Under the pieces are notes generated by a model that was not told the DNA's origin, did no database searches, and saw only the letters and a program-made list of their open reading frames with translations. This document shows positions 1 through 64,000 of a stretch of 64,000 bases of DNA, piece after piece. This DNA is from an uncultured Acidimicrobiaceae bacterium. Its GTDB lineage: Bacteria > Actinomycetota > Acidimicrobiia > Acidimicrobiales > RAAP-2. A program made the position numbers and the translations under genes. The stretch spans positions 683,492 to 747,491 of the forward strand of contig CAVTHY010000003.1 in NCBI GenBank assembly GCA_963734655.1, read 5' to 3'. Positions within the stretch are counted from its first letter, which is position 1, and the number at the start of each line of letters is the position of its first letter.

Positions 1-1
1 C

Positions 2-692
2 CTGGCCCAAGCACTGTGCCGTGCGCCCGAGGTCCTCCTGCTCGACGAGCCCTTCTCGGCGCTCGACATGCCGATTCGCCGCGAGCTCCAACGAGAGCTT
101 CACTCGCTCCAACGCGAGACGGGACTCGCGACGGTCATTGTCACCCACGACCCCGAAGAGGCCGCCTTCTTAGCGCGCGAGATCATCGTCATCGATCAGG
201 GTCAGACCCTGCAGTCGGGCATCACCGAGGGACCTCCTCACGCGACCGGTCTCGCGCGACGTGGCGCGACTACTGGGGATCTCCAACCTGCACTGCGCGC
301 GCACGACCGATGCGGGTCTGGTAAGCGCCGACGGCACGCACATCGAATTCGACACCGGGGACTTCACGAGCGACACGGCGGTGCTCTGGACCATTCGCCC
401 CGAGCGAATCGACGTTCGTCCAGCACGCCAGACTCTGGACGTGGACGCGTCGCTCACCGTGGTTCGCGCCACCCTCACCGACCTCGCCGACGTCGGCACC
501 GCGGTGGATCTCTACGTCCGACTCGGCGACGACACCGAACTCCACGCGCGTCTCACGAACACCGTCGATCTCGCAGTCGGTGATCCCTGCACCGTCGCCA
601 TGCGTCGCGAGGACATCGAGGTGTGGCGCGACCTCGGCGGCCGCCCCGAAGTGGACGTCACGCTCGAAGGTCCGACCAATTGGTCGCGGTGA
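2..692 (+). CDS. ABC transporter ATP-binding subunit, molybdate/sulfate (ModC-like), 5'-truncated by window edge, +1 frameshift near 229-231
   Basis: Frame from base 2 reads LAQALCRAPEVLLLDEPFSALD (Walker B/D-loop) and VTHD (H-loop); continues in next frame (261..692) as VARLLG...IRPE and a TOBE-like C-terminus; next to a ModE-like gene. Confidence 0.75.
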
Positions 693-713
693 GCGCCGCG
701 ACGCGGACCTCGC

Positions 714-1115
714 TCAGAACTGCGAGGGAATCTCCACGCCGACGCTCGTCGCCTTGACCACGGCGTCGACCACCACGCCAGGGGCCAGCTTCAGTTCGTC
801 GGCCGCCTCGCGCGTGATCAACGAGACGAATCGGTGCGGCCCCGCCTGAATCTCCACCTGAGCGGCGACCTTGTCCTTCACGACCCTGGTCACGATACCC
901 ACGAAGCGGTTGCGCGCCGACTGGGCCCGCGGCTGAATCGGTGTGGCGTCACCCGCGATCTCGATGGCCAGTTTCGCCAGGTCCGCGCCGTCGTAGTAGC
1001 GACGCCCGTCCCCACCGATGCTGACCGCGACGCGGCCCGATTCCGCCCAGCGGCGCAGGGTGTCCGCGCTCACGCCCATGAGTTGCGCGGCCTGTCCGAC
1101 GCGATACTTCGCCAT
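714..1115 (-). CDS. MerR/excisionase-type HTH + TOBE molybdate-binding regulator (actinobacterial ModE-like)
   Basis: N-terminal AAQLMGVSADTLRRW HTH; SARNRFVG...VVKAT TOBE/Mop motif. Confidence 0.85.
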   Translation of the reverse strand: MAKYRVGQAAQLMGVSADTLRRWAESGRVAVSIGGDGRRYYDGADLAKLAIEIAGDATPIQPRAQSARNRFVGIVTRVVKDKVAAQVEIQAGPHRFVSLITREAADELKLAPGVVVDAVVKATSVGVEIPSQF

Positions 1116-1208
1116 GGCGCCAAGGTTAATGGGCCGCCACACCCCGTCGAGGCACGAGCCGGCCCCGGGGTGAACGTCACCGTCGACGCCGGAGAGTTGA
1201 ATGGTGCG

Positions 1209-1747
1209 ACGGGTAAGCAATTCGACGCGCTGGGTGAGGACTTGGCGGCGTGGATCGTCGCGCAGCCGGTCTTCTTCGTCGCGAGCGCCCCGCTCGACGC
1301 GCAGGGGTCGAGCGGGGCAATCGCGACGAGTTGATGATCATCGACGACCACACCGTTTCCTACCTGGACCAGACCGGCAGTGGCGTGGAGACGATCGCGC
1401 ACCCGCGCGAGAACGGGCGCGTCGTAGGGATGTTCTGTGCCTTCGCCGGTCCTCCCCGCATCGTGCGACTGCACGGGCGCGGACGCGCCGTTCTGCGCGA
1501 CGCGGCCGACGTCGAGGGTTTCGCGCGACACTTCCCGGGCGGGCTGGGCGTGGGCGTGCGCTCGGTGGTCGTCGCCGACGTGGCACGCATCTCGGACTCG
1601 TGTGGTTACGGCGTTCCCTTGATGGGTTTCGAATCGCATCGCCCGACGATGGACCAGTGGTCCCAGCGCAAGGGGCCCGACGGGATCCGCGAGTATTGGG
1701 CGCAGAAGAATCGCGTCAGCATCGACGACCTCGACGGCATCGAGTGA
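1209..1747 (+). pseudogene. Pyridoxamine 5'-phosphate oxidase-like FMN-binding protein, disrupted
   Basis: N-terminus (GKQFDAL...WIVAQPVFFVASAPL) begins at ACG instead of ATG and is in a different frame from the core (YLDQTGSGVETIAH..ENGR..MFCAF..PRIVRLHG, SCGYGVP); the usual HVNxSPKG segment is missing. Confidence 0.7.
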
Positions 1748-1762
1748 TCGAGGGTTCCGGGG

Positions 1763-2059
1763 TCAGCCGCCCGCCATGGCGCCCACGACGAAGAACGGTT
1801 CGGCTCCGCTGAGCACGGCGTCGGGCAGCGGGTCGTCCACCGAATCGTGCGACAGGTCCAACTCGCAGGCGAAGAACCGGACGAAGGGGCGACGCCGGTG
1901 GGTGATCGGATCGCGAATCGTGCCGTTCAACACGGGGTAGCGCGCCTCGAGCTCGTCGAGCACCGAGCGCAACGTCACGGGGCTCGCGACGTCGAGAGTC
2001 ACTTCGTGATGCTGATTGATGAGCGTCTTGAGGTGCGCGGGCAGCACGACTCGGATCAT
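1763..2059 (-). CDS. MoaD/ThiS ubiquitin-like protein
   Basis: 98 aa, C-terminal [13 protein letters not shown] motif; ATGA overlap with upstream gene. Confidence 0.85.
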
Positions 2060-3171
2060 GCCAATGTTTGCACTTCCACCGACAGGACCGCCGGCAGATC
2101 GCGCACGATCGCCTCCCACGAGTCGCCCGAGTCGCTCGACCCGTAGACCTGACCGCCGGTCGTGCCGAAGTAGACGCCGCACTCGTCGAGTTGGTCCACG
2201 GCCATGGCATCGCGCAACACGTCGACGTAACAGTTGCTCTGGGGTAGTCCCTTGGTCAGCGGTTCCCATTCGTTGCCTCCGCTGCGACTGCGATAGACGC
2301 GCAACTTGCCCTCGGGCGGGAAGTGCACCGAGTCACTGGTGATGGGCAGCACGTAGACGGTCTCGGGTTCGTGGGCGTGCACGTCGATGACGAAGCCGAA
2401 GTCGCTCGGCAGATTGCCACTCACCTCGGTCCAGGACTCGCCCGCGTCGTTCGAGCGCATCACGTCCCAGTGCTTTTGCATGTAGAGCACGTCGGGATTC
2501 GAACCGTGCAGGGCGATACGGTGCACGCAGTGACCGACTTCCGCGTCCTCGTCGGGGATGCCCTGAGAACGCAGGCCACGATTGATCGGACGCCAGGTCA
2601 CACCCGCGTCGTCGCTGCGGAACGCGCCGGCGGCGGAAATCGCGACGAAGATCCGGTTGGGGTCCTTGGGGCTCACGATGATCGTGTGCAGGCACATGCC
2701 CCCGGCCCCGGGCTGCCAGTGCGGTCCCGAACCGTGTTCGCGCAGACCCGAGAGCTCCGACCAGTTCTCCCCGCCGTCGGTCGACTTGAAGAGCGCCGCG
2801 TCCTCGACGCCGGCCAGCACGGTGTCGGGGTCGCTCAAGGAGGGCTCGAGGTGCCACACGCGCGCGAACTCCCAGGGGTGCGGCGTGCCGTCGTACCACT
2901 GGTGCGTCCCGGGGACGCCGTCGTAGTGGAAACCGTTACCGACCGGCGCCCACGTGGTACCGCCGTCGTCGGAACGCTGGATGATCTGGCCGAACCAGCC
3001 GCTCGACTGCGAGGCGTAGATCCGATTGGGGTCCACCGGCGATCCCTTGAGGTGGTACATCTCCCAGCCCTCGAAGAACGGCCCCTTGACGTCCCACGAC
3101 TTTCGGGCGCCATCCGCACTGAGGACGAACGCTCCCTTGCGAGTTCCTACGAGTAGTCGCACCCCTGCCAT
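2056..3171 (-). CDS. BNR/Asp-box beta-propeller protein (WD40/YVTN/sialidase-like)
   Basis: Starts [15 protein letters not shown]; repeated SxDxGxTW Asp-boxes ([44 protein letters not shown]). Confidence 0.85.
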
Positions 3172-3254
3172 GATCGCCCCCGTTCCCCTAGCGCGTTGTA
3201 CGAAATCACAGTAGTCCGGGGTAGCCCCGATCGCGAGGGGAAATTCCGTGCGGC

Positions 3255-4292
3255 TCAGCCACCGATCATGGACATCGAGCGGTGCGGGCGCAGGAAGTCG
3301 GGCTCGTTGATCGCGTGGCCCGGGAACTTCGCCCACACCGCGCGGCGCAGAATGTTCTCGATCTCCTCGTCGGTTCCCCCCGCGCGCAGGACGTCGCGCA
3401 CGAGGTGCTCGTCGTCGGAGAAGAGACAGTTGCGGATCGACCCGTCGGCGGTGAGGCGCAAGCGGTTGCAGGTGCCACAGAACGGTTCGGACACGCTGGA
3501 GATGAGGCCGATCTCGCCGCGCCCGTCGGCGAAGCGGAATCGCTCGGCGGGCGCCACCCGATTCACGTCGGGCACCGGCTCGAGGGGCCAGGCGGCGTTG
3601 ATGCGCTCGACGACCTCGCGGCCCGGTACGAGCTGTTCGGGGCCCCACTCGCCCTGGGCGTCGAGGGGCATGAATTCGATGAAGCGCACGATGCGACCCG
3701 TCTCGCGCGCGAAGGCGGCGAAGTCGAGGACCTCGTCGTCGTTGCGCTGACGCATCAGTACGACGTTCACCTTCAACGGTGTCAGGCCGCACTCCTCAGC
3801 GACGTCCATGGCGTGTAGCACGGTCGCGAGGTCGCCGCGCCGGCGAATCATCGCGAATCGTTCGGCGCGCAACGAGTCGCAACTGATGTTCACCCGCGTG
3901 AGACCCGCATCGGCGAGCTGGGGGGCGAGGGCGGCGAGTTGGGTGCCGTTGGTCGTCAGTGCGATGTCGTCAAATCCGAGATTCTTCAGTCGCGCGACGA
4001 GGCCCACCACACCCTTGCGCACGAGCGGTTCCCCACCGGTGAGACGGATCGCGCTCACCCCCAGGGCGCGCGCCACCCGTGCCACTCTCTCTATCTCGTC
4101 GAAGGTCAGCAGCTCCGCGCGCGGCAGGAACGTCATGCCCTCCTCGGGCATGCAGTACACGCAGCGCAGATTGCACCGATCCGTCACCGAGATGCGCAGA
4201 TCGTCGTGGATGCGACCGTACCGGTCCACCAACGGTCCCCCCGGCACCGAATTACTCCCGGCTCGAGGTCCGTTCTCACCGGCGGACGCCAC
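3255..4292 (-). CDS. moaA: GTP 3',8-cyclase MoaA (radical SAM)
   Basis: [39 protein letters not shown]...CLF, C-terminal MSMIGG; start uncertain. Confidence 0.95.
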
Positions 4293-4623
4293 GTCGGGTC
4301 GATGCAGGTCGCACCGACACCGCGACTGGGGTCGCTGCTTCCACGCGCGCTGGGCGGTCCACCCTCGCGGCTCCTATCGGCGACGACCAGCGATGGATGC
4401 GGCGAGCCCCGCGCCCGCGCCAAGAATCGTTGCACGCTGTGTCATGGTCAGGAGCCTAACGAACGCCCCCCGGCGACGCGACCACTCTCGCGCCGTTGCC
4501 CGCGCAGCGTGGCCTGAGCGTTAGCCCGCGCCCTGACGTCGCAGTGGTCGTCTCTGCGTCCAGCGTTAACATGGCGCATCCGGTGGATGAAGTCGGCGGA
4601 ACAGGGAATCTGGGGCGTTTCTC

Positions 4624-5110
4624 ATGACGGGACAGGAATTCTCGCACCTTGACGGTGACGGGCAATTGCAGATGGTCGACATCTCCACCAAGGAGCCGAC
4701 GCAGCGCGTCGCCCACGCGAGTTGCCTCGTCGTCGCCCACGCCGATTCGCCCTCGGGCGCGACGCGAGACCTGGGCAGTCGACGTCATCTTGTCGGCGCG
4801 ACTCGCCGGCATCCAGGCGGCCAAGCGCACGGCCGATCTCATCCCCCTGTGTCACCCGCTCGCGCTGACCAGTGTCGGCATCGAAGTCGTCGCGCACCCT
4901 CGGGGCTACACGGTGTCATCGGTGGTCGCCACCCGAGCGCGCACCGGCGTCGAAATGGAGGCGCTGAGCGCGTGTTCGTTCGCCGCGCTCACCCTCGTCG
5001 CTTTCCTCGTGGCCGTGGACCCCGACGTCCGCGTCGAGGACTTGGCCCTGCTCCGCAAGAGCGGCGGCAAGTCGGGTGACTGGGGTCGCGACGTCGTCGA
5101 CGCCGGTTAG
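4624..5110 (+). pseudogene. moaC: MoaC-like cyclic pyranopterin synthase, +1 frameshift near 4755-4775, degenerate active site
   Basis: FSHLD...MVDIS.K in frame 4624; AGIQAAKRT..LIPLCHPL, TGVEMEAL, KSGGKSG in frame 4649. Confidence 0.75.
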
Positions 5111-5458
5111 AACCCGCGTGGACTCTCCTCTCGAGGAGCCCGCCCCGCCAAAGGTTTCTGTAACGCCTCCCCCTCGCGCGAGGACTGTAGCAACGAACGA
5201 CGGCAGTGCACTCGGACGCCAACTGGGAACGCTGCCACCCTCGACCAAGGGGGACCGACGTGAGAACGATGAGTACAGCACTCGAGTGGTCGCGTACCGC
5301 GCAGCGACCCGCGACGCCAGAGTCGCTGCCCTTCTCGCGGGCGACCGGTACGCTGACCACGACCGTCACGACCATCGGTGAAGGAGGAGCATGATTCGCA
5401 CTCGAACAGTCGCCGCGAGAGCCTCTCTCCTCCGCAGGACCGTCCGGCGGAGCCCGCG

Positions 5459-6182
5459 ATGAGTTCACCCACTCCCGTGAACCCCGAACCGCGAGAGCAG
5501 CGGGCCGTGGGTCGGCGGGCCTTCGTTGGCTTCGTCGCCCTGGGGGCCCTGGGCGTCGCTATCGGTGGTCAAGTCCAGAGCCTTCTCGGCAACGCCGTCG
5601 GCTCGGGACTGGGGGGGCTCCTCCCCTTCGGCGACCGGTTCCGGATCTATTCCATCATCGGCACCTACCCCTCGATCAGTCGCCGCAAGTACCGACTCGA
5701 GGTGACGGGCCTGGTGGAGCGCCCCACGGTGTTCACCATCGATGACCTCGAGGCGATGCCCGCGACGACGTTCAAGAAGACCTTCCAGTGCGTGACCGGA
5801 TGGAAGGTGCCCGACGTCGAGTGGCGCGGCGTGCAACTCTCGCACATCTTGCAACACGTCGGGCGTCCACCCGAGCGCGGTCGCGCTCACCTTCGAGTCC
5901 TACGACGGCGCCGACACCGAGAGCCTCACCATCGAACAGGCGCACCTGCCCGACGTCATCGTCGCCTACCAGATGTTGGGCGCGCGGGTCACGACCGAAC
6001 ACGGTGGACCCGTGCGGCTCTACGTCGCCCAGATGTACGGATACAAATCACTGAAGTGGTTGTCGGCGATCCGTGTCGTCGATCAGGTCCAGCCGGGCTA
6101 CTGGGAGCAGAACGGGTACCCGGTGAATGGTTGGCTCGACGGGTCGACGGGTCCGAACAATCCCAATCCGGGTCTGACCTGA
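5459..6182 (+). CDS. Molybdopterin-dependent oxidoreductase, sulfite oxidase/MsrP-like family, +1 frameshift at 5861-5863
   Basis: Tat-like GRRAF, LEVTGLV, FQCVTGW (Mo-ligand Cys), WRGV; after shift HGGPVRL, YGYKSLKWL, GYWEQNGY. Confidence 0.8.
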
Positions 6183-6838
6183 TGGCGATCGACGACCAAT
6201 CCCCCGCAGCGCTCGCCACGCTCAAGATCCTGCGATTCGACCGCGTCCAGCGCGGGGCCCACTGGGTCAATGCCGTGCTCTTCGCGGTGTTGATCGCGAC
6301 CGCCATCCCCCTCTACTTCGGTTCGTTCTTCGGTGTAGTGCTCGAGCGCCACACCGTCCAACAGGTCCACTTGTGGACGGGGATCGCGCTGCCCGTCCCC
6401 CTGCTGGTGTCGCTGCTCGGCCCCTGGGGTCGACAGATGCGCCGCGATATCCATCGCTTCAACTACTGGTCGCGCGACGAAGTCGCCTGGCTGCGCTCAC
6501 TGGGCAAGACCAGACTCTCCGCCGATAAGTTCAACCCGGGCCAGAAGCTCAACGCCGTCTTCATCGGCGCCTCCATACTCGTCATGTTGGTCACCGGCGC
6601 GATCCTGCAGTGGTTTCGCTTCTTCTCGATCTCCCAGCGTGAAGGCGCCACGTTCGTCCACGACAGTTTCGCCTTCCTCGTCGTGGTGGTGATCGTGGGT
6701 CACGTCTACATGGCCCTCACCCATCGCGGTTCGCTTCGCTCGATGATCGACGGGACCGTCACCGGACGCTGGGCCACCCAACACGCTCCCGCCTGGCTGC
6801 ACGAATTGCTCGACGAAGACGAGATCAGAGAGTCCTAG
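6182..6838 (+). CDS. Cytochrome b/b6 membrane subunit (FdnI-like)
   Basis: RFDRVQRGAHW, KFNPGQK, four hydrophobic helices with His ligands; TGATG coupling to the Mo enzyme. Confidence 0.8.
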   Translation: MAIDDQSPAALATLKILRFDRVQRGAHWVNAVLFAVLIATAIPLYFGSFFGVVLERHTVQQVHLWTGIALPVPLLVSLLGPWGRQMRRDIHRFNYWSRDEVAWLRSLGKTRLSADKFNPGQKLNAVFIGASILVMLVTGAILQWFRFFSISQREGATFVHDSFAFLVVVVIVGHVYMALTHRGSLRSMIDGTVTGRWATQHAPAWLHELLDEDEIRES

Positions 6839-6957
6839 GCGCAAAGAATGCCGCGCCCCGTTCGCGGCGGCGAGGACATGCGCAGTGGACATCACGAGTG
6901 ATGCCCGCGAGGTTCTCCGGTACTCTGGCCTTCGATTCCCGGCGACGGAGGGCACCC

Positions 6958-8004
6958 ATGAAAGTCTCGACGATGCTGAGTTACTCCGGTGGCTTTCGCC
7001 AGGCCGCTCGCGACGTCGCCGAGATGGAGAGGGCCGGCCTCGATCTGGTGTGGGTGGCCGAAGCGTACGGATTCGACAGTCCCTCTCTCATGGGCTACCT
7101 CGCCGCTCTCACCGAGACCGTGGAGATCGGCGCCGCGATATTGCCCATCTACACCCGCACGCCCACTCTGATCGCCATGACCGGCGCGGGGCTCGACGCG
7201 CTCTGCGGCGGCCGATTCCACCTGGGCCTTGGTGCGTCGGGACCACAGGTGATCGAGGGTTTCCACGGGGTCGCCTACGCGGACCCGATCGGACGCACCC
7301 GCGAGATCGTGGAGATATGTCGCGACGTGTGGCGAAGAGAGGCGCCGCTGGTGCATCAGGGCAAGAACTTCACCGTGCCTCTCTCCTCCGACGAGGGCAC
7401 CGGGCTCGCCAAGGCCCTGAAGATCATCGCGCACCCGCTACGCAGCGAGATTCCGATCTGGATCGCCGCGCTGGGTGAGAGGAACGTGCAAATGACCGCC
7501 GAGATCGCCCAGGGCTGGATACCCATGCTCTTCATCCCCGAACGCGCGAACGATGTCTGGGGCGGCGCCCTCGGCGCGGGCCGAGCGAAGCGCTCGCCCG
7601 CGCTCGGCGACCTGATGATCACGGCCGGGGGGCTCCTGGCCATTGGCGAGGGTGAGGAGGTCGTCGCGTTGCGTGAACTCCAGCGCTCCTTCGTTGCCTT
7701 GTACGTGGGCGGCATGGGAGCCAGGGGTAAGAACTTCTACAACGAGTTGGCGATCCGTTACGGTTACGAACGCGAAGCGGCGATCATCCAGGACCTGTAC
7801 TTGGCCGGCAACAAGCGCGAGGCCGAAGCGGCGGTGCCCGCTGAGTTCCTCGAACTCACCACGCTCTGTGGACCTCGCAGTTACGTGGCCGAGCGGATCG
7901 CGGCGTTCCAAGAAGCCGGCGTCACGCACCTGCAGGTGATGCCGCTCCCCCAGAGAGGACAGACTCCGGCGACGCTGATCGAAATGGTCAAGTCAATGAC
8001 GTGA
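6958..8004 (+). CDS. LLM-class F420-dependent oxidoreductase
   Basis: WVAEAYGFDS, GRFHLGLGASGPQVIEGFHG, ALYVGGMGARGKNFYN; GGAGG RBS. Confidence 0.85.
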   Translation: MKVSTMLSYSGGFRQAARDVAEMERAGLDLVWVAEAYGFDSPSLMGYLAALTETVEIGAAILPIYTRTPTLIAMTGAGLDALCGGRFHLGLGASGPQVIEGFHGVAYADPIGRTREIVEICRDVWRREAPLVHQGKNFTVPLSSDEGTGLAKALKIIAHPLRSEIPIWIAALGERNVQMTAEIAQGWIPMLFIPERANDVWGGALGAGRAKRSPALGDLMITAGGLLAIGEGEEVVALRELQRSFVALYVGGMGARGKNFYNELAIRYGYEREAAIIQDLYLAGNKREAEAAVPAEFLELTTLCGPRSYVAERIAAFQEAGVTHLQVMPLPQRGQTPATLIEMVKSMT

Positions 8005-8076
8005 ACCAACGTCACGCCATTGACTCTCGTCTCACGTCGCCACCAGGCGACGTTCACCGGCGAGGGTGCCGCGACG

Positions 8077-8460
8077 TCAGCGGGTGTTCTCGTGTAGCAC
8101 GCTCAGGCGACGACGAAACTCATCCTCGTCGATCTCGCCGCTGGCGAAACGCAACTCGAGTATCTCCACGGGGCCCTGTTGGGGCCTCGGTGGCAGGTGG
8201 CCCGGACCTTCGCGGTGTTCCATCTGGTGCGGCGCGTGGTCGGGGCCGTCGTGGTGGTGCTCTGGGTCGCCAGATCCGCGCTGACGCGGGTGCTGGCAAC
8301 CGCAGTGACCGTCGTGCTTAGCGGGACCATCGTGCAGGTGACGGTGCCGACGGTGCCGCACGCACGCTCCGATACCCATCACGGTCGCCAACAGCAGGGC
8401 CTTGGGCACCAACATGTACATCAGGTGGTCGTTGTGCCCTTCGCATTTCTCATTCTCCAT
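8077..8460 (-). CDS. Small membrane protein with His-rich linker and SHOCT domain
   Basis: AGGAGG RBS; one TM helix; C-terminal EILELRFASGEIDEDEFRRRLSVL. Confidence 0.7.
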   Translation of the reverse strand: MENEKCEGHNDHLMYMLVPKALLLATVMGIGACVRHRRHRHLHDGPAKHDGHCGCQHPRQRGSGDPEHHHDGPDHAPHQMEHREGPGHLPPRPQQGPVEILELRFASGEIDEDEFRRRLSVLHENTR

Positions 8461-8603
8461 AGCAATCCTCCTCGACGCCGCTTCTCTGTTCATATTCTCG
8501 GGGTTCAGTATTCTCTCCATCAGGGGACAAGGTCACCACTTCATGTGGGGTCGCTAGTCCGAGCGATCCCACGCCCGTACGGCGGGTCCACACGGACCCC
8601 GGT

Positions 8604-9599
8604 CTAGCGATTCACCGTTGACATGTCGGCGTAGCGCTCACCCGCGCTCGACCCCGCCGGCACGGCCGCGTCAAGAACCCGCAGGTCGTCCTCACTGAGC
8701 TCGACGCTGGCCGCGGCGATGTTCTCGTCGAGGTAGCGGCGCTGCTTGGTGCCCGGGATGGGTACGACGTCCTCGCCCTGGGCCATCACCCACGCCAGCG
8801 CCAATTGACTGGCCGTGACACCCTTGGCGACCGCGATCTCGCGGACGCGGTCGACGAGCTCAAGGTTCCTTTGGAAGTTCTCCCCCTGGAATCGCGGTGA
8901 GTGACGGCGAAAGTCGTCCGCGTCGAGGTCGTCGATACTGCGGATCGTCCCGGACAGGAAGCCCCGGCCTAGTGGTGAATAGGCCACGAAGCCAATACCG
9001 AGCTCGCGCACCATGGCGAGGACGCCGTTGTCCTCGACGTCGCGCGACCACAGCGACCACTCGGTCTGAACGGCCGTCACCGGGTGGACCTGGTGCGCGC
9101 GGCGAATCGTCGCCGGTGCCGCCTCACTGATGCCGAGGTGGCGCACTTTGCCCGCCGCCACGAGTTCGGCCAGCGCACCCCACGTCTCCTCCACGGGGAC
9201 ACTCGGGTCCACGCGGTGCTGGTAGTAGAGGTCGATGTGATCGACCCCCAAACGCGCGAGACTCGCGTCACAGGCCTGGCGCACGTACTCCGGATGGCCG
9301 TTGATACCGAGTCGAGAACCGTCCTCGCCGCGCTGGTTACCGAACTTGGTCGCGAGCACGACCTCGTCGCGTCGCTGAGCGATGGCGCGACCGACCAGTT
9401 TCTCGTTGGTGAAGGGGCCGTACATGTCGGCGGTGTCCAAGAAATTGACCCCCGCGTCGAGGGCGGCGTGGATGACCGCGAGGGACTCCTCCTCGTCGCC
9501 TCGACCGTAGAACTCCGACATTCCCATGCAACCCAGTCCCTCGGCGGAGACCTCCAACGCGGCCGAACCGGTTCCGAGCGTGCGGCGAGAAACTACCAT
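8604..9599 (-). CDS. Aldo/keto reductase
   Basis: [43 protein letters not shown]. Confidence 0.92.
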
Positions 9600-9897
9600 G
9601 ACAAACCTCCTGCGTCGATACGTAGCCCTCACCTTAAGGTGCGCCGGTCATGAGTGACGACACTCGCGCCGCGTCGTCGCGTCGACCCGAAACGTTCACC
9701 CCGACGTCACCGACTCTCGCGATGATCGAGTCCTGGCGAGTATTTGGCGACGTGACACCCCCGTCGCTACGCGCTCGCCAATCACTGGGTGGGGGACGCC
9801 GAGTCGCCCGGGCCGCCTGTCGAGTGCCCCGCGAGGGCGAGCTTCGCGGTGAGGAAAGGGACCGTAACTCTCATCGAAACTTCTCCTCGACGACTGC

Positions 9898-10257
9898 TCA
9901 CTGGAGCGAGGGAACCTCGCACATCCGACTTCGCGTGACGAAATGTCGACCAGGGCCGGCGCCCAACGAGAAGCCCTCGGGGTCGCCCGCGGCGACGTCG
10001 AGAGTGAGCCGGGTCGCCTTCCATACGGCGTACTGGCGATGGTCGATGTAGAAGGGGCACTCGCCCACCACGCCCATCAGTACGTCGTGCTCGCCGATCT
10101 TGAACTCGCCCTCGCGAAAACACATGGGCAGACTGCCGTCACAGCACCCCCCCGACTGAAAGAACATGACGGGCCCGCCATCGCTCACCACGTGAGCGAT
10201 GGCTTCGAGTGCCGCGGGCGTCACGTCGACGCCCGGTGTTTCGAGGGGGCTCGTCAC
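9898..10257 (-). CDS. DUF779 family protein
   Basis: MFFQSGGCCDGSLPMC and GFSL motifs; directly downstream of AldB-type ALDH. Confidence 0.85.
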   Translation of the reverse strand: MTSPLETPGVDVTPAALEAIAHVVSDGGPVMFFQSGGCCDGSLPMCFREGEFKIGEHDVLMGVVGECPFYIDHRQYAVWKATRLTLDVAAGDPEGFSLGAGPGRHFVTRSRMCEVPSLQ

Positions 10258-10268
10258 GCTGCGCCGGC

Positions 10269-11846
10269 TTAGAAGAAGCCCATTGGCTTGGTGCTGTAGC
10301 TGACCAGCAGGTTCTTCGTCTGGGAGTAGTGCTCCAACATCATCGCGTGGTTCTCTCGACCGATACCCGAGATCTTGTAGCCTCCAAAGGCCGCACCCGC
10401 CGGGTAGAGGTGGTAGCAATTCGTCCACACGCGCCCCGCCTGGATGCCGCGGCCCATCCGATACGCCAGGTTCCCGTCGCGCGTCCACACACCCGCACCG
10501 AGACCGTAGAGCGTGTCGTTCGCCAACTCCAGCGCCTCGGCTTCGTCCTTGAAGGTCGTCACCGCCAGCACCGGACCGAAGATCTCCTCCTGGAAGACGC
10601 GCATCTTGTTGTCACCCTTGAGGACGGTGGGCTCGAAGTAGTAGCCGTTCTCGAACTCGCCACCGACGCTCTTCGCCTCTCCACCGATGAGTACTTGCGC
10701 ACCCTCGTCCTTACCGATCTTGACGTAGGACTCGATCTTGTCCAACTGTTGGCTCGAGACTTGGGGTCCGATCATCGTCCGGGTGTCCAGGGGATTGCCT
10801 TGGGTGATCTTGGCGATCCGCGCGAGGCAGCGCTCCATGAACTTGTCGTAGATCGACTCTTGGATGAGGGCGCGCGAGGGACAGGTGCAGACTTCGCCCT
10901 TGTTGAAGGCGTAGAGGATCAGTCCCTCGACCGCCTTGTCCAAGAAATCGTCGTCGGCGTTCATGACGTCGGCGAAGAAGATGTTGGGCGACTTGCCACC
11001 CAGTTCGACCGTGGAGGGGATCAGGTTCTCGGCGGCGTACTGCATGATGAGTCGACCAGTGGTGGTCTCGCCGGTGAAGCCGATCTTCGCGATGCGCGGA
11101 CTGGTGGCGAGGGCCTTACCAATCTCCGCTCCGGGACCGGTGACGATGTTGATGACTCCCGGCGGCACGATGCCGTCGAGCAACTCGGCGAACTTCAGAA
11201 TCGACCACGGCGTCGGCGACGCGGGCTTCACCACCGTGCAGTTTCCCGCCGCGAGGGCCGGGGCGATCTTCCACGCCGCCATCAGGATCGGGAAGTTGAA
11301 CGGGATGATCTGACCCACGACGCCCAGGGGCTCGTGGAAGTGGAACGCCACCGTGTCCTTGTCGATCTCGGTCGAACGACCCTCGAGGGAGCGCGTGGCG
11401 CCCGCGAAGTAGCGAAAGTGGTCGACGGCTAAGGGAATATCCGCGGCCAGGGTCTCACGTACCGGCTTGCCGTTCTCCCAACTCTCCGCGACCGCCATCA
11501 TCGTGAGGTTCTTCTCGAGGACGTCGGCGATCGCGTTGAGCACCTTCGCGCGATCGGCGAGCGAGGTCTCACCCCACGCCTGACGGGCGGCGTGCGCGGC
11601 GTCCAGCGCCAATTCGACGTCTTCCTTGGTCGAGCGCGCCACCTGACAGAACGCTTTGCCGTCGGCGGGCGACACGTCATCCATGTACTCCCCCTTTACC
11701 GGGGCCACCCACTGGCCGCCGATGAAGTTCTCGTAGCGCGCCTTGAGGGTGACGAGGCTTCCCTCGACTCCCGGTGCGACGAACACCGTTACGTTGTCGG
11801 CCGGGTCGGACTGCGACGCCGCATCCTTTTCGAGTAGGTCAGTCAT
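10269..11846 (-). CDS. Aldehyde dehydrogenase, AldB/ExaC type
   Basis: [56 protein letters not shown]. Confidence 0.93.
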
Positions 11847-12029
11847 AAGTGCCTCCAGATTCATGCGTGACGTTTGCCACCTTCTGGCAGTATGGCGCGC
11901 ATCCTCCAAGATGCTGGGGGTCCAAAGTCCTTTGGTCGAATCACCGTGGAGAAGGGGCTTACGCCCCTGTCGTCCGCCAACTCCCGTCGCCAAGATGGGG
12001 ACCGTCAACCTACGAAACGAGGTGCCCCG

Positions 12030-13049
12030 ATGTCACCAGCGATGCGAGCGTGGTCCGTGCCGACGCCCGGGCCGCTCGACACCAATCCACTGGTCCTCTC
12101 GGAGCGTGACGTTCCGATTCCCCACTTTGGCCAGTTGCGACTGCGCGTCGTCGCGTGCGGCGTGTGTCGAACCGACCTGCACGTGAGCGAGGGCGACCTC
12201 GCCGTGCACCGCACGAACGTGGTGCCCGGCCACGAGATCGTGGGGGTCGTCGACGAACTCGGACCCGGTGCCTCTAAATTCCAGTTGGGCGAGCGAGTGG
12301 GCGCCGCCTGGTTGGCCCGGACGTGCGGCACCTGTCGGTTCTGCCTCAGTGGCCGAGAGAATCTCTGCCTGGATCCCACCTTCACCGGTTGGGATATCGA
12401 CGGCGGCTTCGCCACGTTCGTCGTCGTGAATGAGGACTACGTGTACGCGCTGCGCGCTGATCTCGACCCCGTCGCGCTGGCCCCGTTACTCTGCGCGGGC
12501 ATCATTGGCTACCGCGCCCTTCGACGCACCGAATTGCCCGAGGGTGGTCGACTCGGGATCTACGGGTTCGGCGGCTCCGCGCACCTCACCGCCCAAATCG
12601 CGATCGCCCAAGGCGCCCGCGTCCACGTGATGACGCGATCTCGCGAGGCGCGCGAACTCGCCTTGACGCTGGGGGCCGCGAGCGTCGGTGACACGAATGA
12701 CGCACCACCGGAACTGCTCGACGGGGCCATCCTCTTCGCTCCCGTCGGCGAGATCGTCCCCGTCGCTCTCGCCTCACTGGACCGCGGAGGCGTCCTCGCC
12801 GTCGCGGGCATCTATCTGACGGATATCCCGGTTCTGCAGTACCAGCGTGACCTCTTCCAAGAAAAGACCCTGCGCAGCGTGACCGCCAATACCCGTCACG
12901 ACGGCGAGGACTTCCTCGAACTCGCCTCGAGCATCGGTATCACCACAACCGTGCATCGCTACCCTTTCGACCAGGCCGACCGCGCCCTCAGCGACCTCGC
13001 GAATGACCGATTCACCGGCGCTGCGGTACTGACCGATTTCGACGCGTAG
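12030..13049 (+). CDS. Zinc-dependent alcohol dehydrogenase
   Basis: [22 protein letters not shown]...ENLC, GIYGFG. Confidence 0.9.
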
Positions 13050-13158
13050 TTCCTCGGAGCAACGTCGCGGCCCTACGGGTCTCTGATCCGCCGTGGACAC
13101 CCGGGTGCAACGCGGCGGCGGCGAAGGATGTGGGCGGACTCGGCCCGTCCGCGCCCAC

Positions 13159-15477
13159 CTAGAACCCTGGTCCGCCGTCCCAGACCTTCAAGAGCTGGTC
13201 CACGGCCTGCGCGTCGAGGGGTCGCGAGAAGAGAAAGCCCTGTCCCGTGTCCACCTTCTCGTCGATCAGCTGACGACGCTGTTCGTCGCTCTCGACACCT
13301 TCGGCAATGGTCTCGAGGCCCAGGACCTTGCCCAGTTGAACCAGGGTGTGCACGAGAGCGGTCGCTTCTCTGGTGTCGACGATACCCGACACGAAACTCC
13401 GGTCGATCTTCAAGATATCGATGGGGAACTGTCGCAGGTACGCCAACGAGGAGTAGCCGGTGCCGAAGTCGTCGATCGCGAGATGCACGCCGAGTTCCTT
13501 AAGGGCGGTGAGACGCGGAATCGTCGCGGCGACGTCATGCATCAAGGAACTCTCGGTGATCTCCAAGATGAGTTTGTCGGCGTCGAAGCCACTCGACACC
13601 AACGCCTCGCGGACGTCGTCGACGATCCGGTCCCGTTCCAATTGGCGCACCGAGATGTTCACCGAGACCGCAAACCGGTGGCCTTCGCGGTGCCAACTGG
13701 CGCCCTGACGACAGGCCTCCTGCAACACCCAGAGCCCGACCGGCACGATCAAGCCACTCGCTTCGAGAGCGGGGATGAAGTCGTCGGGCATGACGACGCC
13801 GCGCACCGGGTGACGCCATCGCAGGAGCGCCTCCACCCCGGTGAAGGCTCCGGTGGCGAGATCGATGGTGGGTTGGTAGAGGAGGAAGAATTGTTGAGCC
13901 GCGATGCCCGAACCGAGGTCCACCGCGAGGGAGCGGTGTTCGTCCACGACCTTCTGCATCGAGGGCAGGAAGACCACGGCGCATTGCTTGCCCACGCTCT
14001 TTGCCTGGTACATCGCGATGTCGGCGTCGCGCAACAACTCCTCGGGCTTGGTGCGCACGCCCTCGGCGATGCCGATGCTGACCGTCACGTTCAAGGGGAC
14101 GTCGCTGGCGGGAATCTCGAAGGGGGACCTCATCACGTCGAGCACCCGCTGGGCCACCGCTTCGGCGCCGGGCGCCAACGAGGCGCCCTCGGCCAGGATG
14201 ACGAACTCGTCGCCGCCGAGACGGCCGACGGTGTCTCCCTCTCGCAGCATGTTCGACAGGCGCGCCCCGACGCCCACGAGGAGTTGATCGCCCGCGTCGT
14301 GACCCAGGGTGTCATTGATGTCCTTGAAGTTGTCGAGGTCCAAGAAGAGCACTGCGACGTCCACGTGATCTCGGCGCGCACGCGCCAGCATCTGATCGAT
14401 GCGGTCCAGGATCAGGGCCCGGTTGGGCAGTCCGGTGAGCGAATCGTGCAGTGCCTGGTGCTGCAACTGGTCGGTGCGTTCGTGCACCATCACCAGGGCG
14501 CGCGAACGCCCCGTGCCCAGCACGTAGATCAGCGTCGCGAACAACACGCTGAACAAGAGGCCGCCGAGCAGCACGATGAGCGCGCTGGAGTTGTTCAACA
14601 CCCCGCCCGCCTTCGACGCGGCGAACGTCTGGACGCTCCAGCCGTTGTGCAGTCCAATGGTGGTCGACTGCGCGTGCGCGGGCGCCACGCCGGCCCTGAA
14701 CGTCACCACGGAGGAGTGGTCGCGGTAGACGAACGCCACCGCGGTCCTCGGGTGGTCCGCCAGCGCCGTGGTCAAGAGCACGCTCGGGGTCACCTGCGTG
14801 CCGATCCACCCGATGAAGTCGGCTCGACGCGCCTGCACCGTCGAGGGTACGACACCCGTGGTGTAGACCGGCGTACCCACCACGAGCCCTTCACCGCTCC
14901 CCGAGCCGTAGGGCAGGTAGGCGCCCACGCCCGTGTCGCGGGCCTTCAAGAACTGGGGACCCAGCACCGTGTCGCAGTAGTCGAAGCCCACCGGGGTCAC
15001 CGATTGCCCCGAGCGCGACTGGGCGACGTTGGTGAAGCAGTAGTAGGGGCGCACCCCGGCGGGAATGATCTGGAAGGTGCCGTGCGCGCCGAGCGTGCCC
15101 GCCGGATCCTTCAATGCCCGCGCCTCGAAAGCGGAGAGACGCGCGGCCGGGACCACCACCACCTGGGCGATGCCCGCCAATTCCGGGTACTGCGCGAAGG
15201 TGTGCGACGCGGTGAGCCACTGGCGGTACTGCGCCCCGGTCGGATCGGGAGTGCCCACGAAGAAGGCGCCGGCATTGACCACGAGGTCCTGTTCGTGCTG
15301 GATGGCCAATTGCAACGTCGAGGCGATCTGTTCTGAGGATGCGACGAAGGACTGGTGGGCGGCTTGGGCGTTGTTACGCGCCACGACGGTGGCGGCGAGG
15401 AGCGAACCACCGAAACCGACCGCGACCATGACCGCCGCCACGACGAGCCAGAGACTGCGTCGCGCACCCGCCGTCAT
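13159..15477 (-). CDS. Membrane-anchored CHASE-like sensor + GGDEF + EAL protein
   Basis: Two TM helices around an extracellular domain; HDSLTGLPNR, RLGGDEF, YQP..VEALLRW, DDFGTGYSS, AEGVE. Confidence 0.9.
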   Translation of the reverse strand: MTAGARRSLWLVVAAVMVAVGFGGSLLAATVVARNNAQAAHQSFVASSEQIASTLQLAIQHEQDLVVNAGAFFVGTPDPTGAQYRQWLTASHTFAQYPELAGIAQVVVVPAARLSAFEARALKDPAGTLGAHGTFQIIPAGVRPYYCFTNVAQSRSGQSVTPVGFDYCDTVLGPQFLKARDTGVGAYLPYGSGSGEGLVVGTPVYTTGVVPSTVQARRADFIGWIGTQVTPSVLLTTALADHPRTAVAFVYRDHSSVVTFRAGVAPAHAQSTTIGLHNGWSVQTFAASKAGGVLNNSSALIVLLGGLLFSVLFATLIYVLGTGRSRALVMVHERTDQLQHQALHDSLTGLPNRALILDRIDQMLARARRDHVDVAVLFLDLDNFKDINDTLGHDAGDQLLVGVGARLSNMLREGDTVGRLGGDEFVILAEGASLAPGAEAVAQRVLDVMRSPFEIPASDVPLNVTVSIGIAEGVRTKPEELLRDADIAMYQAKSVGKQCAVVFLPSMQKVVDEHRSLAVDLGSGIAAQQFFLLYQPTIDLATGAFTGVEALLRWRHPVRGVVMPDDFIPALEASGLIVPVGLWVLQEACRQGASWHREGHRFAVSVNISVRQLERDRIVDDVREALVSSGFDADKLILEITESSLMHDVAATIPRLTALKELGVHLAIDDFGTGYSSLAYLRQFPIDILKIDRSFVSGIVDTREATALVHTLVQLGKVLGLETIAEGVESDEQRRQLIDEKVDTGQGFLFSRPLDAQAVDQLLKVWDGGPGF

Positions 15478-15856
15478 CCCTCTCGCCCCTTCATCACTCC
15501 AGCCGCCTTCTTCATCACTCGCGAGACCCTCCCACCAACGCCCGACGACGCCGGGTGCTGAAAGATCCGACGGTGCGAACTCCACCTCGGTCCACGAACC
15601 ACTCCCATCATCGCCATCGCGGGACAACGCCGCACCCGCGGGGCGACAACTTGTCCACAACTCTCAACACCGCGTCACAACCCCCGCGAACAAATGACGG
15701 GCCCGGCGGAGCCCGGGTGCGGCCACCTCGCTGCCGCGGAATCGTCCAAAAGCAGCGATTGTCTCAGGTGGCCGTTCGGCGCAGTACGTGGTCCTGGCCA
15801 GCTCACGACACTTCGTCTCGGCGCACGACCCGGTGGGGTCCGACAGTCCGACCAGG

Positions 15857-17050
15857 TCATCTCCCCCGTGAATTCCCCACGACGACCAGGGCGGTCGAGA
15901 CCGGTCGCTCGAAACCTTGGGCGGGATGATTCAAGGTCCGGCCCTCGGCGAAGAACGTCGTTGAATTCCCTCCGTCGAGGTCGAGCGCGGTGACGACTTT
16001 GAGAGCGCGCAGTACTGCGACCAGCTGTGGCGCCGAGGCCCCCGACACGCCGTCCCGGCCGTCCACGGTCATGAGAAGCGTCCGGCCCGTCGCCGTCCAG
16101 CCGATCACGGTGCGCGCGAAGCGCTTGGCCATATACGTATCGGCCGCGACGATGGGGACCGCCACGCCCTGATTGATGAGAATCGGGTGTCCCCCGATAT
16201 TGTTGCACCCGCCGGAGGAGCGAGTCCTCGTAGAAATGGTCTGACCGAGATGCAGCGACGCCAGCGGCGACCCCCACGGTGCGGAAATGTCGACCTCCCC
16301 CGCCTTGACCTTCACTGCTCGGGTGGTCGTGCCCACGAGTTCGAGTTGCGCCGTCGAATTGATGGAGGTCGCACTCGGCCCGCCACCCACCAGAGCGAAC
16401 CTATAGGTGACCCGCCCCGGGGCGGAGGGGGTGCGCAAAGCGTACGGCGCGGTGAAGAGGAGGGTCCCCGACACCGCCAGATGGACGTTCACGTACGCCA
16501 TCGGCAGTTCCTGGTTGATGGCGGTGATCGCTACAGACGTGCCATTGACGTCCACGGTGTCGCTCCAGTCGAGACCCTGGCTGACGGTGCGACCGTTGAG
16601 GTTCGCCTGTTGGTGCGAGATCTCGGGGGTGTGAAGGAGTACGCAGTTCTGAATGATCCCGCCGACCTCGTCGCCGGGATCGGGCACACCCCGGCGGGTC
16701 ATGTCAAAGAAATCGCCATTGACGGCCGCGACGCAACCCGGCGTCGCCACGCACATCGAACGCGGAGTCTGCACGCCCCCGTCGATGGCGTGGTGAGCCA
16801 GGGCGATGCGTACCCGGTACCGGGACTTCGTGAAGGTCATGACGTGGATCGCCGTGGTGATGCCGAAGCGGCGACCGTTCATCGTGAAGACGCGCAGGCC
16901 CCTCTGCGCGCTCGCCCCAGTGTGGGCCGGCGTGACACTCGCTCGCGCGACAGTGGCGAGTGAGGGACCGCTCAGCGTCGCGACACTGAGGAACACCGCG
17001 GCCGCGCCGCGCCACCGCCGAACGCGGTCCGTCCCGCGGCGACTCCTCAC
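15857..17050 (-). CDS. Secreted phosphodiester glycosidase (NAGPA/DUF2233) family protein
   Basis: Signal peptide; AVNGDFF, ARTVIG, VDGR, ALDLDGGNS. Confidence 0.8.
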   Translation of the reverse strand: MRSRRGTDRVRRWRGAAAVFLSVATLSGPSLATVARASVTPAHTGASAQRGLRVFTMNGRRFGITTAIHVMTFTKSRYRVRIALAHHAIDGGVQTPRSMCVATPGCVAAVNGDFFDMTRRGVPDPGDEVGGIIQNCVLLHTPEISHQQANLNGRTVSQGLDWSDTVDVNGTSVAITAINQELPMAYVNVHLAVSGTLLFTAPYALRTPSAPGRVTYRFALVGGGPSATSINSTAQLELVGTTTRAVKVKAGEVDISAPWGSPLASLHLGQTISTRTRSSGGCNNIGGHPILINQGVAVPIVAADTYMAKRFARTVIGWTATGRTLLMTVDGRDGVSGASAPQLVAVLRALKVVTALDLDGGNSTTFFAEGRTLNHPAQGFERPVSTALVVVGNSRGR

Positions 17051-17399
17051 TGGTGGTGACCCGTCGCGAGTGGGTACGGCGGCGGTGAATGCGTACTCGT
17101 GGCATCGACCACGAGGTGACGCGCGACGTGAAGATCGGCAATGATGCGTTCGGACATAGCCGCCACGCTAGCCAGTGGTCCATTTTTGAGCGTTCCTCGA
17201 GGACCACTGGGGTCACATCATCACCTGATCAGCGCGCCTTCCCTCACGTGCCGAGTCGCGACGTGCGCGGATTCACTCGGTAGGGGCAACCGGCAGCGAT
17301 ACGCCACCAGCCCGTCCGACGTCGTCGCGTCGCCACGATCGACTCTCACCCCTCGGCCCTACCTGAATCGCACGGCGGGGGACTTTCCCTCGCGACATT

Positions 17400-19550
17400 T
17401 CATTGCGCCCCTTCACCCGTGGCGCGAGTGAAGAGCAGACGCGCGAACTTGTCCGGGAACCACCAATTACGTTTGCCGAAGAGAACTACCAACGATGGTA
17501 CGAAGAGCGCGCGGATGAGCGTCGCGTCAAGAAGGATGCCGATCCCCAGGCCCGTCGCCAGGATCCTCACGTCGGTGAGGGGCGCTGAGGCCAGACTGAT
17601 GAACGCCAGGAACAAGATGAGGGCCGCACTCGTCACCAGTCGGCCGGTGCGCCCGAGACCTTCGATGAGGGCGTCATTCGTCGAACGACCGGCGTCGTAC
17701 TCTTCTCGCACTCGGGTGAGGATGAACACCTCATAGTCCATCGAGAGCCCGAAGAGGAACGCGAAGACCGTGATGGGCACCCAGAAGGTGATGGCCCCCG
17801 TGGCCGGTATACCAAAGACGGGCGACGACCCGTGCCCGTCCTGCCAGAACCACGTGAGGATCCCGAACGTGGCCGCGAGCGACACCACGTTCAACACCAC
17901 GGCCTTCACGGCAAGGATGATGGACCGCAGTGCTCGCGCCAGCAACAAGAAGGTGAGGATCGTCAGGACGAGCAGCATCAACGGAGTGTTCCCGTAGACG
18001 GCCGAGGAGAACGCCTGCTGACCCGGTCCCTCTCCCGCCACGCCCGTCACACCCGTCGTCGTGCTCAGCGCGCTCTCGACCGAGCGGGTGGGACCCAACG
18101 TCGAACTGTTGAGCGTCTCGATCGTGGGGACCACGACGACGTCGGCGTAGCCGGCCCGCGTGCCCGAGGAACCGCTTGGCCACACCGCGGCCTGCACCCC
18201 GCTGACGCCCTGCAACGACTGCACGGTCGCCTTCGCGTGCGCCGCGTCGACGAGGACCTCCATCGGCGTGATCACCCCCGCGGGTATCCCACCGTCCAAC
18301 AATTCTTGGTACAACTGGTGGGCGGGACCACTCTGCGCCTCCGCCTGCGCGGACGTCTGGCCGATACTCAGATGCCACACCGGCGAGATCGCGATACCGA
18401 GGATCACGACCGCCGCGGCCAGACCCCACCACGGACGTTTCGCGATGGAACTCGCCCACGCCGTCCACCCCCGACTCGCCGACCTCTCATTGCGGAGGCG
18501 CGGCCAGTCCCAGCGCGGGCCCACCCGCGAGAGCACGGCGGGTAGGAGAGTGAGTACCACCGCCACCGAAACGAGCGGGATCAACATCCCGCCGATGCCG
18601 GTGCTGCGCAGGAACGGGACCGGCAACACAATGAGTGACATCAGTCCAATGGCGACGGTGAGCCCGGACAACAACACGGCGCGCCCCGCCGTCTCCATAG
18701 CCTTGACGATGGCGTCGTCGTTGGACTCGCCTCGAGCGCGCTCCTCACGCCAACGAGTCACCAGCAGAAGTGAGTAGTCGATCGCGACGCCGAGTCCCAC
18801 CAGTGAGACGAGGAACTGGACGATGAACGACACCGAGGTGACGTAGGACAGGCCCAACAACACGAGGAACGTCGTGAGGATCGACACCGACGCGATCAGC
18901 AGCGGCAGCACCGCGAGGAACGAGGCGAAGACGAATGCCAACACCGCTAAGGCGCCCACTCCCGCGAGCAGCGTCTCGATAAGGACACTCGGGCCCTTGG
19001 ACGACCCGCCCGAACTCAAGGCCGCGATGCCGGTGAGTCCCACCTGGTCGCCCGGCAGTGCTCGGGTCACCGTGGCCTGCGCCGCCGCGGTCGGGACATT
19101 GGCCCCGAAGCCACTACTCGGTGGGGCGAACAGGTAGGCGTAGGTCGTACGTCCGTTGGCGGTGATGAATGCGGGACTCCCGGTGTTGAAGTAGTCGACG
19201 ATGCGCACGGCGGGAGTGGCCCGCTGCGCCGACGCCAAGGCCGACGCTATTGACGAGTGATCACCCCGCACGCTCTGGCCGCTGGGCACGGTCACCACGA
19301 GCACCGAAGGCGTCGTGTTGCCGCCATTGCCGTAGAGCGAGAAGATCTTCACTCCCGTCTCGTAGGCGGGTTGACCGGGCAGTGAGAAGTCGTAGCTCAG
19401 TCGCCCGGTGAGTTGCGACGCGGCGTACCCACCGGTCGCGAAGCACACCAACCACGCTAGGAAGACGCGCCGGCGATGGCGGATGACCCATCGCGCCAGC
19501 CGACCCAGGATCGAGGATTCCCCCGCTTCACTTGACAAGGTCGTCACCAT
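17400..19550 (-). CDS. MMPL family (RND) transporter
   Basis: GLGVAIDYSLLLVTRWREE and FGLSMDYEVFILTRVREE; ~12 TM. Confidence 0.92.
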   Translation of the reverse strand: MVTTLSSEAGESSILGRLARWVIRHRRRVFLAWLVCFATGGYAASQLTGRLSYDFSLPGQPAYETGVKIFSLYGNGGNTTPSVLVVTVPSGQSVRGDHSSIASALASAQRATPAVRIVDYFNTGSPAFITANGRTTYAYLFAPPSSGFGANVPTAAAQATVTRALPGDQVGLTGIAALSSGGSSKGPSVLIETLLAGVGALAVLAFVFASFLAVLPLLIASVSILTTFLVLLGLSYVTSVSFIVQFLVSLVGLGVAIDYSLLLVTRWREERARGESNDDAIVKAMETAGRAVLLSGLTVAIGLMSLIVLPVPFLRSTGIGGMLIPLVSVAVVLTLLPAVLSRVGPRWDWPRLRNERSASRGWTAWASSIAKRPWWGLAAAVVILGIAISPVWHLSIGQTSAQAEAQSGPAHQLYQELLDGGIPAGVITPMEVLVDAAHAKATVQSLQGVSGVQAAVWPSGSSGTRAGYADVVVVPTIETLNSSTLGPTRSVESALSTTTGVTGVAGEGPGQQAFSSAVYGNTPLMLLVLTILTFLLLARALRSIILAVKAVVLNVVSLAATFGILTWFWQDGHGSSPVFGIPATGAITFWVPITVFAFLFGLSMDYEVFILTRVREEYDAGRSTNDALIEGLGRTGRLVTSAALILFLAFISLASAPLTDVRILATGLGIGILLDATLIRALFVPSLVVLFGKRNWWFPDKFARLLFTRATGEGAQ

Positions 19551-19619
19551 TCCTTCTCATTCGAATTAGTTTCAATCGAATAGTTCTATCATGAATGTTT
19601 AGCGAGATACAATTAATTC

Positions 19620-20144
19620 ATGAGGCATGCCGCACCAGAGAATGTAACGCCAGCGGGTGACGCCGCGATGAGCCGGACGGTTAATTCCGTGGGATTCTCC
19701 TTGTCACAAATCGGCTTGGAGACTGCTCGGCAATTTGGCGAGATCGTCGGCGCCCTCGGCCTCGAGCCACGCCATTTCGCGGTGCTGCACGCCGTGCAGC
19801 GCGCCGAGGGACAGGCCCAGCAGGCGATCGCCGACCGCTTGGCGATCCCCGCGAGCACCATGGTGGCGATCGTCGATCATCTCGAGGGAGAAGGATTACT
19901 CGAACGACGGCCTCACCCCACCGATCGGCGCACTCGAGTCTTGCTCTTGACTGCGCGAGGCGAATTGTTGCTGACCCGGGCGCTCAGCGCGGCGCAGGTG
20001 CAGGAGGCGCGCATATGCACGGGCCTGGAACCACGCGAGCGCGATCAGTTGCTCGCCCTGCTGGGTCGAATATCTCAGAATCTGGGGATTCCATCATCTG
20101 CATTGCCGGACCGAGGTAGTGGCCACCGCCCCCAGGGACTGTAA
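19620..20144 (+). CDS. MarR family regulator, divergent from MMPL
   Basis: wHTH with LE.EGLLERRPHPTDRR...LT..G. Confidence 0.9.
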   Translation: MRHAAPENVTPAGDAAMSRTVNSVGFSLSQIGLETARQFGEIVGALGLEPRHFAVLHAVQRAEGQAQQAIADRLAIPASTMVAIVDHLEGEGLLERRPHPTDRRTRVLLLTARGELLLTRALSAAQVQEARICTGLEPRERDQLLALLGRISQNLGIPSSALPDRGSGHRPQGL

Positions 20145-20572
20145 GAGGTCGCGCCGTGTGAAATTATGTTGACGAAATTTTCGAGTAGGGCGACGACCCG
20201 CCGTCACGTTCAATGGGAGCGTACCCGGCCCGAGTTGGCCCTCAGCCCAGATAGCCGAGCGAGTCACATGGTGCAAGCAGCACTCAAGGGTCAGCTTCAG
20301 ACATCCCTTGCGGTGCGAAATTGTTGAGAGATCCTATAGGGCGACGAGTCGACGACTTCAACTCAGTACACGTTGATGTCCCCTCCATTGGAGTAAATCG
20401 GGAGGGGCGTGAAGTTGTAAATGTTTGACGAATCGGGGGCGATCACACCGTCGAGCCACAGGTGTTCTATCCAAGATCTCTGGTGGAAGTCGATGAGCGC
20501 AATCCAGGGTAGGTTGCCGAGTTCCGCCCTGGACGCGCCACTGCACGACGGGTGATGTTCATGTCGTTCCCA

Positions 20573-20614
20573 GCGCTCGATCCCGTTCGATCGATATCGA
20601 GCGGGATCGAGCGC
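20573..20614 (-). terminator. Strong stem-loop immediately after the 20621-20956 gene
   Basis: 19-bp arms GCGCTCGATCCCGTTCGAT / ATCGAGCGGGATCGAGCGC with one mismatch. Confidence 0.55.
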
Positions 20615-20620
20615 CAGCGA

Positions 20621-20956
20621 TTAGAGACTGATCTTGGTGGCCATGATGGTTGACCCGGTGAGGGTGCCCGTCACGCCAATCATCCCCCCAGCCTTCACTT
20701 TCTTGGGCGAACCCAACGTGAACTTCGTCATCGCGGTGTAGTGAACCTTGTAGGTCTTCATGCCGACCTTCATGGTGAAAGAGCCGTCCGAACCCATCAT
20801 GGCGTTCACCTTCTCCACCGTGCCGTGCCAGGAATGGGTCTTCATGGTGCTCGCCGACGCAGTATTCGCCTGAACGGCGACAGTCGTCGCCACAACTCCA
20901 AACGATCCGGCCAGGATGGCGAGCGATGCAACCGTACTGCGGAGTGACTTCTTCAT
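20621..20956 (-). CDS. Small secreted basic protein (DUF5666-like OB-fold)
   Basis: GGAGG RBS, signal peptide ending ASA, GTV..V..FT..V..TKF..G..I.VTG..I.ATKI beta pattern. Confidence 0.6.
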   Translation of the reverse strand: MKKSLRSTVASLAILAGSFGVVATTVAVQANTASASTMKTHSWHGTVEKVNAMMGSDGSFTMKVGMKTYKVHYTAMTKFTLGSPKKVKAGGMIGVTGTLTGSTIMATKISL

Positions 20957-21497
20957 TTCTTTTTTCCCTCCAGTGGGACTCTTTGGTGAACAAAGCGTCG
21001 AACGGACCGTTTCCGTTCGATAGTTGAGTCCCCTAACTCTCGAATCCGTTACACCTCATTGGCTACTGAGCCGACCTGCGGTCGAGGGCCTCCGCGAAGT
21101 GAACAGGTAGGGAGAACCGTCCAGTTCAATCCCGGTGAACGACATCGGCGAAATCCGTCCTACCCCTCCATCGAGGCTGTCGCGCAACGATGGAACCCAC
21201 GGCCAGCACGGATCAAGGGTCCTGAACCTCTCGCTTCCACTATTGCGCGGCAACATCGCCAATGCCCAAAGGATCTGGAGTCCAAGACGACATCGCCGCC
21301 TCACGCAGTGAAACTGAATTCCACTCGACATCCAAAATAAAGTCAATGAATCTCTAAATCCTGTCCCACTCACACCGTTGCGTCACAGAGTCCATCGTCG
21401 AATCTTTGACGAAGTGGGTGAGGATTATCCGGTGGTTCACCGTGTCTACCTTTGCCCCAACGACCAAGTCATTGAAGTGAGCGGCATCGATTGACTT

Positions 21498-21531
21498 GCT
21501 CGTCATTCGCACGTAAGATCGCATTGCGAAC
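21498..21531. promoter_or_regulatory. Tandem IclR-type operator pair 1
   Basis: GCTCG-TCATT-CGCAC (21498) and GATCG-CATTG-CGAAC (21517), upstream of SDR 21639. Confidence 0.65.
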
Positions 21532-21638
21532 AAATAACTATTGATTCGCGCAACGTCGTAGAGAATTCGTAGAAGGATTGGCAACGCCCACGTGAAAACC
21601 GTCATGACATCGTCACAGGCCAGACGGGATGGATCGAA

Positions 21639-22403
21639 GTGAGCGAATTCTCGCGACTTCTCGAAGGGCAAGTTGCCATTGTGACAGGCGGTTCCAATGG
21701 ACTTGGAGCCGCCATTGTTAGCCGCTTCGCCGAAAATGGCGCACGAGGTGCGATTATTGATTGGAAAACGAGTTCTGGGCAGCGACCACCAGATTCTTGG
21801 CACGTCTTTCAGGCTGACGTCCGCGACGCCGACTCTCTTCATTCGGCCTTCGACGAAATAGTCAAGGTCTTCGAAGGAGTCGACGTTGTCGTGGCGAACG
21901 CAGGCATCGTTCCTCCGTGGACGAGCACCGCTGAGATCGATCTCGAAACGTGGGAGAACGTCTTCGCCGTCAATTCTCGCGGCGTAATGCTGACGATCCG
22001 AGAGGCAGTTCGAGTGATGAGCGAACGCGGAGGATCCGTCGTCGCCATGTCCTCGCTCAACGGCTGGCGAGGAGATCCTCACATTCCTGCCTACGTAGCG
22101 AGCAAACACGCAGTTGTAGGTCTCGTACGCTCGGTCGCCCAAGATGTGGGGCACCGGGGTATACGAGTCAACGCGGTGGGTCCCGGTCCTATCGCCACCG
22201 ATGCGCTTCTCGAACGCATGGCCGATCGTTCGAAGTCGACCGGACTCGATGTGAAGACGGCCCTTGAGCGCGCCGGAGAGACCACCGCACTCAGACGCGT
22301 TGCAACTGCCGCCGAAGTGGCGAACGCGGTACTGTTCCTGGCGAGTGACCTTTCGAGTGGTATCACGGGCCAATTCCTCCCCGTCGACGCGGGAATATTG
22401 TGA
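21639..22403 (+). CDS. SDR family oxidoreductase
   Basis: TGGSNGLG, NAG, YVASK. Confidence 0.9.
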   Translation: MSEFSRLLEGQVAIVTGGSNGLGAAIVSRFAENGARGAIIDWKTSSGQRPPDSWHVFQADVRDADSLHSAFDEIVKVFEGVDVVVANAGIVPPWTSTAEIDLETWENVFAVNSRGVMLTIREAVRVMSERGGSVVAMSSLNGWRGDPHIPAYVASKHAVVGLVRSVAQDVGHRGIRVNAVGPGPIATDALLERMADRSKSTGLDVKTALERAGETTALRRVATAAEVANAVLFLASDLSSGITGQFLPVDAGIL

Positions 22404-22448
22404 TGGTCCCTAAGAAACCCCGCAACCAACTAGAAAGGTAAGTCCGCA

Positions 22449-23213
22449 ATGATCGATCTGAGCGAGAAGACGATTCTCTTAACAGGAGCCTCCGGTGACA
22501 TTGGATCGGCAACCGCAGCGGCGCTGGGCGAAGCCGGAGCGTTCGTCATCGCTCATTACGTGAAGGATCGCGACGGTGCTGAACTGGCCACCGCGGCCAT
22601 CGAGCCAGCTCGCAAAATGCTCATTCAAGGTGACTTCGCACAACCGGGCGGGGGTAGGGACCTGTGGAACCGGGCTCTGGAGTGGCGCGGTCACATCGAC
22701 GTGCTGGTCAACAATGCCGCCATCATGCCCGAGTCGTTCGTTGACGGTGACGATGCCCAGTGGGACGACGCTTGGGCGCGCGCGCTGCAAATCAACGTGG
22801 TCGAGCCAGCGAACCTCGTGCGGGGTGCGATTCGACATTTTCTCGGACGAGGCGGTGGCATCATCATCTCGCTATCGAGTTGGTCGGCGCAACAAGGCTC
22901 AACGATTCCTCAATTGACCGCGTACGCATCGACCAAAGCGGCCATCAAGGCGCTAACCCAAACGGTGGCTCGAGCGCACGCCAAAGATAACATCCTGGCC
23001 TACGTCGTCGCGCCCGGCATCGTTGATACAACCATGTCGCAGATCTCAGCGACATCGCGGGGTGGAATGGATGCACTGAGGGCAATCCTTCCTCTAGGTG
23101 AAATGGTTCCACCTAGAGAAGTTGGCGACCTCATCGCATTCCTCAGCACCGGAATGTGTCGACACCTGACCGGGGCGACCCTCGACATCAACGGCGCCGC
23201 CTACGTGCGCTGA
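22449..23213 (+). CDS. SDR family oxidoreductase (paralog of 48271-49035)
   Basis: TGASGDIG, NNAA, YASTK. Confidence 0.9.
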   Translation: MIDLSEKTILLTGASGDIGSATAAALGEAGAFVIAHYVKDRDGAELATAAIEPARKMLIQGDFAQPGGGRDLWNRALEWRGHIDVLVNNAAIMPESFVDGDDAQWDDAWARALQINVVEPANLVRGAIRHFLGRGGGIIISLSSWSAQQGSTIPQLTAYASTKAAIKALTQTVARAHAKDNILAYVVAPGIVDTTMSQISATSRGGMDALRAILPLGEMVPPREVGDLIAFLSTGMCRHLTGATLDINGAAYVR

Positions 23214-23300
23214 CTCGAATCCGGGAAGTGAGTCATCGGATCCTCCTCGTTGGCACCTCAGACGAGAGTGAAGATGACGGCTTCACGGGTACACCACGAG

Positions 23301-23678
23301 TCACGACAGATAAATGTCGTCGCCGTCTTCAAACGCGGGAGTATTGATGACGAGGTATGTCGCGGTGCCTTCGAGGTCGTAGAAGCAATTTCGCGGAATC
23401 ACGAGGGCGTCTCCGGTGGCGACTGATATTGGATCAGCACCCTGCAGATGAAAAACCAACTGTCCAAGCACTACGAAGTACAGGCGCGTCGATCGCTGTG
23501 ACGACAACCATTGATGACGACCGTCAATGTCAACCCTGGTGATACTCATCGAGGAGGTTGCTTCGTCGAGTCGCGCGACCGGGTACACGTGCGCTGAATT
23601 GCTAGGCTCCTCAATCGCCGCGAGGCCTCCTTGGCGAATGACTCGAACTCCGGGCGGCAGACTCCCCTCACCCATCAT
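23301..23678 (-). CDS. Cupin-fold protein
   Basis: YFVVLGQL...GDALVIPRN...YLVINTPAF; ATGA overlap with LLM gene. Confidence 0.6.
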   Translation of the reverse strand: MMGEGSLPPGVRVIRQGGLAAIEEPSNSAHVYPVARLDEATSSMSITRVDIDGRHQWLSSQRSTRLYFVVLGQLVFHLQGADPISVATGDALVIPRNCFYDLEGTATYLVINTPAFEDGDDIYLS

Positions 23679-24556
23679 TTCGCCGCACTACGGAGGACGC
23701 CGTACACGTGGGGCAACGACTCGGGTTTCGTCCAATCGACGTCGACGATGATTTCGTCGACGCCGCTTTCAACCAGAAGAGGCAGGGCGCGCGTAATCGA
23801 TTCCAAGTTGGCCGCCGAGTCGACAATGCGAAGTGTTACCCACACGAGCGACGGATCTTGATGGGATAGTTCCGCCGATCGGCGCACTTGAGTCACTTCA
23901 TCGCGAAGCGTCTCGTGGTCGAGGGAGAGCGCAGATTGCTGCGCCAACCAGCCATTGGCGATGGACCCCGCGCGAGAGAACGCGGTCTTCGAATGACCGC
24001 CCACGAGCATTGGAATGTCATGTGAGGGCCGAGGCCAGCACTGCACTCCTGACGGGATCGAATAGAACTCTCCCTCAAAGGCCTCCGGGCTTCCGGTCCA
24101 ACATCGTCGTAGAACCTCAATCCACTCCACGAACCTTCGCCCACGGGTTGCGAAGGGGACGTTCAGGGCGTCGTATTCATCCCCAAGCCACCCCACACCA
24201 ACCCCTAGCGTGAGTCGTCCTCCGCTCAGAACGTCGAGGGAAGCGGCTTCTTTGGCCAGGATCACAGGGTGTCGCATCGGCAGTACGAGTACCGCCGTAC
24301 CGATGACCGCACTTTTGGTCGCCGCGGCGATCGCGGTCAGGGAGATCATCGCATCGAAGTAGGGAGTGGTCGATGGCCAATCAGGTTTTCCATCAGCGGC
24401 GAACGGGTACCACGACGTCACCACTGACGGCATCACTACGTGATCGCTCACCCACAACGACTCAAAGCCCGCCGATTCGAGGTCTCTCGCCATCGCGCCA
24501 ATTCCTCGTTGGACGGGTAATGCACCACTATTAGGGACCTTCGCGCCAATCCTCAT
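23675..24556 (-). CDS. LLM-class F420-dependent oxidoreductase (Rv2161c-like)
   Basis: SLWVSDHVV, LDVLSGGRLTLGVGVGW, VGGHS. Confidence 0.88.
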   Translation of the reverse strand: MRIGAKVPNSGALPVQRGIGAMARDLESAGFESLWVSDHVVMPSVVTSWYPFAADGKPDWPSTTPYFDAMISLTAIAAATKSAVIGTAVLVLPMRHPVILAKEAASLDVLSGGRLTLGVGVGWLGDEYDALNVPFATRGRRFVEWIEVLRRCWTGSPEAFEGEFYSIPSGVQCWPRPSHDIPMLVGGHSKTAFSRAGSIANGWLAQQSALSLDHETLRDEVTQVRRSAELSHQDPSLVWVTLRIVDSAANLESITRALPLLVESGVDEIIVDVDWTKPESLPHVYGVLRSAAK

Positions 24557-24628
24557 ATCTTCACTCTTCCCCGCTCATCCGCCCGTATCGACGATCGACA
24601 TTGTTGGTACTTCACCGCACTCGCTTCG

Positions 24629-25420
24629 TCAGGTGATGCGAGACAGGAACTGCTTGGTGCGAGCATGTTGAGGTGCCATGAGCACCTCCTTCGAGGTCCC
24701 CGTCTCCACGATGACGCCACCATCCATGAAAATCACACGGTCGCCGACGTCGCGAGCGAAACTCATCTCATGAGTTACTACCACCATGGTCATGCCATCA
24801 TTGGCGAGCAACCTCATCACTTCGAGAACTTCCCCGACGATTTCAGGATCCAGGGCCGACGTCGGCTCGTCGAACAGCATCAGTTTGGGACGCATAGCGA
24901 GGGCACGCGCAATCGCGATGCGCTGCTGTTGACCGCCCGAGAGTTGTAGGGGGTAGCAGTCCGCCTTTTGTGTGAGACCGACTCTCTCGAGAAGCTGACG
25001 CGCGTGGGTCTCCGCCTCGGCTCGCGTCTCCCTCTTGAGTTGGACTGGCGCCTCCATAATGTTCTCCAGGGCCGTCATATGTGCGAACAAATTGAAGTTC
25101 TGGAATACCATGCCCATTTCGGTCCGCTGAGCAGCCAACTCGTTTGGTTTGAGATCAACATAGCGACCGTCTTGGACCTTTCGGCCGATGAGTTCACCAT
25201 CGAGGTAGACGCAGCCAGCCCCCGGCTTCTCTAGATAGTTGATGCACCGCAACATCGTGCTCTTGCCCGAACCCGAAGGCCCTATGAGGCACACCACTTC
25301 TCCGTAGGCCACCTCGAAATTTATGTCCTTGAGCACGCTGACCGCGCCGAAATCCTTGGACACGTGCTCCACCTTCAAAATGGGCTGACCGCTCGATGAG
25401 AGTGGCGAGCGATCTAGCAT
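24629..25420 (-). CDS. Polar amino acid ABC transporter ATP-binding protein
   Basis: [31 protein letters not shown]. Confidence 0.93.
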
Positions 25421-25465
25421 GAGTGACTCCAGCGGTGAGGACGACGATCGCATCCGGGTAGAAAG

Positions 25466-26482
25466 TTACACATATTGATCCGTCGATCCAATGAGTTTTT
25501 CTTCGCGATGCGTTCTGATTAGGCGAGAGAGGACGCTCGGCACCTCCGTGCGATTCCTCCCCCGACCAAAATACTTCTCAACGAAGTGTTGGCCAATCGA
25601 AAGAATCGTGGTGACGATCAAGTACCACAGACTTGCGACGACCAAGAGGGGAATGGTTTCGAAGTTCCGGGCGTAGATCAACTGGACCGAGTACAACAAC
25701 TCGGGTAGCGAGATCACACTCACGAGGCTGGTCCCCTTGAGCATTCCTATTGTTTGATTCCCAGTGGGCGGAATGATGACGCGCATCGCCTGGGGAAGAA
25801 CGATGCGGCGAAAGATTAGCCGTTTGGGCATACCCAACGCGAGAGCCGCTTCGCCTTGACCCGGGTCGACCGAAACGATCCCGGCACGAACGATCTCCGC
25901 CATATATGCGGCTTCGTTCAAACCCAATCCCAGCACGGCCGCCACCCAGATTGAGATCAGACTATTGGTACTGGCACTAAAGAAACCTGGGCCGAAGGGG
26001 ATACCCAGTGAAAGGCGAGGAACAAACGACGCAATATTGAACCAGAAGAGCAACTGTACGAGCAGTGGGGTCCCTCGGAACAACCAGATGTAACTCGACG
26101 CAGCGCTAGAGAGTACGAGATTCTTTGAGAGGCGCATCAACGCCAGAATCGTCCCGCCGACGATGCCTATCAACATAGCGATGACAGTGAGGTACAGCGT
26201 ACGAAACAGTCCCGCGAGCACGTCGGAACTGAAGAAATATTGGCCGACCACGCCCCACTGCAGACTGCTTGATGTCACCAGCAAGTGAATCAGCATCGCG
26301 AGGAGGACGAAGACAATCGCTACCATCACCCATCGGACGGAGTGGCGAACGACCTTCTTCGCCACTCCGTCCGATGAGAATCCTTCTTGTCCTCCTTGAC
26401 CCGATGCCTTCGGTTGCGTCACCACAATTTCATCCACCTTCATGTCCTTCTTGGCACAGCTGGACGAAGAATCGGCAGCCAC
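25466..26482 (-). CDS. Polar amino acid ABC transporter permease
   Basis: FRGTPLLVQL, EAAYMAEIVRAG, EAALALG. Confidence 0.92.
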   Translation of the reverse strand: MAADSSSSCAKKDMKVDEIVVTQPKASGQGGQEGFSSDGVAKKVVRHSVRWVMVAIVFVLLAMLIHLLVTSSSLQWGVVGQYFFSSDVLAGLFRTLYLTVIAMLIGIVGGTILALMRLSKNLVLSSAASSYIWLFRGTPLLVQLLFWFNIASFVPRLSLGIPFGPGFFSASTNSLISIWVAAVLGLGLNEAAYMAEIVRAGIVSVDPGQGEAALALGMPKRLIFRRIVLPQAMRVIIPPTGNQTIGMLKGTSLVSVISLPELLYSVQLIYARNFETIPLLVVASLWYLIVTTILSIGQHFVEKYFGRGRNRTEVPSVLSRLIRTHREEKLIGSTDQYV

Positions 26483-26514
26483 CGGATCAACATTGCCTCA
26501 AACTACGAGAAGCG

Positions 26515-27462
26515 TTATTTGTAGACGCCGGCCGACTTCACGAGACCATAGGTCAAACTCCATTGCTTCATGATCTTCGCGTACGCCCCCGTCGCAATGA
26601 GGTGGTTGATCGCCTGGCCCACCAGATTGGTGATTCCCGCCTTCTTGGCGATACCGACGCCTTCAGGGGTGGGCAGGTAGTTGAGCGGCTGCAGGACGAA
26701 CTGATGGGCCGTCTGCTGGATGAGCCACGACAGCTGATCCTCAGAACTCGAATACACCTGGTCGCGGCCACTGCTCACTGCGAGCTCCGCCGCAGAGTCT
26801 GACGGGAACGAAACGACGTTGACGTTCGCTTTGCCCGCAGACTTGCACGCCGGATCAACACCCTTGAGTTGTTCGATGAAGGCCGAGCCCTCGATGACCG
26901 CAATACTCTTGCCGCAGAGGTCAGTCGCCTTGGTGATCTTGAGCGAACTGCTCTTGGGTACGGCAAATCCAGTTCCCACGTTGTAGTAGGTCACGATGTC
27001 GATCTGCTTCAATCTCGGCGCCGTTGAAATGAACGACGTGAACGACGTGTTGTAGCGACCGTTCTGGAGCCCGGGGATAAATCCATCGAATGCGCCCGAC
27101 GCGGTTGCGTGCCACGAAAGGTTCAAGGTGGCCGCGACGGCCCTACCCAGGTCGACTTCCCAGCCCACCAGTTTTCCATTGACAACCAATTCGTCCGGCG
27201 GTGCGTCGTTGTACGTGATGTCCACCAGGCCCGTGGCCTTGACCGCCGCCGGCACCGCCGACGCCAGCGCTGCATCGGCCGACACCGTGGCGCCGTCAAT
27301 CTTCACTGCCGCCGCTGGTCCCGCCGCTCCTGCGGAGGAACCCATCACAAGCCCACCTAACGCGAGAGTTGATGCAGCGACGATCAGGGTACTGGCTGAG
27401 CGAATTCTCTTCGGTCGACGTCGATTCGAAGCACCCGCTCGGTTAGCAAATTCCTTGTTCAT
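26515..27462 (-). CDS. Polar amino acid ABC substrate-binding protein
   Basis: GWEVDL, FDGFIPGLQNGRY, DLCGK; N-terminal signal peptide. Confidence 0.85.
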   Translation of the reverse strand: MNKEFANRAGASNRRRPKRIRSASTLIVAASTLALGGLVMGSSAGAAGPAAAVKIDGATVSADAALASAVPAAVKATGLVDITYNDAPPDELVVNGKLVGWEVDLGRAVAATLNLSWHATASGAFDGFIPGLQNGRYNTSFTSFISTAPRLKQIDIVTYYNVGTGFAVPKSSSLKITKATDLCGKSIAVIEGSAFIEQLKGVDPACKSAGKANVNVVSFPSDSAAELAVSSGRDQVYSSSEDQLSWLIQQTAHQFVLQPLNYLPTPEGVGIAKKAGITNLVGQAINHLIATGAYAKIMKQWSLTYGLVKSAGVYK

Positions 27463-27532
27463 TGTGATTGATACCTCCCCTTGGCCCAACTCGATTAGCG
27501 GACTGATTAGTCACCATAGCGTCTAGACATTT

Positions 27533-27566
27533 GTTCGTCAAGCAAGCAAATGTACGCTATACGTGC
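27533..27566. promoter_or_regulatory. Tandem IclR-type operator pair 2
   Basis: GTTCG-TCAAG-CAAGC (27533) and GTACG-CTATA-CGTGC (27552); an extra box ACTCG-ATTAG-CGGAC lies at 27489. Confidence 0.65.
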
Positions 27567-27587
27567 AATTGTGTCCGGATCATGCCC

Positions 27588-28832
27588 TCACAACGTTGAG
27601 AATCTGTCAATTCGAAATGGCTCGAGATCAAAGGATGGCGCTCTTTCGAGAGTCAACTCGGCGAGAATCTGACCCATGAGAGGACCCGCGGTTAGGCCCA
27701 TGTGAGGAAAGAGACCCACCAGAAAACGCGGGTCCGCGGGAAGGGATCCGAGGATGGGTCCCAAGTCGGGCGTCGCATTTCCAATCCCCGCCCACGAGCG
27801 CACGATGAGTGCCCGAGCAAGCGACGGGACGGCGTGAAGGGCGACATCGAGGTTGTCCCTGAGCGATTCAATGTTGACGAGTGGATACAGGGAAGTCTCG
27901 TCAAGTCGTGCCGGCCAGCCACCGCCGATGAGAACGCCACCCGATCGTGCTTGTTTGAGTGTCAATCGCTTCCCAGCGAAGTAGACCAAGTGTTCGATGA
28001 GGGGCACCAGCGGTTCAGTGACGCTTACTTGGACGGGTTCGGAGGTGACGGGGAGGGGGAAACCCAACATCTTCGTGTGCTGCGCCAGTCCATCACCCGA
28101 GGCCAGCACGACCTGTCGAGCCTGAACAGTGCCTCGATCCGTGACCACACGAACATGGCGTTGGTCCAATTCGAAGTGCACGACGTTCGCCCGCGTCAGA
28201 ACTTGCGCACCCCGAACGACCGCCTGACGAGTGAACGCCGGTGCGGCCAACATCGGATTGGCCTTGCCTTCAATTGGGCAATATTCAGCACCAATGATCT
28301 TCTCGGATACGTACGGGGCAAGCTCTCGCAGTTCTCCTTGGTCCAACATTCGAGAATCGATTCCCGCCGATCGTTCGACCTCGACCTTGCGTTCGACCAG
28401 ACGCATCTGATCGGCATTGTCGACGAGCAGGAGACCTCCGCGCGTCTTGACTTCTAGATCAACCCCGAGTTCGTCAGAAAGGACGGACCACAATTGGAGA
28501 GAGTCGGCTAGGAATTTCAACGCGGGAAGAAATTGAGTGGCCCACTCCTCACCCAATTCGACGAAAGGTTGGTGCTGGATTTGTCCATGGAGACTTCCCG
28601 CGTTTCTCCCCGATGCTTCGGTACCGATATCGTTGCGATCCACGATGACGACACGCACACCGGCGCGAGCTAGGTGGTATGCCGTGGCGCTGCCGGTGAT
28701 CCCGCCTCCGATCACGGCGACGTCGAAGTCGCCCAGGTGCAAAAGCTTCGACTGATCACGAACCGGAGCGTGCCGTGAGAGAGTCATCGCATCGTCGGAA
28801 GGTTCGGCAGGTGTCGAATTCGGCGTCATCAT
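27588..28832 (-). CDS. FAD-dependent D-amino acid/opine dehydrogenase catalytic subunit (DAO family, HcnC/OoxB/LhpB-like)
   Basis: GGGITG, ASGRNAG, RSWAG, TPD..PILG. Confidence 0.85.
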   Translation of the reverse strand: MMTPNSTPAEPSDDAMTLSRHAPVRDQSKLLHLGDFDVAVIGGGITGSATAYHLARAGVRVVIVDRNDIGTEASGRNAGSLHGQIQHQPFVELGEEWATQFLPALKFLADSLQLWSVLSDELGVDLEVKTRGGLLLVDNADQMRLVERKVEVERSAGIDSRMLDQGELRELAPYVSEKIIGAEYCPIEGKANPMLAAPAFTRQAVVRGAQVLTRANVVHFELDQRHVRVVTDRGTVQARQVVLASGDGLAQHTKMLGFPLPVTSEPVQVSVTEPLVPLIEHLVYFAGKRLTLKQARSGGVLIGGGWPARLDETSLYPLVNIESLRDNLDVALHAVPSLARALIVRSWAGIGNATPDLGPILGSLPADPRFLVGLFPHMGLTAGPLMGQILAELTLERAPSFDLEPFRIDRFSTL

Positions 28833-28848
28833 TGATCCACCACTTAGT

Positions 28849-28882
28849 GTACGCTACACGTGCAAATGTTCGGAGAGAGGAC
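28849..28882. promoter_or_regulatory. Tandem IclR-type operator pair 3
   Basis: GTACG-CTACA-CGTGC (28849) and GTTCG-GAGAG-AGGAC (28868) in divergent promoter. Confidence 0.65.
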
Positions 28883-28886
28883 AAAT

Positions 28887-29831
28887 ATGGATTCAGGCTT
28901 TCGTGGGAGTTACACCGTATGCGTCACGCCATTCAGTGACGACGGACTACGAATCGACGTCGAGGGCCTGAAGCAATTCCTGTCCTGGCAGATCGACCTG
29001 GGCGTCCCCGGAGTCATCATGCTCGGCACCACCGGCGAATTCCTCACCCTCAGCGAAGAAGAGCGAGCCGAAGTCGTCGCCACCACCGTGTCGCACGTCG
29101 GAGGGAGGATGAAAGTCTTGGTCGGTACGATGAACGCATCGACCCCTCGAGCCGTGCGAAATAGTCGTCAAGCGCAGGAATTCGGTGCAGACGGGCTCAT
29201 GGTCTTGCCGCCCTATTACTACACGCCGACGGACGACGAGATCTTTCGGTACTACCAAGCAATCTCCGAAGCGGTCACCATACCCATCATGTTGTACAAC
29301 AATCCGGTCACTTCCAACGTTGACATGTCGGCGGCCCTCGTCGCACGCTTGACCAAAGCCTTCGAAAACGTGCGATATATCAAGGAGTCCAGCCAAGACA
29401 TCGCCAGGGTGCGAGACGTCATCGAAGCCACGGACGGGGTGATGAACGTCTACGCCGGCGAGCGCGTGGTCGACTCGTTCTTACTGGGCGCGGTCGGCTA
29501 CGTCAATCCCTACGGCAATTACGTGCCTCGAGCATCGAGTCGAATCTGGAACCTCCTAACCGATGGGCGCATTGACGACGCCCGAAGGATTCAGCGACTA
29601 ATTGACGCCATGGACCACATCATCGCCGAGGGTCACCCTACCTATGGTCACCAGTGTTACTCGAAGAGACTCGCGGCGCACGCGGGTTACCCCGTTGGTG
29701 ACGTGCGTCCGCCCCTCACCACGTTCCCCCAACTCGGCGAAGAAGGAGAGCGGCGTCTGTCGTTGCTCTCAGAGATCATGGGCCGGATGGACGGATTAAT
29801 GGACGAACTTGAGGCGCCCGTTTCTCAGTGA
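28887..29831 (+). CDS. DHDPS/NAL-family lyase
   Basis: TPF, GTTGE, PPYY, LYNNP, YIKES (Schiff-base Lys). Confidence 0.88.
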   Translation: MDSGFRGSYTVCVTPFSDDGLRIDVEGLKQFLSWQIDLGVPGVIMLGTTGEFLTLSEEERAEVVATTVSHVGGRMKVLVGTMNASTPRAVRNSRQAQEFGADGLMVLPPYYYTPTDDEIFRYYQAISEAVTIPIMLYNNPVTSNVDMSAALVARLTKAFENVRYIKESSQDIARVRDVIEATDGVMNVYAGERVVDSFLLGAVGYVNPYGNYVPRASSRIWNLLTDGRIDDARRIQRLIDAMDHIIAEGHPTYGHQCYSKRLAAHAGYPVGDVRPPLTTFPQLGEEGERRLSLLSEIMGRMDGLMDELEAPVSQ

Positions 29832-29870
29832 TCGCCAACGGCGATTGAACTTCAGTGGGCCTCTCGACGA

Positions 29871-30350
29871 TCAATCACTTTCAGGGGGCCCGAATCTCAC
29901 GAACGGGTTGATGCCTACGTCAAAGCCGGCGTCATTTCCCGTGAGTTCTTGACGACGCTGCGCGATGCGCCACTGTTCGCCCTCACGCACCACCCGATCT
30001 CGATACTGACCCATCATCGTCGCCGTGGAACCATCGGGCCGCTCGTGCCACGCGAAGACGTAGCTGACAACATTCGCCCCTAGATTGTCACTATCGAGCG
30101 AGACCATCACATTGGACAAATGATGCGAGGTCCGCTTCCAGCGCCACATCCGTTCGAGGTCTTGGCGCAGCTGTCTCGATCCAGTGCTGTGCATTCGCTC
30201 CTCGGGACCGTAGTCGACCTGACAGTCGTCGGTGAACAGGGCGCCCAAGGCGTCGAGATCCATGCGGTCCAGGTACGCGCAGTACGCGAAGAGCAGTTCG
30301 CTGATCGCTTGCTTGTGTCGCACTTGGTCGACGTAGTCTTCACTATCCAC
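29871..30350 (-). CDS. SnoaL/NTF2-like protein
   Basis: ISELLFAYC..LD, LFTDD, TSHHLSN, GQYRD...WRIAQR. Confidence 0.8.
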   Translation of the reverse strand: MDSEDYVDQVRHKQAISELLFAYCAYLDRMDLDALGALFTDDCQVDYGPEERMHSTGSRQLRQDLERMWRWKRTSHHLSNVMVSLDSDNLGANVVSYVFAWHERPDGSTATMMGQYRDRVVREGEQWRIAQRRQELTGNDAGFDVGINPFVRFGPPESD

Positions 30351-30511
30351 GCCAACCTTCTTTCTGTATCGTCGCCGATGACTTCGTATCCGCGTCAGTC
30401 ACTCGCGACTCCTTCATCTGGTACCTGTCGACTCGTTGAAGATGATCTGCATCAAGGATTTCCTTTACTGGGGCGAATCAAGTGAGCGGCCTTGATATCA
30501 TGATGCCAAAA

Positions 30512-30545
30512 GTCCGTTAGTCGAGCAAATGTGCGTATAACGAGC
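30512..30545. promoter_or_regulatory. Tandem IclR-type operator pair 4
   Basis: GTCCG-TTAGT-CGAGC (30512) and GTGCG-TATAA-CGAGC (30531) in divergent promoter. Confidence 0.7.
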
Positions 30546-30660
30546 ATACGGGAGATGCGAACGATATGACATCGCTAGGAATTGGAGTCAACGCGCAACG
30601 GCCGCGTACGTTCCATCGCACCGCCGCCACTGCAGAAGGCGACACCAGGGACGACGTACC

Positions 30661-32400
30661 GTGCGAGTGACGAAGCCGGGCATTGTCTCGGAGCCAACCA
30701 ATATTTCCATCAACTTCGAGGGACTCCCGGTTCCAGCACGTGCCGGCGAGAGTGTTGCGGCCGCGCTCGTGAACTCTGGCCACCTCGGCTTTCGTACGAC
30801 GAGGGCGGGGGCCGAGCGCGGCATCTTCTGCGGCATGGGCGTATGCAGTGAATGCGCCCTCACCATCGATGGCGAGCCGGGCCGCCTCGGCTGCATGACC
30901 AAGGTCTCCGACGGAATGCTGGTCGAGAAGAACCCGCCGATGCGTCGTCTCGACGATGCGACGGCGGTATCACTCGAGGACGAGTTCATCGATTGCGAGA
31001 TCCTCGTCATCGGGGCCGGGCCCGCGGGCCTGCAGGCCGCACTCAGCGCTGCGGAGTGCGGCGCCCGGGTGGTTGTACTCGACGAGCGCGCCGCGCCAGG
31101 CGGTCAGTACTTCAAGCAACCCAACTCACAGTTCGGAGTTGATGAAGACGGACTCGATCATCAATATCAACAGGGGCGCGAGTTGGTGCGCGCCCTCGAC
31201 GCTGCCGGTGTGGAGATTCGCCAAGAGACGCGAGTTTGGGGAGTGTCTCAAGACGGTGCGATCTATGCAGCATCGTCGACGGGTCGCCTCGTACTCAAGT
31301 GGCACGCTCTGATCCTCGCGTCGGGGGCGTACGAGCGTGGCGTGCCGTTTCCCGGCTGGACGCTGCCCGGCGTCATGACGACGGGTGCCGCCCAGACTCT
31401 CTTACGTTCCTATCTCGTCGCCGCGGGAAGAAGGGTCCTCGTTTCGGGCAACGGTCCCCTCAACCTTCAAGTCGCGGCGGAACTAACGCGCGCGGGCGTC
31501 GACGTCGCGGGCGTAGCCGAAGCGGCGGCGTTGTGGCGTCCTTCTAACGTCGCCCATATGGCCCAGATGATGCTGATGGCACCCGCCTACGGCCGTGAGG
31601 GGTTGTCCTACGTCACCGATCTCCTCAAGGCGAGAGTCCCGATAATGGCTCGATCGGTCATCGTCGAAGCCCAAGGTGACGGACGTGTCGAGTCCGCGGT
31701 CGTAGCAAAGATCGATGAGACCGGTCGTCCTATTTCCGGCACGCACAAGACCTTCGACGTTGATTCGATCTGTTTGGGATTCGGATTCGTGGCTTCCAGT
31801 GAACTGGCGAGATCTCTGGGGTGCGCTCACCACGTCGATGCATCGAGCGGCTCCGTGGTCGTCGACCGCGACCGGGTCGGACGCACGTCGGTGGTCGGGG
31901 TGTGGGTCGTGGGCGACGGAGGGAGCGTGAAGGGGGCGCAGGTCGCCCAATCGATGGGCAAACTCGCTGGCGCCGACGCCGCGCGGCACGTCGGAGCCGC
32001 CGAAGGGACTCGTGATCACGACCAGACCGCGACGACTGTTCGGATTCTCTCTCGCCAGGAGAGGTTCCAGCGATCCCTCTGGCAACAGTTCAGGGCCCCT
32101 CGTCTGGTCGGGCAGTTGGCGACGCCGGACACGATCATCTGTCGATGCGAAGAGGTGACCCTCGGTGAGATCGACGCAGCACTTGAGTCGTGGTTGGGTA
32201 GCGCCGGTTCCGTCAAGCGCGTCACGAGAGCGGGAATGGGCAAATGCCAAGGCCGATACTGCTCGCCGGTTCTTACCGAATTGGCCTCACGTGCGGCGGG
32301 TGACAGGGTGGACGTCCTCTCGGGCTTCATCCCTCAGGCGCCCTTCCTGCCCACCTGTGTGACGGCGCTAGCGAAAGGTTCGTCCCTGTCACAGGATTGA
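30661..32400 (+). CDS. Fused [2Fe-2S] + FAD/NAD(P) oxidoreductase + BFD-like subunit (HcnA-HcnB / OoxA / LhpEF-like)
   Basis: GIFCGMGVCSEC...C, GAGPAG, PGWTLPGV, CRCE...GMGKCQGRYC. Confidence 0.87.
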   Translation: MRVTKPGIVSEPTNISINFEGLPVPARAGESVAAALVNSGHLGFRTTRAGAERGIFCGMGVCSECALTIDGEPGRLGCMTKVSDGMLVEKNPPMRRLDDATAVSLEDEFIDCEILVIGAGPAGLQAALSAAECGARVVVLDERAAPGGQYFKQPNSQFGVDEDGLDHQYQQGRELVRALDAAGVEIRQETRVWGVSQDGAIYAASSTGRLVLKWHALILASGAYERGVPFPGWTLPGVMTTGAAQTLLRSYLVAAGRRVLVSGNGPLNLQVAAELTRAGVDVAGVAEAAALWRPSNVAHMAQMMLMAPAYGREGLSYVTDLLKARVPIMARSVIVEAQGDGRVESAVVAKIDETGRPISGTHKTFDVDSICLGFGFVASSELARSLGCAHHVDASSGSVVVDRDRVGRTSVVGVWVVGDGGSVKGAQVAQSMGKLAGADAARHVGAAEGTRDHDQTATTVRILSRQERFQRSLWQQFRAPRLVGQLATPDTIICRCEEVTLGEIDAALESWLGSAGSVKRVTRAGMGKCQGRYCSPVLTELASRAAGDRVDVLSGFIPQAPFLPTCVTALAKGSSLSQD

Positions 32401-32642
32401 CCGTCCTAGGGAGATTCACCGGCATCAACTCCTGTGGCGCACGTCTTTGCACGTCGCCCCGCGCTCACGCGCAACAATTGACGTGGTCTACTCCCGCGGA
32501 TGCGAGGACGTGAACTCGAGTCCGGTCGACAGATATCTCATGAGCGCAGCGTCATCGAGGTGTCACTAGAGCTCATCGCGAAAGTGAGCAACACCCCGAA
32601 GAGCCGTTGGCTGCGCAGCGCTCTCTCGATGTCGCGCAGAAC

Positions 32643-33764
32643 CTAAGCGATCAGCGACGACAGACTCACCATCTTCATCGAATGGGCCTCGGCCACGGGC
32701 GCGTAGGTGACATCCCCGTTGACGACGTTCACCCCTTCGCCGAGGGCCGGGTCGGCCCTCACGGCTTCACGCCATCCGAGGTCGGCCAGTCGCATGGCGT
32801 AGGGCAGCGTCGCGTTCGAGAGTGCCCGTGTCGAGGTGGTCGGCACGGCGCCTGGCATATTGGCCACGCAGTAGAACACGGACCCGTTGAGCACGAACGT
32901 CGGGTCGGAGTGAGTCGTTGGTCTAGTGGCCTCAAAACAGCCGCCTTGGTCCACGGAGATATCGACCAACACCGAGCCTGGCGACATGCGCCCGACGAGT
33001 TCATTGCTCACCAGGGTGGGTGCCTTCGCGCCGACCACGAGGACCGCACCGATCACGATGTCAGCCCACAGACACGCTTCTTCGACGGCGAGGACGGACG
33101 ACGCGATCGTCGCCACCGATCCTCTGAAATGGTGGTCGATCTGGCGCAACCGCTCGAGGTTCCGGTCAAGGATGCGCACATTCGCTCGCATTCCCACCGC
33201 GATCGTTGCGGCGGCCATCCCCGCAACTCCAGCTCCAATGATGACCACGTTCGCGGCTTCCACTCCGGGAACGCCGCACACCAGGGTGCCGTGGCCCCCA
33301 CCAGAGCGCATCAGGTGATGCGCGCCCATCAAGGGCGCCATACGGCCAGCCACTTCGCTCATGGGTATCAGCAGTGGTAGGGACCCGTCTCGAAGGCGCA
33401 CCGTCTCGTACGCGATGGCGACATTGCCCGCCTGGATCAGTGCGTCGGTACAGGGTCGTGAGGCGGCGAGGTGAAGATAGGTGAAGAGCACTTGATTGTC
33501 TCTCGCGGCCAATCGCGGATACTCGACCGCAATCGGCTCCTTCACCTTCAAGATCAAATCACCTGCGGCCCACACATCGTCTGCGTCGTTCACGATTGTT
33601 GCGCCCATCGCTTCGTAGTTGGCGTCGGCGAACGTCGACCCCTCACCCGCACCCCTCTCAACGAGGACCTGATGTCCCTGGGACGTGAACTCACGTACCC
33701 CCGCGGGAGTGAGCGCTACGCGGTGCTCGTCGGTCTTGATCTCCTTGGGGACTCCGATAATCAT
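32643..33764 (-). CDS. ald: Alanine dehydrogenase
   Basis: GVPKEIK..EHRVALTP, FTYLHLAA, PMSEVAGR, DQGGCFE, YCVANMPGAVP. Confidence 0.95.
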   Translation of the reverse strand: MIIGVPKEIKTDEHRVALTPAGVREFTSQGHQVLVERGAGEGSTFADANYEAMGATIVNDADDVWAAGDLILKVKEPIAVEYPRLAARDNQVLFTYLHLAASRPCTDALIQAGNVAIAYETVRLRDGSLPLLIPMSEVAGRMAPLMGAHHLMRSGGGHGTLVCGVPGVEAANVVIIGAGVAGMAAATIAVGMRANVRILDRNLERLRQIDHHFRGSVATIASSVLAVEEACLWADIVIGAVLVVGAKAPTLVSNELVGRMSPGSVLVDISVDQGGCFEATRPTTHSDPTFVLNGSVFYCVANMPGAVPTTSTRALSNATLPYAMRLADLGWREAVRADPALGEGVNVVNGDVTYAPVAEAHSMKMVSLSSLIA

Positions 33765-33831
33765 GACTTGAGGACCTTTCTATTGGGGAATCATTGTGCG
33801 CGCTTCCTGCAGCGCTTCAATAATGAACGAC

Positions 33832-35388
33832 CTACTGCGGACGGCCGATTTGCTTCTTCTTGTACGCGCGCCACGTGGTCGCCCAGACGTGCTCGTCTTC
33901 GAGCGGCGACGCGACTGCACGGCGGGTCACCTGACTGTGCGGCGATGTGCGCACCACGTCGGGAGTGGCGTACGCCTCGGAACACACGGTGGCCAGGACA
34001 TCAATCCACTCGTCGATGTCTTCCTTCGACCACGTCTCTCCCGCCTCCGGCGTGAAGGGTTCAGGTACGATCCACGGTTCGTGGCTGAGCCACATGGCGT
34101 CGATGCCGAAGTCGGTCATGCGATTTTGCACGTCGATGACCGTGACGCCGGTGTCGGTGGTCAGGGTCTCGAGACTGTAACGGGTCATCTCCATCCGATA
34201 TCCCGGTAGGTGAGGGTGCGCTCTCGTTACCCCGGGGATCTTGACCAATCGGGCGTCGATGTAATTACTCGCCAACACCGAGATATCCGACGCTTCGTCA
34301 ATGCCGCGCGCACCCATTGCCCGGGTCCAGGCGTAGGCCTTGAACACTTGGGGAATGTTCCCCAAGAACTCGCGAACATGACCGATGCTGAGTGCCGGTT
34401 CCACCAGACGGAAGTGGCCCTCGTCGTTGTTCACCAGGGGGCCCGGGAGGAACGGCTCGAGCGCCGCGCTGCAACCGTACGCCCCCACCGCCGGCCCGCC
34501 GCCACCCTTGGGGGCGCCAAAGGTCTTGTGCAACATGAACATGCAGGCGTCGAAGCCCAGTTCACGTGCGCGAAGCTTCCCCATGAGACCGTTGAAGTTG
34601 GCGTGGTCGTAGAAGCACAACCCACCCGCCGCGTGGACAATATCGACCCATTCGGCGATGTGGGGGTTGTAGATGCCCATGTCGTCAGGGTTGTTCACCA
34701 TGAGAGCGGCGGTGCGCGGTGACACGGCTGCGCGCAGGGCTTCAACCGAGGGATAGCCGGACTCCTCGAGCGGCAGGGTGATCACGTCGAACCCTCCCGC
34801 AGCGGCCGTCGCGGCATTGCACGGGTGAGCCTGAATGGTGGTGATGATCTCGTTGCGTTGGGCGAGTTGTCCCAGTGACTCGAAGTAGGCGCGCGTCACG
34901 CACACGCTGACGTACGCCGCATCGGCCCCGCCGCCGGCTTGGAACACGAACCGGTCCATCCCGGAGAGCTCGCGAAGCATCAGGTCGAACTCGTACACCA
35001 CCTCGAGGAGCCCTTGAATGGTGGACTCGTCTTGCAGCGGGTGCACCTCGCGCATCTGGGGCAGCCGAGTCAACGATTCGCTCATCACCGGGTTGTACTT
35101 CATGGTGCACGTACCAAAGAGATCGACGCCCAGCATGCCCAACGTCTCCTGGGAGAGCCGCAAGTAGTGGCGAAACACTTCGAACTCGCTCAACTCCGGC
35201 AATACCGGTGCGTTAGTGCGCAGGGCGCTCTCGGGCACCCGTGAAAGGGCCGTCTCGACTGATTCGACTCCCTCTTCAAGCATCCCCGGAACCACGAGGC
35301 CTCGTCGCCCCGTTCGGCCGAGTTCAGTGATGAGGGGCTCGTCCCACACCGCCGCCCGATATTTACTTGGATCGCGGGAGGCGCTCAT
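33832..35388 (-). CDS. Glycine-decarboxylase P-protein subunit 2-like (divergent GcvPB)
   Basis: LPELSE, GTCTMKYNP, HPLQ...QG, PLP-Lys motif LHKTF..PKGGGGP. Confidence 0.85.
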   Translation of the reverse strand: MSASRDPSKYRAAVWDEPLITELGRTGRRGLVVPGMLEEGVESVETALSRVPESALRTNAPVLPELSEFEVFRHYLRLSQETLGMLGVDLFGTCTMKYNPVMSESLTRLPQMREVHPLQDESTIQGLLEVVYEFDLMLRELSGMDRFVFQAGGGADAAYVSVCVTRAYFESLGQLAQRNEIITTIQAHPCNAATAAAGGFDVITLPLEESGYPSVEALRAAVSPRTAALMVNNPDDMGIYNPHIAEWVDIVHAAGGLCFYDHANFNGLMGKLRARELGFDACMFMLHKTFGAPKGGGGPAVGAYGCSAALEPFLPGPLVNNDEGHFRLVEPALSIGHVREFLGNIPQVFKAYAWTRAMGARGIDEASDISVLASNYIDARLVKIPGVTRAHPHLPGYRMEMTRYSLETLTTDTGVTVIDVQNRMTDFGIDAMWLSHEPWIVPEPFTPEAGETWSKEDIDEWIDVLATVCSEAYATPDVVRTSPHSQVTRRAVASPLEDEHVWATTWRAYKKKQIGRPQ

Positions 35389-36776
35389 CGCACGATCTCC
35401 TCGAGCACGGTGGCCAGACGCTCGATGTCGTCGAGCGAATGCAGCTCGGTCACGCAATAGAGTGCGCACTGAGCCAATTCGGGTGCGCTCTCGGAGAGGT
35501 CGAGTCCGCCGAAGATTCCACGTTCAAGAAGCCTCGCGTTGATCTCCTTGACTTTCAGCGACGACGCGGAGAAATCGACGACGAACTCTCGGATGAACCC
35601 TTCGCCGAAGCGTATCGACACGTTCTCAATCGCGCTGAGTCGTTCTGCCGCGTAGTGGCTGCGCTGCAACAGCGCCAAGCCAATGTCGCGGAAACCCTGG
35701 GGACCCATCATCGCCATGAATGCGGTGTTCGAGATCGTCCAGAGATAGGTCGAATTACCCGTCCAGTCGTTACCTTGCTCGCGCGCTCCGTAGGAAGTCT
35801 GTTCCATGAGGAATTCGGAGAACCCGCGCTCGCCGGGCTCGAGGGTGTCGCAGATGCTCACCTGCAGCGTCGGGTACTCACGGGCGTAGCGACTTTCATC
35901 GCGACTGGCGATGAAGCCCCCGACACCGCCCCCCGCATTCATGTGAACACCGAGGGTCTGAATCGATCCGACTGCCAGACCAACCCCCAACTCTCCCGGC
36001 GGCGCCAAGACGCCGAGTAGGAGGGGATCGACACCGAGGATCACCTCGGCCCCCACCGCTGCGGCCTCGCGCACGATCAACGCGATCTCGTCTTCGATCA
36101 CACCGAAGAAGTTCGGCGACTCGACGTAGACAGCCGCCACGTCGTCGCCCAGTTTGGATCTCAGGTCGTCGATGTCGACACGCCCGTCAGCCGCACGGTA
36201 TCCCACGAATTCAAGTCCCAGGTGATTCTCCTGCTCGGAACTCCCGCAATAATTCGAGATCACCGAGCGGCGCTGGGGGTCGACGGCGTTGGTGACGAGG
36301 ACTTTGGAACGAGTGGTCATGCGCGCGGCCATTCGAAGGGCGTGGCCGGCGGCGCACCCCCAGCTGTACACCGGCAATCCGATGAAGTCGAGATCGAGCA
36401 ACTCCCCCAATTGGCTCGCCCATTCGAACCACGCTTGGTAGCGACCATAATCCGACGACGACGTTCCCATCACCGAGGTCTGCCACTCGAAGCGCGCCGA
36501 GAGTTCGTCGCAGATCGCGGGCACGTGATGGCGATATGCGCCCGCGCCGAGAAAACTCAGCGTCTCCTCGCACGAGGTGGTTCGATCGAGGAAGCCTTGG
36601 AGGTGTCGGCGCAATTCTGCCTCGGAGGAGAGTTGGCGCGGTAAGTCGAGAGGGCGTTGGAGGCGTTGACTCGCGGGAATCTGCTGAAAGAACTCATCGA
36701 TGCTGGAGGCGCCGGTCTCGTCGAGCATCTCTTGTTGGATCTCTCTCACCGAGTTGGGCATATAGGGGTGTGCCAT
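35385..36776 (-). CDS. Glycine-decarboxylase P-protein subunit 1-like (divergent GcvPA)
   Basis: HPYMP, FLGAGAY.HHVP, PNFFG.IE, PPGE.G, CVTE. Confidence 0.82.
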   Translation of the reverse strand: MAHPYMPNSVREIQQEMLDETGASSIDEFFQQIPASQRLQRPLDLPRQLSSEAELRRHLQGFLDRTTSCEETLSFLGAGAYRHHVPAICDELSARFEWQTSVMGTSSSDYGRYQAWFEWASQLGELLDLDFIGLPVYSWGCAAGHALRMAARMTTRSKVLVTNAVDPQRRSVISNYCGSSEQENHLGLEFVGYRAADGRVDIDDLRSKLGDDVAAVYVESPNFFGVIEDEIALIVREAAAVGAEVILGVDPLLLGVLAPPGELGVGLAVGSIQTLGVHMNAGGGVGGFIASRDESRYAREYPTLQVSICDTLEPGERGFSEFLMEQTSYGAREQGNDWTGNSTYLWTISNTAFMAMMGPQGFRDIGLALLQRSHYAAERLSAIENVSIRFGEGFIREFVVDFSASSLKVKEINARLLERGIFGGLDLSESAPELAQCALYCVTELHSLDDIERLATVLEEIVR

Positions 36777-36802
36777 CACTTCGTCCTTTCGCTCATCCTT
36801 CA

Positions 36803-37909
36803 TCATGACGGTATTGCCACTCGCATGACCACAGAGCGACGAGGTGCCACCCGGACGCGTTGGTACCTCAAGCAGTGGTGCGGAACGGCACCGTCGACGT
36901 CGACCCACAGGACCGACGGGTCGAGGGCGAAGAGTTTGGTGGCGCCCGACACGATGAGCAGGTCCTCGGGTCCCAAGTTGTTCAAGACCCGTGCGCCGAG
37001 TTGTTGGTTTCCGCGTCCCAGCAAGAAACCTTGGCCGCCGACGACGCCCAGCACTACGATCGTGCGCTCGAAGCCGGTCATCAAGTGGAGGATCTCGTCC
37101 TCACTCAAGTCCGATCCGATCAACTGCGCGTTCGCGACGGCGTCAACGCCCAGCGGTGTGGCCTCGAGGCCGAGGTGCGAAAGGATCTGTCTCGTGGTCG
37201 AACCGGGACCGAAGAGGTACAAGACATCGGGAAGGAGTTCGTGGGCCACCGCGAAACACAACGCCTCGAACTCGGCCCTGGACCCCAGCGCGGTAGACAC
37301 CTTGGCGCCGCTCACGCGCCGGTCACGACCGCGCGGCACCGTCGCCACACCCAAGTACTGGTCGCTGCGCGCATCCCCCGCCACGTCGAGCACCTCAGCC
37401 GACGCGATGAGCCGTGATTCGCTGACCAGATACTCGTGAGCAAGGAGACCGGCCGCTTCGGGACTGGCGGCGAATACTCCAGAACGCATCTTGACGCCGC
37501 TGGGGATCCCCAAGATCGGAAAACCAGGACCGACGCCACGGACGACATCGTGGGCCGTTCCGTCACCACCCGCGAACAAGATGAGATCGCATCCCGCGTC
37601 GCGCAACAGGCGCGCCGCACGTCGCGAGTCGTCACCGGTCGTGACATTCGACGCCTCCTCGACCAGATGCTCGTACTCGATGCCCAACTCCGCGAGAACG
37701 TCGCCGCCCATTGGACCCGCTACCGAGACGAAGCGGACCTTCGAGGCATCAACGTGCGCGAGGGCTCGCTTCGTTCGCGTTGCCGTGAGCGGCTGCGCTC
37801 CACGTCGCCTGGCCTCCGATAGTAGGTCGGCGCCATCGGTGCCGTGCAGGCCCACCGCTCCGCCCATGCCCGCGATCGGGTTGACGACCAGTCCTAGAGT
37901 GCCAATCAC
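36803..37909 (-). CDS. ATP-NAD kinase / AcoX family protein
   Basis: VNPIAGMGG, GGDGT, GIPSGVKM.SGVFA, GQGFLLGRGNQQ. Confidence 0.85.
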   Translation of the reverse strand: MIGTLGLVVNPIAGMGGAVGLHGTDGADLLSEARRRGAQPLTATRTKRALAHVDASKVRFVSVAGPMGGDVLAELGIEYEHLVEEASNVTTGDDSRRAARLLRDAGCDLILFAGGDGTAHDVVRGVGPGFPILGIPSGVKMRSGVFAASPEAAGLLAHEYLVSESRLIASAEVLDVAGDARSDQYLGVATVPRGRDRRVSGAKVSTALGSRAEFEALCFAVAHELLPDVLYLFGPGSTTRQILSHLGLEATPLGVDAVANAQLIGSDLSEDEILHLMTGFERTIVVLGVVGGQGFLLGRGNQQLGARVLNNLGPEDLLIVSGATKLFALDPSVLWVDVDGAVPHHCLRYQRVRVAPRRSVVMRVAIPS

Positions 37910-37920
37910 CCTCGCCCGCC

Positions 37921-39324
37921 TCAGTGGGCCGCAAGTTCGTCGGCGACGCTATCGAGAGCTCGTCTCGTGACCGCCACCATCTCGTCAAGCTCCGATTCGG
38001 TGACGATAAAGGGTGGCGAGAACGCAATCGTGTCGGCTGCCGGCAGCGCGCGCGTTATCACGCCCAGTTCGCGACTCGCCCGAGTGACGCGCACACCCAC
38101 CTTGAGAGCGGGATCAAATTTCGTGAGTGGATCGGTGCTCTGCACGAACTCGACCGCGCCGATCAAGCCCTGACCTCTCACCTCGCCCACCAATGGGTGT
38201 CCATCGAAGGCCTGATGGAGGAGTCCCTGCATATAGTCTCCGCGGTCCTTCGCGCGTCCGATGAGCTTCTCGCGTTCAATGATGTCGAGATTAGTCAAGG
38301 CCGCTGCGGCACTGAGGGGATGCGCCGAGTAGGTGTAGCCGTGGCCGAAGACACCGTACCGTGAACTGCCCTCCTCGATCACTCGCCATACCTTGTCCGA
38401 GACCATGACCGCCGACAGTGGCACGTACGCCGAGGTGATTCCCTTGGCCACAGTGATCAAGTCGGGCTCAATCCCAAAGACGCTCGTGCCGAATCCTTCA
38501 CCCAGGCGGCCGAATCCGCACACCACCTCATCGGCGATCATCAAGATGTCGTAACGGCGAAGAACCTCTTGCACCGCCGCGAAATAACCCGCCGGTGGGA
38601 CAATGACGCCACCCGCGGCCTGGATGGGCTCAGCGATAAACGCGGCGACTGTTTCGGGTCCCTCGGCGAGGATGAGTTGCTCGAGGTCATTGGCCAGCAT
38701 CGCCACGAAGTCCGCCTCACTCATCTCGGGTGTCGCTTCCCACAAGGCGTGCGGGGCTTTGGTGAATCGAATCATGGGCAGCGGCAGGTCGAAGCCGTCG
38801 TGCAAATTGTCCAGGCCGGTGAGTCCTGCGGTCATCACCGTGACGCCGTGGTAGCCGCGACGACGCGAGATGATCTTCTTCTTCTCGCTACGGCCGAGAA
38901 CGTTGTTGTAGTACCACACCAACTTGATCTGCGTGTCATTCGCATCAGATCCACTGTTGCCGAAGAAGACTTTGGACATCGGTACGGGAGCCGTCTCGAT
39001 CAGGCGTTGGGCCAGCATGGTCGATACGTCATTGGCCATGGACGAGAACGAATGGTAGTAGGACAGTTTCGAGCACTGCTCTTGAAGGGTCGTGGCCATC
39101 TCTTCATTGCCGTAGCCAATATTGACGCACCACAGTCCCGCCATGGCGTCAAGGAAACGATTCCCCCTCGAATCGAACAACTCACAGCCCTGACCACGCA
39201 CGATCATCAATGGACCCGAAAGACCGTGTTCCTGGGCCGAAGTGAATGGATGGAACGCGTATTTGACGTCAAGGTCATCAAGTTCTTCGCTGCGCGCCAC
39301 AGACGCCTCATTTTCTACAACCAT
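37921..39324 (-). CDS. Class III (omega-amino) aminotransferase
   Basis: [37 protein letters not shown]. Confidence 0.92.
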
Positions 39325-39342
39325 CGGGTACCCCTATCAAGT

Positions 39343-39376
39343 GTTCGCTACGCGGGCAAGTGCGCGATGAACGCAC
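39343..39376. promoter_or_regulatory. Tandem IclR-type operator pair 5
   Basis: GTTCG-CTACG-CGGGC (39343) and GCGCG-ATGAA-CGCAC (39362) in divergent promoter. Confidence 0.7.
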
Positions 39377-39402
39377 AAAACAAGAGTAGTATATAGAGAA
39401 TT

Positions 39403-40899
39403 ATGGAACCACTCGTAGATTTGCCCCAAAATATTGGTGACCGGCTGAATTCGTTGCGCGAATCGAAACTTCTGCGAGAAGACCTATTTATGGGTGGCGA
39501 GTGGATGGCGAGTTCATCCGGCGAGCGCCTTGACGTGTCGAACCCGTCGACCGGTCGAACCATCGCCAGCGTGGCGTGCGCGACCGTCAGCGAGACCACC
39601 CGCGCAATTGACGTGGCCCATGACGTGATGGCCGAATGGTCGGCGAGAACCGCCACCGAGCGAGCAGACGTGTTAATGCGTTGGTACCAGTTATTACTCG
39701 ACAATGTTGACGACCTGGCCACCATACTCACCGCAGAGCAAGGAAAACCCCTCGCTGAAGCGAAGGGCGAGATTACCTACAGCGCTGCATTCGTGCGCTG
39801 GTACGCCGAAGAAGCTCGCCGTTCCTACGGCGACGTGATTCCGTCAAATCGCGCCGGCCGACGGCTCTTTGCACTCCGTCAGCCCATTGGGGTAGTCGCG
39901 GCGATCAGTCCCTGGAACTTTCCGGCCCTGATGATCGCGCGCAAAGTGGCACCCGCGCTGGCTGCCGGCTGTGGCGTGGTGCTCAAACCACCCAGCGAGG
40001 CGCCACTATCAGCATTGGCGCTCGCCGAACTCGGACACCGAGCGGGACTTCCCGCGGGGATCTTCAACGTCGTTCACGGGGAGCCCGAAGTTGTCGGCCC
40101 GGTATTGACCTCGAGCCCCAGAGTTCGCATGCTGACCTTCACCGGGTCGACCGAGGTCGGCAAACTGCTGATGGCCCAGTGCGCGACGACCGTCAAGCGC
40201 CTCGCGCTCGAACTCGGTGGCAACGCTCCCTTCATCGTCTTTGGAGATGCCGACATCGCATCGGCGGTACGCGGCGCGATCGATGCGAAATTCCGCAACG
40301 CGGGTCAGACCTGCGTGTGCGCGAACCGACTGATCGTCCACTCGAGCATCCGCGACGAATTCGTCTCGCAGTTTGTGGAGGCGGTGGACAAGCTCAAAGT
40401 CGGCGACGGATTCGACCCCGATGCCACCATCGGACCATTGATCGACGAGGCCGCCGTCGCCAAAGTGCAACGCCACCTCGACGACGCCACCCATCAAGGC
40501 GCGACCATCGCTCACGGTGGTCGCCGTCACGCGCTGGGGGGCACGTATTTCGAACCCACCGTACTCGTAGGCGTCACGTCCGCCATGGACGTGACGCGTG
40601 AGGAGACCTTTGGGCCCGTCGCGCCCGTATTGGATTTCGAGACCGAGGAGGAGGCCCTCGCGCTGGCCAACTCAACGGAGTCCGGACTCGCCGCGTACTT
40701 CTTCACCCGCGACGTGGGACGGGTGTTCCGCGTTGGTGAGGCACTGGAGTTTGGAGTGGTCGGCGTCAACACGGGGGCGATCTCCTACGAGGGTGCGCCC
40801 TTTGGCGGCGTCAAGCAATCCGGTCTCGGCCGTGAGGGATCACGTCACGGCCTCGACGAATTCACTGAACTCAAGTACCTCTGCGTCGACGGGATCTAG
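39403..40899 (+). CDS. gabD: NAD(P)-dependent succinate/glutarate-semialdehyde dehydrogenase
   Basis: EQGKPLAEAKGE, PWNFP, FTGSTEVG, LELGGNAP, NAGQTCVC, EETFGP. Confidence 0.85.
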   Translation: MEPLVDLPQNIGDRLNSLRESKLLREDLFMGGEWMASSSGERLDVSNPSTGRTIASVACATVSETTRAIDVAHDVMAEWSARTATERADVLMRWYQLLLDNVDDLATILTAEQGKPLAEAKGEITYSAAFVRWYAEEARRSYGDVIPSNRAGRRLFALRQPIGVVAAISPWNFPALMIARKVAPALAAGCGVVLKPPSEAPLSALALAELGHRAGLPAGIFNVVHGEPEVVGPVLTSSPRVRMLTFTGSTEVGKLLMAQCATTVKRLALELGGNAPFIVFGDADIASAVRGAIDAKFRNAGQTCVCANRLIVHSSIRDEFVSQFVEAVDKLKVGDGFDPDATIGPLIDEAAVAKVQRHLDDATHQGATIAHGGRRHALGGTYFEPTVLVGVTSAMDVTREETFGPVAPVLDFETEEEALALANSTESGLAAYFFTRDVGRVFRVGEALEFGVVGVNTGAISYEGAPFGGVKQSGLGREGSRHGLDEFTELKYLCVDGI

Positions 40900-40906
40900 G
40901 TCCCGC

Positions 40907-41842
40907 TCACGACGTCACCGCGATACCGGTATCGACGAGTACTTGGTGGATCTCGGCTAGAGCCTTCGGGTCGGTCAAAGCAAGGCGAGGTCGACGAACG
41001 GTGCCCCCCGGCTGTCCAATCATCGCCATGATGGCTTTGAGCTCGCTCTGGTAGGCGCCGTACACTCCGGCCCAACCGCCCGGTAGCCAAAGCTTTGGAA
41101 ACAACTCCTCGGTTCGACGGGCGTGTTCTTCGCAGAAGGCCAGATCACCGCGCCACAGCGCCTCGAAGAATTGCGCGTCTGGTTCGCCGAAGAGACTCCC
41201 GCCTCCGATAAAGCCGTCACCGCCGAACTCTTGAATCTCCTGGAGGCCGCGACTCGTCATGTAGGGGCCGAAGACGCGAGCACGTCCGACGATACGTCGC
41301 GACGTCTCGTAGAACTGCTCAGTGTTGGGGGTCGAGTCCTTCACGGCAACGACGTTCTCTATGTCCACGAGCCGATCGGCCAGGTCTGGCGTGATCTCCA
41401 CATTGGTTCCGTGGGGCCAGTTGTAGACCATGAGGGGACCGTCGATGGACGAGGAGATGTCGTCGTAGTACTGCACGATCTCATCAGGGGTGGGCTTGGA
41501 GTAGGGAGGGGCGCTCACTTCGACACCGCTGGCGCCCGCGGCGAGAGCGTGCTGCGCGTAGTGGGCGATCTCCTTCGCGGTGTAGGCGGTGCAGCCAATG
41601 ACGACGGTCATTCGTCCCGCTACTTGATCGATCGCGGTCTCGGCGACTTGGCGCCGTTCACCTTCTGTCTGGGAGAACCACTCCCCCACCGTGCCGTTGA
41701 TCAAGACTCCATGGAAGCCACAGCCCACGTAGTATTCGAGCAGCGCGCGCAGCGAGTCGAGGTCCAAACTCTCGTCACCCTCCTTGAAGGGCGTCGGGCA
41801 GGACGGCCAGTACCCTTTCCAGTCCACATCACTTCGGTCCAC
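40907..41842 (-). CDS. DHDPS/NAL-family lyase (second)
   Basis: PTPF, GTVGE, YNWP, VKDS (Schiff-base Lys). Confidence 0.87.
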   Translation of the reverse strand: MDRSDVDWKGYWPSCPTPFKEGDESLDLDSLRALLEYYVGCGFHGVLINGTVGEWFSQTEGERRQVAETAIDQVAGRMTVVIGCTAYTAKEIAHYAQHALAAGASGVEVSAPPYSKPTPDEIVQYYDDISSSIDGPLMVYNWPHGTNVEITPDLADRLVDIENVVAVKDSTPNTEQFYETSRRIVGRARVFGPYMTSRGLQEIQEFGGDGFIGGGSLFGEPDAQFFEALWRGDLAFCEEHARRTEELFPKLWLPGGWAGVYGAYQSELKAIMAMIGQPGGTVRRPRLALTDPKALAEIHQVLVDTGIAVTS

Positions 41843-41863
41843 ACTGTCTCCTTATTTTGAGGG

Positions 41864-43099
41864 TCACTGCTTGATGATTCGGTCGGGGGCGAATTCCGGG
41901 GGAATCTCCGAGGCGCCGGGCTCGACGAGATGCCGGGCAATTTGACGCGCGACCAGGGGGCCCAGGGTGAACCCCGTTGACGCAACGCACACGAAGTAGC
42001 CGGGCATCGAACGAAACTCACCCAAGATGGGATTGAGATCATCGGTGAACGCAATCACACCGGTCCACATGTGTATGACGCGAACGTCCTTGAGAGAAGG
42101 CAGCACACTCAGCGCGACCGCGGCGTTACCCGCCGCACTCGACCACCGCACGGAATTGCGTTTCGGGTCGGGCTCGTCCCGAGCGGGCCAACCACCTCCG
42201 ATGATGAACGTTCCGTTACTCGCCTGCTTCAACGTCAGTCGCCTCCCAATGTGTTGCAGCATCGGGGTGAGCATTCGTTCGCGGGGTTCGGTCACATTGA
42301 CGTGCAAACCCTCGTGACGCATCGGAAGTCGCAGGCCACTCAACTCTGCGATGACGTCGGCCCACGCTCCCGCGGCGTTCACCACTCGATGGGCTTCGAT
42401 CACCCCGGCCGAGGTCGTAATTCGAAATCGTGTCGCGCCCTGGGTGGCGAGACTTTCCACGGACGACACGCGTGCGTGCGTCTTGATGCGAGCGCCCGCC
42501 TCGATCGCGCGCGCCGCGAACGCCGGAGCGGCCAGTAGCGGATTCGCGTGACCTTCCTTCGCGCAGTACGTCGCGCCGATGATTCGCTCGGAGAGGTAGG
42601 GTGCGAAGTCGCGAAGGGCGTCACCGGTGAGCACCTCGGTCTCGAGGCCGGCCTTGCGTTCGATCTTCTGCTTGTCCAGCAGGATCTGCAGTTCGCTCGG
42701 GGTTTCGGCGACCATGAGTCCACCAGTGACGTGGACGCCTAGATCGGTGCCCAACTCCTCTTCGAGCTCGGACCACATGGCCGCGGCGGCGGCCTGAAGA
42801 CGGACGTCATTGAGCAGTCGGCGCTGATCGGCCTCACCATTGGCGCCGGTGAGTTGGTGGATCGCAATCTGGAAATGGAAACTTCCCGCGTTGGTGCCCG
42901 AAGCTTCTCGATTGAGTTCTCCGCGTTCGACCAGCGTCACCGCAACGCCCGCTTGGGCCAAGTAGTACGCAATGGCGCATCCAGCGAGGCCGCCGCCGAT
43001 TATCAACACGTCGGTCTCGGCGGGCAGCGCAGCGTCAAGGTCCTTGGTGGCAGGCAATAGAAGCGGGAGGGTCGCCGGCGAGCGCACGTGAGTACTCAC
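41864..43099 (-). CDS. FAD-dependent D-amino acid/opine dehydrogenase catalytic subunit (second)
   Basis: GGGLAG, ASGTNAG, VNAAGAW, GFTLGP. Confidence 0.85.
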   Translation of the reverse strand: MSTHVRSPATLPLLLPATKDLDAALPAETDVLIIGGGLAGCAIAYYLAQAGVAVTLVERGELNREASGTNAGSFHFQIAIHQLTGANGEADQRRLLNDVRLQAAAAAMWSELEEELGTDLGVHVTGGLMVAETPSELQILLDKQKIERKAGLETEVLTGDALRDFAPYLSERIIGATYCAKEGHANPLLAAPAFAARAIEAGARIKTHARVSSVESLATQGATRFRITTSAGVIEAHRVVNAAGAWADVIAELSGLRLPMRHEGLHVNVTEPRERMLTPMLQHIGRRLTLKQASNGTFIIGGGWPARDEPDPKRNSVRWSSAAGNAAVALSVLPSLKDVRVIHMWTGVIAFTDDLNPILGEFRSMPGYFVCVASTGFTLGPLVARQIARHLVEPGASEIPPEFAPDRIIKQ

Positions 43100-44547
43100 G
43101 ACGTCTCGCGGGTGAATAGTCCACGATCACGAATCGATTCGTCAGCGAGTGCGCTCAGGGGAACGTGGCGAACGGGAGGGCGCTGGGTCGCTATCTGCAC
43201 GTTCTCGATCGACATCCCCGTCGATGCGGCAATCATCGACTGAATGTGTCGCATGCAATTTCGCCCCTGACACAGGCCCATCCCGGCGCGCGTGTAGCTC
43301 TTGACGGTGTTGAGGTCGGACGTCGCAGAGATCGCCTCGTCGAGACGCTGGCGTGATACTTCCTCACATCGACAGATCACGGTCTCGGCACTGGCCAATT
43401 CGAAGATTCCAGCACCGACCGCGAACATCGATTGGAGCGATCGACGAAACGCTTCCTTCTGCGAGAGTTGACGGCGCAGGTTGCGCGCCAAGGACTGCGC
43501 GTCGGTCTCCTTCACCGAGCCAAGCTCCATTGCGACGCGCAGAGCGGCGAGGCGCCCCTGGGCCGTGGCGACGAGTGAACCGCGCACCCCCGTACCATCT
43601 CCGGCCCCGAAGACGCCGGGTATCGAGGTTTGACCCCACTCGTCAAGGTCGACCACCGCACCACCAAGATCTTCGTCGTAACCGAAACGGCACTCGAGCA
43701 GTCGGAAGAGCTCGCTTGAAGGGACGAAACCGTAACCGAGGCAAACGATATCGACCTCGACACGTTCCTCGGTTCCGGCGATCACCCTCCACTGATGGTC
43801 CACCGCAGCGTGGACGATGGCCTCGACGCGGTCCTCGCCTTCGGCGCGCACAATGATTCGGCGGTACCGTAAAGGAACTCGCGAGCGCAACAACTGGCCG
43901 CGGTAGCGCACGCCGTCCTTCAAGAGTGAGGCGTTTCCCCTCACCGCCTTGAGCATCGCGGCGACGGAACGCAAAGAAGGTGCGGGACCCGCCTCCAGCG
44001 CGAGGACCACGTTGACGCCGTAATGACGCAGTTGGGCGGGGAACGCAAGTGCTACCGGCCCGCTGCCGACGAAAGCTATCCGATCACCCACGCTGACGCG
44101 CGACGTCTTGAAGAGCGACTGCGCCCCTCCCGCGGTGATGACGCCCGGCAAGGTCCAACCAGGGAACGCGACAGGTCGGTCGTGGGCGCCGGGACAGATG
44201 AGGAGTCGCTTCGCGTGGATGGTCGTCATCGAGGCGGCACCGTGGGAATGGACCACTGCCGTGAAGTCCCTGATTGACACCACGCTCGTGTTGAGGAGGA
44301 ACTGGACGCCGGCCGCACGGGCCTCATTGATCAATTCGACGCCACGCTCGAAGTCACGTCCGAGGGCAGGGGGGGTGTCGATGACGAACCCCGGCCCCGG
44401 CTGCTTATGAATCTGACCACCGAGCGTCACCCGCTCATCGACGAGCAGAGTCCTGACGCCGTGTCGCGAGGCGAGAGCGCTGGCCGCGAGGCCCGCAGGA
44501 CCTCCGCCCACGACGAGAAGGTCGCACTCCAGCTCTTCGGTGATCAT
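43096..44547 (-). CDS. FAD/NAD(P) oxidoreductase + BFD-like subunit (HcnB/OoxA-like, no fused ferredoxin)
   Basis: GGGPAG, PGWTLPGV, AGDG, CRCE...GMGLCQGRNC. Confidence 0.87.
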   Translation of the reverse strand: MITEELECDLLVVGGGPAGLAASALASRHGVRTLLVDERVTLGGQIHKQPGPGFVIDTPPALGRDFERGVELINEARAAGVQFLLNTSVVSIRDFTAVVHSHGAASMTTIHAKRLLICPGAHDRPVAFPGWTLPGVITAGGAQSLFKTSRVSVGDRIAFVGSGPVALAFPAQLRHYGVNVVLALEAGPAPSLRSVAAMLKAVRGNASLLKDGVRYRGQLLRSRVPLRYRRIIVRAEGEDRVEAIVHAAVDHQWRVIAGTEERVEVDIVCLGYGFVPSSELFRLLECRFGYDEDLGGAVVDLDEWGQTSIPGVFGAGDGTGVRGSLVATAQGRLAALRVAMELGSVKETDAQSLARNLRRQLSQKEAFRRSLQSMFAVGAGIFELASAETVICRCEEVSRQRLDEAISATSDLNTVKSYTRAGMGLCQGRNCMRHIQSMIAASTGMSIENVQIATQRPPVRHVPLSALADESIRDRGLFTRETS

Positions 44548-44579
44548 CGTTACTCTCTTCGCGGACTCGTTAGTGGCGC

Positions 44580-44623
44580 CGACCCCTGCCCCGGCAACGC
44601 GCGGGTTCCCGGAACAGGGGTCG
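44580..44623 (-). other. Intergenic stem-loop after substrate-binding protein gene (mRNA stabiliser or partial terminator)
   Basis: Arms CGACCCCTG..CCGG / CCGG..CAGGGGTCG. Confidence 0.45.
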
Positions 44624-44665
44624 AACTACAGCGACACCGTTACCGGTGTCGAATCTTTCTACCTA

Positions 44666-45505
44666 TTAGCAAGCAGGCATCATGGGCAAGGTACTCGCCC
44701 CTTCAGTCGACTCGTACGCCTTGGCCATCTGACCCGACTTCTGAATTCCACAGATGAACGAGTTCAGGTACTTTACGAAGGACGTGTTGCCCTTCTGGAC
44801 CGCGTAGGAGCCGTAGGCGATGTTCAGCGGCTTGGAGAAGTTCACTGCCTTCAACACGTTGCCGTTGGCCTTGTTGAACTGACCCAAGATGTAGTCCTCC
44901 ACGACCGCTCCGTTGGCACGACCAGTCGAGACCTGCAGTAGCGCCGTGGTGTCGTCGGGGAACGTGCTTGAAGTGGCCTTGGGGAAATCACTCTTGACAA
45001 GCGACTCGTCCGTCGAGCCCTGCAGCGACGTGATGGTCACGCCGGCCTTATTCCATGCGGCGATCGTCGGCGCAAAGGTTGACTTCTTGCTCGCGGCGAG
45101 GACCAGTTCATAGGGCACGTAGGAACGACTGAAGGACACGGCCTTCTGACGAACGGCGGTCGGAGTGAGGCCCACCGACACCAGGTCGAACTTCTTCGCC
45201 TGCAACCCCGGAATGAGTCCGGTGAAGGCCAGGTTCACGATATTCAACTTGACCTTCATCTTGGCGGCGAGCAACTTGACCAGTTGGACGTCGTAGCCCG
45301 CGGGAGTTCCCGATGCCGTGGTGTACATCTCGGGCTTGAACTGCAGGTCCATTCCTACGGTCAATGTTCCGGGATTAATCAGGTGATACGGGTTGGCCGC
45401 TGCCGCAGTCGCGCTTGGACCCGTCGCCAGAAATGCCCCCGCAACGAGGGTACCTGAGCACGCCACAATGGCAGCTCGATACCTCAGTGTGGTGCTTAGC
45501 TTCAT
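44666..45505 (-). CDS. Polar amino acid ABC substrate-binding protein (second)
   Basis: GYDVQL, FTGLIPGLQAKKFD, R.KAVSFSRSY; signal peptide. Confidence 0.87.
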   Translation of the reverse strand: MKLSTTLRYRAAIVACSGTLVAGAFLATGPSATAAAANPYHLINPGTLTVGMDLQFKPEMYTTASGTPAGYDVQLVKLLAAKMKVKLNIVNLAFTGLIPGLQAKKFDLVSVGLTPTAVRQKAVSFSRSYVPYELVLAASKKSTFAPTIAAWNKAGVTITSLQGSTDESLVKSDFPKATSSTFPDDTTALLQVSTGRANGAVVEDYILGQFNKANGNVLKAVNFSKPLNIAYGSYAVQKGNTSFVKYLNSFICGIQKSGQMAKAYESTEGASTLPMMPAC

Positions 45506-45552
45506 TTCTTCTCCTTTTGGATGATTGTGCACTTCTTGTCTTTCCTTCGGTA

Positions 45553-46326
45553 CTACACCTTCGACGCCGCAATTGACTCGCGGATGGGGGCGCTTCGCGA
45601 CGCGATCGATTCAGCGCGACGCCGTTGACGAGACGTCGCGAAGCGAGAGAGCATTCCGGTCGATGGCTTGGCCAGAATCCTCTCGACCAAACGGAACAGA
45701 AAGTCGATGAGAAAAGCGGCCACGACGTAGAAGCCTGCGGCCGCTGTGTAGAGAACGAACGGTTGGTACGTTTGCGACTCGATGTTCTGAGTAACTCTCA
45801 AGAGTTCGGTCAGACCAACGACGGAGAAGACCGACGTGTCTTTCACCATACCGATAAACATGCTGCCGATATTGGGAATTGCGATGCGGGTCGCTTGGGG
45901 CAACGTCACGTGAAGAAAGATCCTCCATCGACTGAGACCCAGCGCCAGTCCCGCCTCACGCTGACCCTTGGGAATCGCCAGGAGTGCGGCTCGGTCGATC
46001 TCGGCGATGAAGGCGCCGTAGAGAAAGGTCAAGGCCACCACGCCCGACTGGAAGGGACTCAGATTGATGTTGAGCAGGAGCGACCAGCCGTAGTACACCC
46101 ACAGGACGCTCACCAACGCGGGAATGCCGCGAAAGACGTTGATGAAGAGAGCGGAAATCCACTTGACCGGACCCTTGGACATGCGACCCAGCGCCAACAC
46201 GAGGCCGAACACGACCGAGGTCACGAGGGCGACGGCCGAAACTTCGATCGCTACCCACAGGCCACTCAGGAGTTGGCCGTGGTATTGCCAGACCAGGGAC
46301 CAATCGAAGTTCGCGGCAAGCGTCAC
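45553..46326 (-). CDS. Polar amino acid ABC permease (second)
   Basis: FRGIP, AFIAEI.RA, GQREAGLALG, KDTS; GTGA overlap with ATPase. Confidence 0.9.
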   Translation of the reverse strand: MTLAANFDWSLVWQYHGQLLSGLWVAIEVSAVALVTSVVFGLVLALGRMSKGPVKWISALFINVFRGIPALVSVLWVYYGWSLLLNINLSPFQSGVVALTFLYGAFIAEIDRAALLAIPKGQREAGLALGLSRWRIFLHVTLPQATRIAIPNIGSMFIGMVKDTSVFSVVGLTELLRVTQNIESQTYQPFVLYTAAAGFYVVAAFLIDFLFRLVERILAKPSTGMLSRFATSRQRRRAESIASRSAPIRESIAASKV

Positions 46327-47123
46327 AACACCGCTCCGATGAATTCGCGCGTACGCGGATTCGTGCTCGTGTCGAAAATTTCGCGACCACCACATTCGAC
46401 GATGTTGCCGCCTTCGATGAAGACGTTCAGGTCACCAATCTCACGAGCGAAGTTCAACTCGTGCGTGACGATCACCATCGTCATGCCGGATTCGGCCAAC
46501 TTGCGCATGGCGGTCAGTACTTCTCCCACGAGCTCGGGGTCCAACGCCGACGTCGGCTCATCGAAGAGCATGACCTTGGGATCGAGACTGAGGGCCCGGG
46601 CGATCGCCACTCGTTGCTGTTGGCCGCCTGAGAGTTGGCTCGGATAGTGAGCGGCCCACGGCAGGAGGCCGACGCTCGCTAGTGCTTCGACGGCCCGCTC
46701 CTCGGCGGCCTCTCGAGACACACCCTTCGCCCGTCGCAACGCGAAGGTCACGTTGCCCAGGACGGTCAAATGAGGAAAGAGGTTGAACTGCTGAAAGACC
46801 ATACCGACTTGACGGCGAAGCGCCAAGGGAGAACCGCGCTCCTTCTTCGAGCACTCAGCAGGCCCGTACTCGACACCGAGGACCCGCAGTGATCCTTCGT
46901 CCGGTGGCTCCAACAAGTTGATGGAACGCAAGAGCGTCGACTTCCCAGAACCCGATGGACCGAAGATCACCACGTGTTCACCAGCGTGAATCGAAAGGTC
47001 GACGCCATGGAGAACCTCGACTGATCCGAACTTCTTCTTGATGCCACGCAACTCGATGACCGCGTTGCCACGCGTGGGAGGGTGCGGCGAGGAATCGTTA
47101 CTATGCACTGAATTGGTCGTCAT
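46323..47123 (-). CDS. Polar amino acid ABC ATP-binding protein (second)
   Basis: [27 protein letters not shown]. Confidence 0.93.
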   Translation of the reverse strand: MTTNSVHSNDSSPHPPTRGNAVIELRGIKKKFGSVEVLHGVDLSIHAGEHVVIFGPSGSGKSTLLRSINLLEPPDEGSLRVLGVEYGPAECSKKERGSPLALRRQVGMVFQQFNLFPHLTVLGNVTFALRRAKGVSREAAEERAVEALASVGLLPWAAHYPSQLSGGQQQRVAIARALSLDPKVMLFDEPTSALDPELVGEVLTAMRKLAESGMTMVIVTHELNFAREIGDLNVFIEGGNIVECGGREIFDTSTNPRTREFIGAVL

Positions 47124-47227
47124 AGTTCTTGCGCTTGTCGATCACGACGTGACGCAATGAGCGCCACAATCACGTTCGACGAACTGATCTCCCTCCCCAC
47201 ATTGAAAATTCAGAATAGCCCGATTTC

Positions 47228-47261
47228 GCCCGTGGTACGGGCAACTGTACGCATAGTGACA
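47228..47261. promoter_or_regulatory. Tandem IclR-type operator pair 6
   Basis: GCCCG-TGGTA-CGGGC (47228) and GTACG-CATAG-TGACA (47247), upstream of second ABC operon. Confidence 0.65.
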
Positions 47262-47458
47262 TCCCGTGTCAATGACAATACGGGAAATTATTGTTAATTT
47301 CTGAAGAACTGCGCACTATGCAAACCCGCACTGGAGCCGGAATATCACCGAAGTGCGGTTGCTACGATTCAACGTGCCCCAGCGAAAGAGGACACGACAT
47401 CGTTACGCGTTGAGCGAACCTCGAGCCTGAGAAGAACTGGCCGAGGGTTCGTTGCCGC

Positions 47459-47779
47459 CTAGGAGTGTGAGGAAACTCCACTTTGACGATCGATTCGCAT
47501 GTCGGCCCGCACGGGAGTCATGCACGCGCGTGTGTTGGGAACACCGTCGACCACGACGAGGCAGTCATAACAGACGCCCATCCCGCAAAAGATTCCCCGG
47601 GGAGCCCCGTTGACGGTAGTTCGCGTCGACAAGCCTTCTAGGGCGACGAGGACCGCGGCGACTGACTCGCCATCGAAGGCCACCGTCGGTCGTCCGTCCA
47701 CCACGAGCGACACCTGAGGACCTCGACGAAGACCATCATCTTGAGAAAGTGGGAGGCGACCTCGGCGAAAACGCTTCAT
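47459..47779 (-). CDS. [2Fe-2S] ferredoxin-like small subunit (HcnA-like)
   Basis: GESVAA, GIFCGMGVCYDC...RAC; TACGAT 6 nt upstream of the ATG suggests a leaderless mRNA. Confidence 0.85.
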   Translation of the reverse strand: MKRFRRGRLPLSQDDGLRRGPQVSLVVDGRPTVAFDGESVAAVLVALEGLSTRTTVNGAPRGIFCGMGVCYDCLVVVDGVPNTRACMTPVRADMRIDRQSGVSSHS

Positions 47780-48270
47780 GGCTGCATCGTAATACGTGAC
47801 TCGACCCCACACGTCACCAGTTCACCCGCTCCTTGACGCCGTGATGGAATCCTCCTTCGACAATCGGTGTGTTCTCGTCGCTCGTCGTGACGAGCTCGAA
47901 TCCTCTGACGGCGAGGCCAAGGACCATGGGACGCCGTGCACTCATTCGGAACACTGTCGATCACGCCGGGCCGAAGTCGATGGCGAACTCGTGGTCGACG
48001 CTCGCGACGATGGTTGATGAACAATGCGACGAAACGGCCGACTACTATCAATCTTCACCACGGCGAAATCAACGCCGTCACCGCGAAATCACAGATCCAT
48101 TGACTTGCGCGAGAGGCGACGCGACCTCCAACCCTGAGGCGTGCGACGTTGTCACGGTCGCCACTATCTGTAGGGTGGACTTGCTCACGGACTCACCCGA
48201 CTCGTGTCGCCGTCGTCGATCTCCGCGAACATTTTTGCAATTCATTTCGCTCAAGATGCAAGGAGTCACC

Positions 48271-49035
48271 ATGATGGACTTAGCGACGAAGACGATTCTC
48301 CTGACGGGAGCCTCGAGTGGCATCGGAGCGGAGACCGCGAAGGTCCTCGGCGAGTCCGGCGCCCACGTCATCGCCCACTACGTCGACGATCTCGATGGGG
48401 TCGAGCACGCGACCAGAGATATTCCTGACGACCGCAAACTACTGCTCTCGGCCAATTTCGAAGAGCCCGGCTCCGCGAGACGGCTGTGGCGTGAAGCGCT
48501 TTCGTGGCGCGGTGTCGTCGACGTGTTGGTCAACAACGCCGCAATCATGCCCGAGACGGCACTGTCCGGCAGCGACGAGGAGTGGGACCAGGGATGGGCT
48601 CGTGCGTTGCAGGTCAATCTCGTCGAGCCGTCGAGTCTGACGAGGGAAGCAGTACTGCACTTCGTCGACACGGGTGGCGGCATCGTCATCTCGCTCTCGA
48701 GTTGGGCGGCTCAACGAGGCTCGGCGATCGCCACGTTGTCCGCGTACGCGGCGACCAAGTCTGCGATCAAGGCACTCACTCAAACCATCGCCCGCAACTA
48801 CGCCAAGGACGGCGTCCTCGCGTACGTGGTCGCACCCGGCATCGTTCGTACGTCCATGTCGCTCATTTCTGCCACCGCACGAGGAGGAGACGACGCCGTG
48901 AAGGCGATTTTGCCCTTAGGGGACCTGGTGCCGACGTCGGAAGTCGCCAACATGGTCGCATTCCTCTCGAGCGGTCTCTGCCGGCATCTCACCGGTGCGA
49001 CCATCGATATGAACGGCGCGGCCTACATTCGTTGA
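48271..49035 (+). CDS. SDR family oxidoreductase (paralog of 22449-23213)
   Basis: AGGAG RBS; TGASSGIG, NNAA, YAATK. Confidence 0.9.
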   Translation: MMDLATKTILLTGASSGIGAETAKVLGESGAHVIAHYVDDLDGVEHATRDIPDDRKLLLSANFEEPGSARRLWREALSWRGVVDVLVNNAAIMPETALSGSDEEWDQGWARALQVNLVEPSSLTREAVLHFVDTGGGIVISLSSWAAQRGSAIATLSAYAATKSAIKALTQTIARNYAKDGVLAYVVAPGIVRTSMSLISATARGGDDAVKAILPLGDLVPTSEVANMVAFLSSGLCRHLTGATIDMNGAAYIR

Positions 49036-49091
49036 TCCGCATCATGCTTTGGCGCCGGGATACTGCACGCCCTTGCTACGCTACAGAGAGT

Positions 49092-49125
49092 GTCGTAATA
49101 TCGTACAATTGTGCGAAATGCGTAC
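49092..49125. promoter_or_regulatory. Tandem IclR-type operator pair 7
   Basis: GTCGT-AATAT-CGTAC (49092) and GTGCG-AAATG-CGTAC (49111), upstream of CoA-transferase operon. Confidence 0.7.
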
Positions 49126-49218
49126 AAACTAGGAGGGACATCGTGGTTTCGTATCCCGTAACGTCCCTCATTTTCAGAGGAGCAGCGTGACACAGTCTCC
49201 AAGGACGATGCGCTAGTC

Positions 49219-50082
49219 GTGGCTCGTTTTGTTCCACTTCACGAGGCCATTAGGGATCAGGTCCACGATGGCGACGCCGTAGCTCTCGAAGGATTTACCC
49301 ACTTGATTCCGTTTGCGGCGGGTCACGAGATCATTCGCCAACGACGTCGCGACCTCACGCTGATCCGCATGACGCCCGACATCATTTACGACCAGCTCAT
49401 CGGCATGGGGTGCGCCAAGAAGCTGGTGTTTTCGTGGGCGGGCAATCCCGGCGCCGGTTCGCTGCACCGATTTCGAGACGCCGTCGAGAACGCGACACCT
49501 CACGAACTCGCAATCGAGGAGCACAGTCACGCGGGTATGGCCGCTCGGTACCAGGCGGGCGCGTCGGGATTACCCTTCGGCGTCTTGCGCGGTTACCGCG
49601 GAACTGATCTCTACGACGTGACCAAATCCATCAAGGAGATCACGTGCCCCTTCACCGGCGAGATTCTCGCCGCCGTGCCAGCCCTCACACCTGATGTCGG
49701 TGTGATCTGCGCCCAACAGGCCGATCGGCGAGGGAACGTCATGATGTGGGGAATCACTGGTGTTCAGAAAGAAGTGGTGCTGGCTTCGAAGCGATCTGTC
49801 GTACTCGTTGAGGAGGTCGTCGACGAATTCTCACCGCAGAGGAATGGCGTCGTTCTGCCCGCGTGGGTCATCGACACGATCTCGGTGGTGCCGTCGGGCC
49901 CGCACCCTTCCTACTCTCAGGGCTACTCGCAACGCGACAATCCCTTTTACGCGTCGTGGGAGCGCATCAGCCGGGACCGCGAGGTTTTCCTCACCTGGAT
50001 GAACGAGCACGTGCTGGACACCGTCGACCACGCTGGCTACCTCGCGTCACTCGAGAGTGCGCGTGATGGGAGCGTCTCATGA
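49219..50082 (+). CDS. CoA-transferase subunit A (glutaconate / 3-oxoadipate CatI type)
   Basis: EGFTHLIPFAAGHEIIRQ, RMTPD, GNPG.GSLHR, EEHSH. Confidence 0.87.
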   Translation: MARFVPLHEAIRDQVHDGDAVALEGFTHLIPFAAGHEIIRQRRRDLTLIRMTPDIIYDQLIGMGCAKKLVFSWAGNPGAGSLHRFRDAVENATPHELAIEEHSHAGMAARYQAGASGLPFGVLRGYRGTDLYDVTKSIKEITCPFTGEILAAVPALTPDVGVICAQQADRRGNVMMWGITGVQKEVVLASKRSVVLVEEVVDEFSPQRNGVVLPAWVIDTISVVPSGPHPSYSQGYSQRDNPFYASWERISRDREVFLTWMNEHVLDTVDHAGYLASLESARDGSVS

Positions 50083-50849
50083 CGACGCGACCACCCGCTA
50101 TTCAGTGGACGAGCGATGAGATGATGACGGTTGCCGCCGCTCGAGAACTAGCCAATGGTTCGGTCTGTTTCGTGGGAATCGGTCTGCCGAGCACCGCCGC
50201 CAACCTGGCGCGGGCCATTCACGCTCCCGACGTAGTCTTGATCTACGAATCCGGGTGCATCGGGGCGAAGCCGGACCATGTTCCTCCGTCCATTGGCGAC
50301 GGCATCCTCAGCGAGACGGCCGACGCGGTCATCTCAGTTCCGGAGATATTCACCTACTGGCTCCAAGCGGGGCGGATCGACGTGGGATTCTTGGGCGCGG
50401 CGCAAGTCGATCGCTGGGGCAATATCAATACCACCGTGATCGGTGACTACGGTCATCCCAAAGTGCGACTACCCGGTGCCGGAGGCGCACCCGAGATAGC
50501 GACGTCGTGCAAGAGCGTCATCATCACGCTGCGCCATGGACCACGAGCCCTCGTCGAGAAGCTTGATTTCGTGACCTCCTTGGGGCATGGTGACGGGCAA
50601 CACTCGCGCCAGCGCTGGGGAATGCCCGGAGCCGGTCCACAAGTCATCATCACCGACCTCGGCGTCCTTCGTCCCGATCATGAGTCCGGGGAGTTCTCTC
50701 TCGTCGCAGTACATCCCGGCGTCGATGTGAGCGACGTGGTGAGCGCCACCGGATGGGCGCTGCACGTGGCGCCCACTCTGATCGAAACACCAGCGCCAAC
50801 AGAACTCGAACTGGCGGCGTTGCGCCAATTCGTGGGTCACGAACACTAA
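50079..50849 (+). CDS. CoA-transferase subunit B
   Basis: FVGIGLP, LIYESG (catalytic Glu), RLPGAGGAPEIA; ATGA overlap. Confidence 0.87.
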   Translation: MTTRPPAIQWTSDEMMTVAAARELANGSVCFVGIGLPSTAANLARAIHAPDVVLIYESGCIGAKPDHVPPSIGDGILSETADAVISVPEIFTYWLQAGRIDVGFLGAAQVDRWGNINTTVIGDYGHPKVRLPGAGGAPEIATSCKSVIITLRHGPRALVEKLDFVTSLGHGDGQHSRQRWGMPGAGPQVIITDLGVLRPDHESGEFSLVAVHPGVDVSDVVSATGWALHVAPTLIETPAPTELELAALRQFVGHEH

Positions 50850-50868
50850 GAACCTACGGGAGGACTCG

Positions 50869-52050
50869 ATGAACGAGGTCTACATTGTCGATGCTGTACG
50901 CACCCCCATGGGGCGTATCGGAGGCTCCCTCGCCCACGTGCGCCCCGATGACCTAGCCGCCACGGCACTCTCGGCGCTGATGGCGCGACAGACTCACTCC
51001 ACGACCACAGACATCTCTGGCGTCGTGCTCGGAAACTCCAATGGCGCCGGCGAGGAGAACCGCAACGTGGCGCGGATGGCGCTGCTTCTCGCGGGATTCC
51101 CGACGTCAGTACCGGGAGCGAGCGTCAATCGACTCTGTGGCTCTGGGATGGAAGCCGTCCTCCAGGCGAGCCGTGAAATCGCAGTCGGCGACGGCGACCT
51201 GGTCATCGCCGGTGGGGTCGAATCAATGTCGCGGGCACCGTGGGTGGTGGCCAAACCCGATCGTGCCTTTGCACGAGACCACCAGACGATGTTTTCGACG
51301 ACCCTCGGCTGGCGCATGATCAATCCTGAGATGCGCTCCGAGTGGACGGTGGCCCTCGGAGAAGGGGCAGAAATACTCGCCGACGAGTTCAAGATCTCGC
51401 GCGAGGAGCAAGACGTTTTTGCCGTACGCAGCCACCAACGCGCGGCGGCGGCGTGGAAGAGCGGGGCTTTCGAGAACGAATGCATTGCGGTGCCCTCCGC
51501 CGACCTGAGCATGGACGAATGTGTTCGCCCCGAATCCAGCATTGAGGCGTTAGCCCGATTACGACCAATCTTTCGTGACAACGGTACGGTGACGGCGGGG
51601 AACGCGTCACCGATGAATGACGGGGCCGCCGCGATGCTCTTGATGAGCGAACGCGCGGTGAACGAGCGCGGTGTGACGCCTCTGGCAAGAATCGCCAGTC
51701 GCGCTGTCACTGCCGTTGAGCCACAGCGTTACGGCGTGGGGCCCGTCGAAGCGGCGCAGATCGCGCTGGAACGTGCGGGCATTGGCTGGAGCGATCTCGC
51801 TGTGGTGGAACTCAATGAGGCGTTCGCCTCGCAGTGCCTCGCGTGTCTCAAATCCTGGCCCGAACTCGACTCGTCCATCGTCAACCCCCTCGGTGGGGCT
51901 ATTGCGCTGGGACACCCCATTGGCGCCTCGGGAGCACGACTCGTCACCACATTGGCCCACGAACTTCGCCGAGGCGGAGGTGGCTGGGGACTCGCCGCAA
52001 TGTGCATCGGTGTGGGACAAGGTATTGCGGTGGTCCTCGACGCCCGCTAG
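50869..52050 (+). CDS. Thiolase (PcaF/PaaJ-like)
   Basis: VRPDDLAA, NRLCGSG, NEAF, GHPIGASG, CIGVGQG. Confidence 0.9.
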   Translation: MNEVYIVDAVRTPMGRIGGSLAHVRPDDLAATALSALMARQTHSTTTDISGVVLGNSNGAGEENRNVARMALLLAGFPTSVPGASVNRLCGSGMEAVLQASREIAVGDGDLVIAGGVESMSRAPWVVAKPDRAFARDHQTMFSTTLGWRMINPEMRSEWTVALGEGAEILADEFKISREEQDVFAVRSHQRAAAAWKSGAFENECIAVPSADLSMDECVRPESSIEALARLRPIFRDNGTVTAGNASPMNDGAAAMLLMSERAVNERGVTPLARIASRAVTAVEPQRYGVGPVEAAQIALERAGIGWSDLAVVELNEAFASQCLACLKSWPELDSSIVNPLGGAIALGHPIGASGARLVTTLAHELRRGGGGWGLAAMCIGVGQGIAVVLDAR

Positions 52051-52135
52051 TCCCTCCATAAACCTGTGGCGTGGCCGAAATCACCCGCCGATCGATCGGC
52101 TGCTTCTCGTGTGCTTCAGCAGAAGCGAGAGAGAG

Positions 52136-53140
52136 TCAACTCGAACCCGAAGGTGTCGCCTCGAGGTTGAAGACTTCCGGCGACTCTTGTCGGACGTGTT
52201 CCAGTGTCATCAAGGCGAGATCGCGCTTCTCGCAATTCTCTACCCACTCTTCTAGAGGCAATCGGCGATGTACCGATTCGGCGACGCGGGCCACCAAGTC
52301 CGGCGACCACTCATCGTGCTGACCTCGTTCGGCACCCATGCGAGCGTACGCCGGCCCGAGCTTCTTGGCGTGCGACTCGATGCCGCCACGAGTATTGAGA
52401 TCCGCTGTCTCGAATGGCCCGATCACCGACCAGCGCCGTCCCAGCCCATCGTGCACGATGCGGTCGATGTCTTCGGGTTCGGCGACACCATCGCGAACAA
52501 GACAGTAGGCCTCACGAAGAAGCGCTCCTTGTAGTCGGTTGTAGACGAAGCCTTCGATTTCCTTCTTGACTTCGATGACCGTGAGTCCCGCGGAGGCCAT
52601 CAGCGTCCCTGTCGCGCTCACGGTCTGAGACGAAGTAAACGGCGCGGGGACCAGTTCGACCACGGGAAGAAGATACGGAGGATTTGCGGGATGCGCGACG
52701 ATGCATCGTGAACGGCTGTCGAGAGTGGCCGCGAATGCCGAGCACGTGATCGCCGACGAGGAACTCGCGAAGACGGCCTCCGACGGCGCCAAGGATTCCA
52801 AGGTCTCGAAGAGTTCTCGCTTGAGTTCCAGCGACTCAGGGGCGCATTCTTGGATGAATCGCGCAGCGCCAACCGCCGTAGCGAGATCTGACTCGAACGT
52901 CACCAACCCGAGTACGTGTGTGGGATCCTTCAGGAGTTCAGCCGCGTGAAGTCGCGAAACCACCCCTTCGAACTCGCGGCGCGCGTCGTCGAGTCGCCCA
53001 GGATCGAGGTCGTAGACGACGACCCTCTCGCGCGATCGCGCAAATACGGTCGCCCAGCCCACGCCGATGCTGCCGGCACCGATGACCGCGATATGACCCG
53101 CGTGCTCTTCTTTCACGTCGCGCCTTTCCGTAGGGTCCAT
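52136..53140 (-). CDS. 3-hydroxyacyl-CoA dehydrogenase family (lambda-crystallin / carnitine dehydrogenase-like)
   Basis: GAGSIG, QECAPE, HPANPP, GFVYNRLQ, GLGRRW..GPFE. Confidence 0.82.
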   Translation of the reverse strand: MDPTERRDVKEEHAGHIAVIGAGSIGVGWATVFARSRERVVVYDLDPGRLDDARREFEGVVSRLHAAELLKDPTHVLGLVTFESDLATAVGAARFIQECAPESLELKRELFETLESLAPSEAVFASSSSAITCSAFAATLDSRSRCIVAHPANPPYLLPVVELVPAPFTSSQTVSATGTLMASAGLTVIEVKKEIEGFVYNRLQGALLREAYCLVRDGVAEPEDIDRIVHDGLGRRWSVIGPFETADLNTRGGIESHAKKLGPAYARMGAERGQHDEWSPDLVARVAESVHRRLPLEEWVENCEKRDLALMTLEHVRQESPEVFNLEATPSGSS

Positions 53141-53980
53141 CTAACGAGTGGTCACCGCAGAGTAACGAAGTCCCGTCTCGATGTCGGCCGCCGTCGACAT
53201 GAGGAGTGGTGCGAATGCCGTCAAGTCCTCAACGGACTTGCGTCCGATATGGGTCGAGAGATTGATCGCTCCGATGACGGCGCCCTGCGCGTCCTTCACG
53301 GGGACGGCCAGGGCGATCAGACCTTCTTCGAGTTCCTGATTCACGAAGGCGAATCCTTGTTCGCGCACCTTTTCGAGTTGCGACAAGAACTTCGACTCGT
53401 CGACGACGGACCCGGCGCGCATGGGTTTCAACTCATAGTGATCGAGGTAGGAGCGCAATTCGGTCTCCGAGAGGTGCGCCAGCATCGCTCGCCCCAATGA
53501 AGTGGCGTACGCCGGACGACGAGCGCCAATGTTGACCGAAATGGTCATCAACGAAGGACCGGCAACCCGCGCAACGTAGACGACGTCCCCGCGATCCAAT
53601 ATCGCAGCCTCGCTGGACTCGCCCGTCACCGCGACGAGCTCTTCGAGCTTGGGCAACGCCACGTCCGGGAACGACAGCGACGAAAGGTACGCGTAGCCCA
53701 GTTCGAGGACCTGAGGAGTCAGTTCGAAGCGATTGAATTTCTCGCGAACGTAGCCGAGTTCAGACAACGTCAACAGAAAGCGTCGCACGGTGGCCCTCGT
53801 CAATCCGACCAATTGTGCGACTTCGGAAACGGTCATGGAAGGACGTTCCGCGTTGAAAACGCGCATTATTTCGAGGCCCCGCTCCAAGGACTGCACGAAA
53901 TCACGCGAGCGACCATTGGCCTTCTCGGGTTCCTTCGGGCTGTCCGTCAACACTTCTTCGTCGCTGTGGGGCTGGGTCAT
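53141..53980 (-). CDS. IclR family regulator, PcaR/PobR subfamily
   Basis: FVQSLERGL, GLTRAT.RRFLLTL, AYATSLGR, QELEEGL. Confidence 0.92.
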   Translation of the reverse strand: MTQPHSDEEVLTDSPKEPEKANGRSRDFVQSLERGLEIMRVFNAERPSMTVSEVAQLVGLTRATVRRFLLTLSELGYVREKFNRFELTPQVLELGYAYLSSLSFPDVALPKLEELVAVTGESSEAAILDRGDVVYVARVAGPSLMTISVNIGARRPAYATSLGRAMLAHLSETELRSYLDHYELKPMRAGSVVDESKFLSQLEKVREQGFAFVNQELEEGLIALAVPVKDAQGAVIGAINLSTHIGRKSVEDLTAFAPLLMSTAADIETGLRYSAVTTR

Positions 53981-54158
53981 GGGGTGCAAACCTCGGGAGC
54001 TAGGTCATTGGAGGAACGGGAATTCGTCACCTCGATGGCACGGATACGGTCGCTCAAAACTAGCCCCCCAAAGCGGTCAAAATGTCCATCGAAAACAACA
54101 TTGGTTGCAACATCCCACGGGGCCGACCGCCTTGCTCGCCCACCTCAGTCTCATTAGT

Positions 54159-54192
54159 ATACGCATAGCGGATAATTGTCCGTATAGCGATC
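54159..54192. promoter_or_regulatory. Tandem IclR-type operator pair 8 (between IclR and VOC genes)
   Basis: ATACG-CATAG-CGGAT (54159) and GTCCG-TATAG-CGATC (54178). Confidence 0.7.
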
Positions 54193-54240
54193 CATCGGGA
54201 GGTAGTCACCGTGGTGCAGGTTCGACGTCGGTACGGCACG

Positions 54241-55167
54241 ATGACCGGCCTCGACCATATTGGTCTGGGCGTCTCCCACATGGAAGCGTCTGTCGCATTC
54301 TTCGCCGGATTGGGTTTCGAGGATGTCGCATTTGACTATCAAGGGCCTTTACCAGGACTTTCAGCAGTCACCGGTCATGATGTGACTGAGGCCCGGGTCG
54401 TCATGGTCCGAAGTTCGAATCCCACCGTGCTGGGTCGTGCGTCGATCAAATTGGTCCAACTCACGAACAGGACTCAGCCACCCCAGCCCGCCGGGTTCGC
54501 GTGGGGCGAACTCGGTATTTGCGAGGTCTGTATTCACGTCCACGGCCAAGCTGACTTCTATCGTGACCTGGTTTCACGAGGTCACACCGGCATCATGGAG
54601 CCCAATGAGGCGGATCTCCCCCCCTACGAGACGCATTGCGGTCTCTCCTACGTGGTGGACCCGGACGGCGCGAAGATCGAACTGATCGAGTGGTCCACCC
54701 TCGAGAGCGGCTGGCCCGTCAGCGATGGTCCCCAGGGCGTGAACCACGTGGCCTTTGGTTGCACCGATTTAGCGACGACCCAAGCCTTTTACCAATCGCT
54801 CGGCTTCACCGGGAAGCTGTTCGAATCAGATGGATACTTCGAACCGATGCATCCATGGTTCGCCCCGAGAACTCCCCCGCGTCAGCAGATGATGCTCTTG
54901 ACCACACCTCACGGCGGAGGACTCGAACCAGTGCAACAGTTCCCTCCTTCGCCCGACATGCGCGGCGAGTGGGGCCACTTCGGTACTTTCGAGTTCGCCA
55001 TTGGAGCTCGGTCTCTGGAATGCGCCATCGAACATCTCACCCAGCTGGGTATTCGCACGCTCGATGAACCAGCGATCATCGACCTCGGAAACGGTGCGTC
55101 ATGGCGTTACGTCTATTTTCAGGACCCAGACGATCTCTACGTCTGCGTGAGCGAAGTTCGCGCGTAG
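54241..55167 (+). CDS. Two-domain VOC (glyoxalase/extradiol dioxygenase-like) protein
   Basis: LDHIGLGV, DPDGAKIEL, VNHVAF, YFQDPD. Confidence 0.75.
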   Translation: MTGLDHIGLGVSHMEASVAFFAGLGFEDVAFDYQGPLPGLSAVTGHDVTEARVVMVRSSNPTVLGRASIKLVQLTNRTQPPQPAGFAWGELGICEVCIHVHGQADFYRDLVSRGHTGIMEPNEADLPPYETHCGLSYVVDPDGAKIELIEWSTLESGWPVSDGPQGVNHVAFGCTDLATTQAFYQSLGFTGKLFESDGYFEPMHPWFAPRTPPRQQMMLLTTPHGGGLEPVQQFPPSPDMRGEWGHFGTFEFAIGARSLECAIEHLTQLGIRTLDEPAIIDLGNGASWRYVYFQDPDDLYVCVSEVRA

Positions 55168-55561
55168 ACGTGGCGTCCATCACCCACGAGGCCTTCGTCG
55201 TTGTGACGATTGAAATTGCCACGAGCGATTGAACAGTCGAATGGCGAACGTATCGAATGCACTCAATGGACACCGCTGATCCGGACGTGACCCTCGATCG
55301 ACCGCGCAGACCTTTGAGGCTCAGATGGTGACGGGGCTCTTCCAATCACTATCGAACTGTTCCTCTCGCGCCGCACCCGCAGATGCACATATGTTCGCAC
55401 GGCCATCACGTCATCGGTCGTTTCAGCATGACTTTCGAGTGGGACCACCTACGAGATGACCTGGTCGCCCGGTTCCTTGTGTCGATGCGTGCCATTTCGA
55501 TTCAGTGAACCTGCTGGCCGAGGCAGTTCGTCCCAGGCCCGATGAGATGAACCTTTCTTCC

Positions 55562-56455
55562 ATGACTCAAATGTCGCAAAGTCGGCGTCGTCCGGCGGGC
55601 CTCGCCGCTTCAGCTCTCTCGGCGATCATGTGGGGCTTCGGTGGGATTTTTGCCGTCCTAGCCGCTGCGCAGGGCTTCGTCATAACCTTCTATCGCCTCT
55701 GGATCGCCGTGATCATCCTGACCGCAATCGTTTACGCCACCGGTCGACGATTGACGTGGACCAACATGCGAGCGTCGTGGCTCGGCGGAATATTCTTAGC
55801 CGGAAACATGGCCATGTTCTTCAGTGCCGTGAAGGACACCAGCATCGTCAACGCCACGGTGATCGGAGCATTCCAGCCGGCGCTGGTTCTACTCGTGGCC
55901 CGACGCCTCTTCGGCGAAAGGACGGGACGATGGGATGTCGTGTGGGTACTCCTTGCCATCACCGGGGTCTCGGTCGCGGTCATTGGACAGGGAGCCTCCG
56001 GACCACATTCGATGGGCGGTGATCTAATGGCGGTCGTCGCCCTCTTGTGCTGGTCGGCGTATTGGCTGGTGTCGAAACATGCGCGCGCGACTCAAAACGC
56101 CATCGAATACACCGCCGGTGTCACGATCATGGCCTCGATCATCATGACACCCGTTGTGCTGTTGTCGGGCCAGTCCTTGACTCAGGTTCGTTCCGGGGAT
56201 TGGATCTGGATCCTTCTGATGGCGATTGTCCCCGGCGGTGCGCACTTGGTCATGAACTGGGCACACCGCTATGTCGATGCGTCGGTATCCTCGGCAATCG
56301 CTTGTCTGAATCCACTCGTCGCAGCCGTCGCCGCCTTCTTGATCTTGAATCAACCCCTCGGTCCCATCCAGATCCTTGGTCTGTTAATCGCGATCGCCGC
56401 GATCGCCGTGATCGCAGCGCGCCATCACGAGCCTCATGAAGTCGTCGCGCCGTAA
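55562..56455 (+). CDS. EamA/DMT family transporter
   Basis: ~10 TM, two EamA repeats (WG..G, FYRL, LNPLVA). Confidence 0.85.
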   Translation: MTQMSQSRRRPAGLAASALSAIMWGFGGIFAVLAAAQGFVITFYRLWIAVIILTAIVYATGRRLTWTNMRASWLGGIFLAGNMAMFFSAVKDTSIVNATVIGAFQPALVLLVARRLFGERTGRWDVVWVLLAITGVSVAVIGQGASGPHSMGGDLMAVVALLCWSAYWLVSKHARATQNAIEYTAGVTIMASIIMTPVVLLSGQSLTQVRSGDWIWILLMAIVPGGAHLVMNWAHRYVDASVSSAIACLNPLVAAVAAFLILNQPLGPIQILGLLIAIAAIAVIAARHHEPHEVVAP

Positions 56456-56499
56456 TCCAATCGGTTTGAACTTTGGCATTTCTAAGAGAAGGGACGAGC

Positions 56500-56900
56500 G
56501 GGGCCGCGAAATCGAACCACCACATAATGCGTAGATTGTGAAAGAGTCGACGGCCAAGGGGCTCTGGTAACCCAGATTCAAAAGACGTTCCGTGCGAAGA
56601 AACACCAACTCGACAGCGGAACCGCGATCATCACGTCGGATGAGTCCGTGGCCTACTTCGACTCGACTAGATCAGTGAAGGTAAAGGGCACGAATGGCGG
56701 TATCCCCTTCCCAACGGCATTCATGCCCTGGGGCGACGGCACCCAATTCCTCCCACTCAACAAGGCGCTCTTGTAGGCGCTCGGAAAGCCGCCTGGTGAC
56801 GAAGTTGAGGTGACGTTGGATGAGAGCATTCCCCCAGGGACCAGCCAAAAGGCGAAATAGCCAAGCGATTCACACATTGCATGGCACCCAAGGGGTCCAG
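56500..56900 (+). repeat. Degenerate direct repeat copy 1 (copy 2 at ~60110-60520) containing DUF1905 gene
   Basis: Shared blocks such as GCATTCATGCCCTGGGGCGACGGCACCCAATTCCTCCCACTCAACAAGGCGCTCTTG. Confidence 0.85.
56573..56860 (+). pseudogene. DUF1905 pseudogene
   Basis: Near-copy of 60192-60482 with AAG>TAG nonsense at 56774-56776 and a damaged 5' end. Confidence 0.75.
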
Positions 56901-57103
56901 GTTTGAATTTCACGTCACAGGACGGGTGTGACACATCGCGAATGTCACCGCGAAGGCGTACGTCGAGATAATCGCCGATTCAATTTCAAGGTGCCGAAGT
57001 CTTGACTTGGCCCGAAGTGATCACCATCGAGCTATACGGCCAAGAAGACTTCACCGCACATGTAGGACGTGTCCTTCCATGATCGAATCACAATCCAAGT
57101 TCT

Positions 57104-57517
57104 TCAGTCCACTGAACCTCTGGGTACGATCCACTCGACGACTTGGCCTGTCACCTCGGCAATGTGGCCGAAGTCAGCGTCGTAGTGAACAACAATTAGC
57201 CCTCTCTCCTCGGCCGCGGCGGCGATTAGGAGATCGGGAACCTTTCGGCCACGAAGCCCCCTCTCTGCGAGTAATCGCTGCACTTGTCGTGCGCGCGAGA
57301 AGTGCAGAGCAGTGACAGGGACTAGTTCCATTACATCCAGAGCCAACGCCAGCGCGTCCCACTCGTCGACGTTTCGAGCGGAGAATCCGATCTCCAAGTC
57401 CGACGTCGCTGCCCGTCCTACCGCTCCTGCCTGGACGAGTGGTTCGAGCAATGCACGAACCGACGGTGACCTCAATCGGGTCAGAACACTCGTGTCTGCG
57501 AGATGGCTTAGCGCCAC
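57104..57517 (-). CDS. vapC: VapC PIN-domain toxin
   Basis: LADTS, DLEI.FSAR, DLLIAAAAE, VHYDADF. Confidence 0.88.
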   Translation of the reverse strand: MALSHLADTSVLTRLRSPSVRALLEPLVQAGAVGRAATSDLEIGFSARNVDEWDALALALDVMELVPVTALHFSRARQVQRLLAERGLRGRKVPDLLIAAAAEERGLIVVHYDADFGHIAEVTGQVVEWIVPRGSVD

Positions 57518-57702
57518 GCGGTTTCGCGATCCAGCAATGAAGCATCGGCCAAGGTCTGGAACGCAAATTGGACGCTTTCTTTTCTCCGCCCCCCTGCCAA
57601 GCGAAGTGCTTCATTCACCGTCGCCTTGATGGTCGGTGTTCCGAGTTCCGCTTGTGCCGCTTCTAGCGATGATTCGTCAATATCAATCAATCTCTTACTC
57701 AT
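57508..57702 (-). CDS. vapB: VapB antitoxin
   Basis: RLIDIDE..L.AA..ELGT.T.KATVNEALR; overlaps vapC. Confidence 0.82.
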   Translation of the reverse strand: MSKRLIDIDESSLEAAQAELGTPTIKATVNEALRLAGGRRKESVQFAFQTLADASLLDRETAWR

Positions 57703-57707
57703 AGAAC

Positions 57708-57740
57708 CAGTATATACGACCTAGTGATCAATATATACTG
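57708..57740. promoter_or_regulatory. Inverted repeat upstream of vapB (probable autorepression operator)
   Basis: CAGTATATA-N15-TATATACTG. Confidence 0.55.
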
Positions 57741-57831
57741 CTGAAAATACCGGAGCCTTGGGACTTCCAAATTCCTAGGCGAGAAAATGTATAGGCATTC
57801 CGAATTGAGTGGAGATTTCAGTTTTCTCAGT

Positions 57832-57873
57832 CATGGCCCGCTAAGGGTCAGGCGTTCGAATCTCCTTGCTTCC
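57832..57873 (+). other. Degenerate 3' half of tRNA-Ala(GGC), att-like scar
   Basis: CATGGC....GGGTCAGGCGTTCGAATCTCCTTGCTTCC resembles anticodon, variable and T-arm; no 5' half. Confidence 0.5.
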
Positions 57874-58050
57874 TGGGACAAAATACTCTGATGAGTAGTA
57901 GTGCCTCATCATCATTTGGACCTTGACGCGAACCTCCGAGTACTGACATTCCTCAATTCACTTCAAAACTCATGCGCAGACTGGCACAAAAAGAAGATGG
58001 TTCGCGCCATCCTGTTTTCTCAGTCCTCGGCCGTGCCCCCTGATGAGGCT

Positions 58051-58710
58051 TCAGTCGCCGATGATGCCGAGACGTTCTTGCAGGGGGATGCGCCACTCGG
58101 ACGCGAGGGATTCGTGCTGCGCGAGCCGCTCGATGAGGTCTCGTTCGCTCAAGTGACGATCAGACATGGCCCGGTGCGCATCGTCGACACTCAATCTGGC
58201 GGGGTCCCTCCCCGTCACTTCAATGGCACTGCCGACGACGACTTCGCCGGGCTCGACAACGCGCAAGTACCAACCCGTACGTCCGTTGGCGCGCATCCGG
58301 CTCTGGATGTCGGCCCGCTCGCGATACAGAGCCAACTTGAAGCACGGCCACCTCGGCTGACATACCTCCATGATCGCCTGACCCCAGCGCCAGCGGTCTC
58401 CGATGCACACATCGCCCTCGAGGACCCCCGCCGTCGAGAGGTTCTCACCGAAGGGAGCCGGTCCGAGTATCTCGCCCAGTTCCTCTTGCCACGCGGCGAG
58501 ATGCTCGCTCGGGTAGCAGTAGACCGCCTTGTCCCTGCCGCCATGCACCGTGAGATCAGCCTGACCATCACCGGCGAGATTGAAGAGTGACAACCACATA
58601 CGGGTTCCCGTCGGAACCGGGCGTTTGGCGATCGCGCTGTAGACCGCGGCACCCTGGCGATGCCCCAGCAGGCTCGGCACTGCGACATTGACCGATACCA
58701 CCTCAATCAT
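58051..58710 (-). CDS. MOSC domain protein (YiiM-like)
   Basis: GDGQAD..VHGG.DKAV, FGENL, QPRWPCFKL, TGWYLRV, 3-alpha C-terminus. Confidence 0.88.
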   Translation of the reverse strand: MIEVVSVNVAVPSLLGHRQGAAVYSAIAKRPVPTGTRMWLSLFNLAGDGQADLTVHGGRDKAVYCYPSEHLAAWQEELGEILGPAPFGENLSTAGVLEGDVCIGDRWRWGQAIMEVCQPRWPCFKLALYRERADIQSRMRANGRTGWYLRVVEPGEVVVGSAIEVTGRDPARLSVDDAHRAMSDRHLSERDLIERLAQHESLASEWRIPLQERLGIIGD

Positions 58711-59034
58711 GTTCGAATGCTACTGGCGCAGCGTGGGCAAAACTCGTACGCTCATCGCCGAGGTTGCGGTGTCGCATCGAAAGACAAGTTGCTCGAGTAT
58801 CCGCGACCGTCCGATTCGACACGCGGCTGAAGTACCAGCCTGTAACGACGCACGTGTCGTGCTCCCTCGTACTCATTGAATGGTGCGGGTTGATGACATT
58901 TTGCGCCATCCACCGACGTCGTCATGTAATTAAACGTGCGACTCGCACCATAACTAGGTGAGACGACGCCACCTCACTGCGAAGTTCGCCGCGGGGCGTG
59001 TCGTAGCGCGAATTCTAACGACGAAGGAGAAACC

Positions 59035-59823
59035 ATGAGTGATAGTGACAAGGACCACGCCGAGGACGACGTCCGGCGCAACGAGCGAGTCTCACTGCAC
59101 GTAGCACCTCGTGTCGCGCCGTGGATCATCGTGCCCGTGGTCGCGGTCGTGGTGGCGGGAGCCATCCTCGTCGGCGTGGCGCTCGGCCACTCGCGCTCGA
59201 CGCCCCCCGGCACCATTTCGGTGACCGGTTCGGGTACCGTGCAGGGGATCCCCGACACGGTGTCCTTTCAGATCGGCGTGCAGAACGTCGCGGTCTCCGC
59301 GGCGCAGGCGCTCTCCACCAATAACACACGCGTCGACTCCCTCGAGCACTCGTTGCTCGGACACGGCGTCACAAAGAAGGACATGCAGACCTCCGGGCTC
59401 GACATCTACCAGAACACCAACGCCCAAGGTGCGCTCACTGGCTTCACGGTGGTGAATGACCTCAACGTGACCATGCACGACATCGCGGCTTCGGGCGCAG
59501 CGATCGACGCCGCCGTGCACGCCGTCGGCAACGGGATCGAACTCTCGGGTGTCACGTTCTCCATCTCGAACGAGTCCACGTTCCTCGCCGCCGCTCGCGC
59601 TAAGGCCATGCAGAACGCGCGCACCGAGGCGTCGCAAGTGGCGCGTGGCGGCGGCACCAGTCTGGGCGCCATCGAGAAGATCACCGATCAGGAGAACGCC
59701 ACCCCCGTGGTCTATCCCTTCGCCAACTTCCAGGCGTCGGCCCTCGCCAGAGGCGTGCCCCTGAACGCCGGGAGCGAAGCGGTCAACGTCCAGGTCAGCG
59801 TGATCTTCGCGCTCAACAACTGA
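59035..59823 (+). CDS. SIMPL/DUF541 domain membrane-anchored protein
   Basis: TM, TISVTGSG.V...PD, AR..AM.NAR..A. Confidence 0.85.
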   Translation: MSDSDKDHAEDDVRRNERVSLHVAPRVAPWIIVPVVAVVVAGAILVGVALGHSRSTPPGTISVTGSGTVQGIPDTVSFQIGVQNVAVSAAQALSTNNTRVDSLEHSLLGHGVTKKDMQTSGLDIYQNTNAQGALTGFTVVNDLNVTMHDIAASGAAIDAAVHAVGNGIELSGVTFSISNESTFLAAARAKAMQNARTEASQVARGGGTSLGAIEKITDQENATPVVYPFANFQASALARGVPLNAGSEAVNVQVSVIFALNN

Positions 59824-60191
59824 TGGTGAGAAGAGACCGTCCCGGGACACAGTGGCCGGAGTGACCGCAACGCTGGCTCGCAACTCCAACTTCCGGTGAC
59901 CGTGGATATCCCCGGATTCGTCGTAAAACGAGCGATGTGGTGCACGACACCGAGGGAGAGAACCGGTGGCACCGTTCTACGTGATCGTGCTCGACGTCGT
60001 GTACCGCACGTGGTGCATATAGCTCACCGTGGCGTCGCGTCTCGCGCGGCGTCGCGGGGGTCACGGACCCAGGTCCGCGACGAAGATCTTCGCGGTGAGA
60101 AGTCGGGCGTTGCCGCGGATCCGGCCACTGCACAGCGCCTATATTGAGACGTAGTCGACGGCCGAAAGGCGAAAAACGAAGGGCTTTTGCA

Positions 60192-60482
60192 TTGCAGATC
60201 AAGAGGAGGTTCCGTGCGGTGATCCACCAACTCGACAGCGGGACCGCGATCATCACGTGGGATGAGTCCGTGGCGTACTTCGGCTCGACCAAATCAGTGA
60301 AGGTGAAGGGCACGATTGACGGCGTCCCCTTCCAAACGGCATTCATGCCCTGGGGCGACGGCACCCAATTCCTCCCACTCAACAAGGCGCTCTTGAAGGC
60401 GCTCGGAAAGCAGCCGGGTGACGACGTTGAGGTGACGTTGGATGAGAGCATTCCCCCGGGAGCGAGCCCTCAGTCCAAATAG
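60192..60482 (+). CDS. DUF1905 domain protein
   Basis: VKVKGTIDG..F..AFMP.GDG...LP...GD.V.V. Confidence 0.75.
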   Translation: MQIKRRFRAVIHQLDSGTAIITWDESVAYFGSTKSVKVKGTIDGVPFQTAFMPWGDGTQFLPLNKALLKALGKQPGDDVEVTLDESIPPGASPQSK

Positions 60483-60498
60483 CCGAGTGAATTACCCG

Positions 60499-60531
60499 TT
60501 GCATGGCATGCAAGGGGTTATGAATTCGATT
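60499..60531 (+). other. tRNA-Ala(GGC) anticodon-arm remnant (more decayed copy at 56877-56911)
   Basis: TTGCATGGCATGCAA perfect anticodon stem-loop followed by GGGGT and decayed TTCGA. Confidence 0.5.
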
Positions 60532-60761
60532 GCCACTCCTCCGCGAAGAGAAAAGTTGGTTAAACAGGGAATTCGGGGTCTTAGAGCCACTTCTCGATCT
60601 CGCCACTTCAGCAACACCTTCAGCCACGATTGGACGTCCGTAATCGGCCTAAAGATGTTCACTTGGCCTCCTCTGTAGTGAAGAAGCAACCCTTCTTGCG
60701 ACGAGGGAGTCTGGAGCTTCTTGCGTCGCCTTTTCACTATTGTCTTACATCCTTGACCCTT

Positions 60762-60891
60762 TGGTGGAGGTAACGGGACTATGTTCGAACCCTCTTGCAC
60801 CCCTGTTTATCAGGTAGAACGTGTCGGCCAAAATTTCCATTCTCGCTTCCCGGCAACCCGAAACTCGTTTGAGCCTGATTACTCGAACCCC
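60762..60891 (+). repeat. ~130-bp degenerate direct repeat, copy 1
   Basis: GTGGAGGTAACGGGACTATGTTCGAACCCTCTTGC ... TACTCGAACCCC. Confidence 0.7.
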
Positions 60892-61010
60892 GTGAGGGTG
60901 ACAGGGTCCCGAGTGGGATCGACACCTGAGGCTGTCGTTCGCCATTGAGGTGGCCGCATGGTGACAGCATCCGCAGTTTTTGGCCCCAACTGCATTATCG
61001 TCAAGATATT

Positions 61011-61658
61011 GTGGAACTTTCCGACCTCCTAGCCTCGGCGTGGGCTGCCGTCGAGAAATCTGGAGTCCCAACGGACCAGCGATCGGTTGCCTTCAGGGAG
61101 GCGATCGCGATTCTCCGAGAGAATGGCGAGTCGCCGCTCAGTGGCGGGTTAAACGGCGCCCGGAAAGCGGCCGCGGGCAAGAAGGCTGCGGCCCCATCAC
61201 GAGGTCGGGCGACAACTCCTGCGGCGGGAAATGGGTCGGAAATCAAAGTCCCATCGGAATCCGATTTTTTTACCAGGCTTGCTGAGGAGTCTGGCGTCTC
61301 AGAAGACGACCTTCGGGACGTTCTGCAGCTCACATCGACCGGCGATGTGCACGTCACGCCCGCTACACGGAAGCTTGGGGACAGCAAGCAAAAGCAGACG
61401 CAAACGATTGCTGCGTTGGTCGCTGGAGCGAGAGCGTACGGTCTCTTAGAGTCTCCAATCGACGGCAAGAAGGTGCGAACGGAGGTTCAGAGGAAGAACT
61501 GTTATGACAGGCCGAATTACTCCTCAAAACACCTCGCAGGACTCAAGGGCCTCAACAAGGGCGGAACAGGTGACACGCTTGTCCTCACCTCGAAGTGGAT
61601 CGACGATTTCAAGCCAGCCGTGAACCAAGCTCTCGGCCGGTCAGGCGACGGCGACTGA
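61011..61658 (+). CDS. Hypothetical protein, upstream partner of HEPN-like gene
   Basis: Helical N-terminus, basic Ala/Gly linker, globular C-terminus; 8-nt gap to next gene. Confidence 0.6.
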   Translation: MELSDLLASAWAAVEKSGVPTDQRSVAFREAIAILRENGESPLSGGLNGARKAAAGKKAAAPSRGRATTPAAGNGSEIKVPSESDFFTRLAEESGVSEDDLRDVLQLTSTGDVHVTPATRKLGDSKQKQTQTIAALVAGARAYGLLESPIDGKKVRTEVQRKNCYDRPNYSSKHLAGLKGLNKGGTGDTLVLTSKWIDDFKPAVNQALGRSGDGD

Positions 61659-61666
61659 GCATCTAG

Positions 61667-62437
61667 GTGGACTTGGCCGACGTCAAAGCAGGGCTGCTGC
61701 AGGGCGGCATCCCAGAGTCACTTGTGGATCAGCTCCTTGAGACATACGTCGAGCAGAAGCGGCGGTTCCACCTCGGAGACCACAGGCCTCAAGCGGTTGA
61801 GGGAGGCAGGTTCTGTGAGGCGGCCTTTCGCATCATCCAGCATGAGTGTGCACTCGCCGTCACGCCCCTTAGTAAGAACCTACCGGGCATCTCCGACTCG
61901 ACACTGGCACAGTTTGAGAGTGCGACGAACGCTCCCGATTCGGCTCGCTTCCACATCCCTCGTGCGCTGAAGTCCATTTACAACATCCGGAACAAGCGGG
62001 ACGCCGCGCACCTCGCGGACGGAATCGACCCGAACCTTCAGGACGCGACTCTGATCATGGCGAACATGGACTGGGTGATGGCAGAACTCGTGCGTCTGCA
62101 TCATGGCGTCCCAGCCAGCGAGGCTCAGCAAATAATCGAGGACCTCGTGACACGTGAGGTGCCAGCTGTGCAGGAAATAGCGGGCCAACCTGTAATTCTG
62201 ACGGATCTTCAACCACGGGACCAGGCGCTTCTGATGCTCTACAGAGCTGGTGCCAAAGGAGCGACAATCGACAAGCTGTTGGGCTGGCTCCCAACTACTC
62301 GTCGAGACCACTTGCGGAATCGGCTCAAGAAACTTCAAGAGAACAAGCTGGTGCACATGCACGCGAACGGAAACGTCTACCTCACGATTCGAGGCATGCG
62401 GGAGGTCGAAGACCGGAATCTCGCCCAACCAGTCTGA
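61667..62437 (+). CDS. HEPN-like protein with probable C-terminal winged helix
   Basis: GRFCE helix and RNKRDAAH (Rx6H) motif; L.KL....LV......V.LT..G wHTH pattern. Confidence 0.6.
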   Translation: MDLADVKAGLLQGGIPESLVDQLLETYVEQKRRFHLGDHRPQAVEGGRFCEAAFRIIQHECALAVTPLSKNLPGISDSTLAQFESATNAPDSARFHIPRALKSIYNIRNKRDAAHLADGIDPNLQDATLIMANMDWVMAELVRLHHGVPASEAQQIIEDLVTREVPAVQEIAGQPVILTDLQPRDQALLMLYRAGAKGATIDKLLGWLPTTRRDHLRNRLKKLQENKLVHMHANGNVYLTIRGMREVEDRNLAQPV

Positions 62438-62641
62438 ACGACGGTAGTGATACTTGACCTTCCCAATCGAGTACTCCGAGCGCATTGCAAAGCACGCGGT
62501 CTGAAGACGTCAAGCAGCGCACCGATTGTCTTTGGCGAGACCCCAAGAGTGGGTTCGAATAAGGATCATCACGTTTTCGAGGGATTGGAAGTCCGAACTC
62601 GCACTTCATCAGGGACGACGTTGTACTCTTGACAACAACGA

Positions 62642-62770
62642 GTGGAGGTAACGAGAATATGTTTGAACCCCCTTGCCTTCCAGTTCATCAGGCGAGATAC
62701 TTTGGCATGTCGAACCTCCGAGCGGCCATCGACGCCTAATCCGAGCTTGAACACGGTCTACTCGAACCCC
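62642..62770 (+). repeat. ~130-bp degenerate direct repeat, copy 2
   Basis: GTGGAGGTAACGAGAATATGTTTGAACCCCCTTGC (31/35 identical to copy 1) ... TACTCGAACCCC. Confidence 0.7.
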
Positions 62771-63045
62771 ACGCAATTGCGCCTCCGGAGCGAGCATGAC
62801 CACCCTCTACGTATCCGAATTGTTGGACGTTGTCAATTTTGATCCTCGACACTGCCGAAGACGCTTCGAGGACCCAATCGCATTTTCATTTGTTTAGCCA
62901 ATTTCCAGGCCGGAGTTACTAGACCCGGGGCAGTCAATTGCTACTGCGGTGTTCGGAATCTTCGCTCATGCAGACTTCGATCAGCCGTTGACGGCAATAC
63001 TCGCCGTTCTGAAGGCCTAAGTTCAGATTGAACAAAGTGAGGCCA

Positions 63046-63504
63046 ATGGAGTCTGAGTCCAACGAAAACGAGATTTCGATAGCCGTCAATCCAGCACTTA
63101 GCACCACCGAAAGTGAAGAGCTCGCAGGCGTCTTTGCCGAGGCAGGCCACCACATCGAAGCTGGCGAAATCAACAGGAAGATTCTCGAGTCTGTACCGCC
63201 GTCAGGATTCGAGGTTTGGATATTTACCCCATCACTCAATGCACTTGTAGGTGGGGCAGCCGTCAGCGCTGTAGTGCGGCTCGGCAGGCTGATTCGCGGA
63301 ACTTTTCGGGCAATGCGGCATCGTGGCGCTCCCGGCGTGATCAGTATGCGTATCCGGAACGAAAAAGTAGTCGCGGTCTTCCACCCGGACCTCCCAGAAA
63401 TCGCGTACAAGAAATTGCTCACAGAGCCGATACCGCCCCACGGCAAGAGCGCCGAGATCGAATGGGACAGTGAGCGTCAGCAATGGCGCGATCGTCTCGA
63501 CTAG
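63046..63504 (+). CDS. Hypothetical protein
   Basis: GAGG RBS + ATG, 152 aa, protein-like composition, no recognised motif. Confidence 0.45.
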   Translation: MESESNENEISIAVNPALSTTESEELAGVFAEAGHHIEAGEINRKILESVPPSGFEVWIFTPSLNALVGGAAVSAVVRLGRLIRGTFRAMRHRGAPGVISMRIRNEKVVAVFHPDLPEIAYKKLLTEPIPPHGKSAEIEWDSERQQWRDRLD

Positions 63505-63580
63505 AAAGCAAGTCTTCTTCAATGCTCCGGGCTCTTGGAAAAGTCAAGAAGAGCTTGCCGCTGTCTCATACACCTGGGAC

Positions 63581-63958
63581 CTAGTCGGCGACGCCCTCCG
63601 ACTTCCCTTGGAACTCCGGTTTCCGATTTTCGATGAGATCATTGAATGCTTCGCTGAAGGGGGTCTGGAGGCTTTCGGGCCACTTGAGCCCGACATTCTT
63701 AGCGAGGTACCAATTCATAGGATGAACTGACGATCCGGATGACTCGATACCTTGAAGTATTGAAATCAGCGAATGACCAAGTTCAGTAGCCGATTCAAGA
63801 TGCTCCAACTCCCTGATGTCGATCACCATGAGAGGGCCAATCAACGGATGATGAAGGTAGCCCAGCGCATCGAGTTGTGATTGAACATAGCGCGCCATGA
63901 TCTGATTCCATGGGAAGCCGCAGTACGCCACAATGACGGGAAAATACCGTGGCACCAC
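63581..63958 (-). pseudogene. Probable C-terminal fragment of a hypothetical gene
   Basis: Protein-like composition; in-frame TAA at 63992-63994 blocks extension to the window edge. Confidence 0.3.
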
Positions 63959-64000
63959 TACGCGCGACGTTTGGCCGGGAAGGATCCGCCGTTACTAATC

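Follow-up and report, generated by a model that had tools for sequence, protein, structure and literature searches.

A catabolic island of an uncultured actinobacterium predicted to form one IclR regulon with tandem operators

The catabolic island located between 21.4 and 55.2 kb of the window (the whole stretch of 64,000 nucleotides analyzed here) is best explained as the regulon of a single IclR-family regulator acting through paired predicted sites spaced 19 bp apart, and a probability of roughly 80% is assigned to this reading, including the mechanism and the pathway outlined below. As claimed in the earlier note, no other recognizable regulator was found in this region. The note had also attributed about 30 genes to this regulator; about 29 of the 31 genes indeed belong to units carrying or sharing an operator pair (Table 1), the exceptions being Fer2_4 and SDR3. 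The result represents a well-supported, fairly ordinary regulon prediction attached to an uncharacterized pathway.

Table 1. Genes and predicted operator pairs of the island in window coordinates; scores and ranks of pairs refer to the symmetric 17-mer PWM.
Feature	Position	Strand	Assignment or location	Score or remark
Pair 1	21498..21531 (boxes 21498, 21517)		upstream of SDR1-SDR2	28.4 bits, rank 7; overlaps strict promoter match TTGACT-17-TAAGAT, 21491-21519, + strand
SDR1, SDR2	21639-22403, 22449-23213	+	adh_short	
ABC1 operon: SBP (26515-27489), permease, ATPase, LLM, 125-aa protein	23301..27489	-	Pfam	
125-aa protein	23301-23678	-		cupin signal below threshold only
F420-type LLM	23675-24556	-	TIGR03619, F420-dependent	
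Pair 2	27533..27566		upstream of ABC1 operon (-)	35.7 bits, rank 1; overlaps strict promoter match TTGACG-17-TATGGT, 27541-27513, - strand
DAO1	27588-28832	-	Pfam DAO	divergent from DHDPS1
Pair 3	28849..28882		54-bp gap, divergent DAO1/DHDPS1	29.9 bits, rank 5
DHDPS1	28887-29831	+	Pfam DHDPS	divergent from DAO1
SnoaL-like	29871-30350	-	Pfam	
Pair 4	30512..30545		gap SnoaL-like (-) / gamma-alpha fusion subunit (+)	33.9 bits, rank 2
Fer2_4+Pyr_redox_2+BFD fusion (gamma-alpha dehydrogenase subunit)	30661-32400	+	Pfam	
Alanine dehydrogenase	32643-33764	-	Pfam and NCBIfam	
GcvPB-like	33832-35469	-	Pfam and NCBIfam	
GcvPA-like	35385-36908	-	Pfam and NCBIfam	
NADK-like	36803-37909	-	Pfam and NCBIfam	
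AT3	37921-39324	-	Pfam and NCBIfam	
Pair 5	39343..39376		gap AT3 (-) / ALDH (+)	31.7 bits, rank 4
ALDH, succinate-semialdehyde dehydrogenase type	39403..40899	+	TIGR01780	671.6, cutoff 646.35
DHDPS2	40907-41842	-	Pfam	
Beta subunit DAO2	41864-43099	-	Pfam	
Alpha subunit	43096-44547	-	Pfam	
ABC2 ATPase, permease, SBP	44666-47123	-	Pfam	
Pair 6 (weak candidate)	47228..47261		upstream of ABC2-alpha-beta-DHDPS2 operon	5.6 bits, rank 49; within the island's best strict promoter match, TTGACA-17-TACAGT, 47272-47244, - strand, 10/12 matches
Fer2_4 gamma subunit	47459-47812	-	Pfam	
SDR3	48271..49035	+	adh_short	no operator pair detected upstream
Pair 7	49092..49125		upstream of CoA-transferase A/B + thiolase	33.8 bits, rank 3; overlaps candidate promoter TTGCTA-17-TAATAT at 49073
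CoA-transferase A, B + thiolase, PcaIJF-type	49219..52050	+	Pfam	
3HCDH	52136-53140	-		same orientation as IclR gene
IclR-family regulator	53141..53980	-	HTH_IclR + IclR_C; PcaR/PobR clade	279 aa
Pair 8	54159..54192		gap IclR-3HCDH (-) / VOC (+)	29.3 bits, rank 6; overlaps candidate promoter TTGCTC-17-TAGTAT at 54132
Two-domain VOC-superfamily protein	54211..55167	+	Pfam Glyoxalase	

All 16 boxes described in the earlier note were recovered at their positions, the boxes of each of the eight pairs being exactly 19 bp apart (start to start), and every pair was located between genes, with one or more transcription units downstream of it. The divergent gap between Fer2_4 and SDR3 (47813-48270), which the note had singled out, contains no pair: its best tandem score was -9.2, and only a single 8-bit box was found, at 47938. 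Speaking against a full regulon, Fer2_4 is without a pair, yet presumably required by the alpha-beta enzyme. Two details of the note had to be revised, since exact 19-bp spacing is the family norm (PMC8222616) rather than a special trait, and the pair at 47228 cannot count as a clear operator, its score alone being at chance level. In the island boxes, the full unit is a 17-bp palindrome (T-GTNCG-N5-CGNAC-A), and a CAAATG or CAATTG junction arises where two such units stand 2 nt apart.

Against the genome-wide background, the pairs were found to be concentrated in the island, with nothing comparable outside. Applying the bare consensus (GTNCG-N5-CGNRC, at least 6/8 matches per box and a sum of at least 15/16; spacings 12 to 40), six pairs with spacing 19 were detected in the 2.53-Mb genome, five of them inside the island, which represents 1.3% of the genome; the other spacings yielded between zero and five pairs each genome-wide and none in the island. 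A leave-one-out composite PWM placed seven of the eight pairs among the top 15 of about 5 million positions and the pair at 47228 on rank 1386. For the symmetric 17-mer PWM, from whose training site 47228 was left out, the genome's top seven tandem positions (d = 19, 28-36 bits) were the seven other island pairs, and no further position in the genome exceeded 16 bits; site 47228 ranked 49th among 2.5 million positions. Both PWMs were trained on the sites of the earlier note; the independent parts are the test with the bare consensus and the foreign-locus scans. Seven pairs are robust and one (47228) is weak.

The model trained on the window was also mapped on about 144 kb from nine loci encoding IclR proteins 57-94% identical to that of the island. 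At a distance of 19, 21 tandem matches of at least 12 bits were obtained, compared to about 0.2 expected from the non-island background of this genome and about 0.9 per other spacing in the same loci. The 19-bp arrays occur by orthologous IclR genes of Patulibacter, Actinomadura, Mycolicibacterium, and several Actinomycetota MAGs, in equivalent gaps (VOC<>LLM, ALDH<>AT3, upstream of GcvPA, and VOC<>IclR). In loci L018, L023, and L033, the VOC<>LLM gap contains as many as four boxes, each exactly 19 bp from the next, and pairs were found in the ALDH/AT3 gap of P. defluvii (L022; 2302, 2371), a MAG (L020; 8199), and Actinomadura (L033; 19022). Pair 8 is kept in the palsa_511 MAG (L016 2892, 21.2 bits), with differences confined to degenerate positions. 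IclR is the sole transcription factor family travelling with the sites across the compared loci. Because the window-trained model recovers 19-bp arrays at equivalent gaps beside orthologous IclRs, the IclR regulon is well supported.

The island, whose host is an uncultured soil/permafrost actinobacterium, is an enlarged and dispersed version of a compact cluster of about 18 genes from at least three actinobacterial classes, which is a new point. The cluster is laid out as IclR-SDR-SDR-LLM <> VOC-ABC-alpha-beta-DHDPS-gamma and ALDH <> AT3-NADK-like-GcvPA-GcvPB-3HCDH, the LLM gene being followed by the SDR pair in orthologous clusters. The order AT3-NADK-GcvPA-GcvPB-3HCDH is contiguous in Actinomadura, and gamma-ABC2-alpha-beta-DHDPS2 (40907..47812) matches L018, L026, and Actinomadura L033. 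The divergent DAO1/DHDPS1 pair is also present in L023, SDR2 and SDR3 are 65% identical, and the housekeeping gcvT-P and gcvH genes are located elsewhere.

The cluster would import an amino-acid-like nitrogen compound, and a secondary or D-amine may be oxidized by the alpha-beta-gamma flavin/Fe-S dehydrogenase; a terminal amine would be lost by pyruvate-linked transamination and the resulting aldehyde then oxidized. In this genome, alanine dehydrogenase may recycle pyruvate, and a 3-oxoacid could be passed to the PcaIJF-type CoA-transferase and thiolase. As in the trans-4-hydroxy-L-proline pathway and for the flavin-containing opine dehydrogenase OdhABC, importer, dehydrogenase, DHDPS, and aldehyde dehydrogenase are encoded in one cluster, the shared features being an amino-acid-type ABC importer and an alpha-beta-gamma enzyme composed of DAO, Pyr_redox_2/BFD, and Fer2_4 (PMC4113996, PMC4575208). 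Subunits of the fused gamma-alpha type are known from the L-proline dehydrogenase branch (PMC4575208). Of the four enzyme families that make up the hydroxyproline route (4HypE, D-Hyp dehydrogenase, Pyr4H2C deaminase, and KGSA dehydrogenase; PMC4113996, PMC4575208), three are present in the island; a proline-racemase-family epimerase was found neither in the genome (73% complete) nor in the compact Actinomadura cluster. Unlike in this route, the island ALDH passes the succinate-semialdehyde model and not the KGSA models, and about ten conserved genes fit neither the hydroxyproline nor the OdhABC route (VOC, LLM, two SDR, AT3, NADK-like, GcvPA/PB-like, and 3HCDH). The assumption that no described route applies holds for the whole cluster, which is without a match, but not for its sub-modules, the other one with a described route being PcaIJF-type 3-oxoadipate thiolysis.

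The single pathway assumed in the earlier note is retained for the core, which probably serves one function because its about 18 genes remain together and keep the same operators across three actinobacterial classes, but not for ABC1, DAO1<>DHDPS1, SnoaL<>fusion, AlaDH, and the CoA-transferase/thiolase genes, which are lineage-specific. This co-occurrence also weighs against several independent catabolic modules (two amine-dehydrogenase/lyase/importer sets, omega-amine/GcvP-like, VOC/LLM/SDR, and PcaIJF) sharing the regulator only through convergence on one common intermediate, a tentative reading of appreciable likelihood. It is favored by the two paralogous importer/dehydrogenase/DHDPS copies (37-47% identical), by the absence of ABC1, DAO1<>DHDPS1, SnoaL, fusion, AlaDH, and PcaIJF from the compact clusters in Actinomadura, Patulibacter, L018, and L026, and by a Mycolicibacterium IclR-VOC-SDR nucleus joined to quite different genes. 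Furthermore, PcaIJF of the same genus resides in a separate aromatic regulon with its own PcaR-like IclR, beside hydroquinone/intradiol dioxygenase genes, the CoA-transferase/thiolase genes being 62-65% identical to those of the island.

Within the proposed regulon, two neighbouring 17-bp palindromes most likely accommodate IclR as a dimer of dimers; their centres, 19 bp apart, would lie on the same DNA face. Seven, probably eight, pairs are predicted to act on or beside core promoters, several of them serving two divergent units; three of the four strict sigma-70-like promoter matches in the island coincide with pairs, and two further candidates overlap pairs. Without effector, the tetramer would most likely block RNA polymerase and thus repress transcription, until a carboxylate-bearing pathway intermediate binds the C-terminal domain and the complex is released or re-shaped. 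IclR is probably autoregulated, because its own operon shares pair 8.

A mainly effector-dependent activator or dual regulator at the same sites, like P. putida PcaR at pcaIJ, is considered unlikely. PcaR, whose clade includes the island regulator, raises RNA polymerase complex formation with beta-ketoadipate on an operator overlapping -35/-10 and represses its own promoter, and several promoters of the island, their -35 or -10 hexamers being poor, might require assistance. However, pairs 3, 7, and 8 extend over -10/+1 or even over the ribosome-binding site, as is typical of repression; that of DHDPS1 (before ATG 28887) lies inside the second box of pair 3, GTTCGGAGAGAGGAC. Moreover, repression is the mode of action of the characterized actinobacterial members of this motif class, namely Rhodococcus CatR, C. 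glutamicum PcaR, and S. coelicolor PobR. PMC5814911 describes PobR as a negative regulator. Overlap with -35/-10 is in itself no proof of repression, P. putida PcaR activating pcaIJ from such a position.

TtgV of P. putida and BlcR of Agrobacterium, both tetrameric IclR repressors with double operators, similarly place one tetramer on two adjacent dimer sites and form an effector-altered complex, but differ in their box sequences and in having one target promoter each; they appear as distant structural relatives of the island IclR and are far more remote in sequence (E 1e-11 to 1e-13). According to bioRxiv 10.1101/2023.07.27.550818, TtgV is the sole family member solved with DNA (2XRO), and P. 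putida PcaR is a dimer of dimers with an operator overlapping -35/-10 (same source). The island system resembles PcaR (also PcaU, PobR, CatR, and C. glutamicum PcaR) in clade and 15-bp GTTCG-type boxes, and PcaR in its -35/-10-overlapping operators, carboxylate-binding pocket, and PcaIJF-type targets; unlike PcaR, it targets amine/amino-acid-type genes, without ring-cleavage genes.

The tandem-operator design is already known for the IclR family and so is not new. Box consensus, palindrome, and centre-to-centre distance (18-22 nt, mostly 19-21) are those of group 1 IclR operators (TGT-11-ACA / GTNCG-N5-6-CGNAC; Suvorova & Gelfand 2021, PMC8222616), the GTNCG-N5-6-CGNAC class including PcaR, PcaU, PobR, and CatR. 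For 94 IclR orthologous groups, tandem sites with a distance of 18-22 nt were predicted and read as tetramer binding, the position of group 1 sites being mostly 20-80 nt ahead of the start codon, as in the island; Acinetobacter PcaU and PobR sites combine one palindrome with an additional direct half-site instead of comprising two full palindromes (PMC8222616). Control by an IclR regulator usually extends to its own gene and one or two neighbouring operons, and over half of the regulogs hold at most 10 COGs (range 1-55; PMC8222616), whereas the island, with 7-8 pairs for about 29 genes in about 12 units, stands at the large end.

The assignment of the boxes to the PcaR/PobR class agreed with the regulator itself, which falls into the PcaR clade by TIGR02431 and its nearest structures (2ia2, 5w1e, 2g7u, and 8eju; E 1e-50 to 8eju). 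Its TIGR02431 score of 281.2 is 3.5 bits under the trusted PcaR/PcaU/PobR cutoff (284.75). Six of nine ligand-contact residues of PcaR are kept, including the carboxylate-holding Tyr, two Ser, and Asn (equivalents of Tyr151, Ser178, Ser259, and Asn257). Asn140, Leu172, and Ser240 are replaced by Glu, Arg, and Ala in the island IclR and its orthologues, and same-genus paralogues beside aromatic genes retain Leu and Ser at the latter two positions. These residues point to a PcaR-clade regulator with a remodelled ligand pocket, a newly recognized feature. The recognition helix residues R62, R66, R67, and T71 are invariant across the compared loci.

The motif alone cannot name the clade member bound, because paralogous IclRs of the same genus (42-45% identity) use a nearly identical tandem operator. 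Binding by another protein, i.e., an IclR paralogue in the genome or in its unassembled 27%, is nevertheless very improbable: the two other IclR genes of the genome are merely 25-27% identical and far from the island, and in every foreign locus the sites adjoin an orthologue of the island regulator. Chance matches or remnants of repeated or mobile elements are effectively refuted, since, although the sites were picked by eye and pair 6 scores at chance level, they are restricted to the island and to the 19-bp spacing, contact positions alone are conserved within boxes while N positions vary, and the arrays recur at orthologous gaps where proteins are only 50-70% identical.

The VOC protein accompanies the regulator more constantly than any other partner, with orthologues (60-91% identical) adjoining IclR in all loci. 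Its AF2 model (pTM 0.79) gave two-domain glyoxalase I, GLOD4, and PcpA as best folds, with TM about 0.55.

The gene families of the island, determined by means of Pfam and NCBIfam, cover two short-chain dehydrogenases (SDR1 and SDR2); an amino-acid-type ABC importer with an F420-type luciferase-like oxidoreductase (LLM) and an unassigned 125-aa ORF; a DAO-type flavoprotein divergent from a DHDPS-family enzyme; and a SnoaL-like protein divergent from a Fer2_4+Pyr_redox_2+BFD fusion. Furthermore, an operon for an omega-transaminase (AT3), an NADK-like protein, GcvPA- and GcvPB-like proteins, and a true alanine dehydrogenase is divergent from a succinate-semialdehyde-type aldehyde dehydrogenase (ALDH) gene. 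The remaining genes encode a second importer with alpha, beta, and DHDPS proteins, the gamma subunit being located separately; a third SDR; CoA-transferase A/B and a thiolase; a 3-hydroxyacid dehydrogenase of the lambda-crystallin type (3HCDH), placed together with the regulator; and a two-domain VOC protein. Nearly all island genes are single-copy in the genome.

Direct reading of the sequence confirmed all 16 operator boxes listed in the earlier note, arranged as eight pairs with 19 bp from start to start, and all eight pairs are located between genes, as had been claimed. On alignment, the unit was found to be a 17-bp palindrome, T-GTNCG-N5-CGNAC-A (position counts over 14 boxes: T-G-T/C-N-C-G-N5-C-G-N-A/G-C-A), and the recurrent CAAATG/CAATTG junction represents two such units with 2 nt between them. 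The genome-wide frequency check proposed with the original observation was performed using the bare consensus GTNCG-N5-CGNRC as first read, with at least 6 of 8 matches per box, at least 15 of 16 jointly, and nothing fitted to the sites. A spacing of 19 bp occurred in six pairs within 2.53 Mb, five of them in the island (1.3% of the genome), and at any other spacing between 12 and 40 bp, zero to five pairs were obtained genome-wide and none in the island.

Matrix-based scoring pointed in the same direction. When the pairs were scored by a 39-nt composite matrix in a leave-one-out analysis, all but one of the eight were placed among the top 15 of approximately five million positions, the exception being 47228 on rank 1386. 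Summing two boxes of a symmetric 17-mer matrix at 19 bp, the genome's top seven were the seven island pairs (28–36 bits), and the remaining genome positions all reached ≤16 bits; pair 6, left out of training, was placed at rank 49 of 2.5 million with 5.6 bits. The oriented 39-nt matrix penalized pair 6 heavily and was set aside for the fairer symmetric model, under which this pair is still weak. Seven pairs are robust and one (47228) is weak. A third box after 27552 and pairs at spacings of 17, 21, 23, and 28 were considered as well and dismissed, being composed of one strong box plus noise. As previously noted, the gap between the divergent Fer2_4 and SDR3 genes contains no pair, and the symmetric-matrix scan found none in two further gaps (Table). 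Elsewhere in the genome, strong single boxes (17–19.5 bits) with no partner 19 bp away were observed on two contigs (C2:664241, C2:664401, C3:452550, C2:564631, and C3:524848); these may be sites of other IclR paralogues, single-box targets, or chance occurrences.

Table. Operator pairs, promoter-like sites, and selected genes and gaps of the island and its left flank
Feature	Position	Strand	Details
Operator pair 1	21498/21517		
Operator pair 2	27533/27552		
Operator pair 3	28849/28868		
Operator pair 4	30512/30531		
Operator pair 5	39343/39362		
Operator pair 6	47228/47247		weak
Operator pair 7	49092/49111		
Operator pair 8	54159/54178		
Promoter-like site at pair 1	21491		TTGACT-17-TAAGAT; strict scan
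Promoter-like site at pair 2	27541	minus	TTGACG-17-TATGGT; strict scan
Promoter-like site at pair 6	47272	minus	TTGACA-17-TACAGT, 10/12; strict scan
Looser promoter candidate, pair 7			TTGCTA-17-TAATAT; overlaps pair
Looser promoter candidate, pair 8			TTGCTC-17-TAGTAT; overlaps pair
Gap Fer2_4/SDR3	47813–48270		no pair; one 8-bit single box
Further gaps	32401–32642; 55168–55504		no pair
Short ORFs past pair 7	49131–49218		GTG at 49143; CoA-transferase A start at 49219
DAO, set 1	27588–28832		
Gamma–alpha fusion, set 1	30661–32400		
Beta, set 2	41864–43099		
Alpha, set 2	43096–44547		
Gamma, set 2	47459–47812		
IclR regulator	53141–53980	minus	HTH_IclR PF09339 (1.1e-16); IclR_C effector domain PF01614 (6.6e-38)
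MMPL transporter	17400–19550		left of island
MarR-family gene	19620–20144		left of island

A strict sigma-70-type scan of the 34 kb yielded four promoter-like sites, three of which coincide with pairs. Pair 3 occupies the whole 54-bp gap of two divergent genes, with the ribosome-binding site of DHDPS1, the DHDPS gene of set 1, lying within its second box. Such an arrangement of pairs and promoters would be expected for a repressor but is no proof of repression, since pcaIJ is activated by P. putida PcaR bound to an operator overlapping the −35/−10 region (bioRxiv 10.1101/2023.07.27.550818). Counted by transcription unit, approximately 20 genes are located behind robust pairs and six behind weak pair 6; the SnoaL-like gene and the IclR and 3HCDH genes (three genes) share a pair at 180–200 nt, and Fer2_4 and SDR3 have none. 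Directly past pair 7, a strong Shine–Dalgarno sequence (AGGAGGG) precedes a GTG that opens a 15-codon ORF, and a second short ORF lies between this one and the start of the CoA-transferase A gene, which has a poor ribosome-binding site. A leader peptide could explain these ORFs, as could an indel in the real 5′ end.

As the earlier note had it, the IclR protein is the only recognizable regulator inside the island. The MarR-family gene to the left of it is divergent from an MMPL transporter gene and forms a separate unit with no IclR-type pair. The IclR protein is 94% identical to that of ‘Acidimicrobiaceae bacterium palsa_511’, the MAG being an Acidimicrobiia-type actinobacterium; an archaeal origin, hinted at by a weak HVO_A0261_N match, was rejected in view of the Shine–Dalgarno sites and the actinobacterial relatives. 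Orthologues with 57–69% identity were found in Pseudonocardiales, Trebonia, other Actinomycetota MAGs, and the cultured Patulibacter medicamentivorans I11 and P. defluvii DM4, and most loci with an orthologous IclR gene also harbor orthologues of island genes.

Using the matrix trained solely on the window, nine foreign loci (approximately 144 kb) gave 21 tandem matches of at least 12 bits at 19 bp, compared to about 0.2 expected from the non-island background of the genome and about 0.9 matches per spacing at other spacings. The matches are located in the equivalent gaps, namely VOC/LLM (with up to four boxes in exact 19-bp steps), ALDH/AT3, upstream of GcvPA, and VOC/IclR. Two more loci, found via the VOC protein, behaved in the same way: that of Actinomadura scrupuli features four successive boxes between LLM and VOC and one pair between ALDH and AT3, and a Mycolicibacterium contig has one pair between IclR and VOC. 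The 19-bp tandem layout next to orthologous regulators is conserved in 10 foreign loci, and the recognition helix of the regulators is invariant in all loci compared. These results provide strong indirect evidence that the island IclR protein reads the pairs, for which the paired boxes and their 19-bp spacing predict binding as a dimer of dimers; the interpretation as one IclR regulon thus appears well supported by statistics and conservation at the sequence level.

In the Mycolicibacterium contig (L034), an IclR–VOC–SDR nucleus is joined to quite different genes, several of them behind tandem pairs (3341, 7375, and 18345), including an M20 peptidase with an MFS transporter, a sugar-type ABC importer, a DmfA2-like protein, and an amino-acid permease. 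In MAG locus L023, a second IclR gene (11138–11914, 46% identical) adjoins the divergent DAO1 and DHDPS1 genes, with a strong single box (17.3 bits) at 11951, hinting that this accessory module may have its own regulator elsewhere. The VOC orthologue of MAG locus L020 (10797–11615) contains an in-frame stop codon, which is either a sequencing error or a sign of a decaying copy.

The motif GTNCG-N5-6-CGNAC is one of the two main classes known for IclR proteins and is used by PcaR, PcaU, PobR, CatR, HmgR, and others (PMC8222616); the boxes fit this class, in agreement with their initial description as PcaR/PobR-type sites. The exact 19-bp spacing has to be viewed as a family norm, because tandem palindromes with centres 18–22 nt apart, mostly 19–21, were described for 94 orthologous groups, a majority of those analysed, and were interpreted by Suvorova and Gelfand as tetramer binding on one DNA face (PMC8222616). 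The island matches these tandem-operator regulons, with 19 nt in all eight pairs, spacing specificity, and conservation. An IclR protein usually controls itself plus one or two neighboring operons, and regulog size varies between 1 and 55 COGs (PMC8222616); what stands out in the island is solely how many units are wired separately. The operators follow the standard design of IclR proteins, with nothing new in the regulatory layout; the residual interest lies in a widespread uncharacterized gene set delimited by operators. The operator signature cleanly marks off the genes belonging together.

The regulator reached 281.2 bits against the NCBIfam model TIGR02431 (pcaR_pcaU), 3.5 bits short of the cutoff of 284.75, followed by BhcR with 135.6 bits. 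Its closest solved structures are two Rhodococcus RHA1 IclR proteins, S. coelicolor PobR, and P. putida PcaR, all members of the PcaR/PcaU/PobR clade. In P. putida PcaR, nine residues contact succinate, namely Tyr151, Ser178, Ser240, Asn257, Ser259, Asn140, Leu172, Thr177, and Val230 (bioRxiv 10.1101/2023.07.27.550818). Six of these contacts are retained in the island regulator (Tyr135, Thr160, Ser161, Val213, Asn240, and Ser242), whereas Asn140, Leu172, and Ser240 are replaced by Glu124, Arg155, and Ala223, so that the pocket differs from that of P. putida PcaR. The replacements are common to island-type orthologues of three classes, with Met for Arg155 in Patulibacter, whereas same-genus paralogues beside aromatic genes retain the PcaR pocket residues. 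Since the changes are shared among orthologues and absent from these paralogues, the regulator represents a distinct orthologous group, and it probably senses a different, still carboxylate-bearing ligand. The two further true IclR genes in the genome (73% complete) are just 25–27% identical to it. As a component for biosensors, a PcaR-clade sensor that combines a known operator with a changed pocket could likewise be attractive.

In 36 same-genus genomes, the best IclR homologues are just 42–45% identical, and the island is therefore accessory. G+C content shifts from 0.65–0.68 in the left flank to 0.56–0.63 in the island at 20000–22000, and to 0.55 beyond it at 54000–58000; no tRNA gene was found in the window. 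The lower G+C content, together with the island's absence from the 36 congeners, suggests acquired DNA. Actinomadura scrupuli encodes a compact block in the order IclR-SDR-SDR-LLM, divergent from VOC-ABC-alpha-beta-DHDPS-gamma, followed by ALDH divergent from AT3-NADK-like-GcvPA-GcvPB-3HCDH, and the same gene sets are present in Patulibacter and in MAG loci L018 and L026. The island is thus a rearranged copy of an approximately 18-gene core with additions. The core consists of VOC, the F420-type LLM, two SDRs, an amino-acid ABC importer, an alpha–beta–gamma amine dehydrogenase, a DHDPS-like enzyme, the SSADH-type ALDH, the omega-transaminase, the NADK-like kinase, a dedicated GcvP-like decarboxylase, and the 3-hydroxyacid dehydrogenase; the additions are a second importer/dehydrogenase/DHDPS set, the SnoaL-like protein, alanine dehydrogenase, a duplicated SDR, and the CoA-transferase/thiolase genes.

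The latter show the Pfam architecture of a two-subunit family-I CoA-transferase plus thiolase, with no NCBIfam match for subunit A at 1e-10. They are 62–65% identical to same-genus copies beside a 45% IclR paralogue, the neighbors of which encode hydroquinone 1,2-dioxygenase, an aldehyde dehydrogenase, an iron alcohol dehydrogenase of the maleylacetate-reductase type, and an intradiol dioxygenase. Because these copies adjoin aromatic-dioxygenase genes, the island genes are classified as putatively PcaIJF-type, and the pathway probably ends in a 3-oxoadipate-like acid. The same-genus locus L029 carries tandem 19-bp pairs of its own (5923–5976, 10398–10450, and 15456–15509; up to 33.6 bits by the window's matrix) together with the 45% paralogue, PcaIJF, and hydroquinone/hydroxyquinol genes, one pair being located before a LivK-type importer and one beside two Pfam-less ORFs.

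Alpha–beta–gamma flavin/Fe-S amine dehydrogenases are composed of a DAO-type beta subunit, a Pyr_redox_2 plus BFD [2Fe-2S] alpha subunit, and a small Fer2_4 gamma subunit or a gamma–alpha fusion (PMC4575208). Both sets of the island show this architecture, set 1 with the fusion and set 2 with three separate genes (Table). D-hydroxyproline dehydrogenase, opine dehydrogenases, HCN synthase, and L-proline dehydrogenase belong to this family (PMC4575208). According to the earlier note, the island fits no described route, which holds for the cluster as a whole but not for the importer/dehydrogenase/DHDPS/ALDH block, which comprises three of the four enzyme families of trans-4-hydroxyproline degradation (PMC4113996). 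DAAO- and DHDPS-superfamily members are indeed present, and no model or residue test splits D-hydroxyproline enzymes from those for opines or other amines. However, 4-hydroxyproline 2-epimerase (proline racemase superfamily, PF05544) was found neither in the genome (73% complete) nor in the Actinomadura cluster, and the ALDH fits the succinate-semialdehyde model (671.6 bits, cutoff 646.35) rather than those for alpha-ketoglutarate semialdehyde (GucD-type KGSADH, 378.6 vs 770) or 2,5-dioxovalerate (351 vs 750). With approximately ten conserved genes outside the scheme as well, the hydroxyproline route was rejected as a full explanation.

The substrate is best inferred to be an amino-acid-like compound that enters by import and carries a terminal amine in addition to a secondary or D-amine. 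A literature search found no paper describing the cluster. We tentatively propose, with a probability of roughly 40%, that the core encodes an as yet undescribed pathway of actinobacteria for an amino-acid-like nitrogen compound taken up by import, e.g., an opine-like compound or a cyclic secondary amine, with new chemistry in the VOC, NADK-like, and GcvP-like steps, and with a PcaR-descended regulator whose remodelled pocket (Glu124, Arg155, and Ala223) would sense a new effector.

The VOC protein had no PDB match by sequence and just generic labels in the Atlas and a large protein search; its family comprises more than 450 clusters, all unnamed, and is also present in Microbacterium and Salinibacterium records. 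Its structural model (pTM 0.79) resembles two-domain glyoxalase I, GLOD4, and PcpA with TM values of 0.52–0.58, which indicates the fold class only. The NADK-like protein, labelled ‘ATP-NAD kinase family’ in the Atlas, had no PDB or NCBIfam match. The GcvPA- and GcvPB-like proteins pass the NCBIfam equivalog cutoffs (405.6 > 364 and 491.8 > 441, respectively); a role as housekeeping P-protein was rejected, gcvT-gcvP and gcvH being located elsewhere in the genome and a separate full-length GcvP being present in Actinomadura, and the island pair is a second copy. The gcvT and gcvP genes on contig C3 (65353–67457, outside the window) match their Pfam models piecewise, with consecutive pieces in different frames, suggesting frameshifts that are either assembly indels or pseudogenes; in the former case, further genes of the MAG may be affected. 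Both binding proteins resemble generic polar/cationic amino-acid binders, and DHDPS2, the set 2 enzyme, had a single distant PDB match. The 125-aa ORF showed a cupin signal below threshold and has no relation to the ORF of equal length in the Mycolicibacterium locus.

One regulator and one defined operator are associated with approximately 18 co-inherited genes, among them three types of enzyme to which no reaction has been assigned in such a setting. The compact regulon occurs in the cultured strains Actinomadura scrupuli, Patulibacter defluvii DM4, and P. medicamentivorans I11, which makes the MAG island testable. Among the sequencing runs, none contains half of the window stretch. Near-identical short contigs of low depth covering parts of 52100–55200 were found in sediment, permafrost, and soil metagenomes, and a permafrost metatranscriptome library contained two pieces of approximately 210 nt, in 3HCDH and VOC, by which neither transcription nor habitat is firmly shown. 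Within one sediment contig, pair 8 is unchanged.

Follow-up and report, generated by a model that had tools for sequence, protein, structure and literature searches.

Closest described systems

Staphylococcal cassette chromosome (SCC) elements and their composite islands, whose Ccr enzymes are large serine recombinases (LSRs), integrate at the 3' end of a conserved gene and form multi-element arrays bounded by short direct repeats. Many of their members lack a recombinase (pseudo-SCC) and are served in trans (PMC13739063; bioRxiv 10.1101/336396). The locus analyzed here lies in a stretch of 64,000 nucleotides from an uncultured Acidimicrobiaceae bacterium (GCA_963734655.1 CAVTHY010000003.1:683492-747491; the whole stretch is referred to as the window), and resembles SCC in all of these respects, including the recombinase-less members. 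It differs in several others: the target of SCC is rlmH, whereas here it appears to be the 3' ends of several tRNA genes; the putative site on the element mimics a tRNA, with 5 nt inserted; the cassettes are far smaller (0.65-4.5 kb) and their hosts are Acidimicrobiales; and the LSR is not an orthologue of Ccr (198 bits vs. a cut-off of 900).

In the tycheposons of Prochlorococcus, hypervariable islands adjacent to tRNA genes arise through successive integrations, which push older elements outward (Hackl et al., bioRxiv 10.1101/2020.12.28.424599). Both systems show partial-tRNA repeats as well as degenerated remnants without a recombinase. However, tycheposon repeats copy the 3' part of the adjacent tRNA itself and their hallmark enzyme is a tyrosine recombinase, whereas here one Ala-like pseudo-end with five additional nucleotides stands behind many tRNAs, and the enzyme linked to it belongs to the serine recombinases.

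The attachment sites of serine integrases (LI/A118, Bxb1, and phiC31; PMC3783163) offer a third comparison. As in those sites, the sequences at two related loci described below (L089 and L100) span ~52 bp with imperfect dyad symmetry, and the outer motif lies 5 bp further from a short common center in the element site. In contrast, phage serine integrases use sites inside protein-coding genes with one attB, rather than several tRNA genes with arrays, and those of mycobacteriophages are reported not to use tRNA genes (PMC9262239).

Lastly, mobile integrons share cassettes that are short, mostly lack a promoter, and contain one or two genes in a single orientation, sites of ~130 nt whose ends are conserved and whose middle varies, and cargo rich in toxin-antitoxin genes. 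An earlier reading of the window from its sequence alone (referred to as the sequence-only reading) had called the array integron-like, and the comparison holds for function, but not for the machinery, as IntI, attI, and hairpin-type attC are all absent. At the array there is neither an IntI-type tyrosine recombinase nor an attI site, and a PF00589 search of the whole genome gave matches only at C1:390 kb, C4:485 kb, C3:180 kb, and C3:353 kb, none of them less than 390 kb from the array. Further, the unit ends, ..GTTCGAACCC and ..CTCGAACCCC, are direct repeats rather than an attC-type inverted hairpin, the site precedes the cargo, and the arrays are anchored at tRNA genes. The likeness to integrons is thus purely functional, and SCC composite islands and tycheposon arrays are the better analogues.

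Repeats and cassettes in the window

The sequence-only reading described a cassette-like array of ~130-bp direct repeats resembling a tRNA 3' end, each preceding orphan genes. Its component observations were reproduced: the order is repeat, two genes, repeat, orphan open reading frame (ORF), and the following features were delineated.

60499 to 60518, plus strand: exact 20-nt copy of the tRNA-Ala(GGC) anticodon arm
60764 to 62464, plus strand: cassette 1, a discrete block of unit 1 and two genes
60764 to 60792, minus strand: core copy 1, a tRNA-Ala-like 3' end with T-stem, T-loop with 5 additional nt (CATAG), acceptor strand, and CCA
60793 to 60891, plus strand: inner arm of unit 1, with conserved CTTGCACCCCTGTTTATCAGGTAG, semi-variable middle, and terminal TACTCGAACCCC at 60880-60891
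60945 to 61658, plus strand: cargo gene 1, an ORF of up to 237 aa (homologues called at 215 aa)
61667 to 62437, plus strand: cargo gene 2, 256 aa, with an N-terminal four-helix domain and a C-terminal winged helix
62465 to 62641, plus strand: spacer on the acceptor side of copy 2, with an inverted partial core, TTCATCAGG, and a hairpin
62629 to 62658, plus strand: promoter-like site, TTGACA-18 nt-GAGAAT, 10 of 12 consensus matches (a consensus match only)
62642 to 62670, minus strand: core copy 2, 3 mismatches relative to copy 1
62671 to 62770, plus strand: inner arm of unit 2, terminal TACTCGAACCCC at 62759-62770
63028 to 63504, plus strand: predicted orphan ORF of cassette 2, 158 aa

With up to 3 mismatches allowed, the 29-nt core was expected 0.00 times per window by chance (100 dinucleotide-preserving shuffles) and was observed twice. 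The match noted earlier between 60764-60798 and 62642-62676 (31 of 35 nt) was found as described, and similarity extends over 51 nt at 82% identity (60764-60814 vs. 62642-62692). Copies 1 and 2 are followed by GTTTATCAGG and GTTCATCAGG, respectively, as the reading had noted, and its common end block, TACTCGAACCCC, begins 116 and 117 nt from the repeat starts. The stretch of ~65 nt between these blocks is poorly conserved, so the "~130-bp repeat" stands only as two conserved ends with a variable middle.

Read on the minus strand (GGGTTCGAA-CATAG-TCCCGTTACCTCCAC(CA)), the core resembles the 3'-terminal 24 nt of a tRNA gene (T-stem, T-loop, and acceptor strand) with 5 nt added in the T-loop. Since tRNA-Ala(CGC) of the same genome ends in GGGTTCGAATCCCATCACCTCCAC, the earlier interpretation as a T-arm with a short insertion plus an Ala-type end is correct. 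At the other end of the unit, the block at 60880-60891, when reverse-complemented, is identical to the T-stem and T-loop sequence of tRNA-Val-type genes, and at locus L109 a real tRNA-Val 3' end stands where this block would be. The spacer before copy 2 contains the inverted partial core GGGTTCGAAT (62541-62550), TTCATCAGG (62605-62613), and a hairpin (CGTTGT-N6-ACAAC, 62619-62636), and is the counterpart of a module found after real tRNA genes in relatives.

Because core copy 1 is joined to a non-repeat flank, we propose that it is attR-like and represents the distal end of the array, the core itself being an attP-type (P) half-site. Core copy 2 forms a junction within the array. The window contains no tRNA at the head of the array, and a profile search of the window found no tyrosine or serine recombinase gene, in agreement with the sequence-only reading.

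The anticodon-arm copy at 60499-60518 lies on the strand opposite to the tRNA-like reading of the units, as do the tRNA-Ala(GGC) scars near the array, and represents a scar left by a separate, older series of integrations. A DDE (rve) fragment is located just past the window end, and is positionally unrelated to the repeats.

Distribution in Acidimicrobiales and association with tRNA genes

The window is generally rich in decayed tRNA-Ala(GGC) fragments and pseudogenes, and the core occurs in its own genome (73% complete) only in these two copies. Both observations would suit a reading in which the two copies are inert, decaying tRNA-Ala pseudogene fragments left by ancient duplications. Against this, the 29-nt sequence, including its 5-nt insertion, is 90-100% identical across many genera while its flanks are unrelated, and nearly identical elements end in the core at different tRNA genes (see below). 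We therefore disfavor decay of inert fragments, and regard it as very improbable. Two weak nhmmer matches in the same genome (C1:103031 and C1:106778; E ~1, not significant) have the look of decayed units, and lie downstream of the LSR gene and tRNA-Val described below.

Beyond this genome, 10 of the 301 genomes sampled from the order, belonging to several families, contained the core, as did at least 118 stretches from GTDB species genomes; the titles of nearly all of these stretches name Acidimicrobiales or Acidimicrobiaceae. Nearly all carriers are metagenome-assembled genomes of Acidimicrobiales, which are uncultured actinobacteria of soil, peat, and freshwater. The 120 distinct units sort into two architectures (referred to as types A and B) and solo cores. 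They often occur in arrays, where consecutive cores are 654-4530 bp apart (~0.65-4.5 kb), and the gene content between core copies differs among relatives. Cargo genes at these loci include those for MazF (10 loci), PIN/VapBC, wHTH, PadR, and TetR proteins. Further copies with variable gene content between them are what the sequence-only reading of attachment-site-delimited cassettes had anticipated.

The units are associated with tRNA genes: at 27 of the 29 loci with a tRNA gene within 8 kb, the units are preceded by that tRNA, which has the orientation of their tRNA-like strand, and an upstream, co-oriented tRNA is also present in L051, L052, L053, and L055. The same Ala-like core with its 5-nt insertion is found behind Val, Leu, Lys, and Ser genes and behind three Ala isoacceptors.

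Some searches yielded matches of another kind. Of the ORF "families" near units, the largest (19 loci) is only the repeat in translation. Matches of a degenerate pattern search to GGGACGATGTTCGACCCC fall in a conserved coding stretch (..GTMFDPGP..), probably of glpX, and were discarded. A comparison of flank synteny at the DNA level across 30 genomes of the family returned only a paralogous DUF1905 copy in the window's own genome.

Mobility of the cassettes

Cassettes of this kind are mobile. A 1.45-kb VapBC element, with copies 97.6-98.4% identical, is located directly behind the CCA of four different tRNA genes, namely tRNA-Ala(CGC), tRNA-Ala(TGC), and two tRNA-Ala(GGC), and a variant is found behind tRNA-Lys(TTT). 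Every copy ends in the core, followed by an unrelated flank. At L135, a second cassette is stacked after the first and is absent in L069. Likewise, other metagenome contigs contain the window block 60764-62464 at ~93% identity, with neither flank related to that of the window (e.g., L187/L188, 92.8% over 1703 nt; metagenome runs X3 and X4 also supply contigs with this block), and, together with the VapBC element at four tRNAs, this bears out the earlier suggestion that the cassettes are delimited by attachment sites. For the window's own cassettes, the contigs of four metagenome runs showed neither joints nor circles nor empty sites, so the search for circular junctions and empty sites that the sequence-only reading had recommended came back negative.

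The borders of these blocks bear on another possibility, namely that the core belongs to a non-autonomous functional repeat (MITE-like, a minus-strand tRNA-like RNA with a terminator hairpin, or an outward promoter), to which the cassette borders would be secondary. Several features fit such a repeat: a hairpin and a T-run follow the core in the tRNA-like direction, as they do after real tRNAs; in many units, a module of ~125 nt lies between inverted 13-nt copies of the core; the promoter-like site overlaps the hairpin arm and the core and is directed into the next cassette, facing the cargo; and the core is strongly conserved across families. However, contigs from elsewhere diverge from the window at 60760-60766 and at 60792/93, placing the context breakpoints exactly at either end of the 29-nt core, the pattern of a recombination site. 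Neither target-site duplications nor a transposase were seen at the units, and the spacing from the -35 element to the core differs between units. RNA-level searches gave no support either: Rfam had no match at the site even at E <=10, ARAGORN detected no tRNA or tmRNA in the window or at 12 related loci, RNAalifold returned no supported consensus fold on either strand (65 type B and 26 type A units), and the hairpin stem is conserved in sequence but without covariation. A non-autonomous repeat of this kind is, in our judgment, quite unlikely.

Other identities of the core were tried and rejected. A functional tRNA is ruled out by the 12-nt "T-loop" and the absent 5' half, a primer-binding site (complementary to a mature tRNA-CCA) by the many units without TGG before GTGGAGG, and a hammerhead (suggested by CUGAUGA) by the lack of an Rfam match and of stem II.

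Linkage to a large serine recombinase

The window's own genome contains an intact 521-aa LSR frame (C1:119273-120838) running into the 3' end of tRNA-Val(TAC). It has a Resolvase domain (1.4e-40), aligns over residues 2-473 to the CcrB model (2.5e-58), and scores best with the CcrB and CcrC models, far under their cut-offs (198 vs. 900 bits). In G198, only the last ~56 codons of the same LSR gene are left beside the same tRNA-Val(TAC), and in L089 and L100 the 3' end of this gene is followed by the core in place of the tRNA. The motif and the LSR gene end are thus physically linked, and the recombinase that the sequence-only reading had expected nearby is represented by the gene end abutting the motif at these two loci.

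When the tRNA-Val ends (own C1 and G198) were aligned with the cores of L089 and L100 using MAFFT, a single 5-nt gap opened in the tRNA ends, between GGGAC and TCGAACCC; the same gap separates the core from tRNA-Ala(CGC). Relative to attP, the attB of serine integrases has its ZD motif 5 bp nearer the center (Rutherford et al., 2013, PMC3783163), and the 5-nt T-loop insertion agrees with this half-site offset. In addition, the CC before ACCA is common to the core and to Ala, Val, Leu, and Lys tRNA ends.

The L089 and L100 sites (~52 bp) are attP-like in their imperfect dyad symmetry about GTG/GAGG, with 15 and 18 matches of 26, respectively; shuffles give 6.5 on average, and 0.08% of them attain at least 14. 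The two copies in the window score 8/26 and 7/26, and we interpret them as attR-like or junction sites. In most units, the acceptor side is flanked by a hairpin-type sequence without dyad symmetry with the core; such units are thus not complete attP sites. Inspection by eye of the tRNA-proximal end of the VapBC element revealed no obvious P' half-site. The motif stands beside the LSR remnant at only 2 of ~120 loci, no full-length cognate LSR was found beside any unit, and five unit-bearing genomes contain only distant LSRs or a remnant.

The same cassette biology at tRNA 3' ends could in principle be driven by a tyrosine integrase, in which case the core would be an ordinary att identity block and the conserved ~90-120 nt beside it an arm region in which integrase-binding sites are repeated. 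Targeting of tRNA genes is classically the work of tyrosine integrases, for which stacking at attL is natural (bioRxiv 10.1101/2020.12.28.424599; PMC9262239). Their genes or fragments adjoin units at L060, L067, and L145/L054, and a 13-nt word with two direct copies and one inverted copy per unit gives an arm-type-like pattern. However, the identity block is not copied from the adjacent tRNA, since it remains Ala-like with five additional nucleotides behind Val, Leu, Lys, and Ser genes. The ORF families near units include no recurrent recombinase cluster, and in particular no recurrent tyrosine integrase family, and the sole gene end fused to a core with dyad symmetry belongs to a serine recombinase gene. 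We therefore regard a tyrosine integrase as an unlikely driver. The enzyme is most likely a serine recombinase that would act on these sites in trans, which we favor over a tyrosine enzyme.

Proposed mechanism

Taken as a whole, we think it fairly probable that the repeats are recombination sites delimiting small mobile cassettes, which are stacked at tRNA ends by an LSR; the enzyme, the crossover position, and the mode of stacking are what we infer from the comparisons above. The core would be the attP-type half-site (P) of a family of LSR-driven integrative elements, and the matching attB half-site would be the true 3' end of a tRNA gene, where the motif for the recombinase zinc-ribbon domain (GGGTTCGA) would lie 5 bp nearer the crossover. 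The crossover is tentatively placed at the conserved CC of ..CC/ACCA. Integration would leave the tRNA intact and joined to the proximal end of the element (attL), while the pseudo-tRNA core would stay at the distal end, joined to the DNA formerly downstream of the tRNA (attR). The sequence specificity of attB would reside on the tRNA side only, and many tRNAs (Ala, Val, Leu, Lys, and Ser) could thus be used as targets.

A tRNA that is already occupied could be hit again, pushing older cassettes outward and thereby forming arrays. Canonical serine integrases are not known to recombine attP with attL, and stacking would therefore need relaxed specificity. Relaxed site specificity is known for Ccr recombinases. 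Most cassettes, of 0.65-4.5 kb with toxin-antitoxin, HEPN-like, or regulator genes, carry no recombinase, and so would have to be moved in trans. In the window, copy 1 would be the outermost attR-like end and copy 2 an internal junction, and the head tRNA of the array may have been lost or may lie in the decayed region beyond.

More tentatively, and with rather less confidence than an even chance, we suggest that these loci represent an undescribed cassette-capture system of Acidimicrobiales, in which an LSR uses the T-arm and acceptor end of tRNA genes as a one-sided attB, small recombinase-less cassettes carry a tRNA-mimicking attP half-site with 5 additional bp, and several tRNAs can be reloaded. 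If so, the site would consist of a copied tRNA end plus exactly five bases, a case in which the attP/attB rule could be read from genomes, and serine recombinases would target tRNA genes, several of them, contrary to the pattern in mycobacteriophages. It would explain the origin of tRNA-adjacent hypervariable islands in an abundant uncultured lineage of soil, peat, and freshwater, and would amount to a functional counterpart of the integron built from serine-recombinase chemistry and tRNA mimicry. Very small mobile cassettes with borders recognizable in sequence would also allow unknown toxin-antitoxin and defense genes to be harvested, an example being the 256-aa HEPN-like/winged-helix family with ~2000 unannotated members, and a short, tRNA-like, partly one-sided target could be of interest for genome engineering.

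Cargo genes of the window

None of the three cargo ORFs in the window had a match in PADLOC, NCBIfam, or Pfam. Cargo gene 1 is invariably paired with gene 2, whose unannotated family has at least 1966 homologues. At one locus with this gene pair (L186), a nearby LSR is 26% identical to that of the window's genome, and there is no unit at that locus. The full 256-aa model of the gene 2 product gave only weak winged-helix matches in Foldseek. Its N-terminal part is modeled as a helical bundle (pLDDT 90) whose best matches include HEPN entries (2hsb, Z 8.9; 1wol, 7.9; 3o10, 7.8; Csm6, 7.9), Z values below 13 not being decisive for helical bundles. In 33 homologues, R108, N109, and H115 are invariant (Rx6H), and the N-terminal domain is predicted to be HEPN-like.

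Tandem attachment-type sites in the window and in relatives

The repeats in the window are real and look like functional recombination sites, belonging to a mobile-cassette system that is specific to Acidimicrobiales. This supports in substance the sequence-only reading of cassettes bounded by attachment-type sites. Their core is a 29-nt motif resembling a tRNA 3' end, arranged with its cargo as follows:

60764-60792 (-), core copy 1, opening cassette 1 (60764-62464)
60945-61658 and 61667-62437, the two cargo genes of cassette 1
62642-62670 (-), core copy 2
63028-63504 (+), orphan 158-aa ORF of the second cassette

The repeat itself, as described from the sequence alone, was borne out in all details by a repeat finder, motif counts against shuffles, and block positions. 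The repeat finder aligned 60764-60814 with 62642-62692 (51 nt, 82% identity), the core with up to 3 mismatches occurs twice in the window against 0.00 expected from shuffles, and a TACTCGAACCCC block follows downstream at 60880 and 62759, while the middle of each unit (the core and its adjoining arm) is poorly conserved. Read on the minus strand, the core is GGGTTCGAA-CATAG-TCCCGTTACCTCCAC(CA), and tRNA-Ala(CGC) of the same genome ends in GGGTTCGAATCCCATCACCTCCAC; the core therefore represents the T-arm and acceptor end of an Ala-type tRNA, enlarged by five bases in the T-loop, confirming the proposed T-arm with an insertion. The core was rejected as a gene, as ARAGORN and Rfam gave no match. 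The two window copies are the only ones in this genome (a MAG of 2.53 Mb in 5 contigs, 73% complete).

Searched at the DNA level, 10 of 301 genomes of the order contain the core; they belong to several families and often have two or more copies, spaced by 0.8-5.5 kb. When one genome per GTDB species was scanned for the exact pattern, at least 118 core-bearing stretches were recovered, and the titles of those listed are nearly all Acidimicrobiales or Acidimicrobiaceae, with peat, soil, and lakes as sources. The 120 distinct units fall into three groups:

Type A units: core, CTTGCACCCCTGTTCATCAGGTAG, ~75 semi-variable nt, TTACTCGAACCCC; includes both window copies
Type B units: core, conserved filling of 88 nt, and another +5-nt core 120-121 nt further on
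Solo cores: the third group

Within arrays, successive cores are 654-4530 bp apart, and among the genes they enclose are those for MazF, VapBC/PIN, winged-helix, PadR, and TetR proteins. Numerous contigs of relatives stop within ~130 nt of a unit (G151:C2:111, G223:C8:113, G198:C12:123, G276:C10:128, and G385:C11:28236), which suggests that units break metagenome assemblies, either as repeats or through population polymorphism at these positions.

Mobility of the cassettes and association with tRNA genes

A 1.45-kb VapBC element that terminates in a type B unit occurs in four genomes at 97.6-98.4% identity, and lies directly 3' of the CCA of tRNA-Ala(CGC), tRNA-Ala(TGC), and two different tRNA-Ala(GGC) genes, with a variant behind tRNA-Lys(TTT). 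The flanks of these loci, before the tRNA and after the core, are unrelated to one another, and the element has neither a recombinase nor an obvious P' end (P and P' being the two attP half-sites). Of two relatives' stretches, L135 has an extra second cassette behind the first compared to L069, the divergence beginning exactly at the core end. Contigs of four unrelated metagenomes match the window core with unlike flanks, the breaks falling at 60760-66 and at either 60792/93 or 60817-20, and neither circles nor empty sites turned up among them. Cassette 1 itself recurs, with 60764-62442 present at ~93% identity in peat and moss contigs that diverge afterwards, and 60764-62464 at 92.8% identity with different flanks in two JGI contigs (L187 and L188); another stretch, L186, has both cassette-1 genes without a unit.

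At 27 of the 29 loci with a tRNA gene within 8 kb, and likewise at four larger loci of relatives, the tRNA is found upstream of the units, in the same orientation as their tRNA-like strand. These tRNAs are diverse (Ala with three anticodons, Val with two, Leu, Lys, and Ser), and the repeat is therefore no copy of its neighbouring tRNA. No tRNA gene heads the array in the window.

On the acceptor side, most units have a GTTGT-N7-9-ACAAC hairpin and a ~95-nt module ending in an inverted partial core, which also follow many real tRNA genes in relatives. The module consists of the hairpin, TTTTCCCTGGTAGATG or CCCTGATGAA, ~40 nt, and ATGTTCGAACCCC (the inverted partial core copy), as seen after real tRNA genes in L134, L136, L162, L172, and L070, and in the window at 62465-62641. 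Behind the tRNAs of the window's own genome there is no such module. No dyad symmetry exists between the module and the core, so most units are incomplete as attP sites.

A large serine recombinase as candidate partner

No tyrosine or serine recombinase was found near the array in a search of the genome, extending the earlier remark that the window has none. The genome encodes a single large serine recombinase (LSR):

C1:119273-120838, outside the window, intact open frame of 521 aa

Among NCBIfam models it matches CcrB and CcrC best, both below cut-offs, and the gene runs with its last codons into the 3' end of tRNA-Val(TAC), which is on the opposite strand. In a congeneric genome (G198), only the last ~56 LSR codons are left beside the same tRNA-Val(TAC), and in L089 and L100 a core takes the place of the tRNA after this gene end. 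In a four-way alignment, the tRNA has a single gap of 5 nt, placed between GGGAC and TCGAACCC. About GTG|GAGG, the junctions show dyad matches at 18/26 positions in L100 and 15/26 in L089 (shuffled controls: mean 6.5, at least 14 in 0.08%). In serine integrases, the zinc-ribbon-domain motif is present in attP and attB alike, but in attB it sits closer to the centre by 5 bp (Rutherford et al., 2013, PMC3783163). Since the gap and the dyad-symmetric junctions fit this rule, L089 and L100 can be read from sequence as putative attP sites (P'-P). The C1 and G198 junctions would then be attL (tRNA-P'), and ordinary units attR-like, with P joined to the sequence that was previously behind the tRNA; we infer a centre on a CC common to all target tRNA ends.

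Stacking would need the LSR to accept an already occupied tRNA, unlike canonical serine integrases, which do not use an occupied target. A precedent is provided by Ccr recombinases, which build composite SCC islands with recombinase-less members. The system is no integron, the likeness being functional only; SCC composite islands and tycheposon arrays are closest in working, and the tRNA-mimicking site is its own hallmark.

Downstream of the LSR is a low-G+C stretch (C1:108-116 kb), and C1:103031 and C1:106778 each have a weak, decayed sequence resembling a unit (E ~1). A few units have tyrosine integrase genes or fragments nearby. In L054 (from G133), a tyrosine integrase gene is directly beside a partial tRNA-like T-arm (3940-3995 and 4085-5269), 5 kb upstream of a type B unit, and L145 is arranged alike; this integrase may belong to a different integrative element in the same island.

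Cargo proteins

The 256-aa protein (61667-62437) is a member of an unannotated family numbering at least 1966 proteins, with 60-66% identity across phyla (Actinomycetota, Pseudomonadota, and Verrucomicrobiota) and an invariant R108-N109...H115, and its gene is always preceded by that of a 215-237-aa partner. Its N-terminal model is a four-helix bundle with several HEPN entries among the best structural matches, at Z up to 9, which is not decisive for helical bundles; its C-terminal domain is modelled as a clear winged helix (Z 10.6). The "HEPN unit" of the sequence-only reading is therefore likely rather than proven. Together, the protein and its partner are a candidate two-gene toxin-antitoxin or defence module. 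No family could be assigned to the partner or the 158-aa ORF.

Surroundings of the array

The G+C content drops from ~63% to ~55% at 60.5 kb and stays low for ~10 kb onward. Just past the window end is a decayed defence island:

L001:4960-14102 (C3:747959-757101), rve fragment, NOV_C gene, two TmtA fragments, split SNF2/PLD helicase

In L187, a HEPN-like cassette as in the window adjoins an intact 1153-aa SNF2/PLD helicase and an Eco57I-type methylase, probably the undecayed form of this island.

Near the array, tRNA-Ala(GGC) scars at 56877-56897, 57845-57867, and 60499-60518, on the strand opposite to the units, form a separate series. A DUF1905 gene is duplicated at 88% identity (56573-56868 and 60195-60490), each copy being followed by a tRNA-Ala(GGC) anticodon-arm fragment, and the first copy also by VapBC-like genes (57174-57614, minus strand) and a piece of a T-arm. 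The layout suggests an older series of integrations at a second tRNA-Ala(GGC) that has since died; its orientation is opposite to that of the units.
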